Part shown: piece after piece, positions 1-45,266 of the stretch
Position numbering within the stretch: the stretch's first letter is position 1
Layout of the letters: each line of letters begins with the position of its first letter
Assembly (NCBI GenBank): GCA_022867325.1
Contig: JALHUR010000146.1
Location: 1 to 45,266, forward strand
Reading direction: 5' to 3'
Source of the DNA: Candidatus Aminicenantes bacterium
GTDB taxonomy: Bacteria > Acidobacteriota > Aminicenantia > Aminicenantales > JAFGBC01
Length of the DNA stretch: 45,266 bases
Translations under genes and position numbers: made by a program
The notes under the pieces: generated by a model
What the model saw: only the letters and a program-made list of their open reading frames with translations
Told to the model about the DNA's origin: nothing
Databases searched by the model: none

Positions 1-3000
1 CGCCAGGCCGCCCGCGGCATGAATACAGTAAACCGGAGGGCGGGTTCCTTCCGGTCTGATCGGCACGATCGGGGATGTGGCGACCAGGTAGGGCAAATGG
101 GGCCGGCCGCTCTCGGCCGCCCCCTGCGCCGGTTTGGCCGTTTTACCCGCCAGAATCTCCAGGAGCATGGGCGCCAGACTGCTCACGGACACGCCCGCCG
201 TCAGTTTGCCGTGCGGCAGAGAGACGTCATAGTGCGTTTCGAGACTGGCGACGAGCTCAACGCCCATCAGAGAATCCAGCCCGAGATCGGCAAGCGGGCG
301 ATCGTCGGCGAGCTTGGCGGGCGATGTGCGCAGAACCTTGGCGACGAGCGTCTTGACCTGCTTGGTCAGAATCTCCAGGCGTTCCCCCGCGGGAGCCGCC
401 AGGACCGCTTCCTTTCCCTCGCCCGGGCTCTCTTGTCCCTCCGAGGAAAACTCCTTGATCACCTCGGACAGACTCGGCAAGGCCGCCGACATGGACTTGG
501 AAAACTTCTGCCAGTCCATGTTGATGACGCCCACCTGTCCGCCGCCGGCGTGAATAAGTTGCCCGAGGATCCGCGTCGCCTGGCTCGGTGAGATGCCGAG
601 AATGCCGTCGTGGCTGAGCATGCGCTCCACATCGCCGTGCCGGGCTACGTAGCCGACATCCGCGATGCGACCCCAGTTCACCGTCAGGGCCGGCAATCCG
701 AGCGAGCGGCGATACGCGCAGAGCGCATCGAGGAAGGCGTTGGCCGCCACGTAACTGGATTGCCCGACGTTTCCTATCAAGGTGCTTACCGAGGAGAATG
801 CGACGAAGAAATCCAGGGGCAACCGCTCCGAGCATTTGTGCAGGTTCCACGCTCCCGGCATCTTGGGAGCCGTAACCTTCAGGAAGCGTTCCCGGTTCTG
901 CTGGGCAATCAGGCCGTCATCCAGGACCATGGCCGAATGGACAATGCCGCGCAGTGGAGGCGCCCACGCCCCGATCCCGTCGAACAGGCCTCTCACCTGT
1001 TCTTCTGAGCTGACGTCCACAGCCTCCACGCGGACCTCGGCGCCCGCCGCTTCCAGCCGGCCGACGGCCTCCCGGACTCCCTCGCCCGCATCTCCCGACC
1101 GGCTCGCCAGCACCAGGTGTTTGGCCCCCTGTGCCGCCATCCATTCCGCAACGCTCAAGCCCAGGCCCCTCGTGCCGCCGACAACCAGGTAACTGCCCTT
1201 GGGATTAAAACGTACGGTATCGAACTCAGCGGATTCCGGTTTGACGTCGCCGTCCGGCATGCCGATGACCACCTTTCCCGTGTGTCGGGCCTGCGCCATA
1301 TGGCGAAAAGCGGCGGCAATCTTAGAAACACGGAATGTGCGGTGGGGCAGAGGAGAAAGTTCGCCCGCCTCGAAGCCTTTCAACACATCTTCAAACATGC
1401 GCGCCATAAGGTCCGGCTTGTCGGCCATGACCTGCGCTATATAGATGACGTGCATCGATACGTTGTTACGGAGCGAACGCAGCCCGATGCTGGAGTCGCG
1501 GTAGATGTCCATCTTTCCAAGTTCCAGGAATCGTCCATAGGGCGCCAGACAGTCGAGCCCTTTGGCAATGGCGGTCCCCGCCAGCGAGTTCAGGACTATA
1601 TCGACTCCCCGTCCGTCCGTGGCATCGAGCACCTCATCCGCAAACGCCAGGGATCGCGAGTCCATGACCCGGGCTACACCCAACCCGCGGAGAAAGTCCC
1701 GCTTCTCCGGGCTTCCGGCGGTGGCGAATATCTCCGCGCCCGCCCGTTCCGCAATCTGAATCGCGGCCAGCCCGACGCCGCCGGTCGCCGAGTGAATGAG
1801 CACTTTGTCGCCGGCCTTGATTCGGCCCAGATGGTGAAGGGCGAAATGGGCCGTCAGAAACACGATGGGAATGGTCACGCCTTCAGCGAAGCTCAGCCCG
1901 CGAGGCATTCTCGCCGCGAACGCGGCAGGCATGGTCACGTGCGAAGCCAAGCATCCGGGTCCTATGGCTATAACTTCGTCGCCCTTCTTCAGGTGCTGAA
2001 CACCCTTGCCCACGGCCACGATTCGCCCGGCGCATTCGTCGCCGAGAAGCAGGTCCCGATCACTTTCCATGGGATAAATTCCCAGAGCCTTCATGATGTC
2101 CCGGAAATTGAGCGCCGCGGCCCGCGTTTCAATCTCCACCTGTCCGGCGCCGGGCCGGCGCCGCCGGATGTGGCGTATGGACAGCCGGTCCAACATGCCG
2201 GATGAGGGGCACTCCACCCGATAGGGTAGGATGTTCCCGGCCGGTCGGCGCGCGTACTCGTTCAGCGATGTGCGTGCCACCTTCATGACGTGGCGGCACG
2301 ATCCCCGAAACGCGATCTCGCTTTCGCCGTCCTGCGCGGCGATCTCCTCGATCAACGCCGCGGATTCGTTCTCGTCCGGTTGCGGAGGAAGATCGATCAT
2401 CCGGCAGAGCGCGTGGGGACGTTCGTTGACGACCACGCGGCCCATACCCCACAGCGGAGCCTGTGCCACCGAGACGGTCTCGCCTTCCTCCACGGCCACG
2501 GCCCCGCGCGTGATCAGGCAGAGCCGCGGCCTGGGAACGTCGGCCCGGCGCTCCGTCAAGGCCTGGACGAGGTGCATGACGCAGTGGCACCCGAGCGTTT
2601 CCGCTTCCCGCAGCAAGGGGCTTGTGAGATCCTGCGGCGCCGCGGCGTCCAGGCTCCAGAAATGCAGAATCCCATCGAGCGGCGGGCCGCTGGCATAGAT
2701 GGAGCAGATGAGCCCGTGCATGTCTTCGGCGGCTTCCGGCCTTATGGTGAACGCGCTTCCATCCGATCCATCAAACGCGCTGCCTGCCCGAACGCGGATA
2801 ACGCCGCAGCCGCTCTGCTCGAGCCGCGCCGCGACCCGCGCCGCGACGCCGCTTCGATCTTCGAACACCAGCCATCGCCCCCTCACGGCCGCCGTTCCCG
2901 TCAAACGCGCCGCCGGCTTCCCGTCCGAGCGCGGCGTCCCCGGCCCCGCCACATACAGCGCCACGCCCGGCTCCTCCGAGCGGCGGACACCGCTGAGGCA

Positions 3001-6000
3001 TTCCACGGACGGGAATCCCGTCGCGCGCAGCACGCGCCGCCACTGTTCTCGTCCCAGATTCGGGCCGCTATCGTCCCGGTATTCGTCTTGATATCGCCAC
3101 CAGCCTTCGGTCAGACCGAAGACCAGATCGGCCCAGCGCGGAGCCTTCTCGAGCTCCATCAACACCAGGAGCCCCGAAGGCGTCAGCAGTTCTCGAACGT
3201 GTCGCAAAGTCTCATTCAGGTCGCGGGTGGCGTGCAGAACGTTCGCGGCGATCACGATGTCAAACGAGCGGGGAGGGATGTCCTGCTCGGCCGGCCGTTT
3301 CTCGATGTCCAGGACCCGGTACTTCACGAACGGATAATCGAAGAACTTCTTCTCGGCGTGGTCGAAAAATGTGGGCGAGATATCCGTGAAGACGTACTCC
3401 GTGCGAGCGGGCTCGAGGCGGGGAAGCACAAAGCTGGTCGTCCCTCCCGTACCGGCGCCGATCTCCAGGATACGCACATTTTGCGCGGCCGGCACGTGTC
3501 CCGCGGCGGCGGCCACGGCATCCGCCGCGAGACCGTTCGCCTCCCGGTCCCACAACGAATCCTGATAGAGATGCTCGGCCGTATCCATCGTTCCGCGCGG
3601 GAAGATCAGGTTCAGGGCGTTCTCCTTGCCTCGGAGGATCGAGGGGAGATTCTCGCCGCATCGGCGCAGAAGCGTCAGTTCGGCCTGGCACATGGGCAGG
3701 CGGCGCAGCAACTCGCGCCACAGCGCCCGAGGCTGAACGGCTTCCGGCTCCGACCGGACGGTCCATTGGCCGCTCGTCTCTTCCAGCAAGCCCCGTTCTT
3801 TCATGAAGCGCAGGTACAGGCCAAAGACCTTGTCGTGCTGCGGAGCCACGCGCAGCGACTTCGCCAATTCCCCCGCCTTGACTCGCTCGCCTCTTTTTAT
3901 CGGCCACCCCATTTGCCTGCACGCGCCGGATATGTAGAGCAGACACAGCCTGTCTATTGTTTCACTGCATGCCAAGTAGCGGTCCAACTCCAGGCGTTCT
4001 TCTTCCGCTCGGGGTCGTGACCGGCGACGCATCTTGTTCATAACGTCGCGAGGCTCGGGCATCGCCCGCGCACTCTCCGCTTCTTCGCGTCCGGGCCGAG
4101 GGACTGCCTTCCACCGGACTCGATAGAGCCAGTGCTGAGCCGGGCTGGACGTATCCGCAGCCGCGCGCGACACGAGCTGACAGCGGAACCCGCGGATCTC
4201 CATCAGCGCGCGGCCGTCTTCGGCGCAGACCACCACGTCCCCGACGAGCGTGCGAGCGCCCAGCGCCGTGAGGCGGGTGTGGCTCCAGACCTCCGGCGGC
4301 AGTCGATTAAAGAGGCGCGCGCGGGCGACGTGCACGGGGAGAAACAGCTCTCCGCCCCAGCGTTCTTCGGGCAGGGCGGCGGACAGGACCTGCAGGCACC
4401 CGTCCAGCACGACAGGATGGGCCAGGTAGCCTGTGAGGGAATCCCTCACGCCCTCAGGAAGGATCACCCGCCCGAGTGCCTCGCGGTTCCCGCGCCACAC
4501 CGCGCGGACAGCGCGGAATGCCTCTCCGAACTCGAGGCCGGCGGCAGCGAACCGAGCATAGGGGTCCATTTTTTCCGTCTGTTCCGTCAACCGTGCGCGT
4601 AACTTGGCCAGATTCAGTCGTGGCGGATCGATCGCCTGGCCCGAGCCTCGAAGATAGCCCGCGGCGTTGCGGTCCCAGCCTTCCGATGACTCTGAGGCGC
4701 GGCTCGTGATGACGAATCGGGCCGTGTCGGGTGCGTATCGAAACTGCGCCAGAGCCGCGTCGCCGCGCTGGGGAAGAACCAGCGCTTTTGCGATGTCCAG
4801 TTCCTCGACAACCACGGGAAAACGCCCGAAGATCGCGTTCCCTGCGCCCAGGGCCATTTCGATATATCCCGCGGCGGGGAATATCGTGTGGCCCTGTACC
4901 ACATGGTCCTTCAGGTACGGCAGAAGCTTCGTGTCGAGCCTCGATTGCCAGGAGGGCTCGGCCGTGTGCAGGTCGAACATGAGAAGCGGGTGCGCCGGAG
5001 CCTCCGTGCGGGCCTTCCGGCTTTCCGCCGGCTCGATCCAATACGATTCGGACTGCCAGGCGTAGGTCGGCAGACGGACGGTCCGGCAGCCGGCGCGGAA
5101 GAGTTTCTCCCATGTCACCTGCGCGCCTTGCGCGTGAAGCGCTCCCGCAAGGCCCAGCAGCGCGGCCTTTTCCGGTCTATTCTTCATCAAGGTCGGCAGA
5201 ACCGTTATCTTCCGGCCGCGGGCCGAGGCGGTCTCCATGATTGGGCGGCTCAACACGGGCTGGGGACTGATCTCAACGAAAAGGTTATGGCCTCCTTCCA
5301 GAAGCGTCTCGATCACGGGGCCGAAGCACACCGTCTGCCTGACGTTGCGCCACCAGTATTCAGCCCCGTAATCTTCCCGGCCGGCCGGCCCTCCCGTCAC
5401 GGTCGAGAAGATCGGAACCGTGGCGCCTCGAGTGGCGACCTTGCCCAGGGCCTGAAGCAGATTATTCTGCACCGAATCCATCTGGTGACTGTGGAAGGCG
5501 TACTTGACGTCGAGGAAACGGACGAAAATCTCCCTGGACTTGAGTTCGGCTGCGACTTCCTCGAGCACGTCCTTGTCCCCCGACAGAGTGACGGACTGGG
5601 AGCTGTTGAGAGCGCCGACACTGATCCGTCCGTCAAACCGTTGGATGAGAGCCGCGGCCTCATCCCGCGAGAGTCCCGCGGCCAGCATCGTCCCGCTGTG
5701 GTCGGAAGCCAGATCCATGCAGCGTCCCCGGTGATAGATCACACGGGCCGCCTCCCGCAGGCTCAACACGCCCGCGACGTGCGCGGCTGCCACCTCGCCG
5801 ACACTATGTCCGACGACTGCCGCCGGGACAATGCCCCACGACTTCAGCAGCTCCGCCAGTGCGACCTGGATCGCGAAAATGGAGGGCTGCGCAATGACGG
5901 TGACATCCATCCTTGAATCGTCCTTGCCGCGCCCGAGCTCCTCTATGATGGACCAGTCTCCGATCTCCCGTACGAACCGGTCGCAGGCCTGGATGGTTCG

Positions 6001-7689
6001 CCGGAAAACCCGCTCGCTTTCTAGGAGTTCGGCGCCCATGTTCCACCACTGCGGTCCTTGCCCCGAGAAAACGAATACCGGCCCCTTACCCGGCAGGCTG
6101 CCGGCCTTGCCCGACGTCAGACCCGGACGCCGTTCGTCCCTATAAAAAGCAACCAGTTGCTCGCAGATCTCCTTGTTGCTCGCGCCCACCACGCAAAGCC
6201 GGTGCGGATGGTGTGTTCGACGAGTGGCCGCCGTGTACCCTATCGATTCCGTGTCGGCTTCAGCGGTATCCGCGGACAGAAACGCGTGATACCTTGCCGC
6301 TTGGGCTTTCAGGGCCTGCTCGGTCTTTGCCGATAGGACCAGCGGCACGGCACGTCCGCGCTCCGTACAACGGTCGTGCCGGCGTTTCCGGACGGGCGGC
6401 AGGGCTTGCAGCAGGGCGTGCGCGTTGGTGCCCCCGAATCCAAAGGAGTTGACACAGGCGAGCATCTGCTCGCACGGTACAGGCTCGAGTGAGGTCGGCA
6501 CGCGGATTTTCAGCCTCTCGAAATCAATATTGGGATTCGGCGTTACGAAATGCAGATTCGGCGGTATCCGGCCGTGGTGCAGGATCAGCGCCAGTTTGAT
6601 CAGACCGGCCACACCAGCGCCCGCCTCCAGGTGCCCGATGTTGGTCTTGACTGAGCCGACCGGGCACGGCTCGGCGAGGGGCCGCCCTTCGCCGAGGACC
6701 GTGCCCAGCGCGTTTGCCTCTATGGGGTCGCCCACGGGCGTGCCGGTGCCGTGCGCTTCCACGTAGCGGATCGCGGCAGGCTGGATGCCGGCCTGAGCGC
6801 ACGCCTGGCGAATGATCGCCATCTGTGCTTCGCCGTTCGGGACCGTGATGCCCGGCGTCCGGCCGTCCTGGTTGAGCGCCGTACTGAGAATCACCGCGTA
6901 GATGCGATCCCGGTCGGCCAGCGCGTCGGAAAGCCGCTTCAGCGCCACGACACCCGTGCCCTCACCCCGCACGAAGCCGTTGGCCCGCGCGTCAAACGTC
7001 TTGCAGGCGTTATCCGGCGCAATCATGCCCATCCGGCTGAAGGACACATAGGGCAGGGGACTGATCAAGGCGTTGACACCCCCGACCAGGGCGAATTCGC
7101 ACTCGTTGTTCGCGAGACTGCGGCAGGCGGCATGCAGAGCGACAAGCGAGGACGAACAGGCGGTGTCTATCGCAAAGCTCGGGCCCGAGAAGTTGAACGC
7201 GTGTGATATCCGGTTCGCGGCAATGCTGATGGCTACACCCGTTACCGAGTATACGTCCCCCGGCGGCAGATCCGAGTGGATGAGCTGCAGGTTCGCGTAG
7301 TCGGTTGTTGAGATGCCGACGAAGACTCCTGCGGGATAATCTCGATGGGGATCCACCACGATGCCGGCGTCCTCGATCGCCTCCCAGACCGCATGCAGAA
7401 GCAGACGCTGCTGCGGATCCATAGAGGCCGCTTCGCGCGGCGAAATCCCGAAAAAGTCCGCATCGAACGCGGCGATCCCTTCGATGAAGCCGCCCCACTT
7501 GGAGACGGATTTCCCAGGCTTGCCCGGCGTGGGATCATAATACTTGTCGATATTCCACCGATCAGGCGGAATCTCCGTGATCGCGTCCACCCCGTCGCAG
7601 AGGTTCTTCCAGAATGCCTCAGGGGTATTGGCTCTGCCGGGAAAACGGCATCCGATTCCTATAATCGCTGTCGGTTCCGGCTTCTTCAT
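1..7689 (-). CDS. Type I polyketide synthase, FAS-like fully reducing module KS-AT-DH-cMT-ER-KR-ACP-(TE start); C-terminus runs off the left window edge
   Basis: The minus-strand frame is open from ATG 7689-7687 down to position 1. It has no stop, so it is not in the ORF track, and no track ORF uses this frame. Hand translation starts MKKPEPTAIIGIGCRFPG. Motifs: KS IDTACSSSLV (Cys 7156-7158); AT GHSVGE (Ser 5803-5805) and YAFHS; DH HVVQGHTIFP (4876-4905); SAM motif ILEIGAGTGG (3442-3471); ER HSATGGVG (~1765-1800); KR VVGGTRGLG (~1156-1190); ACP LGLDSLMG (Ser 271-273); then PVYCIHAAGG, a thioesterase-like start, at ~1-60. Confidence 0.9.
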   Translation of the reverse strand, partial: MKKPEPTAIIGIGCRFPGRANTPEAFWKNLCDGVDAITEIPPDRWNIDKYYDPTPGKPGKSVSKWGGFIEGIAAFDADFFGISPREAASMDPQQRLLLHAVWEAIEDAGIVVDPHRDYPAGVFVGISTTDYANLQLIHSDLPPGDVYSVTGVAISIAANRISHAFNFSGPSFAIDTACSSSLVALHAACRSLANNECEFALVGGVNALISPLPYVSFSRMGMIAPDNACKTFDARANGFVRGEGTGVVALKRLSDALADRDRIYAVILSTALNQDGRTPGITVPNGEAQMAIIRQACAQAGIQPAAIRYVEAHGTGTPVGDPIEANALGTVLGEGRPLAEPCPVGSVKTNIGHLEAGAGVAGLIKLALILHHGRIPPNLHFVTPNPNIDFERLKIRVPTSLEPVPCEQMLACVNSFGFGGTNAHALLQALPPVRKRRHDRCTERGRAVPLVLSAKTEQALKAQAARYHAFLSADTAEADTESIGYTAATRRTHHPHRLCVVGASNKEICEQLVAFYRDERRPGLTSGKAGSLPGKGPVFVFSGQGPQWWNMGAELLESERVFRRTIQACDRFVREIGDWSIIEELGRGKDDSRMDVTVIAQPSIFAIQVALAELLKSWGIVPAAVVGHSVGEVAAAHVAGVLSLREAARVIYHRGRCMDLASDHSGTMLAAGLSRDEAAALIQRFDGRISVGALNSSQSVTLSGDKDVLEEVAAELKSREIFVRFLDVKYAFHSHQMDSVQNNLLQALGKVATRGATVPIFSTVTGGPAGREDYGAEYWWRNVRQTVCFGPVIETLLEGGHNLFVEISPQPVLSRPIMETASARGRKITVLPTLMKNRPEKAALLGLAGALHAQGAQVTWEKLFRAGCRTVRLPTYAWQSESYWIEPAESRKARTEAPAHPLLMFDLHTAEPSWQSRLDTKLLPYLKDHVVQGHTIFPAAGYIEMALGAGNAIFGRFPVVVEELDIAKALVLPQRGDAALAQFRYAPDTARFVITSRASESSEGWDRNAAGYLRGSGQAIDPPRLNLAKLRARLTEQTEKMDPYARFAAAGLEFGEAFRAVRAVWRGNREALGRVILPEGVRDSLTGYLAHPVVLDGCLQVLSAALPEERWGGELFLPVHVARARLFNRLPPEVWSHTRLTALGARTLVGDVVVCAEDGRALMEIRGFRCQLVSRAAADTSSPAQHWLYRVRWKAVPRPGREEAESARAMPEPRDVMNKMRRRSRPRAEEERLELDRYLACSETIDRLCLLYISGACRQMGWPIKRGERVKAGELAKSLRVAPQHDKVFGLYLRFMKERGLLEETSGQWTVRSEPEAVQPRALWRELLRRLPMCQAELTLLRRCGENLPSILRGKENALNLIFPRGTMDTAEHLYQDSLWDREANGLAADAVAAAAGHVPAAQNVRILEIGAGTGGTTSFVLPRLEPARTEYVFTDISPTFFDHAEKKFFDYPFVKYRVLDIEKRPAEQDIPPRSFDIVIAANVLHATRDLNETLRHVRELLTPSGLLVLMELEKAPRWADLVFGLTEGWWRYQDEYRDDSGPNLGREQWRRVLRATGFPSVECLSGVRRSEEPGVALYVAGPGTPRSDGKPAARLTGTAAVRGRWLVFEDRSGVAARVAARLEQSGCGVIRVRAGSAFDGSDGSAFTIRPEAAEDMHGLICSIYASGPPLDGILHFWSLDAAAPQDLTSPLLREAETLGCHCVMHLVQALTERRADVPRPRLCLITRGAVAVEEGETVSVAQAPLWGMGRVVVNERPHALCRMIDLPPQPDENESAALIEEIAAQDGESEIAFRGSCRHVMKVARTSLNEYARRPAGNILPYRVECPSSGMLDRLSIRHIRRRRPGAGQVEIETRAAALNFRDIMKALGIYPMESDRDLLLGDECAGRIVAVGKGVQHLKKGDEVIAIGPGCLASHVTMPAAFAARMPRGLSFAEGVTIPIVFLTAHFALHHLGRIKAGDKVLIHSATGGVGLAAIQIAERAGAEIFATAGSPEKRDFLRGLGVARVMDSRSLAFADEVLDATDGRGVDIVLNSLAGTAIAKGLDCLAPYGRFLELGKMDIYRDSSIGLRSLRNNVSMHVIYIAQVMADKPDLMARMFEDVLKGFEAGELSPLPHRTFRVSKIAAAFRHMAQARHTGKVVIGMPDGDVKPESAEFDTVRFNPKGSYLVVGGTRGLGLSVAEWMAAQGAKHLVLASRSGDAGEGVREAVGRLEAAGAEVRVEAVDVSSEEQVRGLFDGIGAWAPPLRGIVHSAMVLDDGLIAQQNRERFLKVTAPKMPGAWNLHKCSERLPLDFFVAFSSVSTLIGNVGQSSYVAANAFLDALCAYRRSLGLPALTVNWGRIADVGYVARHGDVERMLSHDGILGISPSQATRILGQLIHAGGGQVGVINMDWQKFSKSMSAALPSLSEVIKEFSSEGQESPGEGKEAVLAAPAGERLEILTKQVKTLVAKVLRTSPAKLADDRPLADLGLDSLMGVELVASLETHYDVSLPHGKLTAGVSVSSLAPMLLEILAGKTAKPAQGAAESGRPHLPYLVATSPIVPIRPEGTRPPVYCIHAAGGLA

Positions 7690-7732
7690 TTCAATCTCAG
7701 AGACTCCCGTTCCGCGGGACTAGAACGAGTCT

Positions 7733-10408
7733 TTACTTAGCCTCGTCCCAGTGCGAGCCCCAGCCGAGATGGACCTTGAGGGGGACTTCGAGCGGGGCGA
7801 CGTTTTCCATGCGATCACGGACGATGGGCTCCAGGGCCGTCCGCTCCCCCTCGGGGACCTCGAAGACGAGCTCGTCGTGAACCTGGAGGATCATCCGCGA
7901 CTTGAGCTTGTTGTCGCGAAGGGCGCGCCAAATCTCGACCATGGCCTTCTTCATGAGGTCGGCGGCCGTCCCTTGGATGGGCGTATTGAGGGCGATCCGG
8001 CGGCCGGCCTGCTGGGCGATCTTGTTGTCCTGGCGCAGCTCCGGGACCTGGCGCTGCCGGCCGAAGAGCGTCTCGGAATAGCCGCGCTCCTCGGCGTCCC
8101 GGACAATGGTCTCCAGGAAATCCCGGACGCCCGGATACTCCTCGAAGTAGCGATCGATGAATTTTTGGGCCTCGGCGGGTGTCGTACCCAGCTCCCGGGC
8201 CAGCGAGAACCCCCCCGCGCCGTAGATGATGCTGAAGTTGATGACCTTGGCCCGGCGCCGCATGTCGTCGGGAAAGAGGGAGGCCTCGTTTCCGAACACC
8301 CGCTTGGCCGTCTCGGCGTGGATGTCCCGGTCCTTGAGGAAAATCTCGACCAGGGCCGGGTCCTTGGAGAGGTGGGCGAGCACCCTGAGCTCGATCTGGG
8401 AATAATCGGCGGCGAGGAGGAGATTTCCTTTCTCGGCGATGAAGGCTTGGCGGAAGCGCCGTCCCATCTCGCCCCGGATCGGGATGTTCTGGAGATTGGG
8501 CGCGCTTGACGACAGCCGGCCGGTGGCCGTGACGGTCTGGTTGTAGGACGTGTGGATCCGCCCCGTCCGCGGGTTGACGAGCTCCACCAGGGCGTCGGCA
8601 TAGGTCGACTTGAGCTTGGAGAGCTGACGGTACTCGAGGACCTGGCCGACGAGCGGATGAAGGGGGGCGAGCTCCTGGAGGGTCTCCAGGGACGTCGAGA
8701 AGCTCTTGGTCGCCTTCGTCTTCCGCGAGGCGGGCAGGTTGAGCTTGCTGAAAAGGACCTCGGCCAGTTGCCGGGGCGAGTTGATGTTAAAGACGACGCC
8801 GGCCAGCTCGTGGATCCGGGCCGTCAGCCGTTCCAGGTCCTTGCCGAGCTCCCGGGAGAGCGCCTTCAAGGCGCGGCCGTCGACCTTGACTCCGGCCATC
8901 TCCATGTCGGCCAGGATCCGGATCAGGGGCTTTTCGATGTCGAGATAAAGCCGGTCGAGCTTCTTGGCCTCGACCCGGGGCCAGAGGACGTCCCTCAGGC
9001 GGAGGGCGATGTCCGCGTCCTGGCAGGAATAGGCCGTGACGGCCTCGATCGGGACTTTGTCCAGCGTCGTCGCGGATTTCCCTTTACCGGCGATGTCTTT
9101 GTAGGGCGTTTTCGTTTCCTGGAGATAGTGGGCGGCCAGGCGCTCCAAGTTGTGCTTGCCCCAGTTGGGCTCCAGGAGATAGGAGAGGACCATCGTGTCG
9201 CTTTCGATCCCGTCGAGGCCGATTCCCTCCCCGGCCAGGACGACGGCGTCGTACTTAATGTTCTGGCCGGTCTTCTTGACGGCCGCGTCCTCGAGAACCC
9301 CGCGCAGGGCGTCGAGGGCGGCCCGCTTGGGGATCTGGGCGGGGGCATTCGGGTAGTCGTGTCCGAGCGGAAGGTAAAAGGCCTCATCGGGCTCGAGCGC
9401 GAACGAAATCCCGACCAGCTTGGCCAAGGTGGGATCGGGACTGTCGGTCTCGGTGTCGATGGAGACGGCCGCTGTTTTCTTGATTCGGCCGATGAGCTTC
9501 TTGAGCTCCGCCATGTCCAGGATGGCCGCGTAGCGGGTCTTGCGCTTCTCGATGTCCCGGCCGTATTCGGAGGCCAGGGTTGTGAATTCGAGCTCGCGGA
9601 ACAAGCGCAGCAAGGCTTGGGCGTCCGGCGCGGAAACGACGAAGTCGTCGAGGGCGAAGGAGACATCGAGGTCGGTCCGGATGGTCACCAGCTCCCGGCT
9701 CATCTTGAGGAGCTCCAGGCTTTCGCCGATTTTTTCCTTGAGGCGGGGGTTCCGGAGCTTATCCAGATCCTTAAGGAGAGCGTCGAGCGACCCGTGCTCT
9801 TCGATGAGACGCTTGGCCGTTTTCTCGCCGACTCCCGGGACGCCGGGCACGTTGTCCGAGGGATCGCCCCAGAGGGAAAGGACGTCCACGACCTTGGAGG
9901 GCGGTGCGCCGAAGAACTCGCGGACGCCCGCCTCGTCGAGGCGGATCTCCTTGGACGGATTGTAAACGGAGACCAACGGTTCGACAAGCTGGAGCAGGTC
10001 CTTGTCGGTCGAAACGATGACCGTGGGGATTTTCTTCAAGGCGGCCCGGACGGCCAGCGTTCCCAGGACGTCGTCCGCCTCGAACCCTTCGGACTCCCGG
10101 ACGGGTATTCGCATCGCCCCCAGGATTTCCTTGAGCTTGGGGATCTGGCGGACGAGGTCGTCGGGCATGGGTTTCCGATGGGCCTTGTACTTTTTATAGA
10201 CCGCATGCCGGATGGTCGGTCCCTTGGTGTCGAAGACGACCCCCAGGTAGCGGGGGCTCTCATCCCCCACGATCTTGCGGAGGGTCATCAGGAACCCGTA
10301 GATGGCGTTGGTCGGAAAGCCGTCCGAGGTCGAGAGCCGCTGGATGGCGTAGAACGAACGGTAGAGGAGGGAATTCCCGTCGATCAGGACGAGCCGGTCT
10401 TCGCTCAT
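7733..10408 (-). CDS. polA: DNA polymerase I
   Basis: 891-aa ORF. It has an N-terminal 5'-3' exonuclease region (LVLIDGNSLLYRSFYA) and family A polymerase motifs DYSQIELRVLAH, RRRAKVINFSIIYG and QVHDELVFE. Confidence 0.97.
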   Translation of the reverse strand: MSEDRLVLIDGNSLLYRSFYAIQRLSTSDGFPTNAIYGFLMTLRKIVGDESPRYLGVVFDTKGPTIRHAVYKKYKAHRKPMPDDLVRQIPKLKEILGAMRIPVRESEGFEADDVLGTLAVRAALKKIPTVIVSTDKDLLQLVEPLVSVYNPSKEIRLDEAGVREFFGAPPSKVVDVLSLWGDPSDNVPGVPGVGEKTAKRLIEEHGSLDALLKDLDKLRNPRLKEKIGESLELLKMSRELVTIRTDLDVSFALDDFVVSAPDAQALLRLFRELEFTTLASEYGRDIEKRKTRYAAILDMAELKKLIGRIKKTAAVSIDTETDSPDPTLAKLVGISFALEPDEAFYLPLGHDYPNAPAQIPKRAALDALRGVLEDAAVKKTGQNIKYDAVVLAGEGIGLDGIESDTMVLSYLLEPNWGKHNLERLAAHYLQETKTPYKDIAGKGKSATTLDKVPIEAVTAYSCQDADIALRLRDVLWPRVEAKKLDRLYLDIEKPLIRILADMEMAGVKVDGRALKALSRELGKDLERLTARIHELAGVVFNINSPRQLAEVLFSKLNLPASRKTKATKSFSTSLETLQELAPLHPLVGQVLEYRQLSKLKSTYADALVELVNPRTGRIHTSYNQTVTATGRLSSSAPNLQNIPIRGEMGRRFRQAFIAEKGNLLLAADYSQIELRVLAHLSKDPALVEIFLKDRDIHAETAKRVFGNEASLFPDDMRRRAKVINFSIIYGAGGFSLARELGTTPAEAQKFIDRYFEEYPGVRDFLETIVRDAEERGYSETLFGRQRQVPELRQDNKIAQQAGRRIALNTPIQGTAADLMKKAMVEIWRALRDNKLKSRMILQVHDELVFEVPEGERTALEPIVRDRMENVAPLEVPLKVHLGWGSHWDEAK

Positions 10409-10450
10409 GGAAGCAGGGCCGGACCCCTCGGCGCGAGACCGGAAATTGTC

Positions 10451-10786
10451 CTATCCCTCCGGCCCTTGGCCGGACGGCTTTCCGTTCGGGGCCAGAATGT
10501 GGTCGAGCTTCCCCTCGGAGATCTCCCGAATGATGGTCCCGTGCTGCTCTTCCATGATCCGCCGGATGACCGTCTTGCTCTGGGGCGTTCCCAGAAGGTG
10601 GGTGTAAAAGCTCTTCCGCGAGGAGGCGAGCTTCCCCGCGACGTAGATGAGGGACTCGATGTACTGGGCGGACGGCCCCATGTCCTGGGTTTGGACGTGG
10701 ACGGAAACGCCCTTGTAGTCAAGCTTCGTGTTGAAACCGAACACTCCTTCGCTCCCTTGTCCTTGGCCGGCATTTATTTTAACCAA
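10451..10786 (-). CDS. Hypothetical protein (111 aa)
   Basis: The ORF has ordinary amino-acid composition, is co-directional with polA and lies 42 bp upstream of it. The competing 122-aa ORF 10405..10773 is Arg/Ser/Pro-rich and looks like a GC shadow frame. No family recognised. Confidence 0.5.
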   Translation of the reverse strand: MVKINAGQGQGSEGVFGFNTKLDYKGVSVHVQTQDMGPSAQYIESLIYVAGKLASSRKSFYTHLLGTPQSKTVIRRIMEEQHGTIIREISEGKLDHILAPNGKPSGQGPEG

Positions 10787-10920
10787 CTTATGGCGAAAAA
10801 AGCAATTGATTTCTAGGGGAGAATGGGCCGGACTTGGAATTTCGCGCGATAGCCTTCCGGCCCGTCCGAGGAGAGGGGGTTGGGCGGAGATCGGCCGAAT
10901 GAAGAGCGAATCCGGGGCGG

Positions 10921-11104
10921 TTGACCCGTTCGCCGAAATTGAGTCTTATTTTCAAGACGGGGAAGGGAAGCTCGGCTCAGGGTCAATACTCATGAGCCGG
11001 AAACGTCTCATGAGTACGGGCGCTCAAACTCCTGCAATGAGAATGAGTCTGAGGAGCTTCCGCCCCATACAAGCCTTTGGATTGGGGCTTGCTTAGGGTT
11101 TGAC
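10921..11104. repeat. Host intergenic mosaic hairpin element, copy A
   Basis: It starts with TTGACCCGTTCGCCGA (10921-10936) and ends at TTGAC (11100-11104). It contains a perfect 10-bp inverted repeat, tactcatgag/ctcatgagta (10987-10996 / 11007-11016). It shares the start motif and the block ggctcagggt-aat with copy B, and the actcatgag-type hairpins with copy C. Confidence 0.6.
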
Positions 11105-11127
11105 AAACGGGGCCGAGTTGGTATAAT
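11100..11127 (+). promoter_or_regulatory. Sigma70-type promoter for the yceD-rpmF-plsX-fab operon
   Basis: TTGACA (11100-11105), a 16-nt spacer, then TATAAT (11122-11127). This is 27 nt upstream of the yceD ATG, with GAGGA 6 nt before the ATG. Confidence 0.55.
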
Positions 11128-11153
11128 AAGGCGATTCTTGCCGAGGAACCCAC

Positions 11154-11672
11154 ATGCTTATCGATATTGATAAACTTCCGAAGGAAGGCCTGACAGTCAA
11201 TCGGGACTTCGAGTACCCGAGCGCTGAGCTCGTCGAGGAGGATGCCGTCTTCCTGAAGCCCGTCCACGTCGAGCTGATCGTCAAGAAGTACTTCGACCAG
11301 GTCCAGGTCGCGGGCCGGATCGCGACCGTGCTTCGGTTCAACTGCAGCCGTTGCCTGACGCCCTTTGAGTACCCGGTCGATTCCAGGTTTGACCTTATCT
11401 ACCTTCCCGAGGAGATCGAAGAGATCAAGGAAGAGCTCGAGGAGGAAGACGTCAATACGCTCTACTACACGGCCCCCCACCTCGACCTGCGGGAAGTCGT
11501 CCTGGAGCAGCTCAACCTGACCTTCCCCCTCCGGCCGCTCTGCGCGGAGAATTGTCCGGGCATCTGCCCGGTCTGCGGGGTTGTCGGCCGCGACGGAACC
11601 TGCTCCTGCACGGTTCCCGGCGCCGACCCGCGCTTTCAGCCGCTCAAATCCATTATGAAGGACAAGAAGTAA
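11154..11672 (+). CDS. yceD: YceD/DUF177 family protein (large-subunit rRNA accumulation protein)
   Basis: 172 aa, acidic middle region, C-terminal Cys cluster LCAENCPGICPVCG. It sits in the conserved position immediately upstream of rpmF. Confidence 0.8.
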   Translation: MLIDIDKLPKEGLTVNRDFEYPSAELVEEDAVFLKPVHVELIVKKYFDQVQVAGRIATVLRFNCSRCLTPFEYPVDSRFDLIYLPEEIEEIKEELEEEDVNTLYYTAPHLDLREVVLEQLNLTFPLRPLCAENCPGICPVCGVVGRDGTCSCTVPGADPRFQPLKSIMKDKK

Positions 11673-11855
11673 ATGCCCAATCCTAAAAGACGCCATTCCC
11701 CGTCCCGCACGGGCAAACGCCGGGCCCACGACGGACTGACCATCCCCTCCTTCTCCGTCTGCTCCAACTGCGGAACGCCCAAGCTGCCCCACCGGGCCTG
11801 TCCCCAATGCGGGTTCTATCGCGGCCGCCAGGTCATCGAGGGGACCGAGAAGTAG
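11673..11855 (+). CDS. rpmF: 50S ribosomal protein L32
   Basis: 60 aa, starts MPNPKRRHSPSRTGKRRAH, with a zinc ribbon CSNCG...CPQCG. The start codon abuts the yceD stop. Confidence 0.95.
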   Translation: MPNPKRRHSPSRTGKRRAHDGLTIPSFSVCSNCGTPKLPHRACPQCGFYRGRQVIEGTEK

Positions 11856-11872
11856 CGCGACCAGGAATTAAG

Positions 11873-12880
11873 ATGAAAATCGCCGTTGACGCGATGGGGG
11901 GGGATTTCGGACCGCGGGTGACCGTGGCCGGAGCCCTCCAGGCCGCCGAAGACTTCCGGGTCGAAGTCTTGTTGGTCGGCGTCGAGGAGCTCATCAAAAA
12001 AGAGTTCGACAGGAGCCCCCGGCCCCATGCCCGCGTCACCATCGTCGATGCGCCCGAGGCCATCGGGATGGGCGAGGGGATCTTCTCCTTCCGCAAGAAA
12101 GCCCGCTCCTCGATCCTGGTCGGGGCGCAGCTCCTCAAGGAGGGCGCGGCCGACGCTTTCGTCTCGAACGGCAACACGGCCGCCGTCGTCTATATCTCCC
12201 GGCGGGTTCTGGGCGCCATGGAAGGGGTCAATAAGCCCGCCCTGGCCCTTCTCGTCTCCTCGCTCCAAGGCCTGACGCTCCTCATCGACGTCGGGGCCAA
12301 CGCCAACTGCCGGCCCCAGGACCTCGAGCAGTTCGCCGTCATGGGACGGGCCTTCATGGAGAGCGCCCTCGGCCTGGCCGATCCTCGGATCGGCCTGATG
12401 AGCATCGGCGAGGAGGACGGCAAAGGGAACGACCTGACCAAGGAGGCCTTCCGGCTCCTCGAAACGGCGCCGATCCGCTTCATCGGCAACATCGAGGGCA
12501 AGGACCTGTTCAGCGGGAAGGCCGATGTCATCGTCAGCGACGGCTTCACCGGGAACGTCGCCCTCAAGGTCAGCGAGGGGGTCGTCGAGACGCTCCTCTC
12601 GATGGGCCGTCACGAGATCACGAAGAACCTCCTGGCCAAGGTCGGGTTCTTCCTGATGAAGAGAAACCTCAAGAAGATCTACCGGAAGCTTGACTACTCC
12701 GAATACGGGGGAGCCTTGCTCCTCGGCCTCAAGGGCGGCTGCATCATCGGACACGGTCGCTCGAACCCGAACGCCGTCCGGAACGCCGTCCGGCTGGCCC
12801 GGGACTTCGTGGCCAACCGGGTCCAGGACCGGATCCGGACCGAGATCGGCCGCGCCCGCCAGGCGACGGGAGGGATCTGA
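11873..12880 (+). CDS. plsX: Phosphate acyltransferase PlsX
   Basis: The internal ATG at 11873 gives the canonical N-terminus MKIAVDAMGGDFGP. The track ORF start at 11807 would overlap rpmF. Confidence 0.93.
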   Translation: MKIAVDAMGGDFGPRVTVAGALQAAEDFRVEVLLVGVEELIKKEFDRSPRPHARVTIVDAPEAIGMGEGIFSFRKKARSSILVGAQLLKEGAADAFVSNGNTAAVVYISRRVLGAMEGVNKPALALLVSSLQGLTLLIDVGANANCRPQDLEQFAVMGRAFMESALGLADPRIGLMSIGEEDGKGNDLTKEAFRLLETAPIRFIGNIEGKDLFSGKADVIVSDGFTGNVALKVSEGVVETLLSMGRHEITKNLLAKVGFFLMKRNLKKIYRKLDYSEYGGALLLGLKGGCIIGHGRSNPNAVRNAVRLARDFVANRVQDRIRTEIGRARQATGGI

Positions 12881-12881
12881 G

Positions 12882-13628
12882 ATGACCGCCATTTTTAAAG
12901 ACAAGGTCGCGATCGTGACCGGCGCCTCTCAGGGCATCGGGGAAACCATCGCCCTCGATCTGGCCGAGGCCGGGGCCAAGCCGGCCCTGGTCGACGTCCA
13001 GGAAGAGAAACTCCAGGCCGTCGCCGCCAAGATCCGGGAGATGGGAGCGGAAGCCTCCGTCCACACGGCCGATGTCTCCAAGTTTGACCGGGTCGGCCGG
13101 GTCGTCGAGGATGTCCTGGCCCGCTGGGGGCGGGTCGATTTTCTCGTCAATAATGCGGGGATCACCCGCGACAACCTCCTCCTCCGGATGAAAGAGGAGG
13201 AATGGGACGCCGTCCTGGCCGTCAACCTCAAGGGAACCTTCAACTTCTGCCGGGCCGTCGTCCGCCCCATGCTCAACCAGAAGTCGGGCCGGATCGTCAA
13301 CATCGCCTCGGTCGTCGGCGCCATGGGGAACGCCGGCCAGGCTAACTACTCGGCCTCCAAGGCCGGGGTCATCGCCTTCTCGAAATCGCTGGCCCGCGAG
13401 ATCGCTTCGCGGGGGATCACCGTCAATTGCGTCGCCCCCGGCTACATCCAGACGGCCATGACCGACAAGCTTCCCGAGGCGGTTAAGAAGGCCTTCCTGG
13501 AGGCGATTCCCCTCCGGCGCTTCGGCCGGCCCGAGGACGTGGCCGCCGCCGTCCGGTTTTTATGCTCGGAGGGGGCGTCCTATATCACCGGCCAGGTCAT
13601 CCATCTCAACGGCGGTTTGTATATGTAA
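12882..13628 (+). CDS. fabG: 3-oxoacyl-ACP reductase
   Basis: The ATG at 12882 lies 1 nt after the plsX stop. SDR motifs VTGASQGIG, NNAG and YSASKAG are present. The track ORF start at 12690 is an upstream extension overlapping plsX. Confidence 0.93.
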   Translation: MTAIFKDKVAIVTGASQGIGETIALDLAEAGAKPALVDVQEEKLQAVAAKIREMGAEASVHTADVSKFDRVGRVVEDVLARWGRVDFLVNNAGITRDNLLLRMKEEEWDAVLAVNLKGTFNFCRAVVRPMLNQKSGRIVNIASVVGAMGNAGQANYSASKAGVIAFSKSLAREIASRGITVNCVAPGYIQTAMTDKLPEAVKKAFLEAIPLRRFGRPEDVAAAVRFLCSEGASYITGQVIHLNGGLYM

Positions 13629-13691
13629 AGAAGTCCCGCGGGGTTCTCCTAACCGGAGTCCCGGAATTTAGATTTAGAGGAGGAGTGGACA

Positions 13692-13934
13692 ATGCAAAGA
13701 GAAGAACTCCTGAAGAAGGTCAAGAGCATCGTAGCCGACAAGCTGAGCATCGGCGAGGAGCAGATCACCGAACAGGCCTCTTTCATCGACGACCTGGGGG
13801 CGGATTCCCTCGACACCGTGGAACTGGTCATGGCCCTGGAGGACGAGTTCGGCCTCGACATCCCCGACGAGGACGCCGAGAAGCTGACGACCGTCGGCAA
13901 GGCCATAGATTACATCATGTCCAAGGTCTCCTGA
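13692..13934 (+). CDS. acpP: Acyl carrier protein
   Basis: 80 aa with [19 protein letters not shown], which holds the phosphopantetheine Ser. GAGGAGG RBS upstream. Confidence 0.97.
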
Positions 13935-13953
13935 GACTTTCGTTCACTATTCG

Positions 13954-15231
13954 ATGACGGTATCTTCTTCTTCCGCGCAAAAACTATGCCCGCAGAGGCG
14001 GGTTGTCGTCACCGGGATCGGCCTGGTGACGCCCCTGGGCGTCGGGACGGCCCGGAACTGGGAAGCCCTGCTGAAGGGCGAAAACGGGGTCGGCCCGATC
14101 ACCCGCTTTGACGCCTCCCGGCTCTCGACCCGGATCGCGGCCGAGGTCAAGGGTTTCGACCCGATCGCCTTTATCGACAGGAAGGAGGCCCGCAAGATGG
14201 ACCTCTTCATCCAGTACGCCGTGATTGCGGCCCAGCTGGCCGTCGATGACGCCGGGATTTCGCCCGCACGCCTCCAGGGCGACCATTGCGGAGTTTACGT
14301 CGGGTCCGGGATCGGCGGGATCGGCACGATCGAGGACCAGCTCAGGATCCTGATCGAGAAGGGCCCGGACCGGGTCTCGCCCTACTTCTTGATCGCGTCC
14401 ATTATCAACGAGGCCTCGGGCCAAATTTCGATCCGCTTCGCCGCCAAGGGCCCCAACTCGGCCCTGGCGACGGCCTGCTCGACCGGTTGCCATGCGATCG
14501 GCGACTCCTTCCGGATAATCGCCCGGGGCGACGCCGACATCATGATCGCGGGCGGGGCGGAAGCGCCCATCACGCCCCTGGGAATGGCCGGATTCTGCTC
14601 GATGAAGGCCATGTCGACCCGCAACGACGATCCCGCCCGCGCCTCGCGTCCCTTCGACGCAAAGCGCGACGGGTTCGTCATGGGCGAAGGGGCCGGGATT
14701 CTCCTCCTCGAGGAGCTCGGGTTGGCCCTCGATCGCGGCGCCAAGATCTACGCCGAGGTCGTCGGCTACGGGATGACCGGCGACGCTTACCATCCGTCGG
14801 CGCCGTCCCCGGACGGCGACGGCGCTGTCCGGGTCATGCGGCGGGCCATCGCCGACGCCGGGATCGATCCGTCCGAGATCGGCTATATCAACGCCCACGG
14901 GACCTCGACCCCCTACAACGACAAGATCGAGACGGCGGCCATCAAGCGCGTCTTCGGCGCCCACGCGGCCAAGATCGGGATCAGTTCGACCAAGTCCATG
15001 ACCGGACACCTGCTCGGCGCGACGGGCGGCCTCGAGGCCGGGATCACGGCCCTCTGCCTCAAGCACCACATCATGACCCCGACCATCAACTACGAGGTGC
15101 CCGACCCCGAGTGCGACCTCGACGACGTCCCCAATCAGGCCCGGCCCGCCGAGATCCGCTACGGACTCAGCAATTCCTTCGGGTTCGGCGGCACCAACGG
15201 CAGCATCCTCCTCAAGCGCTTCGAAGAATAA
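13954..15231 (+). CDS. fabF: 3-oxoacyl-ACP synthase II
   Basis: 425 aa. Motifs: RRVVVTGIG, active-site ALATACSTG, HGTSTP, GHLLGATG, FGFGGTN. Confidence 0.95.
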   Translation: MTVSSSSAQKLCPQRRVVVTGIGLVTPLGVGTARNWEALLKGENGVGPITRFDASRLSTRIAAEVKGFDPIAFIDRKEARKMDLFIQYAVIAAQLAVDDAGISPARLQGDHCGVYVGSGIGGIGTIEDQLRILIEKGPDRVSPYFLIASIINEASGQISIRFAAKGPNSALATACSTGCHAIGDSFRIIARGDADIMIAGGAEAPITPLGMAGFCSMKAMSTRNDDPARASRPFDAKRDGFVMGEGAGILLLEELGLALDRGAKIYAEVVGYGMTGDAYHPSAPSPDGDGAVRVMRRAIADAGIDPSEIGYINAHGTSTPYNDKIETAAIKRVFGAHAAKIGISSTKSMTGHLLGATGGLEAGITALCLKHHIMTPTINYEVPDPECDLDDVPNQARPAEIRYGLSNSFGFGGTNGSILLKRFEE

Positions 15232-15234
15232 AAA

Positions 15235-16017
15235 ATGAACATCTTCGTTTTCGTCAAACGGGTTCCCGATACGGAGTCCCGGATCCGCATCCAGGACGGC
15301 GGCAAGGCCGTCGCCGAGGAAGGGCTGAATTTCGTCCTCAGCCCCTACGATGAATACGCCGTCGAGGAGGCCCTCAGGCTCAAGGAGGCCAAGGGCGGGA
15401 CGGTCACGGCCGTCGCCCTCGGCCCGGACGAGGCCCTGGTCATTCTCCGCAAATGCCTGGCCATGGGCGCCGACGAGGCCGTTCTGATCAAAGACGTCGG
15501 TCCCGAGACCTACGACGGACTGCGAACGGCGGCCATCCTGGCCAAATATGTGACCGCCAAGGTTCCCCAGTTCGACCTCCTCCTGTTCGGTAAGCAGTCC
15601 ATGGGCGCCGACAACGCCCAGGTTCCATCGATGGTCGGAGAGCTGCTGGGGCTGCCCCAGGTCAACGTCGTCACCAAGCTCGAAATCGAGGGTGGAGCGG
15701 GGACGGCCCTGCGCGAGATCGAGGGCGCCCGCGAGAAAGTCGTTTTTTCGCTTCCCGCCGTGATCAGCGCTCAGAAAGGGCTCAACGAGCCGCGCTACGA
15801 AACGCTGCGCGGGATCATGGCCGCCAAGAAAAAAACCATCCCGGTCGTGACGGTCGCCGAGCTGAGGCTGTCCGCGGAGGAGACGGCCGCCCGGGTCGAA
15901 ATCCTGCGGATCGAAGCCCCCTCGGCCCGCAAGGCGGGGAGGGTCGTGACCGGCCCGGCCGCCGACGCCGCCCGGCAGCTCGTCGAGTTCCTGCACAACG
16001 ACGCCAAGGTCATCTGA
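15235..16017 (+). CDS. etfB: Electron transfer flavoprotein, beta subunit
   Basis: 260 aa, typical N-terminus MNIFVFVKRVPD. The gene starts 3 nt after the fabF stop and is followed by etfA. Confidence 0.9.
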   Translation: MNIFVFVKRVPDTESRIRIQDGGKAVAEEGLNFVLSPYDEYAVEEALRLKEAKGGTVTAVALGPDEALVILRKCLAMGADEAVLIKDVGPETYDGLRTAAILAKYVTAKVPQFDLLLFGKQSMGADNAQVPSMVGELLGLPQVNVVTKLEIEGGAGTALREIEGAREKVVFSLPAVISAQKGLNEPRYETLRGIMAAKKKTIPVVTVAELRLSAEETAARVEILRIEAPSARKAGRVVTGPAADAARQLVEFLHNDAKVI

Positions 16018-16029
16018 GAGGAGCCGGCC

Positions 16030-17007
16030 ATGATACTCGTTTTCCTGGAAATCCGCGAAGGCAAGATCAAGAAGAGCTCCCTGGAAGTATTGAGCGAAGG
16101 CGCGCGGCGCGCCGGCGAGATGAACGCGGCCCTGGCCGCGGCCGCCGTCGGGCCGTTCGACCGCGCCCTGGCGGCCGAGGTCTTCGGATTGGGCGCCCGG
16201 ACTCTCTATCATCTGGATGGCCCGGCCCTCGAGAAGTATTCCTCGCAGGGATTCGCCCTGGCCTTGGCCGGCCTGGCGGCCGAGGTCAAGCCCAAGGCCG
16301 TTTGGATGGCCGCCTCGGCCCTGGGAAGGGACTTGGCCCCGCGACTGGCCGCCAAGCTCAAGGCCGGCCTGGCTTCGGACTGCACCAAGGTCGCCGTCGC
16401 CGGCGGCCGGCTCGAATACACCCGGCCCATCTTCGCCGGGAAGGCGCTGATGACCCTCGCCCTCCAGGGCGATCCCGGGCTGGCGACGCTGCGGCCGAAC
16501 GTTTTCGCGCTCGGCGAAGCCAAACCCGCCCAGGGCGAGGTCGTCAAGAAGACGGCGGCCGTGGCCGAGGGCCAAATCAAGGCCCGCGTCGAGGAGATCC
16601 AGAAGGAGCAGGGCGCGGCCCTCGACGTGACCGAGGCCGAGATCATCGTCTCGGGAGGCCGCGGTCTCAAGGCGGCCGAAAACTTCGGGATTCTGCGGGA
16701 GCTGGCCGCCATCCTGCCCCGGGCCGCGGTCGGGGCCTCGCGCTCGGCCGTCGATTCGGGTTGGATCGACCACCAGCATCAGGTCGGCCAGACCGGAAAG
16801 ACCGTGTCTCCCAACCTCTACATGGCCTTCGGCGTTTCGGGCGCCATCCAGCACCTGGCCGGGATGTCGGGCTCCAAGGTCATCGTCGCCGTCAACAAGG
16901 ATCCCGAAGCGCCCATCCTCAAGGTCGCGGATTTCGGGATCGTGGGCGATCTGTTCGAGGTCATCCCTCCCCTGAAGGACGAGCTCAAAAAAGCCCTGTC
17001 GGAATAG
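16030..17007 (+). CDS. etfA: Electron transfer flavoprotein, alpha subunit
   Basis: 325 aa with the C-terminal FAD-binding block [39 protein letters not shown]. Confidence 0.9.
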
Positions 17008-17019
17008 ATCCGGCAGCGC
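16988..17019 (+). repeat. Left copy of the 32-bp direct repeat bracketing the island (attL-like); covers the etfA 3' end
   Basis: aaaaagccctgtcggaAtagatccggcagcgc. It is identical to 30074-30105 except for one position (17004 a vs 30090 c). It comprises the last 6 codons of etfA, the stop and 12 nt downstream. Confidence 0.85.
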
Positions 17020-17029
17020 GCTTACGCCC

Positions 17030-17137
17030 GGCGTCATCGCGGCTATCCGGACATTCGGGGACAGGATTAATTTTCATCCCCGCCTCCACTACCTGGTGAC
17101 CGAGGGCGGAGTGGACGCGGCGGCCGAGGGGAATTGA
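17030..17137 (+). pseudogene. Remnant of an IS91/ISCR-family (HUH, Y2) transposase gene
   Basis: The frame reads ..PGVIAAIRTFGDRINFHPRLHYLVTEGGVDAAAEGN with the stop at 17135-17137. From memory of the family, this resembles the TFG..L.F.PHxH.L...GG block that holds the HUH motif. Only about 35 codons remain, with no start and no Tyr motifs. Confidence 0.4.
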
Positions 17138-17247
17138 CACCGCCATGCGGCCGGCGATATAATTCCGTCATGATCAGGGGGAGAGATTCGTCGCTCATAG
17201 TGAGAATTCAGCCCGCACGGAAAAAGGAAAATCCTATAATCCAAGAG

Positions 17248-17403
17248 GAGGTGTATCTGAAGGAATACGAAAGCGTATTGGATTGCAGAGTCAGTTTGCG
17301 GGAGTACATCGATTTTTACAATCAAGAAAGGGAGCACCAATCCCTTGATTACCGCACTCCTGCGAAGGTTCATTTGGGTCAACTTGCTTTAAGGGCGGGT
17401 TGA
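17248..17403 (+). pseudogene. C-terminal fragment of an IS3-family (rve/DDE) transposase
   Basis: EVYLKEYESVLDCRVSLREYIDFYNQEREHQSLDYRTPAKV carries the YN..R.H.SL.Y.TP tail signature found downstream of the DDE core. The catalytic core is absent, and the N-terminal 38 codons of the track ORF look like unrelated read-through. Confidence 0.6.
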
Positions 17404-17495
17404 ATGATCAAAATGGAGTCCACCTGTTTTGCGTCAATAAATGTTCTGGACAAACCAGACCATTATATTTTGCCCAAGTTTCGAGCGAGCATTTT

Positions 17496-17575
17496 GCCTA
17501 ACGTTTCCGGTGTTTGTGAAGTTGCCCGAAGGGCAATTTGGGGAAGCGTAGCTTCCCACAAACACCGTGTTAGAT
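17496..17575 (+). other. Integron attC-like recombination site 1 (80 nt)
   Basis: R'' GCCTAAC (17496-17502, fits RYYYAAC); 5-nt spacer; outer stem cggtgtttgtg (17508-17518) pairing with cacaaacaccg (17557-17567). Inner hairpins are ttgccc-gaa-gggcaa and gggaagc-gta-gcttccc. One t follows, then R' GTTAGAT (17569-17575, fits GTTRRRY). The architecture matches site 2, with compensatory stem changes. Confidence 0.6.
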
Positions 17576-17622
17576 GAAGTTGCTGCCGATTTTCTTTTTT
17601 TAACTCCCCTCTATCAAACATG

Positions 17623-18390
17623 CTAACGCTCTCCTAAAAATGACTTTCTGACCTCGTCATTTTTAAGAAGATTTATTGCTATATCTTCAAAAGCGATTTC
17701 GCCTATTTTAAATACATACCCTCTATTTGCGTACTCTAAAGCCACTCTGGCATTCTGTTCCACAAGCAGAATAGTTGTTCCATCTATGTTAATCTCCTTT
17801 ATCTTTTCAAATACAGTGTCTATATAATTCGGAGAAAGCCCCAGAGATGGTTCATCCAATAGAAGCAGTTTTGGTTTTAGCATCAGGGCTTTGCCAATAG
17901 CAAGCATCTGCTGTTCACCACTGCTTAATGTTCCTGCCCTTTGTTTTTGCCTCTCTTTAAGGATAGGGAATATGCTGAATACCTTCTCTATTAGTTGTTT
18001 CACATCAGTCTTCGGTTGTTGGTTTCTTTTCCCCAGCACTGATAACTTAACACTGGAAACTGTATACGCACCCATTTCCAGATTCTCTAAAACGGTCATT
18101 GAAGTGAAGACCCGTCTACCCTCTGGCACCAGACAAAGTCCTTTCTCAACCAACTGATAAGGCTGTTTGCCATTTATATTTTCTCCTCTAAATAAGACCT
18201 CTCCTGATTTAGGTTTTACCAAGCCACAAATTGCCTTTAGAGCGGTAGTCTTGCCAGCACCGTTTGGACCTATCATTGCCACAATTTCTCCCTCATTTAT
18301 ATTGAGAGAGATATCATCCAGAGCAAGGACAGTATCGTAATATGCTGTTAAGTTTCTTACCTCAAGAAGCACTTTCACGCCTCCTGCCAA
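17623..18390 (-). CDS. livF: Branched-chain amino acid-type ABC transporter, ATP-binding protein (LivF type)
   Basis: 255 aa. Walker [10 protein letters not shown], signature LSSGEQQML, Walker B LLLLDEPS. The substrate is not inferable. Confidence 0.88.
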
Positions 18391-19144
18391 GATATGCTTC
18401 TATAACTTTTTCATTTTTAATTACCACTTCTGGATGACCTTCTGCAATCTTTTGACCATAGTTCAATACAATGATATTATCAGAAATATTTGTTACTACC
18501 TTCATATCGTGCTCAATAAAAAGAATCGTTTTGCCTTTATCTTTTAATTTCTTAAGCACATCAAGTATCTTGACCCTCATATTAGGGAAAACACCTGCCG
18601 TTGGTTCATCCAATAAAAAGAGTTCGGCTCCCGTTGCCAGGGCTCGGGCTAATTCAAGCAATCGTCTCTGTCCATGAGATAAATTCTGTGCAAGTTCGCC
18701 TTTTTTATCTGTAAGACCTACCAATTCAAGGTATTCTAAAGACTTCTCTCTATTTCTCTGCTCCTCGTCTTTCATAACCGTTGCTTGAAGAAGTGCGGAT
18801 ATAAGACCTTCACCTTTATCATATTTGGTTGCGAGCAATATATTCTCCATAACCGTAATCTGCGGGAAAAGCCGGATATTCTGAAACGTCCGTGAGATAC
18901 CTAATCTGGCTATCTTGTAAGGTGGCAGATTAATAATCCTTTTATTCCTAAAATGTATATCTCCAGATTGAGCATTGCAGAATCCAGAGATTATATTAAA
19001 AACTGTTGTTTTCCCCGCACCATTAGGACCTACCAAGGCGTTTATAGTGGCTGGTTCAATAAAGAAGTTCAGGTTATCTACTGCAACAAGTCCGTCAAAT
19101 TCCTTAGAAAGATTTTTAACTTCTAATAACATGTCGCCACTCAT
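18362..19144 (-). CDS. livG: Branched-chain amino acid-type ABC transporter, ATP-binding protein (LivG type)
   Basis: 260 aa. Walker [25 protein letters not shown], Walker [11 protein letters not shown]. Confidence 0.88.
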
Positions 19145-20010
19145 TTGAACCGATACACCCCCATTATCCCTTGAGGTCTTTTAAACATAAGGACTACAAG
19201 CAACAATCCATATATCATCTGTCTCATTGGCGCTGCAATTGAAGAAGGCATTCCCAAAAACCTCAGAAGTTCAGGGAAAACGACCAGAATTACCGCTCCC
19301 ACCATAGAGCCTGATATACTTCCCATTCCTCCAAAGATAACCATAAGAAGGATGGTAATGGATTCCATTACATTGAAACTTGATGGGTCAATAAAGGTTA
19401 TGTAATGGGCATAAAGACTTCCAGCAATACCGGCAAAGAATGCCCCGATAATGAAAACTAATAGTTTGTATTTAATTGTATTCTTCCCTAATGCCTGTGA
19501 GGCAATTTCATCTTCCCGGATAGACCTCAATATTCTGCCAAACGGAGAATTTACTATCCTGTTAATAATAAAAATAGTAATTACCACAAAAACCAAAACC
19601 AGTAATAGATAAGACCATATTTCTGACAATTGAAAACCGGCAATTGAAAACCCTGGTATTCCAGGCAGTCCCATTGGTCCTCTTGTAAGGGATACCCAGT
19701 TCTTGGCAATGGAATACACAATAACCCCCAAACCGAATGTTGCCAGAGCAAGATAATCCCCTTTTAACCGCACTGCTGGATAGCCTATTACAATGCCTGA
19801 GAATGCTGCCACACAGGCTCCAATTAACAATCCTATCCAGGGAGATAAACCTATATTCAATGCGAGCAGGCTTGAGGTATATGCCCCAATACAAGAAAAG
19901 GCTGCATGACCCAGTGTTGGTAGTCCAGTATAGCCCACAATGAGATTAAGGCTCAAGGCAAGGATTATGTATATCCCAGCAATAACAAGTATATGTAAAA
20001 GATATTCCAT
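19141..20010 (-). CDS. livM: ABC transporter permease (LivM type)
   Basis: 289 aa polytopic membrane protein with the LivM-like block [11 protein letters not shown]. It overlaps livG by 4 nt. Confidence 0.85.
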
Positions 20011-20014
20011 GTCT

Positions 20015-20911
20015 TTAAATTGTCTCCTTTTCTGTCTTAGTACCCAGGAAACCCGATGGTCTTATCAAAAGAAAAATTATGAGAATTACAAAAGCAATAC
20101 AATCCTTCCATCCGGCTGATATCTTCCAGATACCAAGATTCTCAGCTAATCCCAGAAAGAATCCACCGAGCACTGCACCTGGAATACTGCCGATACCACC
20201 AATAATAGAGGCAATAATTCCCTTTAAGAGAGCACTAAATCCCATAGTGGGCTCAATATTGGTCTCAAAAGAAATAAGTATCCCAGCAGCACCAGCTAAT
20301 GCAGAGCCTATTGCAAATGAAGTTAAAATTATCTTTTCTGGATTTATGCCAACAATATTTGCTGCTATGGGATCATCAGACACAGCCCTCATTGCTTTGC
20401 CTAGTTTTGCTTTCTGGATAAAGAGCCAGAGCAGTATCATAAGAATGATCGAGACTGCTAAAATCAAAATCTGGATATCAGTAATCACTGCACCAAGAAA
20501 ATGATGTCCTTCCCTGACAGGTCCTGTTCTTATTGTAAGGATCTGTGCCCCATAGATAAGTTGAATTAGATTTTGAAGGAAGATAAAGACACCAAACGAT
20601 GCGAGGAGAAAAATCATGTTAGATGCATTTTGTCGGCGAAGGGGATAATAGACAAATCTATCTATCCCAATGCCGAGGAGGGCAGAAAGGGCAATGGATA
20701 AAAAAAAGGAAAGTGGGAAATTGAGGTGTAATAAGAAAATTAGGGTATAAGCAAAATATGCCCCTGCTGTATAGACCACACCATGAGCGAAGTGAAAGAA
20801 CTTTACTGTGCGGTAGATAACGGTGAAGCCTATAGCAATAAGGGCATAGATACTGCCTGCAATTATTCCGTTTAGTATGAGTTGCTCAAGCAATTTATTC
20901 CTCCCTAGCAA
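20015..20911 (-). CDS. livH: ABC transporter permease (LivH type)
   Basis: Polytopic membrane protein with N-terminus LEQLILNGIIAGSIYALIAIG. The probable true start is the TTG at 20893, preceded by GGGAGG and a 6-nt spacer. The track start at 20911 is also a TTG. Confidence 0.85.
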   Translation of the reverse strand: MLGRNKLLEQLILNGIIAGSIYALIAIGFTVIYRTVKFFHFAHGVVYTAGAYFAYTLIFLLHLNFPLSFFLSIALSALLGIGIDRFVYYPLRRQNASNMIFLLASFGVFIFLQNLIQLIYGAQILTIRTGPVREGHHFLGAVITDIQILILAVSIILMILLWLFIQKAKLGKAMRAVSDDPIAANIVGINPEKIILTSFAIGSALAGAAGILISFETNIEPTMGFSALLKGIIASIIGGIGSIPGAVLGGFFLGLAENLGIWKISAGWKDCIAFVILIIFLLIRPSGFLGTKTEKETI

Positions 20912-20996
20912 ACTAATAACTTATAAATTGATGACTAATACGAGTCATTGCAATGAGACCACAGATGATACCAGGAATAACACCATCAAAGACAAG

Positions 20997-22742
20997 TCAG
21001 TTGGCAACGTCTCGATACACTATTCGGATTTGCCCCCGCTCATGCAATTCAAAGAAACTCTTGATTGGTAGAATATGGAATTTTTGTGTTTCAAGAGCTT
21101 GCGGCATTTTCAAATTCTTTTCCATCTCATCTGTCGCGCTTTTAAGTAATCTAGAGTATAATGAATAGCTATCCACGCGTCGCTTGGCTTGTCCTCCGAA
21201 ACGAACATTGAAAACATCGTCATAATAGAAGGTATAAAAGGGTTCTTTCTTATCCCAATCTACCTCGTAATTAAACCACTTTTCATACTGCAATATATTT
21301 ATTCCCTGCTTTGCGCAATTAAAAATGATCCAGTTACTCGAAAGTTCCTCTATTTTAATCTCAACAGGGTTACCGCGCCCAGCTAACATTGAGAGATAGC
21401 TGCACAGTTCTTTAGTGTCACTTGGAACAAAGACGGTATACACTTTGTAATTATCAGGTGTATCAATAAAATTATGCATAAGAAAATTAACAACTTCATT
21501 GTAATCCTTTTCTTGATTAGTTTTTCTATCTTTCCATCTCTTTCCTATGATTTCTATTATGTTTTTGTTACCCTCCCATTTCTGGTCAGCAGATATATAA
21601 ATATACCTATGAACCTTTAGCCTACTATCTCCCGATTGACGTTCTTTAGCTTGTTTTTTCAATTCATTAGCCCAGTCTAAAATACTATCGCTCGTAATTA
21701 AGCTCAACTCAGACCACATTGTTAGCGGCCAATTTGCTATTATCTCATCTGAAACTGGCAAAATCTCGCGTGAAAAGATTCTGAATTCTCTATCCATTTC
21801 GCTTTTTATTTCCTCAAATCTGTGAGTACCCATCTTTAAAGGCTCAACGAACCATAATTCGGAATGCGTAGCTGAAAAGCTATATCCACTGTCCCTTATT
21901 GATTCTACAACTTTTTGAGACAAAGATGGCAAGATAGTAGAGAAATATTCAATCTTTTTTGCATAATCTGGATGCATTAAAATGCAATTGTCTAACAACT
22001 CCTCCCGAAATTTCTTTATTTCATTTTGTCTTAACCTCCCTTCGGTCGGGATGATAATGCATTTCGACATAAACGAGAAGATGATTTTGTTAGAAAAAAC
22101 AATAATGGGGTCAAATATCTGAGGGAGATGATGTATGTAGAAATAGGAATTACTGCATTGGCGAATCATACGGGCTAACTCCTCTTTTCGAGGAAAGGGC
22201 AGTTCTGTATCAATAACGAGCAAGGGTATATTTTCATAGCCCGACTTTGTACGCAGGAGAGATTCTAGAGAAAAGGGAGTACCATTTTCTTTAAAACTGC
22301 CCAATGCAATCACAGGCTCAGCAGGCTTTTGACCAGCAAATGCTTTCTTCAGATTATCTTCGATAGTGCCTAAGTCTTCAAAAGCTATGATAATAAAGTT
22401 CTCGCCGCTTGTCTTATAATCACGGAGATTTCTTTCGGCAGCTTCAGCCTTTTCTTTGTGTTCCTGCTCTCTCTTTAGAAACGCACGCCGTTCGCCTTCT
22501 AGAGAACTCCGTTCAAATTCCCATTTTCTTTTAAGTTTAAACCCTTTCCATAGCTTCACTAAAGCCCCAAGGGACAGGGACCACACTACCCCTACAATTA
22601 TTTGGGTCAGCAGAAGGCGGTCTTTCGCAAAGTCCGGGAAAAATATCCCAGATATTATCTCGAACAAAACACCGATTGTGGCAAGTATCCACATAATCCA
22701 CGTCTGTCGTGAAGGCTTTTGGTTCGCATAGTCGTTGTTCAT
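20997..22742 (-). CDS. Membrane-anchored protein of unknown function (581 aa)
   Basis: The ATG at 22742 is preceded by GGAGG and a 5-nt spacer (the track start at 22748 is GTG). It has two N-terminal hydrophobic helices (WIMWILATIGVLFEIISGIFF; IIVGVVWSLSLGALV), a charged coiled-coil-like stretch, then about 450 aa with no motif I recognise. Confidence 0.7.
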   Translation of the reverse strand: MNNDYANQKPSRQTWIMWILATIGVLFEIISGIFFPDFAKDRLLLTQIIVGVVWSLSLGALVKLWKGFKLKRKWEFERSSLEGERRAFLKREQEHKEKAEAAERNLRDYKTSGENFIIIAFEDLGTIEDNLKKAFAGQKPAEPVIALGSFKENGTPFSLESLLRTKSGYENIPLLVIDTELPFPRKEELARMIRQCSNSYFYIHHLPQIFDPIIVFSNKIIFSFMSKCIIIPTEGRLRQNEIKKFREELLDNCILMHPDYAKKIEYFSTILPSLSQKVVESIRDSGYSFSATHSELWFVEPLKMGTHRFEEIKSEMDREFRIFSREILPVSDEIIANWPLTMWSELSLITSDSILDWANELKKQAKERQSGDSRLKVHRYIYISADQKWEGNKNIIEIIGKRWKDRKTNQEKDYNEVVNFLMHNFIDTPDNYKVYTVFVPSDTKELCSYLSMLAGRGNPVEIKIEELSSNWIIFNCAKQGINILQYEKWFNYEVDWDKKEPFYTFYYDDVFNVRFGGQAKRRVDSYSLYSRLLKSATDEMEKNLKMPQALETQKFHILPIKSFFELHERGQIRIVYRDVAN

Positions 22743-22776
22743 ACACACCTCCTCTTAATCACAAAAGTATATTCGT

Positions 22777-23832
22777 CTATGACCCCACAATCCCTTCGTT
22801 TCGCTTCGGAAAGCACAATCCGGCCCACCGAAGCTCCCCATACTTTTTATTCTTTGTTTCGCTGCACGCTCGCCAAAGCTCTGCCAACGAAAAATCTCGA
22901 ACATTCCCTACCGTCTCATCCGCTTCACAGACCTTTACATTTCCTATGTCATCCATATACATGCCTGTTCGCGAAATATCGCAGGGCAACCCTCCCGGAA
23001 AATCTGAAGGTTCTGACAATCTAATTCCTTTTCGCTCCCTTAATTCAATGAGTTTTTGTGTTAGAGATTGGATCTCACAAGGCTTTGGCGAATAATTGGC
23101 TCTTGCTATAGGGTTCTTCATTTTGCCGAGGGGCATTAGGGGACATACAAGAGGATAGATGTTGTGATCCAGTGCGAAGTCAAAAACAGAAGGGACTTCG
23201 TCATAAGTTTCTTTTAGTAGAACGATAGCAAAACCCAACCTCGATGGAAAATGTTTGTTGAAACCACATGAAAGCAAACGTTCTAGCGCTCTATCTCTTA
23301 AGATAGAATATCCTTTGCGCTGTACGACCTCATCCTTCTCATACTTTATCATTACTGTTACGCCAATATCGTATAACTTTTGCACAATTTCATCGCAGGA
23401 GAGTCGATGAGCCTTTTGTGCGAGTTCCTCCGAACCTAATGTGTCCCCACAAGTAAAAAGAATCGGTATCATTCCTAACTTCCGAATCGTGGCCAGAAGG
23501 AATAGTATGTCCTTTCTAAGCATCGGTTCACCCTCTCCCAGGATCTTAATACTCTTCCCCCCCAACGCTGCGAACTCTTCAAAAACACGAAGTACTTCCT
23601 GCTGTCTTAATTTGCCTTTCTTGTTCACATACAGAAAACCACAGTAGGTGCAATTATTCAAGCAACGACCGGGTAAAGCGCAATCCATTGTCAAAGGAGT
23701 ATTTTTGCGGCGGGCTTCTAGGATTTCATCTTTTGGAAATGTCCCGCCGTTGTATCCGAAAACTGTCTGCGGAAGTTGGATTGCAGTTTTACTTCCCCGA
23801 GCAGTACAAATGCGGTTGGCCTTTTCACTCAT
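22777..23832 (-). CDS. Radical SAM enzyme with SPASM/twitch-like C-terminal region
   Basis: CX3CX2C motif CLNNCTYC; GEGEPML (GGE-like SAM motif); C-terminal GNVKVCEADETVGNVRDFSLAELW. The probable start is the ATG at 23832, which overlaps the upstream stop (ATGAGTGA). The track start at 23907 would overlap the binding-protein gene by 83 nt. Confidence 0.8.
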   Translation of the reverse strand: MSEKANRICTARGSKTAIQLPQTVFGYNGGTFPKDEILEARRKNTPLTMDCALPGRCLNNCTYCGFLYVNKKGKLRQQEVLRVFEEFAALGGKSIKILGEGEPMLRKDILFLLATIRKLGMIPILFTCGDTLGSEELAQKAHRLSCDEIVQKLYDIGVTVMIKYEKDEVVQRKGYSILRDRALERLLSCGFNKHFPSRLGFAIVLLKETYDEVPSVFDFALDHNIYPLVCPLMPLGKMKNPIARANYSPKPCEIQSLTQKLIELRERKGIRLSEPSDFPGGLPCDISRTGMYMDDIGNVKVCEADETVGNVRDFSLAELWRACSETKNKKYGELRWAGLCFPKRNEGIVGS

Positions 23833-24964
23833 ACAGCACAAGCTTCCCTTGCTCATTGAAAGTGTAAAAGTAGAAGCGTCTCCCAGTTGTCTGCCCATTC
23901 TGGTCAAACTTGATCTCTCCTGTCACCCCTTGGACGACAAATCCTGGATCACGCAGAGCTTGGATGATCTTTTCGTGGTCTAACGATTTTGCTCTATTTA
24001 TACCCTCGGCTAGCACAAGAATTGCATCGTAACCATAGGGAGCGAAGGGTGGAATGGGACCATAGCGCGCCTTATATTTTTGTACGAATTCTTTTGCAGT
24101 TGGGACAGCCTCCCAAGGAGGTGATAGGAAGCTGATATAAACATTTCTACAATTTGTCCCTGCTAGTTTTTTGAAATGCTCGTCAAAACAGCCGTCTCCA
24201 AAAACAAATACTATTTTCAGCCCCAGTTCCTCTGCCTGTCTCACTAGTATTGATCCCTCGGGCATCATACCGCCATAAAATATTGCTTCTGGTTTATAGC
24301 TCTTTGCCATTAACAACACACCACGATAATCTCTTTCTCCAGGGATCAACGCCTCAGAAAGCAGAACATTACCTCCCAAAGATTCAAAATGTTCCTTAAC
24401 TTGCGTGGCTATTCCCTTGCCATAGGATGCGTTATCATGAATTATCACTATCGAGTGATCCTTGAGACGATTAAATATAAATTCCGCCCCTGAAATTCCC
24501 TGCATATTATCGGTCGGGGCAAATCTAAAAACGTTCTCAAAGCCCTGCTGGGTAAGAATGGGGTTGGTTGGAGATGTAGCAACGTAGGGCATCTTGCGGC
24601 TGTGGAAGATTTTTGAGGCAGGGATTGCGTTGCCGCTATTGGGATATCCTATTACACCTATAATGTCGTTTCGGGATGTAAACAGATGAGCAATGTTTAC
24701 TGCGTCCGCAGGCTGGGCCTTGTCATCCTGCGCTAAAAGAGTAACTTTCTTCCCAAGAAGTCCACCCTTATTGTTAATATCCTCGACGGCCAACTCTGCG
24801 GCTCTCCTTTGAGGTTCCCCATAGACCGCACCTTCTCCAGTCAACGGCAAAATAACCCCAATTTTTATCTCCTTCGGCTCATTCTTTGTCTGAGTGACAA
24901 TGAGCAGGATGGCTAAAGCCACAACTACCACGATACCGATTCCAATCCAAATGTTTCGTTTCAT
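23825..24964 (-). CDS. ABC transporter substrate-binding protein (LivK/Peripla_BP_6 type), N-terminal membrane anchor
   Basis: 379 aa. N-terminal hydrophobic helix IWIGIGIVVVVALAILLIV with no lipobox Cys, then KIGVILPLTGEGAVYGEPQRRAAELAVEDINNKGGLLGKKV. AGGAGG lies 9 nt upstream of the ATG. Confidence 0.85.
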   Translation of the reverse strand: MKRNIWIGIGIVVVVALAILLIVTQTKNEPKEIKIGVILPLTGEGAVYGEPQRRAAELAVEDINNKGGLLGKKVTLLAQDDKAQPADAVNIAHLFTSRNDIIGVIGYPNSGNAIPASKIFHSRKMPYVATSPTNPILTQQGFENVFRFAPTDNMQGISGAEFIFNRLKDHSIVIIHDNASYGKGIATQVKEHFESLGGNVLLSEALIPGERDYRGVLLMAKSYKPEAIFYGGMMPEGSILVRQAEELGLKIVFVFGDGCFDEHFKKLAGTNCRNVYISFLSPPWEAVPTAKEFVQKYKARYGPIPPFAPYGYDAILVLAEGINRAKSLDHEKIIQALRDPGFVVQGVTGEIKFDQNGQTTGRRFYFYTFNEQGKLVLYE

Positions 24965-24992
24965 AATTCACTACCTCCTTTCCTCAAAAATT

Positions 24993-25021
24993 TTTCTAGC
25001 CTCTCGTTGTCCCTTTGTCAA
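24993..25021 (-). promoter_or_regulatory. Sigma70-type promoter of the binding-protein/rSAM/ABC operon
   Basis: On the minus strand: TTGACA (25021-25016), a 17-nt spacer, then TAGAAA (24998-24993). This lies about 30 nt upstream of the ATG at 24964. Confidence 0.45.
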
Positions 25022-25070
25022 TTTTTTTATTTATCCCTCTCTCTTCTAAACCAATATCGCCAGCAATTTC

Positions 25071-25149
25071 ATCTAACGGTCTCGGGCTATACGAAGTCGG
25101 CGTAAGCCGATTTTGGCGAACGAAGTGAGCCGTATAGCCCGTGTTAGGC
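25071..25149 (+). other. Integron attC-like recombination site 2 (79 nt)
   Basis: R'' ATCTAAC (25071-25077); 5-nt spacer; outer stem cgggctatacg (25083-25093) pairing with cgtatagcccg (25131-25141). The inner hairpin is tcggc-gtaa-gccga, and a second, imperfect hairpin is ggcgaac-gaa-gtgagcc. One t follows, then R' GTTAGGC (25143-25149). R'' is the exact complement of the TTAGAT that follows the G of site 1. Confidence 0.62.
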
Positions 25150-25195
25150 GATGGGGCGACACACGCAAATGAATCATATGGTTTATTCATCCCAG

Positions 25196-26176
25196 TCATT
25201 TCATCTCCTTTTCTTTCAAAATTTCTTTTTCTAAATCCCGGAGAGATATTTTTTGGCCGTTTTCGTATATAAAAGTGTATCCGTTTTTATTTTCATCTTC
25301 TACCATGGTTAATTTATAAAACATATCTCTACTCAACTCGTATAATTTCTTAAAATCTGCTATAGTTTTGTATGCACCACACCAACATTCTGTTGAGGTT
25401 CCTAAAGAATGTAGAAGAGTTTTTGGTATGCCGTTATTATTGATATAGGCTATTACATCATCATCTGGCCAATAAAAAATTGGACTGACAGAGAGACACT
25501 TGAAACTTGGGTGATACCATATCGGCATGTATTGTTTTCTTACATTAGATTCCGCTGCCCTTATTCCATCAAAAACAACTTTCTGCTCTTTTATGCTATC
25601 TAAATATTCCTTAATAGGCTTGATTTTTAATTCTCTGCAACACCATCTATACTTAAAACTTGGGATACCCCATTCTTTTGCTAAAGTAAAGTAATCTACT
25701 TTTGGTCTCACTATTTTGAGATTAACTTCTAAATATTTGCAGACTTTTTTTACGTATTTTGTATTTTCAGGGAGCCCGGCTGTTGTATCCACATAAATCG
25801 CAGTTAAATCATTACCATCTTTTTTTGCAAAGTCTTTTAAATAAACTAGAGTAGCAAGACTATCCTTTCCTCCGCTAAATAGAATAAATGATTTTCTGCT
25901 TTTTAAAAGCCTTTTAATATCACTCTCCAATATAGAGACTTTATCGCGTATATTATTGGATTGTTCTTGATCAAGCTCACATACTTCTCTTACTTTCTCC
26001 CGTTTAATATGCAGAATGTAAATAGGTTTCAATGTCGGGCCTTTAATCCACCTAGTAATAATCAAACCTTTTTCTTTGCATTTGGGGCAATTAACGTTAA
26101 GACTTTTCAAATTAATTCCCGCAAAGGCTTCTTCAATTGGTGCCCACCACTTATTATTTGAATTAGAGCTATCCAT
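25196..26176 (-). CDS. PAPS reductase-family PP-loop ATP pyrophosphatase (DndC/IbrA-like) with an N-terminal Cys-containing extension
   Basis: 326 aa. PP-loop FILFSGGKDS; family signature RWCCRELKIKP; C-terminal ECWCGAY; N-terminal CPKCKEKG. The start overlaps the upstream gene by 8 nt. Confidence 0.8.
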   Translation of the reverse strand: MDSSNSNNKWWAPIEEAFAGINLKSLNVNCPKCKEKGLIITRWIKGPTLKPIYILHIKREKVREVCELDQEQSNNIRDKVSILESDIKRLLKSRKSFILFSGGKDSLATLVYLKDFAKKDGNDLTAIYVDTTAGLPENTKYVKKVCKYLEVNLKIVRPKVDYFTLAKEWGIPSFKYRWCCRELKIKPIKEYLDSIKEQKVVFDGIRAAESNVRKQYMPIWYHPSFKCLSVSPIFYWPDDDVIAYINNNGIPKTLLHSLGTSTECWCGAYKTIADFKKLYELSRDMFYKLTMVEDENKNGYTFIYENGQKISLRDLEKEILKEKEMK

Positions 26177-27125
26177 TTATTGCCTCCACAGTTCCTATCA
26201 ACCTTAATCCTCTTTCTCTGAAGTCTGTAAAAGGAACCGGAGAAAAGATTTTTTCACCCTCATATGTTGGTGAAAGTTGAGAAGCTAAACTCTGTTGAAT
26301 TAAACAGTCCTCTATTGAATCAACAGAAAGTTTCTCGTCAATTACTTTGAGATATTTATTGACTGTTTGATGCCGTTGTAATTTCTGTAATATCTCGGAT
26401 GTGCCTACATGTGTTCTATTGGTCTTTCGCATCGCCTCGTAAAATTTTACACCAAGGAAAGCACTTTTTTCAATTCGTAGTACTTCTTTTTGCCAGTATA
26501 TGACTACGTTGTCAACAGCTCTTTGAAAATTATCTAAAGAAGATGAGTTCCTGATACACTCCGAGATCTGATTTAATATTTTTCGAAGTTCTAAGTGCCT
26601 CATGGTGAATGCTAAAATAGAAGTTTCTAAAATTCTTGAGATATCTGAAATTTCAATTGGAATGAGTTTATATTCTTCTCTAGGATTACTTTTAATGGAT
26701 CTAAATGTATCTCTATGCATTGTGTTGCATATTAATAAGGCAAAAGTATCTCTTGGATTTATCTGTGACTGAGAGCAAAAATCTTCACAGTGTCTAATGG
26801 ACTGTGCAAATTCTTGTGACCATTGATTAGCTCCAGTTTTTAATGTTGCTTCTATTGTTAGGCAGAAGCCATAGCAATAAGCAATTGTGTCTGGTCCGCC
26901 CGCTGGGGCTCTAGAAATAGTAGGATTGATGTTGCCGCGCCAAGTTACACGATGAGAAATGGTAGGCTGGTCGTTATCAGTGCTGTAGAATGGTAAATGA
27001 AGGATATAAGCAAATGCCTCAGCAATTAGTTTCTCAAAATATGTTGATCGCAACGATTGCTGAAATTGCGCTAGATATTGGTCAAGGTTTTTTAAGGTTC
27101 TTAAAATTGTCCGGGAGGATGCCAT
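26169..27125 (-). CDS. Hypothetical protein (318 aa), possible PD-(D/E)xK-like nuclease fold
   Basis: FEKLIAEAF helix, then GGPDTIAYCYGFCLTIEATLKTGANQWSQE. This is a PD...E.T.K arrangement resembling, but not matching, the canonical D-(D/E)xK. No family recognised. Confidence 0.65.
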   Translation of the reverse strand: MASSRTILRTLKNLDQYLAQFQQSLRSTYFEKLIAEAFAYILHLPFYSTDNDQPTISHRVTWRGNINPTISRAPAGGPDTIAYCYGFCLTIEATLKTGANQWSQEFAQSIRHCEDFCSQSQINPRDTFALLICNTMHRDTFRSIKSNPREEYKLIPIEISDISRILETSILAFTMRHLELRKILNQISECIRNSSSLDNFQRAVDNVVIYWQKEVLRIEKSAFLGVKFYEAMRKTNRTHVGTSEILQKLQRHQTVNKYLKVIDEKLSVDSIEDCLIQQSLASQLSPTYEGEKIFSPVPFTDFRERGLRLIGTVEAING

Positions 27126-27135
27126 AACTACACCT

Positions 27136-27702
27136 TTATCTCTCCTCTTTTTTTGCTTTCTGTGTTAACCAATCCGCAACTATACCTTTTACCAGCTCTG
27201 CTGGCTTAATTTTCAAGGTTCTGGCATGTTTTATGATTGCTCGATACATTTCGTCATCAAAATCCATCACAAAAATATGTAGTCCCTTCGGCTTTGCTTC
27301 TAAAACTACTTTCTTTGCCTCTTTAATAGGTACATTAGCGCCCTTAACGAGCCGTTTTATATCCCTCACATCTTTTGATAATGAATTTATAAATGCCTCA
27401 GCTGCAGCAATCTGTTTGGATGGATCTTTAAGCACTGAAATCTCTCTTATAATATCAATACCATCTATTCTTCTATCCGAAACTAACTTCTGTATTTCCT
27501 CGGGTAGCTTTAAAGTTGTCAAAAATTCTCTTATCATTTCAGTAGAAAGTCCTACCTTCTCTGCTACGACTTTTTGTGAACCGTATAATCTAACAAGATA
27601 GTCAAAAGCGTTAGCAACAGTAATCAAATCATCTGGTCTTTTTTTTCTTTTTGTATTGGCAAACACTATAGCTAAGGCGGCTTCTTCATTTAGTTTTCTC
27701 AT
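27136..27702 (-). CDS. HTH protein, paralog of the ParB-like protein without the ParB N-domain; RHH-like C-terminus
   Basis: 188 aa. VAEKVGLSTEMIREFLTTLKLPEEIQKLVSDRRI aligns by eye with VAEHLGVSPQTVRNYLGYAAVPEPIKKMVDEGKL of the upstream gene. The C-terminus HIFVMDFDDEMYRAIIKHARTLKIKPAELVKGIVADWL parallels RVTIDLTPRVADALEQACQKYKSDAEDITMEALEDWL. There is an ATGA start/stop overlap with the upstream gene. Confidence 0.7.
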   Translation of the reverse strand: MRKLNEEAALAIVFANTKRKKRPDDLITVANAFDYLVRLYGSQKVVAEKVGLSTEMIREFLTTLKLPEEIQKLVSDRRIDGIDIIREISVLKDPSKQIAAAEAFINSLSKDVRDIKRLVKGANVPIKEAKKVVLEAKPKGLHIFVMDFDDEMYRAIIKHARTLKIKPAELVKGIVADWLTQKAKKEER

Positions 27703-28490
27703 TTAATAAACCCCCTTCGCTTAAGCCAATCTTCAAGAGCTTCCATTGTTATATCTTCAGCGTCGCTTTTGTATTTTTGACATGCTTGTTCTAGAGCATC
27801 AGCAACCCTTGGTGTTAAATCAATTGTTACTCTCTTGAACTTCTGCTCCTTTACAGTTTTTACAATCTCGGCTGGTGTTTTTTGAGGATTCTCTCTTTCC
27901 ACATCAATTATTTTTCTTCTGTCTTCACTGCGAGGGGTTTCCTTAATTTTCTCTGCGATTTTCACAGCTTTTTTTTCATCTGAGATGTTTTTTGCTATTC
28001 TGGTAGCGGTAGAAGCACTTAGTTTCCCTTCGTCTACCATTTTTTTAATAGGTTCTGGTACCGCAGCATATCCTAGATAATTTCTTACAGTTTGGGGTGA
28101 TACACCAAGATGTTCTGCCACTTTATTAACAGAGCTAAACTTGTTCAACAACTCTGTAGCAACTTGCATTTTATCACGATATTCAAGTTCGAGGCGGTGA
28201 ATATTCTCGCTAAAAGATTTGATAGTAGCATCTGTTTCATCCTTTACAATAGTTATAAGGGCAGGAATCTCTCTCAATCCCAGTTTTTTGCAGGCAAGAA
28301 GGCGTCGCTGTCCAATTAATAGTTCGTATCTGTCTTCCTTTTGGAAAACCACAACTGGCTGCTGAACACCTATTTCTCTGATACTGTTAGCAAGTTCATC
28401 AATGCCCTCCTCAAGATTAGATTTTCGGACATTTGAAACGCTTATATCTATTTTATCCAATGGTAGGTATTCAAATTTTAATTTTTTCAT
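27699..28490 (-). CDS. ParB/Srx N-terminal domain protein with HTH and RHH-like C-terminus (IbrB/DndB-like position)
   Basis: The start is taken at ATG 28490 (MKKLKFEYLPLDKI), with GGAGAGG 11 nt upstream; the track start is 28532. ParB N-domain blocks are LPLDKIDISVSNVRK, IDELANSIREIGVQQPVVV and the arginine motif LLIGQRRLLACKKLG. The HTH is VAEHLGVSPQTVRNYL. Confidence 0.8.
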   Translation of the reverse strand: MKKLKFEYLPLDKIDISVSNVRKSNLEEGIDELANSIREIGVQQPVVVFQKEDRYELLIGQRRLLACKKLGLREIPALITIVKDETDATIKSFSENIHRLELEYRDKMQVATELLNKFSSVNKVAEHLGVSPQTVRNYLGYAAVPEPIKKMVDEGKLSASTATRIAKNISDEKKAVKIAEKIKETPRSEDRRKIIDVERENPQKTPAEIVKTVKEQKFKRVTIDLTPRVADALEQACQKYKSDAEDITMEALEDWLKRRGFIK

Positions 28491-28534
28491 TTTTATCAAT
28501 CCTCTCCATATGTCTACCTTTCGCCTAAACACTA

Positions 28535-28563
28535 AGTATACGACGTATGGCGTATATTTTCAA
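28535..28563 (-). promoter_or_regulatory. Sigma70-type promoter of the ParB/PAPS-reductase operon, with a palindrome in the spacer
   Basis: On the minus strand: TTGAAA (28563-28558), a 17-nt spacer, then TATACT (28540-28535). On the plus strand, aagtatacg-acgtatgg-cgtatattt (28534-28559) forms an 8/9 inverted repeat that overlaps the -10 element and the spacer. Confidence 0.45.
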
Positions 28564-28748
28564 TTTATCCCAACTTCGTTATTTGTACCAGTTAGCATGG
28601 TTATCATGACACTATGGAGCCTGTTGCGTGATTCGCATTTGAAGCGCGTCTGACATGGATTTTTATAGGCTACGCCGGAGTGCCGAGAGTTCTCGGCGAG
28701 CGTTTCGAGTAGAAATCATTTTCCACGATTCTTGCGATTGTTGAAGCG

Positions 28749-29096
28749 ATGCTTGAAAAGTACGATGATGACAATGAGCTAAAAGCATGCGTTTATAAAT
28801 CGCTCACGGGCATGCTGGAGTTTCAATCGACTCACCCTGAAGAGAATCAGTACGAGATCATTTGGCTGATCTACTTCATCAAGAGTGTTTTACGTAAGCA
28901 AATTAGCCACCGTAATAATTATTCCAACGATCTTGTAAGGACCGTTGCGACTGAGAATCGCGAGTTCTTTAGAGCTTTCAGTGACGCCAAGTTCTTTAAT
29001 ATGCCGACTTTACCTGTATCGCGAAATCATCTGCTCCAGCATTTGGCCATCTTTTGGGCGAAGCAAGCAGACGAAGCAATCAATGGTCCAGAATAG
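28749..29096 (+). CDS. Hypothetical protein (115 aa), cassette-like orphan
   Basis: Plus-strand ORF with plausible composition, immediately followed by an attC-like imperfect palindrome. No family recognised. It could be a gene fragment. Confidence 0.4.
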   Translation: MLEKYDDDNELKACVYKSLTGMLEFQSTHPEENQYEIIWLIYFIKSVLRKQISHRNNYSNDLVRTVATENREFFRAFSDAKFFNMPTLPVSRNHLLQHLAIFWAKQADEAINGPE

Positions 29097-29184
29097 TCTG
29101 AACGAATTTGAATGATATACGAATGGTCGGGCGTATAATAAATCGCTGGAGCGGACTCGGCCAGAGCGCGCAAATCCGTTGACA
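29097..29184 (+). other. Degenerate attC-like element
   Basis: It starts right after the stop codon of the 115-aa ORF. The 13-nt blocks ctgaacgaatttg (29098-29110) and caaatccgttgac (29171-29183) are a 10/13 inverted repeat. They contain an R''-like TCTGAAC and an R'-like GTTGACA. Internally, tatacgaa...cgta resembles the left half of attC-like site 2. It fits the RYYYAAC/GTTRRRY consensus only partly. Confidence 0.3.
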
Positions 29185-29235
29185 ATAGTATTGCTGGGCC
29201 GATCAGCTCGCGGTCGTTTGGCACAAGGAGGTGAC

Positions 29236-29997
29236 ATGAAAAAACCGTGGGTTACAATAAGTATGGTAATGCTCATAATATGTGGTACGGCGTGGGGGCA
29301 ACAGACAAACCTATACGACGACCGCCCCAAGATCACGGTGAACGGCGAAGCGGTTGTGAATGTGGAGCCGGACAAGATCGTAATTAACTTTGGGATCGAA
29401 ACCTGGGATACCGACATCGTTGTCGCCAAGCAAAAGAACAACGAGATCCTGAAGAAGGCTAAAGCGGCGATGAGGGAATCGGGCGTACCAGAAAGGGAGA
29501 TCCAGACGGATTACCTGTCCATAGAGCCGCGATGGAAGAGCGAATACCGCAAGGAAGATTTCCTCGGGTACTTTGTCCGCAATACTGTTGTGGTGACGCT
29601 CACAGATGCGGCCAAAGTCGAAAAGCTGGTCACAGAGGTTCTTCAGGCCGGAGTCAACTACATTCACGGTATTGATTTTCAGACAACCGAGTTCAAGAAA
29701 TACCGTGAGCAAGCGCGCGAACTGGCGCTCAAGGCCGCCAAGGAGAAGGCAGACAAGATGGCGGCTGTCCTCGGCCAGTCCGTCGGCGCGCCTATCCAGA
29801 TCAACGAGAGCCATGGAGGGTCGCCCTGGTGGTACTGGTCAAGTTGGTCCGGATGGGGATACGGCCGAAATCAGAGCATGTCCCAAAATGTCGTTCAGAA
29901 TGTGCAAGGCAGCTCAGGCGAGATCAGCGAGACCATTTCCCTCGGCAAGATATCAATCCGGGCGGCTGTTACAGTGACTTTTGAACTCAAGAAATGA
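29236..29997 (+). CDS. SIMPL/DUF541 domain periplasmic protein (BP26/Omp28-like)
   Basis: The ATG at 29236 is preceded by AGGAGG. Signal peptide MKKPWVTISMVMLIICGTAWG, then ITVNGEAVVNVEPDKIVINFGIE... and the C-terminal strand ISIRAAVTVTFEL typical of the family. The track start at 29179 is a TTG inside the preceding attC-like element. Confidence 0.7.
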   Translation: MKKPWVTISMVMLIICGTAWGQQTNLYDDRPKITVNGEAVVNVEPDKIVINFGIETWDTDIVVAKQKNNEILKKAKAAMRESGVPEREIQTDYLSIEPRWKSEYRKEDFLGYFVRNTVVVTLTDAAKVEKLVTEVLQAGVNYIHGIDFQTTEFKKYREQARELALKAAKEKADKMAAVLGQSVGAPIQINESHGGSPWWYWSSWSGWGYGRNQSMSQNVVQNVQGSSGEISETISLGKISIRAAVTVTFELKK

Positions 29998-30049
29998 TTA
30001 TCGTCCCAAGGAGTGTAGACGATATGGATCAATATAATCATTGTTAGGC
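29980..30049 (+). other. attC-like element at the right end of the island
   Basis: It ends in a canonical core, GTTAGGC (30043-30049), preceded by a single t as in sites 1 and 2. An 8-bp stem atgattat (29994-30001) pairs with ataatcat (30034-30041), and an inner hairpin is cgtc...gacg. The R'' is weak (TTTGAAC, 29980-29986). The element overlaps the SIMPL stop codon. Confidence 0.35.
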
Positions 30050-30073
30050 GTACCAACAAAGGGGCGCCCATGG

Positions 30074-30105
30074 AAAAAGCCCTGTCGGACTAGATCCGGC
30101 AGCGC
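30074..30105 (+). repeat. Right copy of the 32-bp direct repeat bracketing the island (attR-like)
   Basis: aaaaagccctgtcggaCtagatccggcagcgc, 31/32 identical to 16988-17019. Weaker gapped similarity continues for about 18 nt (..ta.gc..gg.gtcatc). Confidence 0.85.
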
Positions 30106-30199
30106 TATAAGCGGGTCATCCTCGATCGACCTCGTCTCCCATCTCGCCGAGCACCGGAAGTTTCTCCGGATGGGATAGATTAAGCCGGGGACGCGGGAA

Positions 30200-31795
30200 T
30201 TATTTTTCGCCCTCATCGCCGACGACGGGGAGCAGCAGCCGGTTCGTCTCCGAGCGCTGCTCGCCGATGCTCGTCACGAAGATGGCCGGATCGTCGACGA
30301 CCGGGCATTTGTTCTCGCAGATGCCGCAGCCGATGCACAGGTCCAGGTCGATGACGGGCGCTTTCTGGGTCGCGACCGTTCCGTCCGGGAGCTGGGTCTG
30401 GACCATCACGAGCTTGATGGCTTTGGGCGAGGTCGGGCAGTGCTCCTCGCAGACGATGCAGGGCCTGCCCAGGACATAAGGGATACAGCGGCTCTTGTTG
30501 ATCCAGGCCGTCCCGATCTTGACCTTGGTCTTGTCCTCGATCGTGAGCTTGCGGATCGCGTCCGTCGGGCAGACCTGGGTGCAGAGCGAGCAGTAATACT
30601 CGCAGTAGCCGATTTTCGGGACGAGCATCGGCGTCCAGATCCCCTCGGGCCCGGCCTCGGCCAGCGTCGGCTGAAGGCCGTTGGTCGGGCAGGCCTTCAT
30701 GCATTCCCCGCATTTAACGCACGTGGCCAGGAATTGGTTTTCGGGAAGGGCGCCGGGCGGCCGGATGAGCTTGAGGTGAGCGCGCTTGCGGGCCGGCGTG
30801 ATTCTGAATAAGGGCACGGCGGCCAGCCCGACCAGCGAGGCGAGAACGAACCGGCGTTTGCGGACGTCGATCGTCTTGATGCTCTCGGGCTTGGCCGACC
30901 CCGGGAACCCGATGGCGGCCGTGGGGCAGATGGCGGCGCAGGTCGCGCAGTAGACGCATTCCGAGCTCCGCCACTTGGGGTTGGGGTAGGGTTCGGCCTG
31001 GGTCTGGCAATGCTGCGTGCACAGTCCGCACTTGATGCAGGCGTCCTGGTCGATCCTGAGCTTGAGGACGTTCCAGCGCGCGGCCAGGCCGAGGAGCGCC
31101 CCGGCCGGACAGAGATAGCGGCACCAGAACCGCTCCTTCCACAGGTTGAGAAGGACGGCCCCGATGAAAAGGATTCCGATCGCGAATCCCTGCACGAAAA
31201 CCGCGTTGACGGCCAGGTTTTCGAGGAACTGGGACAGGGGTTGGGCCAGGGAGGGGAGATGGATCCCGTAGAGGAGCCTGACGACCGCGGAGAATACAAC
31301 AGCCTTGGCCGGGAGGACGGCCGTCGTGAAGGAACGGACCAGGAAGGACATAGGATCGAGGAATCCGGCCAAGTTGAGGGTAAACACGGCTCCGCTGACG
31401 ACGGCGGCCAGGACGAGGTATTTCCATCCCGTCGACGCCGTTTCTTCCCGTTTGGGGTTGAGGAGCTTGGCCTTTTTAAAGATAAAGGAAAAGGCCTGAT
31501 GGATCGAACCCAAGGGACAGGCCCAGCCGCAAACGACCCGGCCCAGCAGCACCGTTAAGAACAAAGTGGCCGCCGCCAGCCAGAGCTCGGCGAAAAAAGC
31601 CCGGCCGGCGACGAGGGTCGCCAGGGCGATCAGCGGGTCGAAATGGAAAAAGGCATCGACCGGCTTCTTGATGTAGTCCTCGCCCGTGTAGTGGGAAACG
31701 AGAAGGAGATAGACGAACAGCCCGAGGAATGCGGCCTGGCTCAGAATCCGGAGAGTCCGGATGAGCCGGTATTTCTTAGACGGTTCTTTTTTCAA
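30200..31795 (-). CDS. Membrane-bound polyferredoxin (NapH/MauN-like 4Fe-4S protein)
   Basis: 531 aa with N-terminal TM helices. Motifs: CPLGS, CRYLCPAGA, and multiple CxxCxxCxxxCP motifs (CIKCGLCTQHC, CVYCATCAAICP, CVKCGECMKACP, CSLCTQVCP, CIVCEEHCP, CIGCGICENKCP). Confidence 0.85.
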   Translation of the reverse strand: MKKEPSKKYRLIRTLRILSQAAFLGLFVYLLLVSHYTGEDYIKKPVDAFFHFDPLIALATLVAGRAFFAELWLAAATLFLTVLLGRVVCGWACPLGSIHQAFSFIFKKAKLLNPKREETASTGWKYLVLAAVVSGAVFTLNLAGFLDPMSFLVRSFTTAVLPAKAVVFSAVVRLLYGIHLPSLAQPLSQFLENLAVNAVFVQGFAIGILFIGAVLLNLWKERFWCRYLCPAGALLGLAARWNVLKLRIDQDACIKCGLCTQHCQTQAEPYPNPKWRSSECVYCATCAAICPTAAIGFPGSAKPESIKTIDVRKRRFVLASLVGLAAVPLFRITPARKRAHLKLIRPPGALPENQFLATCVKCGECMKACPTNGLQPTLAEAGPEGIWTPMLVPKIGYCEYYCSLCTQVCPTDAIRKLTIEDKTKVKIGTAWINKSRCIPYVLGRPCIVCEEHCPTSPKAIKLVMVQTQLPDGTVATQKAPVIDLDLCIGCGICENKCPVVDDPAIFVTSIGEQRSETNRLLLPVVGDEGEK

Positions 31796-32687
31796 CGGTC
31801 AGTTTCTCCAGCTCATGGGTTCCCAGTCCGCGCTCTTGCGCTATCCTTAAATAGAGGAGCTCCCGGGGCTGAATCTCGAAGAAAGTCGCGCCCATGGCGT
31901 CCACGGCGACGGGATCGCGGCCGGCGACGACGGTCTTGACGAGCTTCGTGTCCGAGAGCCGCCCGCCCTGGGGGCCGTTGGCGACCAGGATCCGGTAGGC
32001 GTCGAGGACGGTCAGCGTCGGCTTGAAAAATGCGGCCAGGTCGACCATGGCCTCGTCGAGCTTTTGATGGAGCTGATTCCGGGCGCCTCCGATCGCGCCC
32101 AGCCAGTTCTTCATCCCCATCGAGAGCCGGGACAGGCTGTGGACCTTGGCGATCGGGACGTTGATGATTTTATCGGTCTCGAGGAAATCGGCGAAGACCT
32201 CCCACTCCTTGAGCCAGGCGCCCCCCAGGGCCGTCTTTTTGAGACGGTAATCGTCCGTGAACAGGACCTTGGCGCCGGCCTGCTTGGCGGCTTCGGCGAT
32301 CCCCGACCGGACGTAGCAGCGCTTGGCCTGGTTCGTCGTGTTGTCCATGACGACGACATCCTTGGCCCCCGCCTCCAACGCGAGAGCGGCCAGGGTCGCG
32401 ACGACTTCGGGGTTCGTGCAGGCCGCCATCTCGGGCGTCCGGTCCCAGCCGATGTTGGGCTTGAGGATGACCTTGTCTCCGCGCCCGACGAAGGCCTTCA
32501 TTCCGCCCAGGGCTTCGACGGCCGCCCTGGTGATGGCGGCGGGAGATTCGCCCGTGACGGCGGCCAGGTCGGGCCCGGTCTTGTCTTGGGCCGGAAGCGG
32601 CGGGCGCATGCCGCCCAGAAGCTCGGGTCCGAACTTGAGGGCGAGTCCTCCGAGCGCGATCTCTTTGAGTATGTCGCGTCTTTTCAT
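31776..32687 (-). CDS. DUF362 domain protein with twin-arginine signal
   Basis: 303 aa. MKRRDILKEIALGGLA is a Tat-like signal; the DUF362-like body includes VILKPNIGW and INVPIAKVH. It overlaps the polyferredoxin gene by 20 nt. Confidence 0.75.
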   Translation of the reverse strand: MKRRDILKEIALGGLALKFGPELLGGMRPPLPAQDKTGPDLAAVTGESPAAITRAAVEALGGMKAFVGRGDKVILKPNIGWDRTPEMAACTNPEVVATLAALALEAGAKDVVVMDNTTNQAKRCYVRSGIAEAAKQAGAKVLFTDDYRLKKTALGGAWLKEWEVFADFLETDKIINVPIAKVHSLSRLSMGMKNWLGAIGGARNQLHQKLDEAMVDLAAFFKPTLTVLDAYRILVANGPQGGRLSDTKLVKTVVAGRDPVAVDAMGATFFEIQPRELLYLRIAQERGLGTHELEKLTVEKRTV

Positions 32688-32693
32688 GTCCGC

Positions 32694-33971
32694 TCATCCT
32701 TTTCCGAGGGAATGAATATAGTCCATTATACCCTCAAAAATACCCTGGGCAACGGCCTGCCGGTAGGCGTCCGCCTTGAGGCGCGATTCGTCCTTGGTGT
32801 TGCTGAGATGAGTCGTCTCGACGAGGATGGACGGCATATCGCCGCCGATCAGGACCCAGAACGGGCCGCCCTTGACCCCGATGCTTCGGATCCCGTCGAA
32901 GGACCGGCCCAGGGCCTTGACCAGGCTCTGCTGGACCCGGCCGGCCAGCTCCCGCGACTCGAGGACCTTGGTATGGAGAAAGATCTGTTTGCTGATTTCG
33001 ACCATGGCGCCCATGGTCTTGGTCGAGGTCGCGTTTTCGCGGGCCGCGATCTCCATGACGGCCGGGTCGGGGTTGACGTTGAGGAAAAAAGTTTCCACCC
33101 CCGTCTTCTTCCGGTTCCGGTTGGCGTTGAGATGGATGGAGACGAAAAGGTCCGCTTTTTTTTGATTGGCGATGACGGTCCGGTCGGTGAGTTCGATGAA
33201 GATGTCCGATTCCCGGGTCAGGATGACGTTGAGGCCGCCCCGGTTTTCGAGGAGTTTCTGGAGGCGGAGGGAGAGGTCGAGCGCGACGTCCTTTTCCTTA
33301 AGGCCCGACTTCCCGATGCAGCCCGGATCCGGACCGCCGTGGCCCGGATCGATGACGATGGTTTTAGCCCCCAGCCCGAGCTGGCGGGCCAGGCTGTATC
33401 CGGCCGCCGTCGGCTGGGCCGGCTGAAGCGAGGCCGGGAGCTTCGACCCGGGCTCGGTTGTCGGAGGCTGAGCCTGGGGTTTGTCCTTGGCTTCGGGAGG
33501 AGGAGCGGCCACGGCGGCTTCCGGGCCCTGGGTTTCGGGGCTCCCGGCCGCTTTGGCGGCAGCCGGCTTGGGATTGATGTCCAGGACGATGCGAAACGGG
33601 TCGAACAGGTGATAGACCCGATAGCTCTCGATCTTCTTGAAGTCGACGTCGACGGCAAACCGCACCGTCGACGGCGATTTCTGGGCGATCCGGATCGAGC
33701 TGATGTAGTCGGCCTTGACCGAAACGTCCTGGCCGTGGAGGATGGGGTTGAGCTTGGCCTCGAGGATGTCGACGACGATCCGGTCCGGGCCGCGAAGCTC
33801 GCTCGCCGCGTACTCCCGGAGCTTGCCGATGTCGACGACGATCCGGGTGAAGTTGGGATGGACGTGGTGACGGAGGCTGTAAATCTCGACCCGGGTGTCC
33901 TGGCCGGCGAGGAGAGGCAGGACGAGGGCGGCTCCCAGGAGAGCGAGGCGGACGGCCCGGCTCACTGACAC
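32694..33971 (-). CDS. N-acetylmuramoyl-L-alanine amidase (AMIN domain + Amidase_3, AmiC type)
   Basis: 425 aa with a signal peptide and an AMIN-like N-domain (FTRIVVDI...VRFAVDV). Catalytic blocks are VIDPGHGGPDPG, FVSIHLNA and GVETFFLN. Confidence 0.9.
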   Translation of the reverse strand: MSVSRAVRLALLGAALVLPLLAGQDTRVEIYSLRHHVHPNFTRIVVDIGKLREYAASELRGPDRIVVDILEAKLNPILHGQDVSVKADYISSIRIAQKSPSTVRFAVDVDFKKIESYRVYHLFDPFRIVLDINPKPAAAKAAGSPETQGPEAAVAAPPPEAKDKPQAQPPTTEPGSKLPASLQPAQPTAAGYSLARQLGLGAKTIVIDPGHGGPDPGCIGKSGLKEKDVALDLSLRLQKLLENRGGLNVILTRESDIFIELTDRTVIANQKKADLFVSIHLNANRNRKKTGVETFFLNVNPDPAVMEIAARENATSTKTMGAMVEISKQIFLHTKVLESRELAGRVQQSLVKALGRSFDGIRSIGVKGGPFWVLIGGDMPSILVETTHLSNTKDESRLKADAYRQAVAQGIFEGIMDYIHSLGKG

Positions 33972-34008
33972 GCTCTTCGTCTTCGTCCTTTCCGGCGTCG
34001 TCGGATCG

Positions 34009-35232
34009 TCAAGCGCCGTATTTCTTGAGCTTCAGACCATGGGCCAGCATCAGGGGCATGGCCTGGAGCGCAGGGAAACAGCCCAAGATCCCCCGGCCGC
34101 AGTCCCGCTCGCTGAAACGCGTCACCGCGTCGGGGAGGGCGTATTTGGAGACCAGGCAGAAGGGGTTCGGATGCCAGGAATGCCCCTTGAGGAGCGCGGG
34201 CGTCGAGTGGTCCGAGGTGATGACGAGGACGTCGGGCCCCAGGGCGGACAGGCGCGGGAGGAAAGCGTCGATCTCCTCGATGGCCGCGACCTTGGCGGCG
34301 AAATTTCCGTCCTCCCCGGCCGAGTCCGTTTTCTTGTAGTGGATGTAAAAAAAATCGAAGTTCTTGTAGTGCTTTTCCAGGGCGTCGAACAGCGAGGACG
34401 TTTCGGCGCCGGCGTCGAGGACGGACATGCCCAGAAGCCGTGCCAGTCCCTTGTACATGGGGTAGTTGGCGACGGCGGCGGGCCTGATCCGGTATAGGTC
34501 GGACATCGAGGGGATGGAGGGGAACTTGGAGAAGCCCCGGACGAGGATCGTATTGGCGACGGGCTCGTCCTTGAGGAGGTCCGTCACCCAATCCAGGAAG
34601 CGGTTGACGACGGCGGCCGCCCTCTCCGCCTCCGGGGCGAGCGGCTTGGCCGGGACGCGGGGTTTTCCCTCTTTTTGGGGGTCGGCGTCGCTCAGGCGGT
34701 CGTCGAGCCCTTCCCCGCTGAAGCGGGCCACGAACCTGTGTTCCTTGCCGGGGAAAAGCCTGACTTCGACGTCCTCGAAGGGCGCTTTCGCGCCCTTCGA
34801 GGACGCGAAGGCGGCGTTAATCCCTTGGCAAATCCTGGCGTTGATTTCGGTCGCGAGCCGGCCGGCGCGGCGGTCCGTGACGAGGCCGGCCTTGAAGGTC
34901 GCGAAGTTGCCGCGGGCGACCAGGTCGTTCGGACCGACCTCGACGCCCGAACCGAGGGCCTCGAGAATACCGCGGCCGAGCTGGTGCCGGAGAGGATCGT
35001 AGCCGAACAGGGACAGATGGGCCGGTCCGCTTCCGGGCGTGATTCCGGGCAGGACGGGATTTGTCAGGCCGCAGGCGCCGCGGGCGGCCAGGGCGTCCAG
35101 GTTCGGCGTGCGGGCCGTCTCGAGCTCGGTCTTGCCGTCGACGGGGAGGCCGCCCATCCCGTCCAGGACGAGCAGGACGATCTTGGCGTCGTTGGATACG
35201 GTAAGGTCCTTGGCGAGCGTTTCCCAATCCAT
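34009..35232 (-). CDS. apgM: Cofactor-independent phosphoglycerate mutase, archaeal-type (ApgM family)
   Basis: 407 aa. KIVLLVLDGMGGLP...TPNLDALAARGACG at the N-terminus and VITSDHSTP in the C-terminal metal-binding block. Confidence 0.8.
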   Translation of the reverse strand: MDWETLAKDLTVSNDAKIVLLVLDGMGGLPVDGKTELETARTPNLDALAARGACGLTNPVLPGITPGSGPAHLSLFGYDPLRHQLGRGILEALGSGVEVGPNDLVARGNFATFKAGLVTDRRAGRLATEINARICQGINAAFASSKGAKAPFEDVEVRLFPGKEHRFVARFSGEGLDDRLSDADPQKEGKPRVPAKPLAPEAERAAAVVNRFLDWVTDLLKDEPVANTILVRGFSKFPSIPSMSDLYRIRPAAVANYPMYKGLARLLGMSVLDAGAETSSLFDALEKHYKNFDFFYIHYKKTDSAGEDGNFAAKVAAIEEIDAFLPRLSALGPDVLVITSDHSTPALLKGHSWHPNPFCLVSKYALPDAVTRFSERDCGRGILGCFPALQAMPLMLAHGLKLKKYGA

Positions 35233-35241
35233 GTCGGCATT

Positions 35242-35270
35242 AATATAAGGGATCGATAGGGGTAAGTCAA
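35242..35270 (-). promoter_or_regulatory. Sigma70-type promoter directly abutting the apgM start
   Basis: On the minus strand: TTGACT (35270-35265), a 17-nt spacer, then TATATT (35247-35242). Only 9 nt separate the -10 from the ATG (35232), and there is no Shine-Dalgarno sequence. Confidence 0.4.
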
Positions 35271-35488
35271 TTTGCGAATTCGAGCGGGAAGCATCTCCAA
35301 AACCGTGGTACAGTCACAGTCAGGTCAGCTGAATCGTCAGCCCGCGGATTTTCCCCAGCGAAGAAAATCCGCTTAGTCCTCGGCTCGCTCCCGATTTGGG
35401 GACCAAGGCTGATTTTCTAAAGTCCACAATTGGTCCCCAAATCAGACCATGCCCGCTCGCCTCCGGATGGCTTCCTCCTCAGCTAACC

Positions 35489-35600
35489 TGACCCGTTCGC
35501 CGACGCCAAGCCCCGCCTTTCAAGGCGGGGATGAGAAGCGAGGCTCAGGGTTAATTCTTTACAAGCCCCGGCCTTCAGGCCGGGGAGTCGAGGATTTGAC
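35489..35600. repeat. Host intergenic mosaic hairpin element, copy B
   Basis: TGACCCGTTCGCCGA (35489-35503); hairpins ccccgcc-tttcaa-ggcgggg and ccccggcc-ttca-ggccgggg; the shared block ggctcagggttaat; ends at TTGAC (35596-35600). Confidence 0.6.
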
Positions 35601-35661
35601 TGTTGATGACACTCTCACGGAAACAGCGATGCTTCCATTCGAATGGGCTGCGCCTTTCGGC

Positions 35662-35692
35662 AAAAAAAAGGCCCGCGGCAATTCCGCGGGCC
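35662..35692 (-). terminator. Rho-independent terminator of the OMP gene
   Basis: A 9-bp GC stem, ggcccgcgg (35670-35678) pairing with ccgcgggcc (35684-35692), with a 5-nt loop. On the minus strand it is followed by T8 (the A-run 35662-35669). It lies 30 nt downstream of the stop at 35722. Confidence 0.8.
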
Positions 35693-35721
35693 TTGCGTGT
35701 TGACCGTAAAGTTGATTCGGC

Positions 35722-36249
35722 CTAATTGAGCTTGAAGGTCACGCCGATGGTGCCGCCGAAGCTCGACCAGTGGCCGACCAGCGATCCGTCAAGGCGGAAG
35801 CTGACGGCGATCTTGGGGTTGAAGTAGTAACGAGCGCCGACGAAGGGGCCGAGCAGGATTCCCGAGGAGCCGACATCGCCCAAGTCCTCATTCTCCGCGT
35901 CCTTCCAGCTGTAGGAATAGATGGCGAAGCCGACATAACCGCCGCCGTAGAGGTCGAATTTCTCGGCCTTGACCTTGGTAAAGTGGTAGGCAACGTCCGC
36001 GGACAGCCCGATGAGCGTGTCCCTGACCCATTCATTGCTCCACGTCCAGAACATGCCCGTACCGCCGACGCCGATATTCTCGGTGATGGCGTACTCGAAG
36101 CTGGCGCCGAAGGGAATGGTCCAGGAGTTGATGCCTATCTGGGGCGTAATGAACTTATTCCCCTTGGCGAATTCCTTTTGCGAAGCCAGGACGGGGGACA
36201 TAAGGACGACAAGACCCAAAAGACCGATGACTAAAGATTTGTACTTCAT
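35722..36249 (-). CDS. Small outer-membrane beta-barrel protein
   Basis: 175 aa. Signal peptide MKYKSLVIGLLGLVVLMSPVLA, then an alternating aromatic/Gly-rich strand pattern to the C-terminus. GGAGG lies 5 nt upstream. Confidence 0.6.
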   Translation of the reverse strand: MKYKSLVIGLLGLVVLMSPVLASQKEFAKGNKFITPQIGINSWTIPFGASFEYAITENIGVGGTGMFWTWSNEWVRDTLIGLSADVAYHFTKVKAEKFDLYGGGYVGFAIYSYSWKDAENEDLGDVGSSGILLGPFVGARYYFNPKIAVSFRLDGSLVGHWSSFGGTIGVTFKLN

Positions 36250-36277
36250 GGAACCTCCGATGCTTTAAATTACTACT

Positions 36278-36306
36278 ATTTTAGTGTAATAAAAGGTTTT
36301 TGTCAA
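36278..36306 (-). promoter_or_regulatory. Sigma70-type promoter of the OMP gene
   Basis: On the minus strand: TTGACA (36306-36301), a 17-nt spacer, then TAAAAT (36283-36278). Confidence 0.55.
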
Positions 36307-36333
36307 TAGCCGCGCCAGGCCGAATCCCCGGCT

Positions 36334-38832
36334 TCAGGACGCCTTGATTTTCCGGTTGGCTTCGCAGAAACGAAGCATCTGCCGGACGACCCGGTCGGCC
36401 GCGTCCGGGGAGCCGTCTTGGGCGGCGAAGGCGGAGACGAACTCGAGAAGGTCGGGCGCCGGGGGCTTCTTCCCGTACTCGTGGAAGACGTTGACGATGG
36501 CCGCGTCCAGGCCGTATTCCCGGGCCTTGGCCAGGTAGGCGCGGCAGACGCCGATCTTCCGCCCCGGCAGGTCGCGGGTGGCGTTGCTGATCCCCAGCGA
36601 GAGGTGGACGCCCTTGAGGGCCGGATCCCGTTTGATGGCCCGGATCGTCTCGAAGGTCCGGTTTGTATAGCCGGAGCGGCCGGGGCTCATCGGCATGTCG
36701 ATCGAGAGCGGAAACACGGTCGAGTCGAAGAAGATGTCGGAAGGGGCGAAACCGTACCGTGCGGTCGCCGCCCGGAACAGGGTCCGGGCCAACTCGTGAA
36801 GCTCCTCGACGTTGTAAACGCCGTCCCGTCCGCCGGACTTTTCGTCGACGAGCAGCCCGATGAACTTGAAGGGAAAGCGGCTCCGCAGGGGCAGGAGCTT
36901 GTCCCTCGTGTAGGTTTTGACGGAATTCAATAGGGGCGGGGCGAGTCCGGCCGGGCCGTCCTCATACCAGGCCTCGAGCCCGGCCTGCAGGACGTCCTCC
37001 GAGCCGCTGTCGACGCTCGCCGGAATCCCCCGGCCGTGCTTTCGGATGAGCCGGACATAATCGCGCATCATGACCATCCGGAAGGCGAGGTCGCTGTCGC
37101 CGAAGGCGTCCACGTTGACGTCGATGTAGGCCGCGCCGTGCCGGACCTGGGCTTCGATCAAGGATACGATATAACGGAGGGCGCCGCTCGGCCGCTCCAT
37201 CGCGCCCGGTCCGAGCGACAGGATCTCCTGCATGGCCGCCGCCGTCTTGGGAATGCTGGCGTGGATGACCTCGCCGAGTTGGATCAGCCGGGCCGCCCCG
37301 GTGTGGTCCCGTTCGAATAAATAATTGAGGATCGACGACGTCCCCTGAAGCGAAGGATCGCGGGCGGGGAGGGCGGTCGAGGACAGCTTGCGCAGGCCCC
37401 GGGGGCCTTCGCTCGCGGCGGCCTCGTAGATGAGCTCGCCGACGCAGCGCCGGTCGGAGTTGTGGCCGCAGGTCCCGTCGGGACGGGAGTCGCCGCAGGG
37501 CGGATTGGCGAGTCCCTTCTCGCATTCGCCGCGGGTGCAGCGGCCGAAATTTTCGGGCAGGAAACAATCGCCGCATTCCTCGCAGTCGTAGAGGAACGTC
37601 TTGACCGCTTTTTCGCCGGCCAGGAAGGCCTTGGTGAGCCCCCCGCGGCCCTCCCGAAGCGATTCGCTGCTCCCGAGGACGCCCTTCAGAGCGGGGTTCA
37701 GACCTTGGCCGGGCGTCAAAAGGGTCGAGTGGAAAATGTCGAAGGTTTTTTTGTGGAGGGTCGCCCGGGGCCGCGAAGGCTCTTTCCGGGATCCGCTCTC
37801 GTCGTAGAGATAAAAGGCCGGCCGCCCCCCGGGGAGTTCCCGGGGCGCGAAGTCGAGATTGTCCCGATAATCGACCCAGCGGGAGCCGATCTCCCGGGCG
37901 CGGCGGAGGATGGCGACGAGCGGGTCGAATCCCCACAGGCCTCCGACGTCGACCCCGGCCGCTCCCAGGTCGCGATACATGGCGACCTGCTGGGCGGCCC
38001 GCTCCAAGTGGTCGGGAAGCTTCTCGTGGATGACCTTGTCGAAAAGCTCCCGGGTGACGACGCAGCCGCGGAGCTTGCCTTCGACCATCAGGCGGGGGGC
38101 GTTGGTCGTGGTCGATAGGACGTAAACGTTGCCGAACACGGGGATGTTGAAACCCTCGTCCCGGAGGAGGAGGACGAGCTCGCGGCTCTTGCGCCAGTCC
38201 CAGCCCAACTGCGTGATCAAGGCCCCGGCCCCGGCCCGGATTTTCTTGCCCAGCTTGAAATACTGCTGACGGACGGAGGCCTCCGTGTACTTGAAGGGCG
38301 AGACGGCGGCCAGGACGTGGAACCGATGGACGGCGTCGTAGCCGCCGGGCGAAGCCCGCTGGAAAGAATCGGCGTTCAGATCCTGGATAAGCTCGATCAA
38401 CCCGATCGAATCGACCTCGAACACCCCCCGTCCCGACGCCGGCAGGTCGCCGGTGACGGCCAGCACGGACTCGACGCCGAGCTTTTCCAGCCCGGCCAGA
38501 TAGGCGCGCAGGGCTTCCGCGCTGTGGTCTTTGGCCGAGACGTGGGCGATTACGTCGAGGCCGGCCCAGCCCCGGGCTTTTTCGACGGCCGCGTAAATAT
38601 CGGCCGGGCTCAGCGACGCGACGCCGCCCGGGCTCTGGGGCAGGGCGATTCCGGCGAGCAGGACATCGTCGGGAAGAGCGCCGCCGCTCCGCTCATAGGC
38701 TTCCAAGAATGCCGTGATGGGCTTCAGATCGTGCCCGGGACCGGGAAGGAGCTCGGCCAGGACCAGAAAGGGACGCCTCCCTTTGTCCGGCTCGAGGAGC
38801 CGGCTGAGTCTGTTCGGAAGATCCTGTTTCAT
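36334..38832 (-). CDS. Fusion protein: methylenetetrahydrofolate reductase domain + Cys-rich MTHFR C-terminal-type domain + pterin-binding (methyl-THF methyltransferase-like) domain
   Basis: 832 aa. The N-terminus is MetF-like (VIAHVSAKDHS...VLAVTGDLP). The middle is a Cys cluster, CEECGDCFLPENFGRCTRGECEKGLANPPCGDSRPDGTCGHN. The C-terminus is pterin-binding-like (YIDVNVDAF, HLSLGISNATRDLPGRK, GLDAAIVNV). Confidence 0.75.
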   Translation of the reverse strand: MKQDLPNRLSRLLEPDKGRRPFLVLAELLPGPGHDLKPITAFLEAYERSGGALPDDVLLAGIALPQSPGGVASLSPADIYAAVEKARGWAGLDVIAHVSAKDHSAEALRAYLAGLEKLGVESVLAVTGDLPASGRGVFEVDSIGLIELIQDLNADSFQRASPGGYDAVHRFHVLAAVSPFKYTEASVRQQYFKLGKKIRAGAGALITQLGWDWRKSRELVLLLRDEGFNIPVFGNVYVLSTTTNAPRLMVEGKLRGCVVTRELFDKVIHEKLPDHLERAAQQVAMYRDLGAAGVDVGGLWGFDPLVAILRRAREIGSRWVDYRDNLDFAPRELPGGRPAFYLYDESGSRKEPSRPRATLHKKTFDIFHSTLLTPGQGLNPALKGVLGSSESLREGRGGLTKAFLAGEKAVKTFLYDCEECGDCFLPENFGRCTRGECEKGLANPPCGDSRPDGTCGHNSDRRCVGELIYEAAASEGPRGLRKLSSTALPARDPSLQGTSSILNYLFERDHTGAARLIQLGEVIHASIPKTAAAMQEILSLGPGAMERPSGALRYIVSLIEAQVRHGAAYIDVNVDAFGDSDLAFRMVMMRDYVRLIRKHGRGIPASVDSGSEDVLQAGLEAWYEDGPAGLAPPLLNSVKTYTRDKLLPLRSRFPFKFIGLLVDEKSGGRDGVYNVEELHELARTLFRAATARYGFAPSDIFFDSTVFPLSIDMPMSPGRSGYTNRTFETIRAIKRDPALKGVHLSLGISNATRDLPGRKIGVCRAYLAKAREYGLDAAIVNVFHEYGKKPPAPDLLEFVSAFAAQDGSPDAADRVVRQMLRFCEANRKIKAS

Positions 38833-38882
38833 GCTTTATTCCCGGCCGCAAGCGATATTTCTCCCTCCGGCCTGAATACATT

Positions 38883-38911
38883 CTTATAGCGGTTTCCCCG
38901 AAGGATTTCAA
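38883..38911 (-). promoter_or_regulatory. Candidate promoter of the MTHFR-fusion gene
   Basis: On the minus strand: TTGAAA (38911-38906), a 17-nt spacer, then TATAAG (38888-38883). An unusually AT-rich tract at 38915-38970 lies upstream. Confidence 0.35.
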
Positions 38912-38970
38912 CTGAATTCTTGGCTTTTTCTAATACATATATTTCTTGTCTTTCTTGCTAATTATTATAT

Positions 38971-39208
38971 TTGACCCGTTCGCCAACGCTACCCCGCCCT
39001 GCAAGGCGGGGCTTTGAATCGGAGCCCAGCCTTGCAGTACTCATAGCTTCCATGAGTGCCGCCTTTCAATACCCATGAACCGTTTCCGGCTTATGAGTGC
39101 CGGCATTCATGCCGGGGAGCAGCCTTGCAGCACACATAAGCCGTAAACGGCTTATGAGTACTGCGAAACGCCTGCACTCATGGCTTCCATGAGTGTCGAG
39201 GGGTTGAC
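38971..39208. repeat. Host intergenic mosaic hairpin element, copy C (largest; internally duplicated)
   Basis: It starts with TTGACCCGTTCGCCAA (38971-38986), followed by the hairpin ccccgcc-ctgcaa-ggcgggg. Two units then each begin agccttgcag (39028 and 39121) and carry the hairpins actcat..atgagt, cataagccg-taaa-cggcttatg, ccggcat-tc-atgccgg and actcatgg-cttc-ccatgagt. It ends at TTGAC (39204-39208). Confidence 0.65.
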
Positions 39209-39242
39209 TTGGATAGAGGCGCGCCTTGCGCGCCGGTTCGGG

Positions 39243-39271
39243 TTTACAACCCGGATTCGCTCTGATAAAAT
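39243..39271 (+). promoter_or_regulatory. Candidate promoter directly abutting the guaA start
   Basis: TTTACA (39243-39248), a 17-nt spacer, then TAAAAT (39266-39271). The ATG at 39278 lies 6 nt after the -10, and there is no Shine-Dalgarno sequence. Confidence 0.4.
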
Positions 39272-39277
39272 CTGAAC

Positions 39278-40813
39278 ATGCATAAGGTCCTTGTCCTCGA
39301 TTTCGGGTCGCAGTACACGCAGCTGATCGCCCGCAAGGTCCGCGAACTCGGCGTCTACTCCGAAATCCAACCCTTCTCGACGCCGCTCGCCCGGATCCGC
39401 AAGGGTGCCTTCGACGCGATCATCCTCTCGGGCGGTCCGCAGAGCGTTTACGGAAAGGGGGCCCCGTCGGTCGACCGGGGAGTATTCGATCTTGGAATCC
39501 CGATCCTGGGAGTTTGCTACGGGCTTCAACTCATGACCTATCTCCTGGGCGGCCAGGTCGTCCCCTCGGCCCGCCGCGAGTACGGGTTCGCATCCCTCCG
39601 TCCCCAAAACCGGCGCGGGCTTCTGGCCGGAATCGGCGACCGAAGCCAGGTCTGGATGAGCCACGGCGATAAGGCCGAGCGGGTCCCCCCCGGCTTCGCG
39701 GTCACGGCCCGCACATCGAACACAAAGATCGCCGCGATGGAGGATCCCGCCCGCCGCTTCTACGGCGTTCAGTTTCATCCCGAAGTCATCCACACCCGGC
39801 AGGGCAAGAAAATCCTGTCGAATTTTCTGTTTCGGATCGCGGGCCTCGCTCCGGACTGGAGCATAAGCTCGTTCATCCAAAGAAAGGTCCGGGAGATCCG
39901 CGCCCAGGTCGGCCCCCGGCGCAGGGTCATCTGCGGCCTGAGCGGCGGCGTCGACAGCCTGGTCACGGCCCTCCTGGTTCAGCGGGCGGTCGGCCGGCGC
40001 CTCGTCTGCGTCTTTGTCGACAACGGCCTCCTCCGCAAGAACCAGTTCGCCGAGCTGATGGCCAAGTTCAAGGACCGGTTCGACCTCAACGTCGTCGGCG
40101 TGGACGCCTCGCGCTATTTCCTGGAGCGGCTCCGGGGCGTCGTTCCGCCCGAGCGCAAACGGAAAGTCATCGGCGGAGCCTTCATCCGTGTCTTCGAGCG
40201 GGAGGCCCGCAAGATCGGCGGGTCCGACTTCCTGGCCCAAGGGACGATCTATCCCGACGTCATAGAGAGCGCCCCGGTCAAGGGCCCGTCCTCGACCATC
40301 AAGTCCCACCACAACGTGGGCGGACTGCCGCCCGGCCTTCGCTTCAAGCTGATCGAACCGCTCCGGGAGCTGTTCAAGGACGAGGTCCGCGCCATGGGCG
40401 TCGAGCTGGGCATCGACCGCGAATTCATCCAGCAGCATCCTTTCCCCGGGCCCGGGCTGGCCGTCCGGATCGTGGGCGAGGTCACCCCGGACCGCGTCCG
40501 GACCCTCCAGGACGCCGATGCCGTCCTCCTCGACGAGGTCCGCAGGGCCGGGATCTACCGCCGCCTCTGGCAGGCTTTCGCCGTCCTGCTCCCGGTCCGC
40601 TCGGTCGGCGTCATGGGCGACCGCCGGACCTACCAGCGGGTTGTGGTCGCCCGGCTGGTCGAGAGCGTGGATGGGATGACGGCCCAATGGTACCCGGCCT
40701 CGTCCCGGCTGCTGGCCCGGATCTCGACCCGGATCGTCAACGAAGTCGAGGGCGTCAACCGCGTCGTCTTCGACGTCACGACCAAACCGCCCGCGACGAT
40801 CGAGTGGGAGTAG
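39278..40813 (+). CDS. guaA: GMP synthase (glutamine-hydrolysing)
   Basis: 511 aa. GATase Cys in GVCYGLQLM, PP-loop GLSGGVDS, C-terminal dimerisation block ending PPATIEWE. Confidence 0.97.
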   Translation: MHKVLVLDFGSQYTQLIARKVRELGVYSEIQPFSTPLARIRKGAFDAIILSGGPQSVYGKGAPSVDRGVFDLGIPILGVCYGLQLMTYLLGGQVVPSARREYGFASLRPQNRRGLLAGIGDRSQVWMSHGDKAERVPPGFAVTARTSNTKIAAMEDPARRFYGVQFHPEVIHTRQGKKILSNFLFRIAGLAPDWSISSFIQRKVREIRAQVGPRRRVICGLSGGVDSLVTALLVQRAVGRRLVCVFVDNGLLRKNQFAELMAKFKDRFDLNVVGVDASRYFLERLRGVVPPERKRKVIGGAFIRVFEREARKIGGSDFLAQGTIYPDVIESAPVKGPSSTIKSHHNVGGLPPGLRFKLIEPLRELFKDEVRAMGVELGIDREFIQQHPFPGPGLAVRIVGEVTPDRVRTLQDADAVLLDEVRRAGIYRRLWQAFAVLLPVRSVGVMGDRRTYQRVVVARLVESVDGMTAQWYPASSRLLARISTRIVNEVEGVNRVVFDVTTKPPATIEWE

Positions 40814-40831
40814 GAAGGGGGCGAAACCGAC

Positions 40832-43800
40832 ATGGGCGATCCCTTCATCCATCTTCACACCCACTCGGAGTACAGCGTCCTCGACGGCGCGCTTAAAGTC
40901 AAAGACATGCTCGAGACGGCCCGCGCCCTCCGCATGCCGGCCGTCGCCCTGACCGATCACGGCAATATCTTCGGCGCCGTCGATTTCTTCAAGCAGGCCA
41001 AGAAACAGGACATCAAGCCCATCCTCGGCACCGAGGCCTACGTCGCCCCGCGCAGCCGGCTCGAAAAGGGGAGCGTCGACAGCGAGGTCCACCACTTCCA
41101 CCTCGTCCTCCTCGTCAAGAACGAAGAGGGCTACCGGAACCTCTGCCGGCTCATCACCCAGAGCTATATCGAGGGCTTTTACTACCGGCCCCGGATCGAC
41201 AAGGAGCTGCTGGCCCGGCACAGCCGCGGCCTGATCGGCCTGTCGAGCTGCCTCAAGGGCGAGGTCAGCTACCTCATCGGCAAAGGATTCGAGGCGGACG
41301 CGGAACGGACCGCCCTCGAATACGCGGGCATCTTCGCCAAGGGCGACTTCTACCTCGAGCTCCAGGACCACGGCCTCCCGCCCCAGAAGGCCGTCAACGC
41401 CGGCCTCGTCCGCCTGGCCCGCAAACACGGCCTCCCCTTGGTCGCGACCAACGACGTCCACTACCTCCGCAAGGAGGACTCCGAAAGCCACGACGTCCTT
41501 CTCTGCATCCAAACGAACAAGAAGGTCACCGACCAGGACCGGATCCGGTTCGGCTCGACCGAGTTCTACTTCAAATCCGGCGAAGAGATGAAGGCCCTGT
41601 TCGGCGAGGTCCCCGACGCCCTCCACAACACGCTCCACATCGCCGCCCAGTGCGAGTTCCGCTTCCCGTCATCGGGCTACTTCCTCCCTCACTTCAAGCC
41701 GCCCGACGGCGCGGAGCTTTCGGACTACTTCGCCCGGGTCGCCCGGCTGGGCTTCGCCGAGCGGCTGCCCGGAATCGAGGAGAGGCGGCGCAAGGGCGAG
41801 GTCAGCCATTCCCTCGACGAGTACGAGGAGCGGCTCGAGCGGGAGATCAAGCTGATCCAGTCCATGAAGTTCGAAGGCTACTTCCTGATCGTCTGGGACC
41901 TTATCCGGGCCGCCCGCGAGAAAGGCATTCCGGTCGGGCCGGGCCGCGGCTCGGCGGCCGGGAGCATCGTCTCCTGGAGCTTGGGCATCACCGAGATCGA
42001 CCCGATCGAGTACGACCTCCTGTTCGAACGCTTCCTGAACCCGGAGCGGATCAGCCTCCCCGATATCGACATCGACTTCTGCGGCCGGCGCCGGGGCGAG
42101 GTCCTGTCCTACGTGACTCAAAAGTACGGCCAGGAGAACGTCTGCCAGATCATCACCTTCGGGACGATGGCCGCCCGCGGCGCCGTCCGGGACGTGGGCC
42201 GGGCCCTCGAGGTCCCGCTGCCCGAGGTCGACCGGATCGCCAAGATGATCCCGTTCGGCCCGGATTCGACGATCGCCGAAGCCCTCAAGAACATCCCCGC
42301 CCTCCGGGAGCTGCGGAACGGCAACGCCAAAATCGCCCATCTCATGACGATCGCCGAGAGACTCGAGGGCCAGGTTCGGCACCCCTCGATCCACGCCGCC
42401 GGGATCGTCATCACCCCCAAGCCCTTGGTCGAGTACATGCCCCTCTACCAGTCGGCCAAGGGCGAAATCACGACCCAGTTCCCGATGGGCGACATCGAGG
42501 CTATCGGGCTCCTCAAGATGGACCTGCTCGGCCTGCGAAACCTGACCGTCATCCGGGACACGATCGAGCTCGTCGAGAAGGACATGGGCGAGCGGATCGA
42601 CCTGGCGGCCATCCCTCCCGACGATCCGGCGACCTTCCGGCTCTTCCAGACCGGGAACACGGACGGCGTTTTCCAGTTCGAAAGCCACGGCATGAAGGAC
42701 CTTCTCCGCTCCTACGGGCCGGAGACCTTCCGCGATTTGATCGCCATGAACGCCCTCTACCGGCCCGGTCCGCTCAAGAGCGGGATGACCGATCAGTTCA
42801 TCAAGCGCAAGCGCCATCCCGAGCAGGCGACGGTCGAGTTTCCCGAATTCGAGCCCGTCCTCAAGGAGACGCGCGGGATCATCGTCTACCAGGAACAGGT
42901 CATGAAGATCGCGACCGAGCTGGCCGGGTTCAGCCTGGCCGAGGCCGACCTCCTCCGCAAGGCCATGGGCAAGAAGGTCGCCGAGATCATGGAGGAGCAG
43001 AAGCAGCGCTTCCTGCAGGGCGCCCAGAAGAAGGGCCTCAGCAAAGGCCGGGCCGGCAAGATCTTCGACCAGATTCGGCATTTCGCCGAGTATGGGTTCA
43101 ACAAGTCCCACAGCGCCGCCTACGCCTACCTCGCCTACCAAACGGCCTATCTCAAGGCCCACTACCCCGTCCATTTCCTGGCCGCCCTCCTGACCTCGGA
43201 GGCCGAGCGGGGTTCCACCCCGCAGCTCTGGAAGTACATCAACGAGTGCCAGGCGATGGGGATCAAGGTCTTGCCCCCCGACATCAACGAGAGCGGGCTG
43301 AGCTTCACGGTTTTGCGCGGGGCGATCCGCTTCGGCCTGGGCGCCATCAAGAACGTGGGCGAAGCGGCCGTCCTGGCCATCCTGAGGGCCCGCGAGAAGA
43401 AAGGCCGCTTCGGGACGCCGTTCGAGATTTTCGAGGAGACGGAACCCCATGTCATCAACCGCAAGGTCATCGAGAGCCTGACCAAGGCCGGCGCCTTCGA
43501 TTCGCTGGGCTGGAAGCGGTCCCAGCTTTTCCATCTTCTCGACGAGATGATCGACTACGCCCACGGCCTCCAGAAAATCCAGTCGACCCGGCAGTCGTTG
43601 CTCTTCGGCGCCGGGGAGATGAACGGGCCGGCCGTGCCCGAGGAGGTCCGGGGCATGAGCGAGTGGGACGAGCCGCATTTCCTGTCCTACGAGAAGGACG
43701 TCCTGGGCTTTTACATCACCGGCCATCCCCTGACCCAGTACGAGAAGCGGCTCAAGCGGCTCATCTCCCATTTCCTGGGTGACCTGGATGACGAGAGGGA

Positions 43801-44311
43801 CGCCAACACCGACATCCGGGTGGCCGGGATCATCGTCGCCGTCAAGCCGACCAAGACCAAAAAGGACGAACGGATGGCCGTCCTATCCCTCGAGGACCTG
43901 ACCGGCCGGGTCGAAGTCGTCATCTTCCCGGACGCCTACAAGCGCACCTTCGAGCTTCTCCGCGAAGGCGCCCTGGTCTGGATCAAGGGCCGCTTCCAAG
44001 TCGACGGCGAGAATCGCAAGATCATTTTGTCCCAGATCATGCTCCTCGAGGACGCCTTCCTCAAGCAGGCCAAGCGGTTCGTCCTCAAGGTCTTCCTGCC
44101 CGGCCTGGAGGAATCCTTGGTTCACGAGCTCCACAGCCTCCTCAACGATCACCCGGGAGGCTGCCCCGTCTACTTCGAGCTCGAAATACCCCATGCCTAT
44201 AAAATCGTCGCTCGTTCCGTCGAGGTCCAGTCCGTCTCCCCCTCGGACGAGCTCGTCCTCCTGGTCGAGGGGCTTCTCGGAGAGAACTCGGTCGTCATCG
44301 ACTACGCCTGA
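40832..44311 (+). CDS. dnaE: DNA polymerase III alpha subunit
   Basis: 1159 aa. PHP domain FIHLHTHSEYSVLDGA; polymerase core (GPGRGSAAGS, PDIDIDF); OB-fold C-terminal region. Confidence 0.97.
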   Translation: MGDPFIHLHTHSEYSVLDGALKVKDMLETARALRMPAVALTDHGNIFGAVDFFKQAKKQDIKPILGTEAYVAPRSRLEKGSVDSEVHHFHLVLLVKNEEGYRNLCRLITQSYIEGFYYRPRIDKELLARHSRGLIGLSSCLKGEVSYLIGKGFEADAERTALEYAGIFAKGDFYLELQDHGLPPQKAVNAGLVRLARKHGLPLVATNDVHYLRKEDSESHDVLLCIQTNKKVTDQDRIRFGSTEFYFKSGEEMKALFGEVPDALHNTLHIAAQCEFRFPSSGYFLPHFKPPDGAELSDYFARVARLGFAERLPGIEERRRKGEVSHSLDEYEERLEREIKLIQSMKFEGYFLIVWDLIRAAREKGIPVGPGRGSAAGSIVSWSLGITEIDPIEYDLLFERFLNPERISLPDIDIDFCGRRRGEVLSYVTQKYGQENVCQIITFGTMAARGAVRDVGRALEVPLPEVDRIAKMIPFGPDSTIAEALKNIPALRELRNGNAKIAHLMTIAERLEGQVRHPSIHAAGIVITPKPLVEYMPLYQSAKGEITTQFPMGDIEAIGLLKMDLLGLRNLTVIRDTIELVEKDMGERIDLAAIPPDDPATFRLFQTGNTDGVFQFESHGMKDLLRSYGPETFRDLIAMNALYRPGPLKSGMTDQFIKRKRHPEQATVEFPEFEPVLKETRGIIVYQEQVMKIATELAGFSLAEADLLRKAMGKKVAEIMEEQKQRFLQGAQKKGLSKGRAGKIFDQIRHFAEYGFNKSHSAAYAYLAYQTAYLKAHYPVHFLAALLTSEAERGSTPQLWKYINECQAMGIKVLPPDINESGLSFTVLRGAIRFGLGAIKNVGEAAVLAILRAREKKGRFGTPFEIFEETEPHVINRKVIESLTKAGAFDSLGWKRSQLFHLLDEMIDYAHGLQKIQSTRQSLLFGAGEMNGPAVPEEVRGMSEWDEPHFLSYEKDVLGFYITGHPLTQYEKRLKRLISHFLGDLDDERDANTDIRVAGIIVAVKPTKTKKDERMAVLSLEDLTGRVEVVIFPDAYKRTFELLREGALVWIKGRFQVDGENRKIILSQIMLLEDAFLKQAKRFVLKVFLPGLEESLVHELHSLLNDHPGGCPVYFELEIPHAYKIVARSVEVQSVSPSDELVLLVEGLLGENSVVIDYA

Positions 44312-44423
44312 TGCGTTTTCCTCCTGATCCGCCCGACGCAGCTTTCGTTCAGATATGGGGTTGACACCGGCCGCGCAAAAATGCTAAGGAAGATTTGACA
44401 TTCCGGAGGTTCCGGGAATTTCC

Positions 44424-45020
44424 ATGGCTTACAAGCTGGTCCTCGCCGACGCTTCGCCTTCCATCCAGAAGGCGGTCCAGCTGGCTTTTCCCCCCGCCGA
44501 GTTCGAGGTCAGCTCCGTTTCCGACGGCCGGGACCTCCAGACGCTTCTGGGACGGGAGCGGCCGGACGTCCTCCTCCTCAGCCTGTCCCTTCCGGGAGGG
44601 GGAGGCTACGATATCGGCCGGGCCCTGTCGGGGCAGGACGAGTTCGGCCAGACGGTCCTATTTCTCCTCAGGGGTGTCTTCGAGCCCATGAACGAGGATC
44701 AGCTCGGCGGCATCCGCTTCGACGGGCTGGTCGTCAAACCCTTCGATTCGGAGGGCCTGGCCCGGGCCGTCAAAGAGGCCCTGGACAGGAAAAAGGGCCC
44801 CCTGTCTTTCCCCGAGGAAGCCAACCTGGAAGAGATCGTCGTCGAGAATCCCAAGCCTCCTTCCGGGACGGCGCGGGTCTTTTCCGAAATCGTCAGGGCG
44901 GCCGTCCGGGAGGAGATCCTGGCCGTCGAACGGGAGCTGGAGAAGCGGATCAGGACCAGAATCCTGGCCGTAGTCAAAGAATGGATGGAAAAGCCGCGGG
45001 GAAACGGACCCCGGCCATAG
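44424..45020 (+). CDS. Receiver-like (CheY-fold) protein lacking the phosphoacceptor Asp
   Basis: 198 aa. YKLVLADAS and VVKPF match receiver strands beta1 and beta5. The expected acceptor position reads DVLLLSLSLPGG, with Ser where CheY has D57. Confidence 0.6.
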   Translation: MAYKLVLADASPSIQKAVQLAFPPAEFEVSSVSDGRDLQTLLGRERPDVLLLSLSLPGGGGYDIGRALSGQDEFGQTVLFLLRGVFEPMNEDQLGGIRFDGLVVKPFDSEGLARAVKEALDRKKGPLSFPEEANLEEIVVENPKPPSGTARVFSEIVRAAVREEILAVERELEKRIRTRILAVVKEWMEKPRGNGPRP

Positions 45021-45042
45021 GCGTCCGCCGCCGAGGAAGACC

Positions 45043-45266
45043 ATGAAGATCGGCGCCAAAGTATTCGCCCATCAATCCTGCGGGTCCACCAACGACCTCG
45101 CCCGGGAGATGGCTCTTTCCGGCGAGGAGGAAGGGACCGTCGTGACCGCCGGGGCCCAAACCCAAGGACGCGGTACCAAGGGCCGAACCGGGCATTCGCC
45201 GGCGGGCCGGGGTTTATACATGTCGGTCATCCTCAGGCCGCCGGCGGCCGACCTGTCGCTCCTGCC
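45043..45266 (+). CDS. birA: Biotin--[acetyl-CoA-carboxylase] ligase, N-terminal part (runs off the right edge)
   Basis: The ATG at 45043 gives ..CGSTNDLAREMA..GTVVTAGAQTQGRGTKGRTGHSPAGRGLYMSVIL. This matches the STN and GRGR.GR.W.SP...LY.S blocks of biotin protein ligases. There is no N-terminal HTH. Confidence 0.8.
   Translation, partial: MKIGAKVFAHQSCGSTNDLAREMALSGEEEGTVVTAGAQTQGRGTKGRTGHSPAGRGLYMSVILRPPAADLSLL

Follow-up and report, generated by a model that had tools for sequence, protein, structure and literature searches.

How did a 13-kb block of AT-rich foreign DNA come to lie directly downstream of an intact etfA gene in one uncultivated Aminicenantes strain, and is the 32-bp direct repeat around it the attachment site of an integrase or a trace of some other event? 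The DNA considered here, hereafter the window, is the whole 45,266-nucleotide stretch of contig JALHUR010000146.1. In it, etfA (16030..17007, plus strand), encoding the 325-aa alpha subunit of electron transfer flavoprotein, is identified from its open reading frame, from homologues with PF01012/PF00766, and from synteny with relatives. Beyond the block lies a convergent gene (30200..31795, minus strand) for a 531-aa polyferredoxin, a 4Fe-4S protein of the MauM/NapG family, assigned from its open reading frame and synteny with relatives.

A Genuine Insertion

The block is a genuine insertion, with foreign DNA of ~13.05 kb (17020–30073) standing in place of most of a gene for a DUF6498 protein. 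An earlier sequence-only reading of this DNA had described a fall in G+C content between the repeat copies, and our windowed profile bears this out, with 0.61–0.68 (~0.65) in the flanks vs 0.33–0.45 between ~17.5 and 29 kb, and up to ~0.5 in the final kilobase of the island. GC3 is 0.83–0.89 in host genes vs 0.28–0.64 in island genes, where it falls into classes of 0.28–0.30, 0.32–0.39, 0.43–0.44, 0.51, and 0.64; the island is a compositional mosaic of parts, including pseudogene fragments, and not a coherent element.

Comparison with related genomes, proposed earlier as a check, yielded the empty site in four contigs of the same species (L082, L085, L086, and L089), which have 97–99% nucleotide identity to both flanks. 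In these, window position 17021 is joined to 30184, and etfA and the polyferredoxin gene converge on a single 32-mer with 28 nt from stop to stop, in agreement with the suggestion that foreign DNA was inserted with preservation of etfA. The DUF6498 gene (Pfam match 2.3e-58) is native to this interval: it lies between etfA and the polyferredoxin gene in conspecific L090 (complete), L087, and L088, which carry just this small gene there, and in the sister species L091, and GCCGGG is the short repeat across which it is missing in the "empty" strains. The precursor spacing is thus not the ~110 bp first supposed, but 28 nt in strains lacking DUF6498 or 737 nt in those with it. On the right, homology with all conspecific strains resumes in the window at 30184..30199 (GCCGGGGACGCGGGAA..), as seen by comparison with their contigs.

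Window-specific differences relative to L085 and L086 amount to 2.2, 3.7, 5.0, 9.7, and 18.1 per kb along the left flank approaching the island, and to 13.7, 16.5, 9.9, and 9.2 per kb along the right flank leaving it; this climb toward both edges, seen with few strains, could also reflect old linked polymorphism instead of recent import. Within etfA there are 13 window-private SNPs, from 16052 to 17004 (Poisson probability ~1.5e-6 vs the left-flank background).

The 32-bp Repeat

The repeat, AAAAAGCCCTGTCGGA[A/C]TAGATCCGGCAGCGC, occurs at 16988–17019 and 30074–30105 with 31/32 positions identical, exactly as first reported. A search tolerating up to three mismatches finds only these two copies in the window, against an expectation of 0.00 from 100 dinucleotide-preserving shuffles, and a self-BLAST of the entire window shows no other strong repeat within it. 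The left copy (A5, 11-nt arm, 5-nt loop, 11-nt arm) starts with the last 20 nt of etfA and its stop codon, and is the genuine etfA terminus (..KKALSE, stop at 17005–17007), while the right copy is an orphan etfA 3′ end that reads ..KALSD-stop and is preceded by no EtfA homology; both assignments stand as originally made. The right copy matches the etfA ends of L081, L086, and L090 at 32/32 positions and carries the population consensus C, whereas the A at 17004 in the left copy is private to the window. The copies differ at position 17, leaving 16 and 15 nt as their longest exact words in common. The weaker similarity said to continue for ~18 nt past the repeat does not reflect homology: what follows the left copy is part of an IS91-family transposase fragment, and what follows the right copy is part of a DUF6498 remnant.

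The 32-mer folds at −14.1 kcal/mol (z ~ −2.7), with near-perfect dyad symmetry between 11-nt arms (9/11 complementary) around a 5–7-nt spacer. On the minus strand, which is that of the polyferredoxin gene, it reads as a hairpin followed by U6; this resembles an intrinsic terminator, and the element probably serves as one for that gene. The duplication of the etfA end is a one-off: a repeated etfA end is absent from all seven related loci scanned, and in one scan of a metagenome collection the exact 30-mer matched only the etfA end of L081, a sister strain.

Contents of the Island

The genes between the copies are of accessory type, as the sequence had suggested. At the left edge, an internal fragment of an IS91-family (Y2/HUH) transposase gene (approximately 17017..17137, plus strand) is recognized through the equivalent open reading frame of L081 (PF04986 Y2_Tnp, E 1e-6; NF033538 IS91 family transposase, profile positions 132–166 of 356). 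It lies in a segment (17010..17239) that BLAST and alignment show to be common to the window and L081 at 98% identity, and that also contains a sigma-70-like promoter (12/12 in a promoter scan, 17134–17163). The two sequences part company at 17239/17240, so that window-specific AT-rich DNA begins at 17240 and not at 17020. It opens with a C-terminal fragment of an rve-type (DDE) transposase (17240..17403, plus strand; Pfam rve_3 1.9e-7, rve_2 2.2e-5). Pfam and NCBIfam profile searches of the window found no intact integrase or recombinase gene, and the block therefore looks immobilized, as had been proposed; the accompanying claim that such genes are absent holds for intact ones, but not for these two transposase fragments. 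We infer that the island now spreads only via homologous recombination in its flanks.

There follow, on the minus strand, livF, livG, livM, and livH-like genes for the ATPases and permeases of a branched-chain-amino-acid-type ABC transporter (17623..20911; Pfam ABC_tran, BCA_ABC_TP_C, BPD_transp_2; G+C 0.38–0.40, GC3 0.32–0.36), a 583-aa protein without known family (20997..22748), with zero matches in Pfam, NCBIfam, PADLOC, PHROGs, and PDB sequences, and a 376-aa radical SAM enzyme (22777..23907; PF04055 3e-13) that has only weak NCBIfam matches, all well under cut-off. A LivK-like periplasmic substrate-binding protein comes next (23825..24964, minus strand; Peripla_BP_6 4.6e-62); among 1.84 billion representatives, its best relative shares 74% identity, and no other full-length one exceeds 40%. 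Toward the right end, past the operon discussed below, are a C-terminal fragment of a defense-type (UG14 class) reverse transcriptase (28749..29096, plus strand; PADLOC RT_UG14 1.5e-12, profile positions 395–490 of 493) and a SIMPL/DUF541 gene of intermediate composition (29179..29997, plus strand; PF04402 2.8e-46; G+C 0.53, GC3 0.64). The last 76 nt, spacer x (29998..30073), have no homology with etfA or any locus compared, and their right end, ..GGGGCGCCCATGG, touches the A-run of the right 32-mer.

The four-gene operon (25196..28532, minus strand; G+C 0.33–0.38), characterized with Pfam, PADLOC, NCBIfam, and PHROGs, encodes a ParB_N/HTH protein (27699–28532), a ParB-HTH protein (27136–27702), a protein with an AlwI-C-terminal-like endonuclease domain (26169–27125), and a PAPS-reductase-family protein (25196–26176), and has relatives ~95–97% identical on other metagenome contigs. 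It is a candidate DNA-modification/restriction module. It resembles DNA phosphorothioation systems (Dnd, Ssp, BREX type 4) in its PAPS-reductase-family ATP-pyrophosphatase, for which SspD (3.8e-22), BrxP (5.5e-18), and DndC (7e-10) are the best PADLOC models, and in the pairing of ParB-superfamily partners with a nuclease-domain protein (REase_II, 2e-6); DndB is itself a ParB-superfamily protein (PMC12839542). It differs from them in having no cysteine desulfurase, DndD/SspC-type ATPase, PglZ, or BrxC, in a nuclease partner that resembles just the C-terminal part of AlwI, and in scores that all lie well under the family cut-offs.

Structure of the Junctions

The right copy sits 78 nt inside the insert/host boundary (30183/30184), and what lies between is the decayed 3′ end of DUF6498 (30105..30178, plus strand), recognized by alignment to L090 and by a 100% match to the end of L087. 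From 30073 to 30230 the window is collinear with L090 in the order 32-mer, deletion, CTATAAGCGG (L090 741–750), deletion, GTCAT (L090 829–833), the last 59 nt of DUF6498 (..IDLVSHLAEHRKFLRMG*; L090 848–906), and polyferredoxin. The copy is fused to these remnants via a GGCAGC(G/C)C microhomology, and the first deletion removes ~535 nt between GGCAGCGC and GGCAGCCC, with 16/18 identities across the joint.

On the left, L081 preserves the order 32-mer, GCCGGG, native 5′ part of DUF6498 (~60 nt), and IS91 fragment; the window matches this order except for 62 nt deleted between CCGGCAGCGC and CCGGGAGCGC, with a 9/10 direct repeat at the limits of the deletion. L081 also carries an integron-integrase-like pseudogene, recognized by TIGR02249 (175 bits over fragments) and lying ~330 nt from the left copy. 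We note that the right junction (30074–30183) and that at 17239/17240 are each known from this contig only.

The att-like duplication described earlier thus holds as a real insertion with a duplicated etfA end, but not as a pair of boundaries, since the right copy lies inside the host boundary and, in L081, the left one has host DNA immediately after it. Between the two mechanisms first offered, site-specific or homology-guided insertion, these data favor the latter.

Origin of the Duplication

We consider it probable that a foreign mosaic block replaced most of DUF6498, that its non-site-specific joining duplicated the etfA end, and that both copies were later shortened to the terminator-like hairpin by microhomology deletions. 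The ancestral layout would have been etfA followed by DUF6498 and the convergent polyferredoxin gene, with the hairpin lying across the etfA stop. The incoming mosaic would have comprised two transposase fragments, the low-GC block of Liv, radical SAM, and orphan genes, the even-lower-GC operon, and the reverse transcriptase fragment with the SIMPL gene. The 32-bp repeat would then be what remains of a second copy of a host segment that ran from the final 20 nt of etfA through its stop into downstream DNA, a copy made when the block was joined, and not the core of a recombinase crossover.

The route of recombination is what we infer here; the simplest would combine a homologous crossover, either within etfA or upstream of it, with an illegitimate join at the A-run that precedes the stop by 20 nt (homology-facilitated illegitimate recombination), and Campbell-type integration or tandem duplication could also serve. 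The joint of spacer x to the right A-run would be the single novel joint that created the duplication. At this joint, between ..CCCATGG and AAAAAGCC, the A-run is the only possible microhomology; the donor configuration occurs in none of the contigs examined, leaving the joint only putatively illegitimate. The left and right deletions described above, each with one end at the 3′ base of the hairpin, would have cut both copies to an identical end point.

Besides the absent donor configuration, the single-contig junctions, and the few strains behind the divergence gradient, three further observations weigh against this origin. Dyad symmetry such as that of the 32-mer is also typical of a simple tyrosine-recombinase site; the L081 integron-integrase-like pseudogene lies near the left copy; and two independent deletions ending at the same 8–10 nt are a coincidence, for which a hairpin-associated hotspot or selection keeping the terminator must be invoked.

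The first two also fit an unlikely alternative, in which a tyrosine-recombinase element entered a 32-bp attB over the etfA stop, the copies represent attL and attR, and an integrase gene was later lost or its product came in trans (for example from the L081 gene or a host Xer-type enzyme). The repeat has a typical att-core length, restores a gene 3′ end, and is single in unoccupied strains. Nevertheless, the window holds no intact recombinase, neither the metagenome scan nor the seven related loci show the site used again, and the island's mosaic of pseudogene fragments is no coherent element. The order of parts is a further difficulty: the right copy is off the host boundary and joined to DUF6498 remnants through a microhomology deletion, while in L081 6 nt plus ~60 nt of native DNA separate the left copy from element DNA, so that a simple attL/attR core misfits. 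An order of etfA, 32-mer, host, IS91 fragment, island, 32-mer, and host is impossible from a single crossover within the 32-mer, except for an element already bearing host flanking DNA, which would then integrate by homology anyway.

Less likely still is capture in the manner of IS91/ISCR, in which a Y2 rolling-circle element in DUF6498 mobilized adjacent DNA, including the etfA end, as a circle that re-entered by homologous recombination, so that duplicated host DNA came to lie at either side. Re-entry of such circles by homologous recombination is what leaves duplicated flanking DNA in ISCR1 complex class 1 integrons, and CTTG is the kind of target that IS91 uses. Here an IS91-family fragment shared with L081 adjoins the left copy, the cargo is flanked by a duplicated host segment, and the L081 junction with DUF6498 comes after a CTTG tetranucleotide; yet just ~40 mid-gene transposase codons are left, the CTTG abuts a gene interior and not an element terminus, no oriIS or terIS end is recognizable, and in a self-BLAST of the window neither the element nor the shared 220-nt segment turns up again.

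An assembly artefact, with a low-GC block from another organism or a circular plasmid threaded into the contig at the common 32-mer, is very improbable: it is true that metagenome assembly produced the contig, that the lineage is uncultivated, that G+C differs extremely across the borders, and that the junctions at 17239/17240 and 30073/30074 are seen in this contig only, but the mismatch at position 17 leaves exact words too short for usual assembly k-mers, the contig exits and returns at a single locus without a change of orientation, both borders bear biologically coherent scars of a kind no assembler would produce (the IS91 fragment common to an independent contig from another sample, and the DUF6498 remnants with microhomology deletions), and divergence rises toward the island on both flanks, as a real linked insertion predicts.

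If, as we favor, the repeat is a leftover scar of duplicated host DNA and not an integrase attachment site, the block looks like an ordinary, degraded genomic island.

Comparison with Known Systems

Genomic islands, prophages, and ICEs integrated at gene 3′ ends or tRNAs with attL/attR share with this locus a strain-specific block of atypical composition beside a conserved gene 3′ end, a direct repeat that restores that end, and a single copy in the unoccupied allele. They differ from it in that the copies here do not mark the insert/host boundaries: the left one is followed by host DNA in L081, and the right one by remnants of a host pseudogene. The cargo here is also a patchwork of fragments, with neither an intact integrase nor recurrent use of the site. 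ISCR1/IS91-type capture, as in complex class 1 integrons, offers the likeness of a transposase remnant beside cargo flanked by duplicated host DNA, but here only an internal gene fragment is present, oriIS/terIS are not recognizable, and the duplicated segment is now 32 nt.

Homology-facilitated illegitimate recombination is documented in Acinetobacter, Streptococcus pneumoniae, and Pseudomonas stutzeri, according to the account in PMC5361080 and the primary papers it cites, and displaced "orphan" 3′ pieces in Vibrio cholerae T6SS and Rhs arrays have been proposed to be its product (PMC5361080). While the orphan here is only a 32-nt gene end with a decayed neighbor gene, and both donor and event are hypothetical, the likeness extends to a conserved upstream gene that would act as homologous anchor, foreign DNA whose other end is joined without homology, a downstream piece of the recipient displaced yet retained as an orphan, joints of microhomology size, and flanking divergence that climbs toward the insert.

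Allelic States of the etfA/Polyferredoxin Junction

The genes on either side of the island, namely the fatty-acid synthesis genes, etfB, and etfA (16030–17007, + strand) on the left, and the genes for a polyferredoxin (30200–31795, − strand), a DUF362 protein, and an amidase on the right, have their best matches in Candidatus Aminicenantes assemblies, among the matches listed. A scan of the genome collection gave relatives that were at most 63% identical among the matches listed, which were used for synteny, and no record was found of the window's own EtfA and polyferredoxin as exact proteins. Conspecific contigs (97–99% nucleotide identity) were reached through cluster members of these two proteins.

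The two genes are convergent neighbors in family-level relatives (L001 and L002, ~60% EtfA identity), and in genus-level relatives (80–85% identity) they overlap (L084) or have one small gene between them (L083). Within the species, four contigs (L082; L085, 34 kb; L086, 42 kb; and L089, 12 kb) have window position 17021 joined straight to 30184, leaving a single copy of the 32-mer and stop codons that are 28 nt apart, while in three others (L090, which is complete, L087, and L088) a gene for a 222-aa DUF6498 membrane protein lies between etfA and the polyferredoxin gene, on the etfA strand, with stop codons 737 nt apart. The search for an empty site that had been proposed from the sequence alone was thus rewarded, with unoccupied alleles carrying one 32-mer copy in L082, L085, L086, and L089; the precursor spacing of ~110 bp that accompanied this proposal, however, corresponds to neither of the two observed spacings.

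The presence of DUF6498 in L090, L087, and L088, as well as in the equivalent position in the sister species L091, makes this gene most simply ancestral at the site, and the "empty" strains are better read as having lost it across a short (G/T)CCGGG repeat, found just 3′ of the 32-mer and just before the polyferredoxin end. The alternative, in which DUF6498 is a short insert flanked by a 6-bp GCCGGG target duplication, was dropped because the gene is also in place in the sister species. The island is missing at the locus in all seven conspecific contigs (L082 and L085–L090), and the sister strain L081 has a different insert, giving at least four allelic states at one site in one species: DUF6498 present, DUF6498 deleted, and two mobile-DNA fills.

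We note that two more distant Aminicenantes lineages, L003 (7530–11200) and L004 (10980–20380), carry 3.7 and 9.4 kb, respectively, of host-like high-GC genes between etfA and the polyferredoxin gene, including sulfatases, MinD/ParA-like 4Fe-4S proteins, NifB/DUF134-like proteins, and a Fur-family regulator. As these intervals hold genes but no etfA-end repeat, the junction is variable over long time scales too. The two loci were dropped as evidence of an insertion hotspot, since the intervening genes are host-like in composition and without repeats.

The 32-mer as a Candidate Terminator

The 32-mer (AAAAAGCCCTGTCGGA[A/C]TAGATCCGGCAGCGC) occurs at 16988–17019 and 30074–30105 with 31 of 32 positions identical, and the G+C content falls from 0.61–0.68 in the flanks to 0.33–0.53 in the island (0.33–0.45 over most of it), both in agreement with the sequence-only reading. 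No third copy with up to three mismatches is present in the window (0 expected from 100 dinucleotide-preserving shuffles), the 32-mer is the sole strong repeat in a self-BLAST of the window, and the only match to the exact 30-mer in the JGI metagenome collection, in which sampling is limited, is the etfA end of L081. The 32-mer is a single-copy chromosomal sequence, and a dispersed repeat is excluded. Separately, a weak 60-nt repeat (78% identity) between intergenic positions 35489–35548 and 38972–39029 may be a small dispersed intergenic element.

The left copy comprises the final 17 coding nt of etfA (..KKALSE), the stop codon, and 12 nt beyond, while the right copy reads ..KALSD-stop, and EtfA homology is absent upstream of it. 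The base that sets the left copy apart, an A at 17004, is one of the window-private SNPs; at this base, the right copy has C, as in the population consensus, and it matches the etfA ends of L081, L086, and L090 at 32/32 positions. Among conspecific strains, the 32-mer is variable at five positions.

The 32-mer opens with five A's, after which come two 11-nt arms (9/11 complementary) around a 5-nt loop. On the polyferredoxin (minus) strand, this folds into a 9-bp stem with two internal mismatches and a 3–5-nt loop (−14.1 kcal mol–1, z ~−2.7), followed by U6, and thus has the G+C-rich hairpin directly before a U-run that defines an intrinsic (rho-independent) terminator, although the mismatches prevent a simple terminator scanner from calling the full stem. 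The hairpin fits a candidate intrinsic terminator common to the convergent etfA and polyferredoxin genes. A 1017-aa ORF (13984–17037, − strand), antisense to a fabF-like gene, etfB, and etfA, also overlaps the left copy; this ORF is a spurious high-GC artifact and not a gene.

Edges of the Island

The left edge is placed by comparison with L081, which comes from another sample, Ga0315285, was found by the metagenome 30-mer scan, and is 98% identical to the window over the etfA end and positions 17010–17239. After its 32-mer, L081 has, in order, the native GCCGGG, a 5′ piece of DUF6498, and a fragment of an IS91-family (Y2) transposase; the window is identical but for 62 nt missing between CCGGCAGCGC (the 32-mer end) and CCGGGAGCGC (where the IS91 fragment begins). 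The two diverge from 17240 onwards, where the window has the last ~50 codons of an rve-type transposase and then AT-rich genes. Since the match to L081 extends to 17239, the window-specific DNA is 17240–30073, and 17020–17239 is, judging from this sequence comparison, older mobile-element debris common to the window and L081. Only profile positions 132–166 of 356 are present in the IS91-family fragment, of which the window holds no second copy.

The debris shared with L081 also contains a 12/12 match to a sigma-70-type promoter (TTGACA, 18 nt, TATAAT) at 17134–17163 on the + strand, directed into the island. In L081, this perfect sigma-70-like promoter lies in ~100 nt after the IS91 fragment. 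Beyond these come an integron-integrase-like pseudogene (L081 3250–3645, − strand) and a gene for a LivK-like binding protein (L081 1666–2817), which make up the different fill of L081 at the site. The pseudogene, of the TIGR02249 type, contains the IntI-specific ALDRKYPNA..WQWVFP segment and is both N-terminally truncated and internally deleted. The LivK-like protein is not related to that of the island (only 27% identical), and L081 and the window thus carry unrelated cargo.

At the right edge, the window rejoins all other strains at 30184 (GCCGGGGACGCGGG..), 78 nt past the right copy. This 78-nt stretch is collinear with the L090 copy of DUF6498, with CTATAAGCGG corresponding to L090 741–750, GTCAT to 829–833, and the last 59 nt (..IDLVSHLAEHRKFLRMG-stop) to 848–906, and 35 nt of this DUF6498 remnant recur with 100% identity at the end of contig L087. 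Just before 741, L090 reads GGCAGCCC, and the 32-mer ends in GGCAGCGC, such that 16 of 18 nt agree over the joint. This is the signature of a ~535-nt deletion between two short direct repeats inside a once-contiguous segment of etfA end and DUF6498.

Population Signal and Reality of the Insertion

Window-specific differences, counted relative to the long "empty" contigs L085 and L086, increase towards the island on the left, from 2.2 per kb at 9471–10818 to 3.7 per kb at 11084–13000, 5.0 per kb at 13001–15000, 9.7 per kb at 15001–16029, and 18.1 per kb in etfA (16030–17021), corresponding to an approximately eight-fold rise in SNP density. On the right, the density is 13.7 per kb at 30184–31795, 16.5 per kb at 31796–33971, 9.9 per kb at 33972–36000, and 9.2 per kb at 36001–38938, and is thus still raised at least 9 kb out (9–16 per kb). 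Thirteen window-private SNPs fall in etfA (16052–17004), compared to a background of 2.3 per kb in the 10 kb before it (Poisson probability ~1.5e-6). The intergenic region at 10819–11083 varies in both length and sequence among conspecific strains (265 nt here, 104 nt in L085).

This gradient on both sides indicates that the island is linked to a diverged haplotype on both flanks, which fits import or long-term maintenance through homologous recombination in the flanks, and with the right flank showing elevated divergence as well, the block may have been complete when it was imported. Such linkage on either side speaks against a chimeric assembly, and so do the one-base difference between the copies, which leaves only 16- and 15-nt exact words, and the fact that L081 independently supports the region of the left junction. 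We are nearly certain that the insertion is real, with junctions 17239/17240 and 30073/30074 that are known from this contig alone. The earlier proposal that foreign DNA was inserted in a manner that left etfA preserved is borne out by the conspecific unoccupied alleles.

Island Content and Composition

The island carries livF, livG, livM, and livH (17623–20911), a gene for a 583-aa protein without family match (20997–22748, − strand), a radical SAM enzyme gene (22777–23907, − strand), livK (23825–24964), a four-gene operon discussed below (25196–28532, − strand), a C-terminal fragment of a UG14-class defense reverse transcriptase (28749–29096, + strand), and a SIMPL/DUF541 protein gene (29179–29997). 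The genes for the 583-aa protein, for which Pfam, NCBIfam, PADLOC, PHROGs, and PDB sequences gave no match, and for the radical SAM enzyme (20997–23907, − strand) are inserted between livK and livHMGF in what is apparently a single operon, which is unusual for a Liv-type transporter locus. The closest relative of LivK among 1.84 billion representatives is 74% identical.

GC3 ranges from 0.28 to 0.64 in the genes between the copies, compared to 0.83–0.89 in the flanking genes, and falls into at least four classes, so that the island is a mosaic and one coherent element is disfavored. The island is strain-specific and of atypical composition, and combines mobility-gene remnants (IS91-family and rve transposase fragments, plus the reverse transcriptase fragment) with accessory cargo (transporter and candidate defense genes), and thus shows all the features by which genomic islands are recognized. 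As had been noted from the sequence alone, no intact integrase or recombinase gene is present: we found no Phage_integrase or serine-recombinase domain in island ORFs of at least 85 aa, and IS91-family and rve fragments only. Near-identical island DNA was not found in the plasmid collection, the plasmid and phage collections held only relatives of the PAPS reductase that are at most 34% identical, and viral contigs yielded none.

The genes of the 25196–28532 operon are tightly packed, and encode a ParB_N/HTH protein, a ParB-HTH protein, a protein like the C-terminal half of AlwI, and a PAPS-reductase-family protein. The best defense models (PADLOC) for the last of these are SspD (3.8e-22), BrxP (5.5e-18), and DndC (7e-10), while the NCBIfam DndC model gives 27 bits against a cut-off of 290. 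Neighboring ORFs gave no match to a cysteine desulfurase, a DndD/SspC-type ATPase, or the BREX core (PglZ, BrxC). The PAPS reductase and the AlwI-like protein have ~95–97% identical relatives that are found together on other metagenome contigs of 4.0–5.5 kb. We consider the operon a candidate unclassified DNA-modification/restriction module, outside the Dnd, Ssp, and BREX families, and it may merit testing as a defense system. With the reverse transcriptase fragment adjoining the operon, this end of the island may be what is left of a decayed defense-gene cluster.

Origin of the Duplication

The sequence-only reading took the repeat as an att-like bracket; however, the window-specific DNA starts only at 17240 and homology to the other strains resumes only at 30184, both off the repeat, and the 32-mer is on balance likelier to be the recombination scar of a duplicated host segment, together with a terminator remnant, than an att site. 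The parts are ordered as etfA, 32-mer, (host 5′ DUF6498), IS91 fragment, foreign DNA, the spacer at 29998–30073, 32-mer, (host 3′ DUF6498), and polyferredoxin, as would be expected if, on entry of the foreign DNA, host sequence from 20 nt ahead of the etfA stop codon onwards had been duplicated. Such a duplication would need only one novel joint, between ..GGGGCGCCCATGG and AAAAAGCC.., at the A-run, where the spacer ends (..CCCATGG) and from where on recipient DNA is duplicated.

The most economical route to this arrangement would be homology-facilitated illegitimate recombination. In this route, DNA entering from an L081-like donor would pair with the recipient in or upstream of etfA, the far end of the incoming DNA would then be joined illegitimately just upstream of the recipient's etfA terminus, and this terminus, already a DUF6498 deletion variant, would be kept as an orphan. 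The identity between the copies would once have extended beyond 32 nt, or could have done so, and would have been cut back by deletions. Both homology-facilitated illegitimate recombination and orphan pieces of this kind are known from other bacteria (PMC5361080). Alternative routes to a duplication are Campbell-type entry of a circle with host DNA, possibly made by an IS91-like element, and a tandem duplication followed by deletion.

All of these duplication routes share an originally, or potentially, longer identity between the copies, and differ in this from a site-specific integrative element, with the 32-mer copies as attL and attR of a tyrosine recombinase, which is less likely. Such an element does account for the single core copy at the unoccupied site (L082, L085, L086, and L089), but a duplication scar predicts this equally. 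Had a single crossover taken place within a 32-bp att core, element DNA would begin directly after the left copy and host DNA directly after the right one, and neither is seen: in L081, the native GCCGGG and the 5′ part of DUF6498 directly follow the left copy, while the sequence after the right copy is derived by deletion from the neighboring host gene, with homology to the other strains resuming only 78 nt later. Furthermore, an integrase gene was not found within the island, and neither a second use of the core nor a duplicated etfA end was found in relatives (L001–L004, L083, L084, and L091), which are a limited sample.

We consider it quite improbable that the dyad-symmetric 32-mer, with two 11-nt arms and a 5–7-nt spacer, serves not only as the candidate etfA/polyferredoxin terminator hairpin but also as a true site of recombination, on which a tyrosine recombinase from the host or from neighboring DNA would act in trans, such as the integron-integrase-like enzyme left as a pseudogene in L081. 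Were this the case, integrase-less DNA would have been loaded at a convergent-gene terminator, and the host-DNA remnants around the copies would be later rearrangements. For an IS91/ISCR rolling-circle element, a complete Y2 (HUH) transposase with oriIS and terIS ends was not found, and an intact element is absent. The 32-mer is not known to resemble dif sites, and a dif/IMEX reading was set aside. An integron attC or secondary site was rejected, as inspection found no GTT core on either strand of the 32-mer, and the gene order and orientation are unlike those of a cassette array. Targeting of a tRNA gene is excluded, since the window has no tRNA or tmRNA gene.

Returning to the duplication scar, four independent microhomology deletions end within ~16 nt of each other at the 3′ base of the 32-nt hairpin, namely the loss of DUF6498 in the "empty" strains (L082, L085, L086, and L089), ~95 nt in L081, 62 nt at the left copy in the window, and ~535 nt at the right copy, and the duplication joint lies at its 5′ base. 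These end points suggest a structure-associated hotspot, selection for keeping the terminator, or both.

Comparison with Known Systems

Direct repeats that restore a gene end are usually read as att sites, whereas here comparison with the sister strains makes a scar more likely, so that att sites predicted solely from repeats by island-finding pipelines call for caution. The five rearrangement end points in or beside the 32-nt hairpin would provide a small natural example of a structure-associated hotspot, and the locus documents both gain and loss of DNA at a core-gene junction in a phylum of which no member has been cultured. These findings leave current understanding in place and would not surprise a specialist.

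Xer-exploiting (IMEX) elements are loaded at dif, and it is to this that use of the 32-mer by a recombinase acting in trans would liken its loading. Compared with the Dnd, Ssp, and BREX type 4 phosphorothioation systems, whose other core genes are absent here, the operon at 25196–28532 shows a resemblance at most in its PAPS-reductase-family enzyme and its ParB-superfamily partners.

Follow-up and report, generated by a model that had tools for sequence, protein, structure and literature searches.

We found that two structured elements, E1 and E2, are very probably the cassette recombination sites of a gene-capture system that is integron-like but distinct from canonical integrons, and thereby its functional counterparts of attC. 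Both are carried by the window, the whole 45,266-nt stretch of DNA analyzed here. On a broader scale, we see an even chance that they represent a second, unrecognized integron lineage, widespread in Bacteria and Archaea of the subsurface, sediments and hot springs and present also on a Chryseobacterium plasmid. In such a lineage, an IntI/XerA-like recombinase without the additional domain, in many cases joined to a HARP-type structure-specific DNA-binding domain, would recombine bulged hairpins, escape standard integron-integrase detection, and move single genes as well as multigene defense and transport operons across phyla and domains. A literature search on the site sequences, on integron-like systems with Xer-like or HARP-bearing recombinases, and on the phyla concerned returned no description, and an integron-like system whose recombinase lacks the IntI domain has apparently been undescribed so far.

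Structure of the two sites and of the island that holds them

An earlier note on this DNA had proposed that the two elements share terminal 7-mers, a 5-nt spacer, fixed junctions, hairpins, and a single t, and all of these features are present where it placed them (Table 1), as are the stems of 11 bp (cggtgtttgtg/cacaaacaccg in E1, cgggctatacg/cgtatagcccg in E2). E1, in gene sense (minus strand), reads ATCTAAC-A-CGGTGTTTGTG...CACAAACACCG-GAAA-C-G|TTAGGC and starts 47 nt past the stop codon of a livF-like gene (17623). E2, in turn, reads GCCTAAC-A-CGGGCTATACG...CGTATAGCCCG-AGAC-C-G|TTAGAT and starts 46 nt past the stop codon of a PAPS-reductase-like gene (25196). The plus strand corresponds to the folding (bottom) strand. 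When it was folded as DNA, both elements gave a three-way junction, of −24.4 kcal/mol for E1 (z −6.8) and −19.6 kcal/mol for E2 (z −4.0), with 0 of 200 shuffles as good in either case; hairpin 2 of E2 is weak (3 bp). The spacer that follows the 5′ 7-mer on this strand is composed of G+NNNN, and the junction arms, with 5 nt on one side and 1 nt on the other, form a G.T pair and a 4-nt bulge. This bulge provides the sole unpaired bases of the R/stem region and lies on the arm carrying the predicted cleavage site. Extrahelical bases, which the earlier note suggested looking for in the DNA fold, are not found, and the bulge takes the place of a central spacer. Its caveats (a 1-nt spacer and no identifiable L boxes) pointed to real departures from canonical attC.

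The terminal 7-mers pair between the elements and not within each of them (GTTAGAT of E1 with ATCTAAC of E2, GTTAGGC of E2 with GCCTAAC of E1). The pattern CTAAC-N50-75-GTTAG occurs twice in the window versus 0.24 times expected. In a window scan with filters off, model R2 scored E1 at 88.3 bits and E2 at 85.5 bits on the plus strand and at 15.3 and 14.1 bits on the minus strand; all other matches in the window stayed at or below 13.8 bits, and no further copies were found. A third site at 28523–28597 (GCCTAAA...GTTAGCA) was considered and rejected, as it gives no folded site and an attI-like remnant fits better. Likewise, GTTAGGC at 30043 was dismissed as a chance 7-mer beside a hairpin located where the SIMPL gene ends.

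Table 1. Features of the integron-like array and its surroundings in the window.
Feature	Coordinates	Strand	Basis and remarks
32-nt direct repeat, left copy	16988..17019	+	Repeat search, family D4; overlaps the etfA stop codon
IS3-type transposase fragment (C-terminal piece, rve_3/rve_2)	17134..17403	+	Pfam; truncates the distal array end
Start of a putative third cassette (TTAGGC-aaaatgc...)	17404..17501	−	Sequence; deduced from the hand-over rule; cut by the IS fragment
Site E1, attC-like	17496..17575	−	Sequence, DNA fold, R2 score; closes cassette B
Cassette B (7,575 nt)	17502..25076	−	ORFs and Pfam; ends deduced from the G|TT crossover in relatives
Site E2, attC-like	25071..25149	−	Sequence, DNA fold, R2 score; closes cassette A
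Cassette A (3,452 nt)	25077..28528	−	Pfam and PADLOC; defense-like
Candidate decayed attI-like site	28523..28589	−	Aligned with ten attI-like regions of relatives; weak
32-nt direct repeat, right copy	30074..30105	+	Repeat search, family D4

Cassette B starts with TTAGAT and a promoter-like region, followed by genes encoding a LivK-type binding protein, a radical SAM protein, a 583-aa unknown protein and a LivH/M/G/F-type ABC transporter, and ends with E1 through its G. Cassette A consists of TTAGGC-gaaagg, genes for a ParB_N/HTH protein, an HTH_ParB protein, a protein with an AlwI-like C-terminal domain and an SspD/BrxP/DndC-like PAPS reductase, and then E2 through its G; its start, TTAGGC plus gaaa (28528 to 28519), fits the cassette-start consensus of the family. 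In a search for identical proteins, neither the LivK-type binding protein nor the 583-aa protein nor EtfA had a match. Circularization would give either cassette an R box with perfect pairing (ATCTAAC/GTTAGAT in B, GCCTAAC/GTTAGGC in A). In the crossover model, the circle junction of cassette B would read ...CACCGGAAAC-G|TTAGATgaaattgc, and a deletion junction would join the E2 body to TTAGGCaaaatgc. With 3.5 and 7.6 kb and promoter-like regions of their own, the window cassettes are far larger than those typical of the family (0.6–1.9 kb).

The direct repeats that bound the island are identical at 31 of 32 positions and spaced by 13,086 nt, and the GC content of the resulting 13.1-kb region is 36–45% as opposed to about 64% outside. 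The candidate attI-like remnant reads ...ATATACGCCATACGTCGTATACTTAGTG-T|TTAGGC, with T instead of G as the junction base. A promoter scan placed a promoter-like TTGAAA-17-TATACT at 28563 to 28535, which is not above chance. To the right of the remnant, neither R2 nor the recombinase profile found anything, and a six-frame search of the window by tblastn and the family profile detected no recombinase or remnant of one (best E 0.65).

A family of sites linked to a tyrosine recombinase

Pattern scanning and covariance models yielded more than 60 relatives of E1 and E2 in Bacteria and Archaea. A 21-base pattern had 15 genome matches, every one of which shows the E1/E2 architecture with complementary stems, and they represent at least nine phyla, including Archaea; as most relatives reside on MAG or metagenome contigs, the taxonomic assignments, archaeal ones included, depend on binning. 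The covariation of the stems, noted earlier for the two copies, extends to the 44 family members of alignment A3, in which 95.2% of cells are paired vs. 38–43% when the partners are slid, and compensatory changes affect 21 of 29 pairs (274 cells), a value matched by 0 of 500 shuffles; since A3 was fitted to the model, these pairing counts are somewhat inflated. The 11-bp stem is unbroken across the 44 members (96.5% paired) and free of extrahelical bases, and a symmetric central spacer is absent from the family sites. The ends follow nnnTAAC...GTTRnnn, with some GTTAT variants. Two G.T wobbles are near-invariant, and G.T outnumbers A.C by 130 to 17. The model strand, antisense to the genes, folds more stably than its complement in 43 of the 44 members, and in equally many a gene-sense ORF ends upstream of the site, at a median distance of 33 nt.

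We observed that neighboring sites hand a sequence over to one another: the last 7-mer of a site and the first 7-mer of the site after it are reverse complements. This holds at 53 of 60 variable positions in 15 adjacent site pairs, 8 of them perfect, and none of 100,000 permutations reached the observed value; 7-mers within the same site agree at only 45 of 92 positions. The window pair E1–E2 obeys the hand-over at 7 of 7 positions. A natural cassette swap was detected between the metagenome loci L098 and L099, which are 100% identical up to ...ACCAAGTT and then again from CGTTATAC on. Between these flanks lie two different multigene cassettes of 3.5–4.7 kb, each with its own matching 7-mers, and the swap breaks exactly at GTT. 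The crossover takes place within C-G-T-T of the 3′ 7-mer, and therefore each cassette carries a TTRRRY hexamer complementary to the first 7-mer of its own site. The attI-like site is where natural populations exchange cassettes. In L099, the array linked to the recombinase has a first site that shares 91% identity with E2.

As for the recombinase, its homologues were found within a few kb of the sites in 4 of 15 genome loci. Proceeding from the recombinase outward, we obtained 38 model matches in 80 metagenome loci, all co-oriented, of which 36 come from 168 kb of downstream and 2 from 242 kb of upstream sequence; in 30 loci the recombinase is followed by 1.5 kb or more, and at least one site is detectable in 17 of these. 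The arrays of relatives are organized as same-strand sites downstream of a co-oriented tyrosine recombinase. Genes and recombinase are encoded, in every relative, on the complement of the strand that the earlier note had taken as plus orientation; consequently, the plus strand of the window is the bottom strand, its cassettes are read from the minus strand, and the platform would have lain not to the left at the IS debris, where the note assumed integrase and attI to have been lost, but on the right-hand side (above 28.5 kb).

The recombinases have the full catalytic set RKHRHY, and 23 of 23 aligned members are without the IntI additional domain and do not fit the ordinary integron integrase implied before. 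Against VchIntIA the match is split, with 66 IntI residues opposite 24, and against IntI1 it shows 33% identity with a 45-residue gap and a C-terminal PLD motif common to both. The NCBIfam models gave 243.9 for XerA_Arch (cut-off 220) and 215.6 for the integron integrase TIGR02249 (cut-off 265), scores which do not by themselves separate IntI from XerA; many members are named “site-specific tyrosine recombinase/integron integrase” by NCBI. The relatives, whose proximity to intI genes the earlier note had suggested checking, are linked to a tyrosine recombinase; no IntI was seen beside any of them.

About two thirds of the close recombinase homologues carry an N-terminal HARP-like domain. P0093 scored 26.1 bits against Pfam HARP (cut-off 25), and the single significant PDB match of the domain profile is the HARP of SMARCAL1 (4o66, E 0.0017). 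The recombinases of L011 and L059 do not have this domain, yet they head arrays of three-way-junction sites. It follows that the domain cannot be essential for site recognition, and a strict link between it and the three-way junction was rejected on these two loci. In 8 of 15 metagenome loci a lone GTTRRRY, matching the 7-mer of the first cassette, is found in a conserved context 85–128 nt past the recombinase stop codon; L011 (about 110 nt past the stop) and L085 (163 nt) add further cases. The alignment of these ten regions shows an attI-like site made of two direct repeats and ending in AACRA-G|TTRRRY. A complete platform is present on plasmid NZ_CP041688.1 of the cultured Chryseobacterium sp. 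SNU WT5.

Proposed mechanism, alternative readings and significance

In intact relatives, the platform begins with a tyrosine recombinase that belongs to the IntI/XerA branch, lacks the additional domain of IntI and often has an N-terminal HARP-like structure-specific DNA-binding domain. On the same strand, about 100 nt downstream, lies the attI-like site with its two direct repeats (...AACRA-G|TTRRRY), followed by co-oriented cassettes, each closed by a site that conforms to RYYYAAC-A-(11-bp stem)-(inner part, variable and in many cases a three-way junction)-(stem)-NNNN-C-G|TTRRRY. Judging from strand-asymmetric conservation and from the integron analogy, the strand that is antisense to the genes (the plus strand of the window) would fold as single-stranded DNA into a bulged hairpin. 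The same two lines of evidence suggest that the recombinase would cleave the folded strand between A and C of RYYYAA|C, and that the recombination junction would be resolved by replication. They further suggest that the 4-nt bulge, and possibly the HARP-like domain, may do for the recognition of strand and site what the IntI additional domain and extrahelical bases do in integrons. The window array is orphaned, with the recombinase gene absent and the attI-like site at best decayed. Its two intact sites bound a 3.45-kb defense-like and a 7.58-kb transporter/radical SAM cassette, both unusually large, and the low-GC island containing the whole array is inserted at the 3′ end of etfA. As E1 and E2 score at the top of the family, they are predicted to remain substrates if the cognate recombinase is supplied in trans.

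The earlier note read E1 and E2 as canonical attC sites in plus orientation, served by an ordinary IntI and stripped of integrase and attI on the left. The part of this reading that stands is that they are structured cassette recombination sites with RYYYAAC/GTTRRRY ends. Their attC-like behavior is evident in relatives from the location 3′ of cassette genes, the arrays, the hexamer hand-over, and the tyrosine recombinase with its attI-like site. The ends, the imperfect palindrome and the hand-over are all as in integron cassettes, and R2 weakly matches class 1 attC bottom strands (15 and 10.5 bits), which indicates that both site types have R boxes in common. Moreover, it is established that IntI enzymes accept highly diverse attC sequences (Ghaly et al., 2022; PMC9668308). 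Yet, that the sites are canonical is very unlikely, given that the genes and recombinases of relatives place the platform on the right, the sites have neither a symmetric central spacer nor extrahelical bases, and the linked recombinase does not contain the IntI domain, with no IntI beside any relative. In addition, R3, a proxy for the canonical attC model that is based on six IntI1-validated archaeal attCs, as the MAFFT alignment of all nine tested ones was too poor, finds two of four class 1 attCs (53.4 and 41 bits) but gives no match to E1 or E2 at E ≤ 10 with filters off. The same sites and recombinase could instead support a classical Xer-type reaction on double-stranded DNA, by two sequential strand exchanges and with no folded strand. 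Such a reaction would agree with the XerA-type NCBIfam class of the recombinase, with its collinearity with XerA and its lack of the IntI domain that reads extrahelical bases, and with an attI-like partner that is probably double-stranded, as in integrons. We nevertheless regard it as unlikely: the crossover sits at one end of an 80-nt palindrome and not in a 28–30-bp core of two inverted arms with a 6–8-bp overlap, stem pairing, which a duplex site does not need, is kept despite free sequence change, the conserved G.T wobbles occur on one strand only, and many recombinases bear the HARP-like structure-specific DNA-binding domain.

That the elements act at the RNA level, as 3′-UTR stabilizers, terminators or structured small RNAs conserved apart from recombination, would account for strong structure located 46–47 nt past stop codons. 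This is extremely unlikely, since the strand that folds better and keeps the wobbles is antisense to the flanking genes, a T-run is absent, the terminator scan left E1 and E2 unflagged, and Rfam gave no match to either site at gathering or permissive thresholds; hand-over, lone 7-mer at the attI-like site and cassette swap at GTT would be left unexplained. Selfish palindromic repeats (REP/BIME- or MITE-like) lying between genes by chance would also be short, palindromic, intergenic and present in many genomes. However, the window has only two copies in 45 kb, both in the foreign island and none in host DNA, and in the family we found strict orientation to genes, one-sided arrays downstream of one recombinase family and 7-mer hand-over between neighboring copies, with neither target-site duplications nor transposase association seen, so that the probability of such repeats is close to nil.

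Integrons are currently defined and searched by means of the IntI additional domain and the canonical attC model. Should a parallel lineage exist, surveys of cassette arrays, CALINs and cross-domain transfer would undercount it or mis-assign its members as “XerD” or “integrase,” and the evolution from Xer to IntI would gain a living intermediate or sister form. It would also provide a natural experiment in how a tyrosine recombinase chooses a folded strand without extrahelical bases, for which the 4-nt bulge, the two fixed G.T wobbles and the HARP-like domain are candidates. As plasmid NZ_CP041688.1 brings the complete platform in a cultured host, the system is directly testable. For the window, the proposed system would explain the 13-kb foreign island as two operon-sized cassettes, one of them defense-like, which were delivered and then stranded.

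Comparison with integrons and Xer systems

Similar to canonical integrons, such as class 1 integrons and the Vibrio cholerae superintegron (VchIntIA/VCR), the system described here has a tyrosine recombinase adjoining an attI-like site and cassettes arrayed in tandem and in one orientation, every one of them closed by an imperfect palindrome of conserved structure with RYYYAAC/GTTRRRY. In both, the G|TT crossover passes the hexamer on to the following cassette, the strand antisense to the genes is favored in folding, and the cargo is rich in defense, toxin and methylase genes. In contrast to canonical integrons, the recombinase is devoid of the IntI additional domain of about 40 residues, falls under the TIGR02249 cut-off, often has a HARP-like N-terminal domain and points in the same direction as the cassettes, and its stop codon is followed by the attI-like site. 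The sites differ as well: canonical attC has a 5–7-nt spacer on both arms, whereas here the junction is asymmetric (5 nt/1 nt), with a 4-nt bulge by the cleaved R box, and the 11-bp stem is perfect, without extrahelical bases, its inner part often being a conserved three-way junction. Models of the canonical and the new sites (proxy R3 and R2) barely detect each other.

Archaeal integrons likewise comprise cassette arrays in Archaea with site types crossing domains, and their attI is located immediately downstream of intI (Ghaly et al., 2022; PMC9668308). Unlike the recombinases described here, the archaeal IntIs carry the additional domain, and the nine tested archaeal attCs are canonical, RYYYAAC-AAnTC-L″...L′-6 nt-GTTRRRY, which sets them apart from the E1/E2 family (PMC9668308); no motif strings of the latter occur in the examined supplementary files of that study. 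Close IntI homologues without the IntI insertion were recognized as “integron-like” simple tyrosine recombinases (Smyshlyaev et al., bioRxiv 10.1101/542381). These, in turn, are tied to IS91/IS3 elements, and neither structured cassette sites nor attI were described for them (10.1101/542381).

As in Xer/dif systems, represented by XerA/dif in Archaea and exploited by pdif modules, the recombinase reaches the XerA_Arch equivalog score. Xer-type enzymes can use folded single strands, as is known from the CTX phage, which integrates via a folded single-stranded attP. Yet, the 28-bp duplex core of dif, with two arms of ~11 bp and a 6–8-bp center, has no counterpart in the new sites, where the crossover takes place at the end of an 80-nt hairpin, and, in contrast to the single-copy housekeeping Xer genes, the recombinase genes described here adjoin cassette arrays.

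Structure and distribution of the site family

The two elements, E1 and E2, were found where the earlier note had placed them, with every feature that it listed, and the three-way junction it described is indeed adopted by the + strand when folded as single-stranded DNA. Fold energies reach -24.4 kcal/mol for E1 (z -6.8) and -19.6 kcal/mol for E2 (z -4.0), with 0/200 shuffles as stable in either case. The terminal 7-mers pair between the elements and not within them: the end of E1 (GTTAGAT) pairs with the start of E2 (ATCTAAC), and the end of E2 (GTTAGGC) is complementary to the start of E1 (GCCTAAC). The CTAAC-N50-75-GTTAG frame occurs twice in the window against 0.24 expected, and an Rfam search at E1 and E2 gave no match.

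A 21-base pattern derived from E1 and E2 matched 15 genome contigs, from Bipolaricaulota/Acetothermia, Nitrospira, Anaerolineae, Dehalococcoidia, WOR-3, Aerophobetes, Halobacteriota and Methanofastidiosia; all 15 carry complementary 11-bp stems of differing sequence and identical junctions, the bases fixed by the search pattern not being independent evidence. A covariance model of the family (R1) retrieved additional copies, on the same strand and ~1 kb apart. Among 44 aligned members, pairing is retained in 95.2% of cells vs 38-43% with the partners slid, and compensatory change affects 21 of 29 pairs (274 cells), the alignment behind these counts (A3) being fitted to the model. The relatives come mostly from MAGs or metagenomes, and the E-values of our home-made models are rough.

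In every locus the flanking genes run opposite to the model orientation, i.e., the 'plus' of the earlier note, and a gene-sense ORF ends upstream of 43/44 sites, at a median distance of 33 nt; read in gene sense, the layout is RYYYAAC-A-stem...stem-NNNN-C-GTTRRRY. The best-folding strand is opposite to the gene-sense strand (more stable in 43 of the 44 members) and carries two near-invariant G.T wobbles (G.T 130 vs A.C 17), while the model scores E1 and E2 at 88 and 85 bits on the + strand vs 15 and 14 bits on the reverse. Given the gene orientation and this asymmetry in wobble, stability and score, the folding strand is antisense to the mRNA, which argues against an RNA role. Locus L009 departs from the simple layout, with two sites on opposite strands, 892-965 (-) and 7307-7386 (+), 6.4 kb apart. 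Short ORFs (56-67 aa) overlie recombination sites in the window (24996-25199, minus), L001 (4668-4871) and L101 (8969-9139 and 16514-16672); annotated as genes in the latter two loci, they are probably spurious.

Cassette exchange and the orphan array of the window

Adjacent sites are linked by their terminal 7-mers: the last 7-mer of a site, reverse-complemented, gives the first 7-mer of its successor. This hand-over match holds at 53/60 variable positions in 15 adjacent site pairs, eight of them perfect, a value reached by 0/100000 permutations; the two 7-mers inside one site match at 45/92. A lone GTTRRRY, matching the site of the first cassette, lies 85-128 nt past the recombinase stop in 8 of 15 metagenome loci tested, and the same attI-like arrangement occurs in loci L011 (~110 nt after the stop) and L085 (163 nt). 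In the alignment of these ten regions (those eight loci, L011 and L085) the context is conserved as ...GACAtTGTCGTtTATGAACRA/GTTRRRY-gaaat (slash, junction), with two direct repeats inside.

A natural record of cassette exchange is provided by two metagenome contigs, loci L098 and L099, which share the same recombinase and chromosomal context and are 100% identical up to ...ACCAAGTT. Past this breakpoint, L098 continues with GTGC-gaaagg, a 4.7-kb methylase/GmrSD/AAA cassette and GCACAAC-A-stem-AAAA-C-GTTATAC, and L099 with AGGC-gaaatt, a 3.5-kb AlwI restriction-modification cassette and GCCTAAC-A-stem-ATAC-C-GTTATAC; identity returns at CGTTATAC, with zero mismatches beyond. The break in identity thus places the crossover within C-G-T-T. 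Since L098 has a plain hairpin as its site, the inner part of these elements varies and need not be a three-way junction. E2 shares 91% identity with the first site of L099, whose cargo is unrelated. Multigene cassettes thus belong to the normal cargo of this system.

Coordinates of the array, its neighbours and the reference loci (window unless stated)
Feature	Position	Strand	Remark
E1	17496-17575		attC-like element
E2	25071-25149		attC-like element
Candidate attI remnant	28589->28523	minus	junction T/TTAGGC-gaaagg, weak
Cassette A	28528->25077	minus	3,452 nt, closed by E2
ParB_N/HTH, HTH_ParB, AlwI-like C-terminal domain protein, SspD/BrxP/DndC-like PAPS reductase	28532->25196	minus	
Cassette B	25076->17502	minus	7,575 nt, closed by E1
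LivK-type binding protein, radical SAM protein, 583-aa protein, LivHMGF-type ABC components	24964->17623	minus	
Third cassette start		minus	TTAGGC-aaaatgc, cut by IS fragment
IS3-type transposase fragment	17134-17403		
32-nt direct repeat bounding island	16988-17019 and 30074-30105		31/32 identical
UG14 defence reverse transcriptase, C-terminal fragment	28749-29096	+	115-aa ORF
Candidate canonical-type attC	29133-29222	+	weak; canonical proxy model R3, 16.3 bits, E 0.096
Differing first cassette after recombinase	L098 11409-16192 / L099 11409-14973		identical flanks
Complete platform	L101 7803-16843		Chryseobacterium sp. SNU WT5 plasmid NZ_CP041688.1, cultured bacterium
L101 recombinase	7803-8846 (L101)		

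In the window, the R boxes of cassettes A and B would be perfectly paired if the cassettes were closed as circles, and the island genes adjoining E1 and E2 are all on the minus strand. The earlier note had placed the lost integrase and attI to the left; with genes opposite to its 'plus', the platform lay instead to the right. Since neither a recombinase nor its remnant is present within the window, the array is orphaned, much like a CALIN. The gene content of cassette A suggests a DNA-modification or defence module: beside the PAPS reductase and two ParB-like proteins it encodes one whose AlwI-type (nicking) endonuclease match covers the C-terminal part alone. Inside the liv-type ABC transporter operon of cassette B, at 20997-23907 (minus), the radical SAM protein has weak viperin-like matches (E about 2e-6) and the 583-aa protein matched no family in Pfam or PADLOC. 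A promoter-like TTGAAA-17-TATACT sequence (10/12) lies inside the candidate attI remnant (28535-28563, minus). It faces cassette A, in the position expected of a Pc-like promoter; such matches in this region are not above chance overall.

The array belongs to an island of 36-45% GC (17.0-29.5 kb) in a window of ~64% GC. The bounding direct repeats enclose 13,086 bp. Overlap between the left copy and the stop codon of etfA would fit integration of a larger element at the 3' end of that gene; no integrase for this element is present. To the right, the match of the UG14 ORF is confined to the final 96 positions of the model, and this truncated gene sits beside the expected place of the missing recombinase. 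The weak attC candidate lies 37 nt past that ORF, just ahead of a SIMPL gene, with the layout GTATAAT-AAATC-GCTGGAGCGGAC...GCCGATCAGC-TCGCGGTC-GTTTGGC; a published Hadarchaeota attC has exactly this L'', and shuffled sequences fold just as well as the candidate. The succession of RT fragment, attC candidate and SIMPL gene hints at a second array, of the ordinary integron type, which may adjoin the first in a head-to-head arrangement.

The associated recombinase and a complete platform

At the head of the L011 array, on the gene strand, lies a gene for a 293-aa tyrosine recombinase, and fragments of homologues were found close to sites in three further genome loci. A metagenome search with the L011 protein returned more than 573 relatives, of which 80 loci were kept for a scan with the site model. 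The 38 hits all run in the direction of the recombinase gene; 36 lie in the 168 kb searched downstream and two in the 242 kb searched upstream, and of the 30 loci with 1.5 kb or more of sequence past the recombinase, 17 carry at least one site. L025 is an exception to the simple layout: two sites (5524-5612 and 9502-9589) are upstream of the recombinase gene, which appears embedded within an array.

These recombinases consist of Phage_int_SAM_4 and Phage_integrase domains with a complete RKHRHY catalytic set, and the additional domain of IntI is absent from 23/23 aligned members. The best PDB match is VchIntIA, split so that 66 IntI residues face 24; identity to IntI1 is 33%, the alignment leaving 45 gap positions at IntI1 196-250, and the two proteins have a C-terminal PLD motif in common. 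It scores 243.9 with NCBIfam XerA_Arch (cut-off 220) and 215.6 with the integron-integrase family, below the cut-off of 265.

About two thirds of the closest homologues listed (82/120; P0001-P0120) possess a conserved 66-aa N-terminal domain, with the consensus ..V.FPYNP..V.KVKTI.G.RWHPEEK.WSFP... (L026 9794-10000, L023, L017). One member passes the Pfam HARP cut-off with this domain (26.1 vs 25), and the sole significant PDB match of the domain profile is the SMARCAL1 HARP domain (4o66, E 0.0017). HARP is a structure-specific DNA-binding domain. The HARP-like domain is absent from the L011, L059 and L020 recombinases, which still head arrays. In L023, L025 and L027, the linker between HARP-like and SAM domains holds a repeated insert, ...VIARDKVP(K/Y)QSHTENCHSE...SESHSSHSP, and similar DNA precedes the L011 recombinase gene without being translated; the insert resembles a small repeat element whose in-frame presence is tolerated.

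The complete L101 platform, being in a cultured host, makes the system testable. Its attI-like site reads ...ATATAAACAA/GTTGGGA. Of the sites in its array, four are nearly identical, 134 nt long and devoid of the bulge, the 12-bp stem following directly on TCCCAAC, and a further one is bulged. The array also harbours an IS110 and a group II intron, an arrangement reminiscent of attC-targeting group IIC introns.

Relation to integrons

Databases name the recombinase family 'XerD', 'integrase' or 'site-specific tyrosine recombinase/integron integrase', and domain-less IntI relatives have already been noted in a published classification (Smyshlyaev et al., bioRxiv 10.1101/542381). Our literature search, of incomplete coverage, found E1/E2-type sites, their arrays and the attI-like site nowhere described.

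The earlier note had read the elements as attC sites; their behaviour as cassette sites bears this out, while the canonical build does not hold. Validated archaeal attCs follow RYYYAAC-5 nt-L''(with extra bases)...L'-6 nt-GTTRRRY (Ghaly 2022, Data S9, PMC9668308), as do class 1 attCs. Where the canonical arms have 5 and 6 nt, those of E1/E2-type sites have 1 and 5 nt, and the folding strand thus carries a 4-nt bulge adjoining the putatively cleaved R box, unlike canonical attC. Extrahelical bases, which the earlier note had proposed to look for in the folds, are absent from the 11-bp stem, whereas canonical L'' carries extra bases. The proxy canonical model found 2/4 class 1 attCs (53 and 41 bits) and nothing at E1 and E2 at E<=10 with filters off. 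With the recombinase likewise devoid of the IntI domain, we infer that the loss of extrahelical bases and of the domain reading them go together.

In turn, the crossover within C-G-T-T is placed like the G/TT crossover of integrons, and the folding strand, antisense to the mRNA, matches the attC 'bottom strand'; consistent with this likeness, class 1 attC bottom strands give weak matches to the E1/E2-family model. By analogy with integrons, recombination would proceed via a folded, bottom-strand-like single strand. We rate the system as one that lacks two features defining membership among integrons but works like an integron.

Follow-up and report, generated by a model that had tools for sequence, protein, structure and literature searches.

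A four-gene cassette of ParB-like, nuclease, and PAPS-reductase-like proteins that looks like an undescribed restriction-modification-type immunity module

What function could unite a ParB-like protein, an HTH paralog of it, a nuclease, and a PAPS-reductase-like enzyme? Genes for these proteins, in this 5'-to-3' order, form a tightly coupled minus-strand operon at 25196-28532 of the window, the whole 45,266-nucleotide stretch of DNA analyzed here. The original prediction, made from the sequence alone, was that the operon is a candidate undescribed modification or defense module. Our analysis supports that interpretation, and every refuting condition proposed with it that could be checked spoke for it; the function itself, modification or defense, remains an inference. 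Our preferred reading, to which we assign a probability of roughly 0.45, is that the operon is a self-contained, horizontally mobile restriction-modification (RM)-like module of two exchangeable parts, a mark from the PAPS-like enzyme and restriction by the ParB-like protein and nuclease.

Layout, conservation, and genomic context of the operon

All four predicted open reading frames are present on the minus strand (Table 1). Their junctions are as predicted: a 4-nt overlap of the ParB-like and HTH paralog genes at 27699-27702, a 10-nt gap before the nuclease gene (27126-27135), and an 8-nt overlap of the nuclease and PAPS-like genes at 26169-26176. The motifs listed in the original prediction (LLIGQRRLLA, SGGKDS, WCCRELKIKP, ECWCG, CPKC, and PD...IEATLK) were all found, and they are invariant or nearly so across homologs except for the K of IEATLK; the proposed PD...E.T.K arrangement of the nuclease thus exists, but its lysine is not conserved. 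Likewise, the ParB open reading frame does extend to a GTG at 28532, but that codon sits within the conserved 5' boundary of the cassette. The true start is probably the ATG at 28490 with its GGAGAGG ribosome-binding site, as inferred from homolog lengths and that site.

Table 1. Positions of the operon's genes and of neighboring sites in the window
Feature	Coordinates	Strand	Basis
ParB-like protein, 263 aa	27699..28490	minus	ParB N-domain, ParB HTH, and strand-helix-helix (RHH-like) tail
HTH paralog, 188 aa	27136..27702	minus	ParB HTH domain and RHH-like tail, without the N-terminal NTPase domain
AlwI/BspD6I-type nuclease, stand-alone, 318 aa	26169..27125	minus	RE_AlwI match, catalytic residues, fold
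PAPS-reductase-like PP-loop enzyme, 326 aa	25196..26176	minus	PAPS_reduct match, PP-loop, cysteine set
attC-type site, cassette 3' end	25071..25149	minus	GCCTAAC ... GTTAGAT on minus strand
Cassette 5' boundary and leader	28491..28563	minus	Boundary copy, promoter-like site, ribosome-binding site
Second attC-type site	17496..17575	minus	R1 92 bits, E 4e-23; same strand as first

The original prediction had proposed asking whether the four genes co-occur elsewhere. They do so strictly, in bacteria and archaea: the order is identical in each of the 28 related loci whose length suffices to reveal it, and it recurs in further contigs. Chance open reading frames are thus excluded, and the genes are real. 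The cassette is conserved across dozens of uncultured bacteria and archaea, and the related loci come from organisms of anoxic sediments; source names of family members and contigs include Methanophagales, Neomarinimicrobiota, Omnitrophota, TA06, Zixibacteria, Thermodesulfobacteriota, Planctomycetota, WOR-3, and Aminicenantes. No conserved fifth gene accompanies the cassette across the informative loci. The flanks are variable, and about 7 of 10 long contexts contain other defense genes (Eco57I/MmeI-type enzymes, DpnII R-M, N6_N4 methyltransferases, OLD/AAA_15, HerA, PLDc_2, Abi_C, HEPN-MNT, and PIN).

The operon was predicted to lie in an acquired island beside an attC-like site, and both features were recovered. 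The island has 35-45% GC over about 17.0-29.2 kb, compared with 60-68% in its flanks. The attC-type site next to the PAPS-like gene scored 90.8 bits (E 8e-23) with covariance model R1, whose consensus structure shows compensatory changes in 10 of 16 pairs. Homologous sites lie 3' of the PAPS gene in loci L008, L018, and L035, with an array of four in L018. The second attC-type site marks the left edge of the island and bounds a neighboring 7.5-kb block outside the operon. At the other end, GTTTAGGCGAAAGG (28530-28517) in the leader is a degenerate copy of GTTAGG[YR]AAAGGGC, which comes after the upstream attC in relatives; L015 and L024 have both the conserved leader and an upstream attC. Judged from these sites, the operon is an integron gene cassette between attC sites in the window's clade, and cassette mobility is an observed property. 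A promoter-like TTGAAA-17-TATACT stands upstream of the ParB gene at 28563-28535; such sites were no commoner in the region than in shuffles. We found no conserved parS-like or operator palindrome upstream of the operon, a point against the preferred reading.

Domain identities and catalytic motifs of the four proteins

Domain identities and intact catalytic motifs could be observed directly. The ParB-like protein matches ParB_N (3e-17), HTH_ParB (4e-7), and TIGR00180 (114.6 bits; cutoff, 58.45), and aligns with structures of Myxococcus xanthus, Thermus thermophilus, Caulobacter crescentus, and Bacillus subtilis ParB, Noc, and KorB at 1e-16 to 1e-6. Its N-domain motifs NVR, GQRR, and ENIHR are invariant in 24 homologs. 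It is a canonical HTH-bearing partition-type ParB, unlike DUF262- or Osa-type enzymes, and it can be aligned with CTP-dependent clamps, whose arginine and ENxxR motifs it retains. However, GQRR replaces GERR. At the equivalent position of Caulobacter ParB, the E102A substitution abolishes CTP hydrolysis. Thus, any clamp cycle here would be atypical.

The second protein is, as predicted, a paralog of the HTH and tail of the first. It matches ParB residues 126-274 by hhalign with 97.7% probability (E 2e-12), BLASTP gives 5e-7, and HTH_ParB (1e-8) is its sole Pfam domain call. Assignment of the tails as RHH is weak, resting on an RHH_1 score of 0.0085 in the tail of one family member only.

The 318-residue protein, originally called nuclease-like, has a genuine AlwI/BspD6I-type catalytic domain. 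RE_AlwI matches at 2e-12 (47.1 bits; cutoff, 23.1), with the match confined to profile positions 273-437 of 441. The conserved catalytic set in homologs is E31, D79, E92, E105, and H112; the last four are invariant and align with the N.BspD6I region that includes D456. The AF2 model (pLDDT 89) best matches Nt.BspD6I (1.5e-8) and the R.BspD6I small subunit 2p14 (target-normalized TM-score 0.78) by Foldseek. After the catalytic domain (about 1-170) come a long helix and, probably, a winged helix at the C terminus (about 240-300); N-terminal sequence-recognition domains are absent.

The PAPS-like enzyme (PAPS_reduct, 5e-25) has an intact SGGKDS PP-loop, invariant C179-C180, C227, and C264-x-C266, and an N-terminal C2HC zinc-ribbon-like domain (C30, C33, H56, and C66). 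Its WCC pair aligns with the ECC pair of Pseudomonas aeruginosa APS reductase 2goy, so that the CC of the CC...CxC set falls on APS-reductase cluster ligands. It lies nearer to BrxP and SspD than to CysH: PADLOC scores were 77 bits for SspD, 63 for BrxP, and 36 for DndC, and authentic BrxP proteins rank among its closest relatives. In contrast, CysH and APS-reductase NCBIfam models gave 40-54 bits against cutoffs of 154-235, and solved CysH structures only about 23 bits. The PP-loop protein thus does not group with assimilatory CysH, an outcome in favor of the original prediction.

We considered whether the four could be chance-adjacent housekeeping or partition genes: a ParB, a regulator, an orphan restriction enzyme, and an assimilatory CysH. 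Names given to homologs ("PAPS reductase/FAD synthetase," "ParB/RepB/Spo0J family," and "AlwI family type II restriction endonuclease") would suit this idea, but it is barely credible. Strict synteny across phyla and domains amid unrelated flanks and the family placement of the PAPS-like enzyme already contradict it, and translational coupling in the window, the intact PP-loop, location in a low-GC island between attC sites, and the absence of a ParA gene from every cassette locus also count against it.

The enzyme is also no DndC equivalog (27 bits; cutoff, 290), and it and its nearest relatives have only generic scores of 60 to 80 bits to SspD and BrxP. Its substrate could thus be another one: a base instead of the backbone, or something other than DNA. 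The RM logic might hold with a thiolated or otherwise derivatized DNA base as the mark, formed via an adenylated intermediate in the way that TtuA, NcsA, and TtcA modify tRNA; this would be a new DNA modification. Foldseek matches of the AF2 model (pLDDT 80) are to PAPS/APS reductases and then to the [4Fe-4S] tRNA thiolases TtuA and NcsA, the zinc-ribbon domain is unique, and the family is very small and isolated (26 representatives at E <= 1e-30 among 1.84 billion), all of which fit a base mark. We nevertheless think it very unlikely, as the nearest characterized families by sequence are the PT enzymes BrxP and SspD and we know of no DNA base thiolation system.

Exchange of parts and the proposed division of labor

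Identity between the window and L035 is 76% for the PAPS protein, 39% for the ParB-like protein, and 33% for the HTH paralog, and their nucleases show no relationship. L037 and L035 share 93.7% DNA identity over 962 bp spanning the PAPS gene only. By these comparisons, the PAPS gene is swapped as one unit among cassettes that differ in their remaining three genes. Nuclease types are interleaved in the PAPS tree, and Mantel r of the distance matrices is 0.90-0.93 within ParB, HTH, and AlwI but 0.74-0.77 to PAPS. The three-gene block is not inviolable, since L024 and L018 have nucleases 94-95% identical to the window's and ParB and HTH paralog proteins only about 70% identical. In about half of the wider family, a DUF6602 PD-(D/E)xK-like nuclease substitutes for the AlwI-like gene; the two types are similar in size (90 and 94 clusters, respectively). 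The nuclease also evolves fastest, with a mean pairwise identity of 51% against 61-65% for the other three proteins. Such evolution and replacement are typical of restriction or effector genes. Exchangeability of both the nuclease and the PAPS gene is observed; along with integron cassette status, DUF6602 replacement and unit-wise PAPS gene exchange are new and were not in the original prediction.

In the preferred reading of an RM-like module, the PAPS-like enzyme, taken as an ATP pyrophosphatase bearing a cysteine set of Fe-S type, would mark host DNA by adenylating it and passing on sulfur that a housekeeping cysteine desulfurase supplies. The mark's chemistry is inferred; most likely it would be phosphorothioate (PT), as made by the relatives SspD, BrxP, and DndC and by TdpC, working alone. 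The ParB-like protein may bind CTP and close round DNA as a clamp, with the HTH paralog as a co-specificity or adaptor subunit, and the two would recruit the minimal nuclease (AlwI-type here, DUF6602-type elsewhere) to cut unmarked DNA. CTP clamping, this division of labor, and an anti-phage or addiction function are likewise inferences. There has been no experiment on any cassette member, so neither mark nor protection is demonstrated, which we count against this reading.

Alternatively, all four proteins could be one DNA-modification machine, Ssp- or Dnd-like with substituted parts and no restriction arm. The ParB CTPase would be the NTPase that scans DNA, taking the place of the SspC or DndD ATPase, and site recognition would fall to the two RHH-tailed HTH proteins instead of DndE or SspB. 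The nuclease of either type would be a nickase that opens the backbone so that the PAPS-like enzyme can insert sulfur, and whatever restriction occurs would be encoded by unlinked genes. The cassette does have one candidate for each of the three core PT activities and for the nicking step (PMC12707154), and among AlwI-family relatives, those with solved structures (Nt.BspD6I and its small subunit) are nickases, or subunits of them, in nature. Two RHH domains are present in DndE, recalling the two RHH-like tails on the paralogous proteins here, and PT modification is often uncoupled from restriction modules (PMC10853773); type II and IIG enzymes are frequent neighbors. However, an integral nickase should coevolve with the PAPS enzyme, which instead moves alone, and here the nuclease is the fastest-evolving gene and is replaced by an unrelated fold. 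PT synthesis is also achieved by tdpC alone in the Tdp system (PMC12914056). We regard a single machine as unlikely, though worth serious consideration.

Comparison with known systems

By membership tests, the cassette is not a Dnd, Ssp, or BREX type 4 system. PADLOC 2.0 returned only single-protein SspD, BrxP, DndC, and REase_II matches without partner genes, no NCBIfam equivalog reached cutoff, and full-text literature searches, which took in two recent Aravind-lab/Krishnan PT and BREX surveys, turned up no account of the cassette. Within the libraries and papers searched, the prediction that no described system matches thus stands, and the cassette resembles an undescribed RM-type immunity module.

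PT modification requires a PAPS-reductase-like enzyme, an NTPase, and a DNA-recognizing or nicking component, with sulfur possibly from IscS or SufS (PMC12707154, PMC10853773, PMC12914056). Restriction modules of several kinds are found as partners of PT modification modules (PMC9239217). Against a PT mark, the cassette lacks a P-loop NTPase, a component taken to be essential for PT synthesis in dnd, ssp, and brx; isolates carrying PAPS reductase yet without PT are also reported (PMC12914056).

It is also conceivable that defense or addiction here works without any mark on host DNA. Invading or damaged DNA would be detected by the ParB-like clamp and its paralog, or these would be loaded onto it, and they would license the nuclease to act as an effector of the abortive-infection or toxin-like kind. 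Some other role would fall to the PAPS-like enzyme, such as thiolating or adenylating a nucleotide, tRNA, or protein partner, serving as an antitoxin or regulator, or stabilizing integron arrays in the manner of toxin-antitoxin cassettes. This would suit the operon's place in an integron cassette. DUF6602 is the nuclease domain of the single-gene integron defense cassette "Damona" (bioRxiv 10.1101/2024.07.02.601686). Other conflict systems use ParB/Srx domains as NTPases or nucleases (PMC10853773, PMC12839542), and untested clusters combine a nucleoid protein and PAPS reductase, with or without Arc and ParBc proteins (preprint 10.64898/2026.04.06.716658). The closest virus-record relatives of the PAPS-like enzyme are archaeal-virus PUA-PAPS-reductase fusions, a hint at RNA that also counts against the preferred reading. 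Yet no part of the cassette is more widely shared and exchanged than the PAPS enzyme, which keeps all catalytic and cysteine motifs, its characterized relatives BrxP, SspD, and DndC all act on DNA, and the ParB-like protein is of the partition type. We therefore hold a system without a mark to be distinctly unlikely.

A DNA methyltransferase gene overlaps the ParB start in L001, L010, and L012; in these loci methylation, not the PAPS enzyme, could provide the protection from the nuclease.

Operon layout and conservation

The four minus-strand open reading frames that the original prediction placed at 25196-28532 are all present, and they join as it described, with a 4-nt overlap, a 10-nt gap and an 8-nt overlap (see table below). 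Together they make up a four-gene cassette of 3.4 kb. The start of the ParB-like gene probably has to be revised: the GTG at 28532 is less likely, and the ATG at 28490, with its GGAGAGG ribosome-binding site, is the most likely start, yielding a predicted protein of 263 aa, as in the homologs. A single promoter for the four genes, which had also been proposed, could not be demonstrated, as promoter-like sites were no more common than in shuffles.

Features located in the window around and within the four-gene operon
Feature	Position	Strand	Size	Basis or remark
etfB, etfA	15235-17007			adjoin the island
Low-GC island	~17.0-29.2 kb			35-45% GC; flanks 60-68% GC
Second attC-type site	17496-17575	same as first site		covariance model
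Block between the attC-type sites	17576-25070		7.5 kb	remainder of the low-GC island
Protein without Pfam match	20997-22748		583 aa	
Radical SAM protein	22777-23907			
LivK-type binding protein	23825-24964			
First attC-type site	25071-25149		79 nt	covariance model, 90.8 bits; directly 3' of PAPS stop
Third gene junction, overlap	26169-26176	-	8 nt	
Second gene junction, gap	27126-27135	-	10 nt	
First gene junction, overlap	27699-27702	-	4 nt	
ORF without Pfam match	28749-29096	+	115 aa	between cassette and high-GC host DNA
SIMPL/DUF541 gene	29179-29997			

The operon had been placed in an island, and it does lie within a stretch of low GC. No tRNA genes or Rfam families were found in the window by tRNA and Rfam scans. 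An assembly chimera is unlikely to have produced the low-GC island, though it is not formally excluded, because the attC sites that bound the island share their family and position with those of independent contigs. The right-hand junction of the island falls in the region of the 115-aa ORF, before the SIMPL/DUF541 gene, and no attC or integrase was found there. At the other end, the electron-transfer flavoprotein genes etfB and etfA adjoin the island, and in the archaeal contig L004 (11319-13094) they are likewise only a few genes away from the cassette; this proximity is probably a coincidence.

That the four genes occur together elsewhere was borne out by a tblastn census of 28 loci, in which all long-enough contigs carried the complete gene set with its order unchanged; the annotated contigs agree with this order. 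The cassette is present in only 2 of 185,579 species representatives, and the census was therefore based on metagenome contigs. Carriers are found in both domains, among them a Methanophagales MAG (ANME-1), a Neomarinimicrobiota SAG, and an archaeal 798-kb contig with TFIIB, Gar1, and S8e. The source names of homologs include Omnitrophota, TA06, Zixibacteria, Thermodesulfobacteriota, Planctomycetota, WOR-3, and Aminicenantes. Flanks vary by locus, and there is no fifth conserved gene. We found no cysteine desulfurase, P-loop NTPase, or ParA in the cassette loci, and a methyltransferase was not constant. Other defense genes occur in about 7 of 10 long contexts, and one locus lies among housekeeping genes.

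In one subclade (L001/L002/L003/L012, 5365-6642; also upstream of ParB in L010), the cassette is a five-gene variant, in which a gene for a 425-aa DNA methyltransferase (N6_N4_Mtase/UPF0020) shares 4 nt with the start of ParB, and a DpnII-type R-M pair follows the PAPS gene.

A viral origin was not supported, since nothing close was found in IMG/VR or in the phage or plasmid records. The operon is absent from IMG/VR, where we found no nuclease relative and one distant PAPS match only. The best matches in 50,697 phage records were 24-34% identical and none had the operon; across plasmid and phage records, relatives were at 34% identity or less and the operon was never present.

The operon as an integron cassette

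The original prediction had claimed an attC-like boundary on one side of the operon. A structured attC is confirmed there, and a further site lies on the same strand at the far end of the island. Six attC-type sites, from the window and four other loci, fold alike, and 10 of the 16 pairs in their common structure show compensatory changes. The covariance model also found an array of four sites in the homologous locus L018 (at 1589, 3283, 4358, and 5665) and one site upstream of ParB in each of L015 and L024, while many loci had no attC at all by this model. L018/L024 is a chromosomal integron array, and the four-gene operon is one of its cassettes. A conserved leader, GTTAGG[YR]AAAGGGC, marks the cassette 5' end. 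We looked upstream of ParB for a conserved parS-like or operator palindrome; there was none, and this cassette boundary came to light instead. We detected no integron integrase, in that no tyrosine-recombinase similarity or motif was present anywhere in the 45-kb window; the window therefore contains an attC cluster without an integrase.

Several smaller observations concern these arrays. In L018 (JABUBP010000400.1, subsurface metagenome), the four attC sites (1589-5749) are 1.1-1.7 kb apart and come after the operon, and another precedes it (L024 744-830). The block between the two same-strand sites of the window encodes a LivFGMH-type ABC transporter in addition to the 583-aa, radical SAM, and LivK-type proteins, and it is unusually large for an integron cassette. 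The attC of L035 (10026-10104), a locus in a Thermodesulfobacteriota MAG, is very like the left-hand site of the window (CTAACACGGT.TTGTGG.AAGCTACGCTTCC), and genes for LivK-type binding proteins (L035 1-2293) lie near its DUF6602-type cassette. Together, the attC likeness and the LivK genes hint at kinship between the host or integron of the window and this Thermodesulfobacteriota lineage.

Domains and motifs of the four proteins

The ParB call for the first protein was upheld by domain search (ParB_N at 3e-17, plus HTH_ParB). The protein is above the curated cutoff of TIGR00180 (ParB/RepB/Spo0J; 114.6 versus 58.45 bits) and far under those of the Noc, RepB, and PRTRC-ParB equivalog models of NCBIfam, and it aligns to solved structures of the CTP-dependent ParB, Noc, and KorB at 1e-16 to 1e-6. 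We compared the nucleotide-pocket motifs box I (xPR), box II (GERRxRA), and box III (ENLxR). SNVR, GQRRLLA, and ENIHR show no variation among 24 ParB homologs and line up with the corresponding motifs in solved ParBs, with Gln replacing the Glu of GERR in box II and Asn and Val replacing Gln and Pro in box I. In Caulobacter ParB, an E-to-A change at the GERR position is reported to abolish CTP hydrolysis but not binding. Judged by these motifs and without biochemistry, nucleotide binding in the CTP pocket is likely and hydrolysis is uncertain. With GQRR in place of GERR, the family may be a slow or partner-regulated switch. We rejected a ParABS partition system because a ParA-type gene was absent from all annotated neighborhoods of homologous loci.

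The second protein has HTH_ParB as its sole domain. It had been described as a paralog of the HTH and tail of the first, and this relationship stood (hhalign probability, 97.7%), but the ribbon-helix-helix (RHH) tail was only weakly supported. The tails of both proteins have a strand-helix-helix pattern that fits RHH, and it is from this pattern that we infer their nature; Pfam gave one weak RHH_1 match (0.0085) and one 56B_RHH match (0.094).

The third protein, of 318 aa, had been called nuclease-like and can now be assigned to the AlwI restriction endonuclease family (PF09491; 47.1 bits versus a cutoff of 23.1; E value, 2.3e-12). The match is limited to the C-terminal catalytic part, profile positions 273-437 of 441. 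The AlwI-like family comprises 94 clusters, whose proteins measure 312-326 aa and come exclusively from metagenomes or MAGs, and all but 2 of the 94 homologs listed carry PF09491. E31, D79, E92, Q101, E105, and H112 are invariant. Searched with the family profile, the nickase N.BspD6I gives 1.4e-6, and R.BspD6I is matched through its catalytic small subunit (0.004). D79, E92, E105, and H112 align to the N.BspD6I segment containing D456, the residues of which we take to be D456, E469, E482, and H489; D456A and E418A mutant entries exist in the PDB. An AlphaFold model (pLDDT, 89) matched Nt.BspD6I at 1.5e-8 in Foldseek and gave a target-normalized TM-score of 0.78 against the small subunit, 2p14. 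Residues 240-300 are winged-helix-like on the basis of weak WH-domain matches and an H-H-H-strand-strand pattern only. The N-terminal sequence-recognition domains are absent from the protein (318 aa, versus about 580-610 for N.BspD6I). Since the catalytic part alone was matched and the modeled fold is BspD6I-like, the protein is predicted to be a cleavage module without a recognition domain, comparable to the small subunit in heterodimeric type IIS enzymes.

R.BspD6I, which consists of a nickase large subunit and a 186-aa catalytic small subunit, has the catalytic fold and the D/E/E/H residues in common with the 318-aa protein. Its small subunit also lacks DNA-recognition domains, and the 318-aa protein is presumably targeted by partner proteins. 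Unlike the small subunit, our protein has an extra long helix and a probable C-terminal winged helix, and its partners are ParB-family proteins rather than an AlwI-family large subunit. In contrast to type IIS/AlwI enzymes, a cognate methyltransferase is missing from most cassette loci.

The fourth protein matched PAPS_reduct at 5e-25 and otherwise only ATP_bind_3 and QueC in Pfam. Clustering with CysH would have refuted the original prediction. We found that the protein falls far short of the cutoffs of the NCBIfam models for CysH and APS reductase: PRK02090 (53.5 versus 154), TIGR00434 (44.3 versus 165), TIGR02055 (40.1 versus 235), and TIGR02057 (22.2 versus 254). CysH-type sulfate assimilation was rejected on these scores and on the intact PP-loop, which reads SGGKDS where the aligned APS reductase of Pseudomonas aeruginosa reads SGAED. 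The DndC equivalog TIGR03183 was likewise missed (27.3 bits versus a cutoff of 290.4). The best PADLOC matches were SspD (77 bits), BrxP (63), and DndC (36). At 3.8e-22, the SspD match takes in profile positions 4-222 of 277 and the entire catalytic domain, C-terminal extension included, but the score is generic because the nearest out-group relatives score alike, with 54-72 bits to SspD and 51-81 to BrxP. Only 26 proteins among 1.84 billion representatives matched at an E value of 1e-30 or less, and the next relatives include bona fide BrxP proteins, which score 231-250 bits with the BrxP model. With CysH far under the cutoff and BrxP among the relatives, these comparisons place the family in the BrxP/SspD neighborhood and not with CysH, as an equivalog of none of them.

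The PAPS-like family is highly conserved. Its invariant residues are C30, C33, H56, and C66, which belong to a zinc-ribbon-like domain at the N terminus, and C179-C180, C227, and C264-x-C266 in the core. The WCC pair aligns to the ECC pair of the P. aeruginosa APS reductase, whose cysteines ligate its [4Fe-4S] cluster. A model of the protein (pLDDT, 80) resembles PAPS/APS reductases and then the [4Fe-4S] tRNA thiolases TtuA and NcsA. We detected no Tdp, DndC, or SspD chain in the PDB, either in sequence searches or in the 50 best fold matches of this model.

A neighboring family of PAPS-reductase-like proteins of ~250 aa (P0311, P0313, P0316-P0318, P0321-P0324) is 37-44% identical to the enzyme of the window, lacks the N-terminal zinc-ribbon domain, and scores equally to the SspD and BrxP models. 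The closest relatives in phage records are from archaeal viruses, at 31-34% identity: one in Sulfolobus monocaudavirus SMV2 (KP238129/NC_029020, 35713-36441), annotated as a PUA-PAPS reductase-like fusion, and one in Acidianus tailed spindle virus (KU645528, 59892-60593).

Exchange of modules and a possible mechanism

The third slot of the cassette is exchangeable. In L034, a 4.3-Mb genome, and in L035, the slot holds a 200-aa DUF6602 protein, between ParB with a longer HTH paralog and the PAPS gene. DUF6602 is the nuclease-like domain of the integron defense cassette "Damona" (bioRxiv 10.1101/2024.07.02.601686). Its signature here is PD-(D/E)xK-like, with invariant E82, D84, and E147 and with Q/E at 116, then x, then K/R. 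At 90 clusters, this variant is about as numerous as the AlwI variant.

The PAPS gene moves on its own, as a unit apart from the others. When the window is compared with L035, the PAPS proteins are 76% identical, with 39% for ParB and 33% for the paralog. The PAPS proteins of L035 (DUF6602-type) and L037 (AlwI-type) are 95% identical, and the DNA of these two loci is 93.7% identical across 962 bp, which is the PAPS gene only; both sides are unrelated. Nuclease types, assigned partly by contig-length matching, are interleaved on the PAPS tree, and the nearest neighbor is of the same type in 32 of 52 cases. Across 18 AlwI-type loci, the correlation of distances is r = 0.90-0.93 among ParB, paralog, and nuclease, and 0.74-0.77 between these and PAPS. 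The nuclease gene evolves fastest (mean identity, 51%). The ParB/paralog/nuclease block is not absolute: the nuclease of L024/L018 is 94-95% identical to that of the window, with about 72% for ParB and about 69% for the paralog.

Phosphorothioate (PT) synthesis involves a PAPS-reductase-like sulfur inserter, an NTPase, and a DNA-recognizing or -nicking protein, and the sulfur often comes from an unlinked IscS or SufS (PMC10853773, PMC12707154, PMC12914056). In the Tdp system, tdpC alone is enough for PT synthesis (PMC12914056). PT modification modules are partnered by several different restriction modules (PMC9239217).

The two-module structure of the cassette fits a reading in which the PAPS-like enzyme would be a writer that marks DNA, and the ParB clamp, the paralog, and the plug-in nuclease would be the reader and executor. 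We put the probability of this fit at roughly 45%. The absence of a P-loop NTPase speaks against it. In our main rival, which we consider unlikely, the cassette would be purely a modification machine, with the nuclease as its nickase and the ParB CTPase standing in for DndD or SspC. However, the PAPS gene is exchanged as a unit and the nuclease is swapped for another fold, both of which argue against such a machine. The writer and reader/executor reading is weakened further by the merely generic similarity to SspD and BrxP and by the PUA fusions among the closest viral homologs. That the mark is something other than PT seems improbable to us. The methyltransferase gene overlapping the ParB start in one subclade also counts against the writer and reader/executor reading, for which there is no experimental evidence whatever. 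An abortive or addiction module that makes no mark remains conceivable, though we hold it to be slightly less likely even than the pure modification machine.

In the favored reading, the cassette is an R-M-like, probably PT-type system with an undescribed ParB-based architecture, again without experimental evidence. More tentatively, and with doubt outweighing belief, it could be a previously undescribed type of immunity based on sulfur modification of DNA, additional to dnd, ssp, tdp, and brx, where a stand-alone PAPS-like writer is combined with a ParB CTP-switch clamp and truncated paralog that deliver a plug-in nuclease. If so, it would be the first partition-type ParB clamp to serve as motor or sensor of a restriction complex, in a system small enough to move as an integron cassette between bacteria and archaea, and the few known systems that put sulfur marks on DNA, on its backbone or its bases, would gain one with a new architecture. 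Partition-type ParB CTPases, which have been studied as chromosome-segregation and gene-silencing clamps, would moreover acquire a role in immunity; we know of none so far. Integron cassettes as defense stores would be extended to multigene cassettes and to anaerobic sediment lineages. With naturally swappable nuclease and modification genes in a portable 3.4 kb, the cassette is handy for dissecting how marks are written and read.

The claim that the operon matches no named system held within the comparison made: PADLOC 2.0 gave single-protein matches only, without partners, and no NCBIfam equivalog passed (DefenseFinder and TdpC were outside the comparison). The gene set is undescribed in the literature searched, including recent systematic surveys of PT and BREX systems. 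Untested clusters of a nucleoid protein, a PAPS reductase, and Arc and ParBc proteins have been listed in a preprint (10.64898/2026.04.06.716658); their composition is different from that of the cassette.

SspABCD-SspE/SspFGH systems have in common with the cassette a PAPS-reductase-family PP-loop enzyme (SspD being the best PADLOC match), a DNA-nicking or HTH component, an NTPase, possible sulfur supply from an unlinked desulfurase, and one modification module with interchangeable restriction modules. However, SspA, SspB (DUF4007), SspC (ORC/Cdc6-type ATPase), and SspE are missing from the cassette by Pfam and PADLOC, and no SspB or SspC was found in its neighborhoods either. Unlike in SspABCD, the NTPase candidate is a ParB-type CTPase and the nuclease domain is of the AlwI or DUF6602 type. 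BREX type 4 (brxPCZL) makes phosphorothioates (PMC12914056) and, like the cassette, couples a PAPS-reductase domain to a DNA-binding/nicking module. BrxP is, however, a ~780-aa fusion with DUF4007 and further domains, of which the cassette protein matches only profile positions 131-294 of 779, and no BREX core genes (BrxC, PglZ, BrxL) were found near the cassette in the examined neighborhoods. The two-module logic proposed for the cassette is the same as that of TdpABC. This hypercompact PT system, reportedly described by An et al. in 2025 in Nat Chem Biol, is said to make its mark with one gene, tdpC, and to restrict unmarked DNA with a separate NTP-driven DNA-tracking protein and a nuclease. 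Where the cassette has a ParB clamp, TdpABC has the hexameric ATPase TdpA.

Dnd has the PP-loop/Fe-S sulfur-inserting DndC, the ParB-superfamily DndB, and the RHH DNA-binding DndE (PMC10853773). The cassette resembles it in all three kinds of protein, but the DndD ABC ATPase and DndE are absent from the operon and its flanks, and the cassette ParB, unlike DndB, is of the canonical partition type with an HTH, above the TIGR00180 cutoff. The IbrA/IbrB pairs of prophages and phages also bring ParB-superfamily and PAPS-reductase-family proteins together in mobile DNA. In IbrA the PAPS-reductase domain is followed by DUF3440, which Pfam did not find in the PAPS-like protein of the window. Unlike IbrA/IbrB, the cassette has two extra obligatory genes, and its ParB is an HTH-bearing partition type. 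If the sulfur-modification class proposed here is real, it might illuminate the widespread unexplained IbrAB-type pairs. The N-domain motifs and HTH of the cassette ParB align with those of the CTP clamps ParB, Noc, and KorB. In contrast to these clamps, the cassette has no ParA and no identified parS, its ParB has an RHH-like C-terminal tail and reads GQRR and SNVR instead of GERR and (Q)PR, and its gene shares an operon with those of a nuclease and a PP-loop enzyme. KorB has a small HTH protein, KorA, as its partner, and a small HTH partner is likewise encoded beside the cassette ParB.
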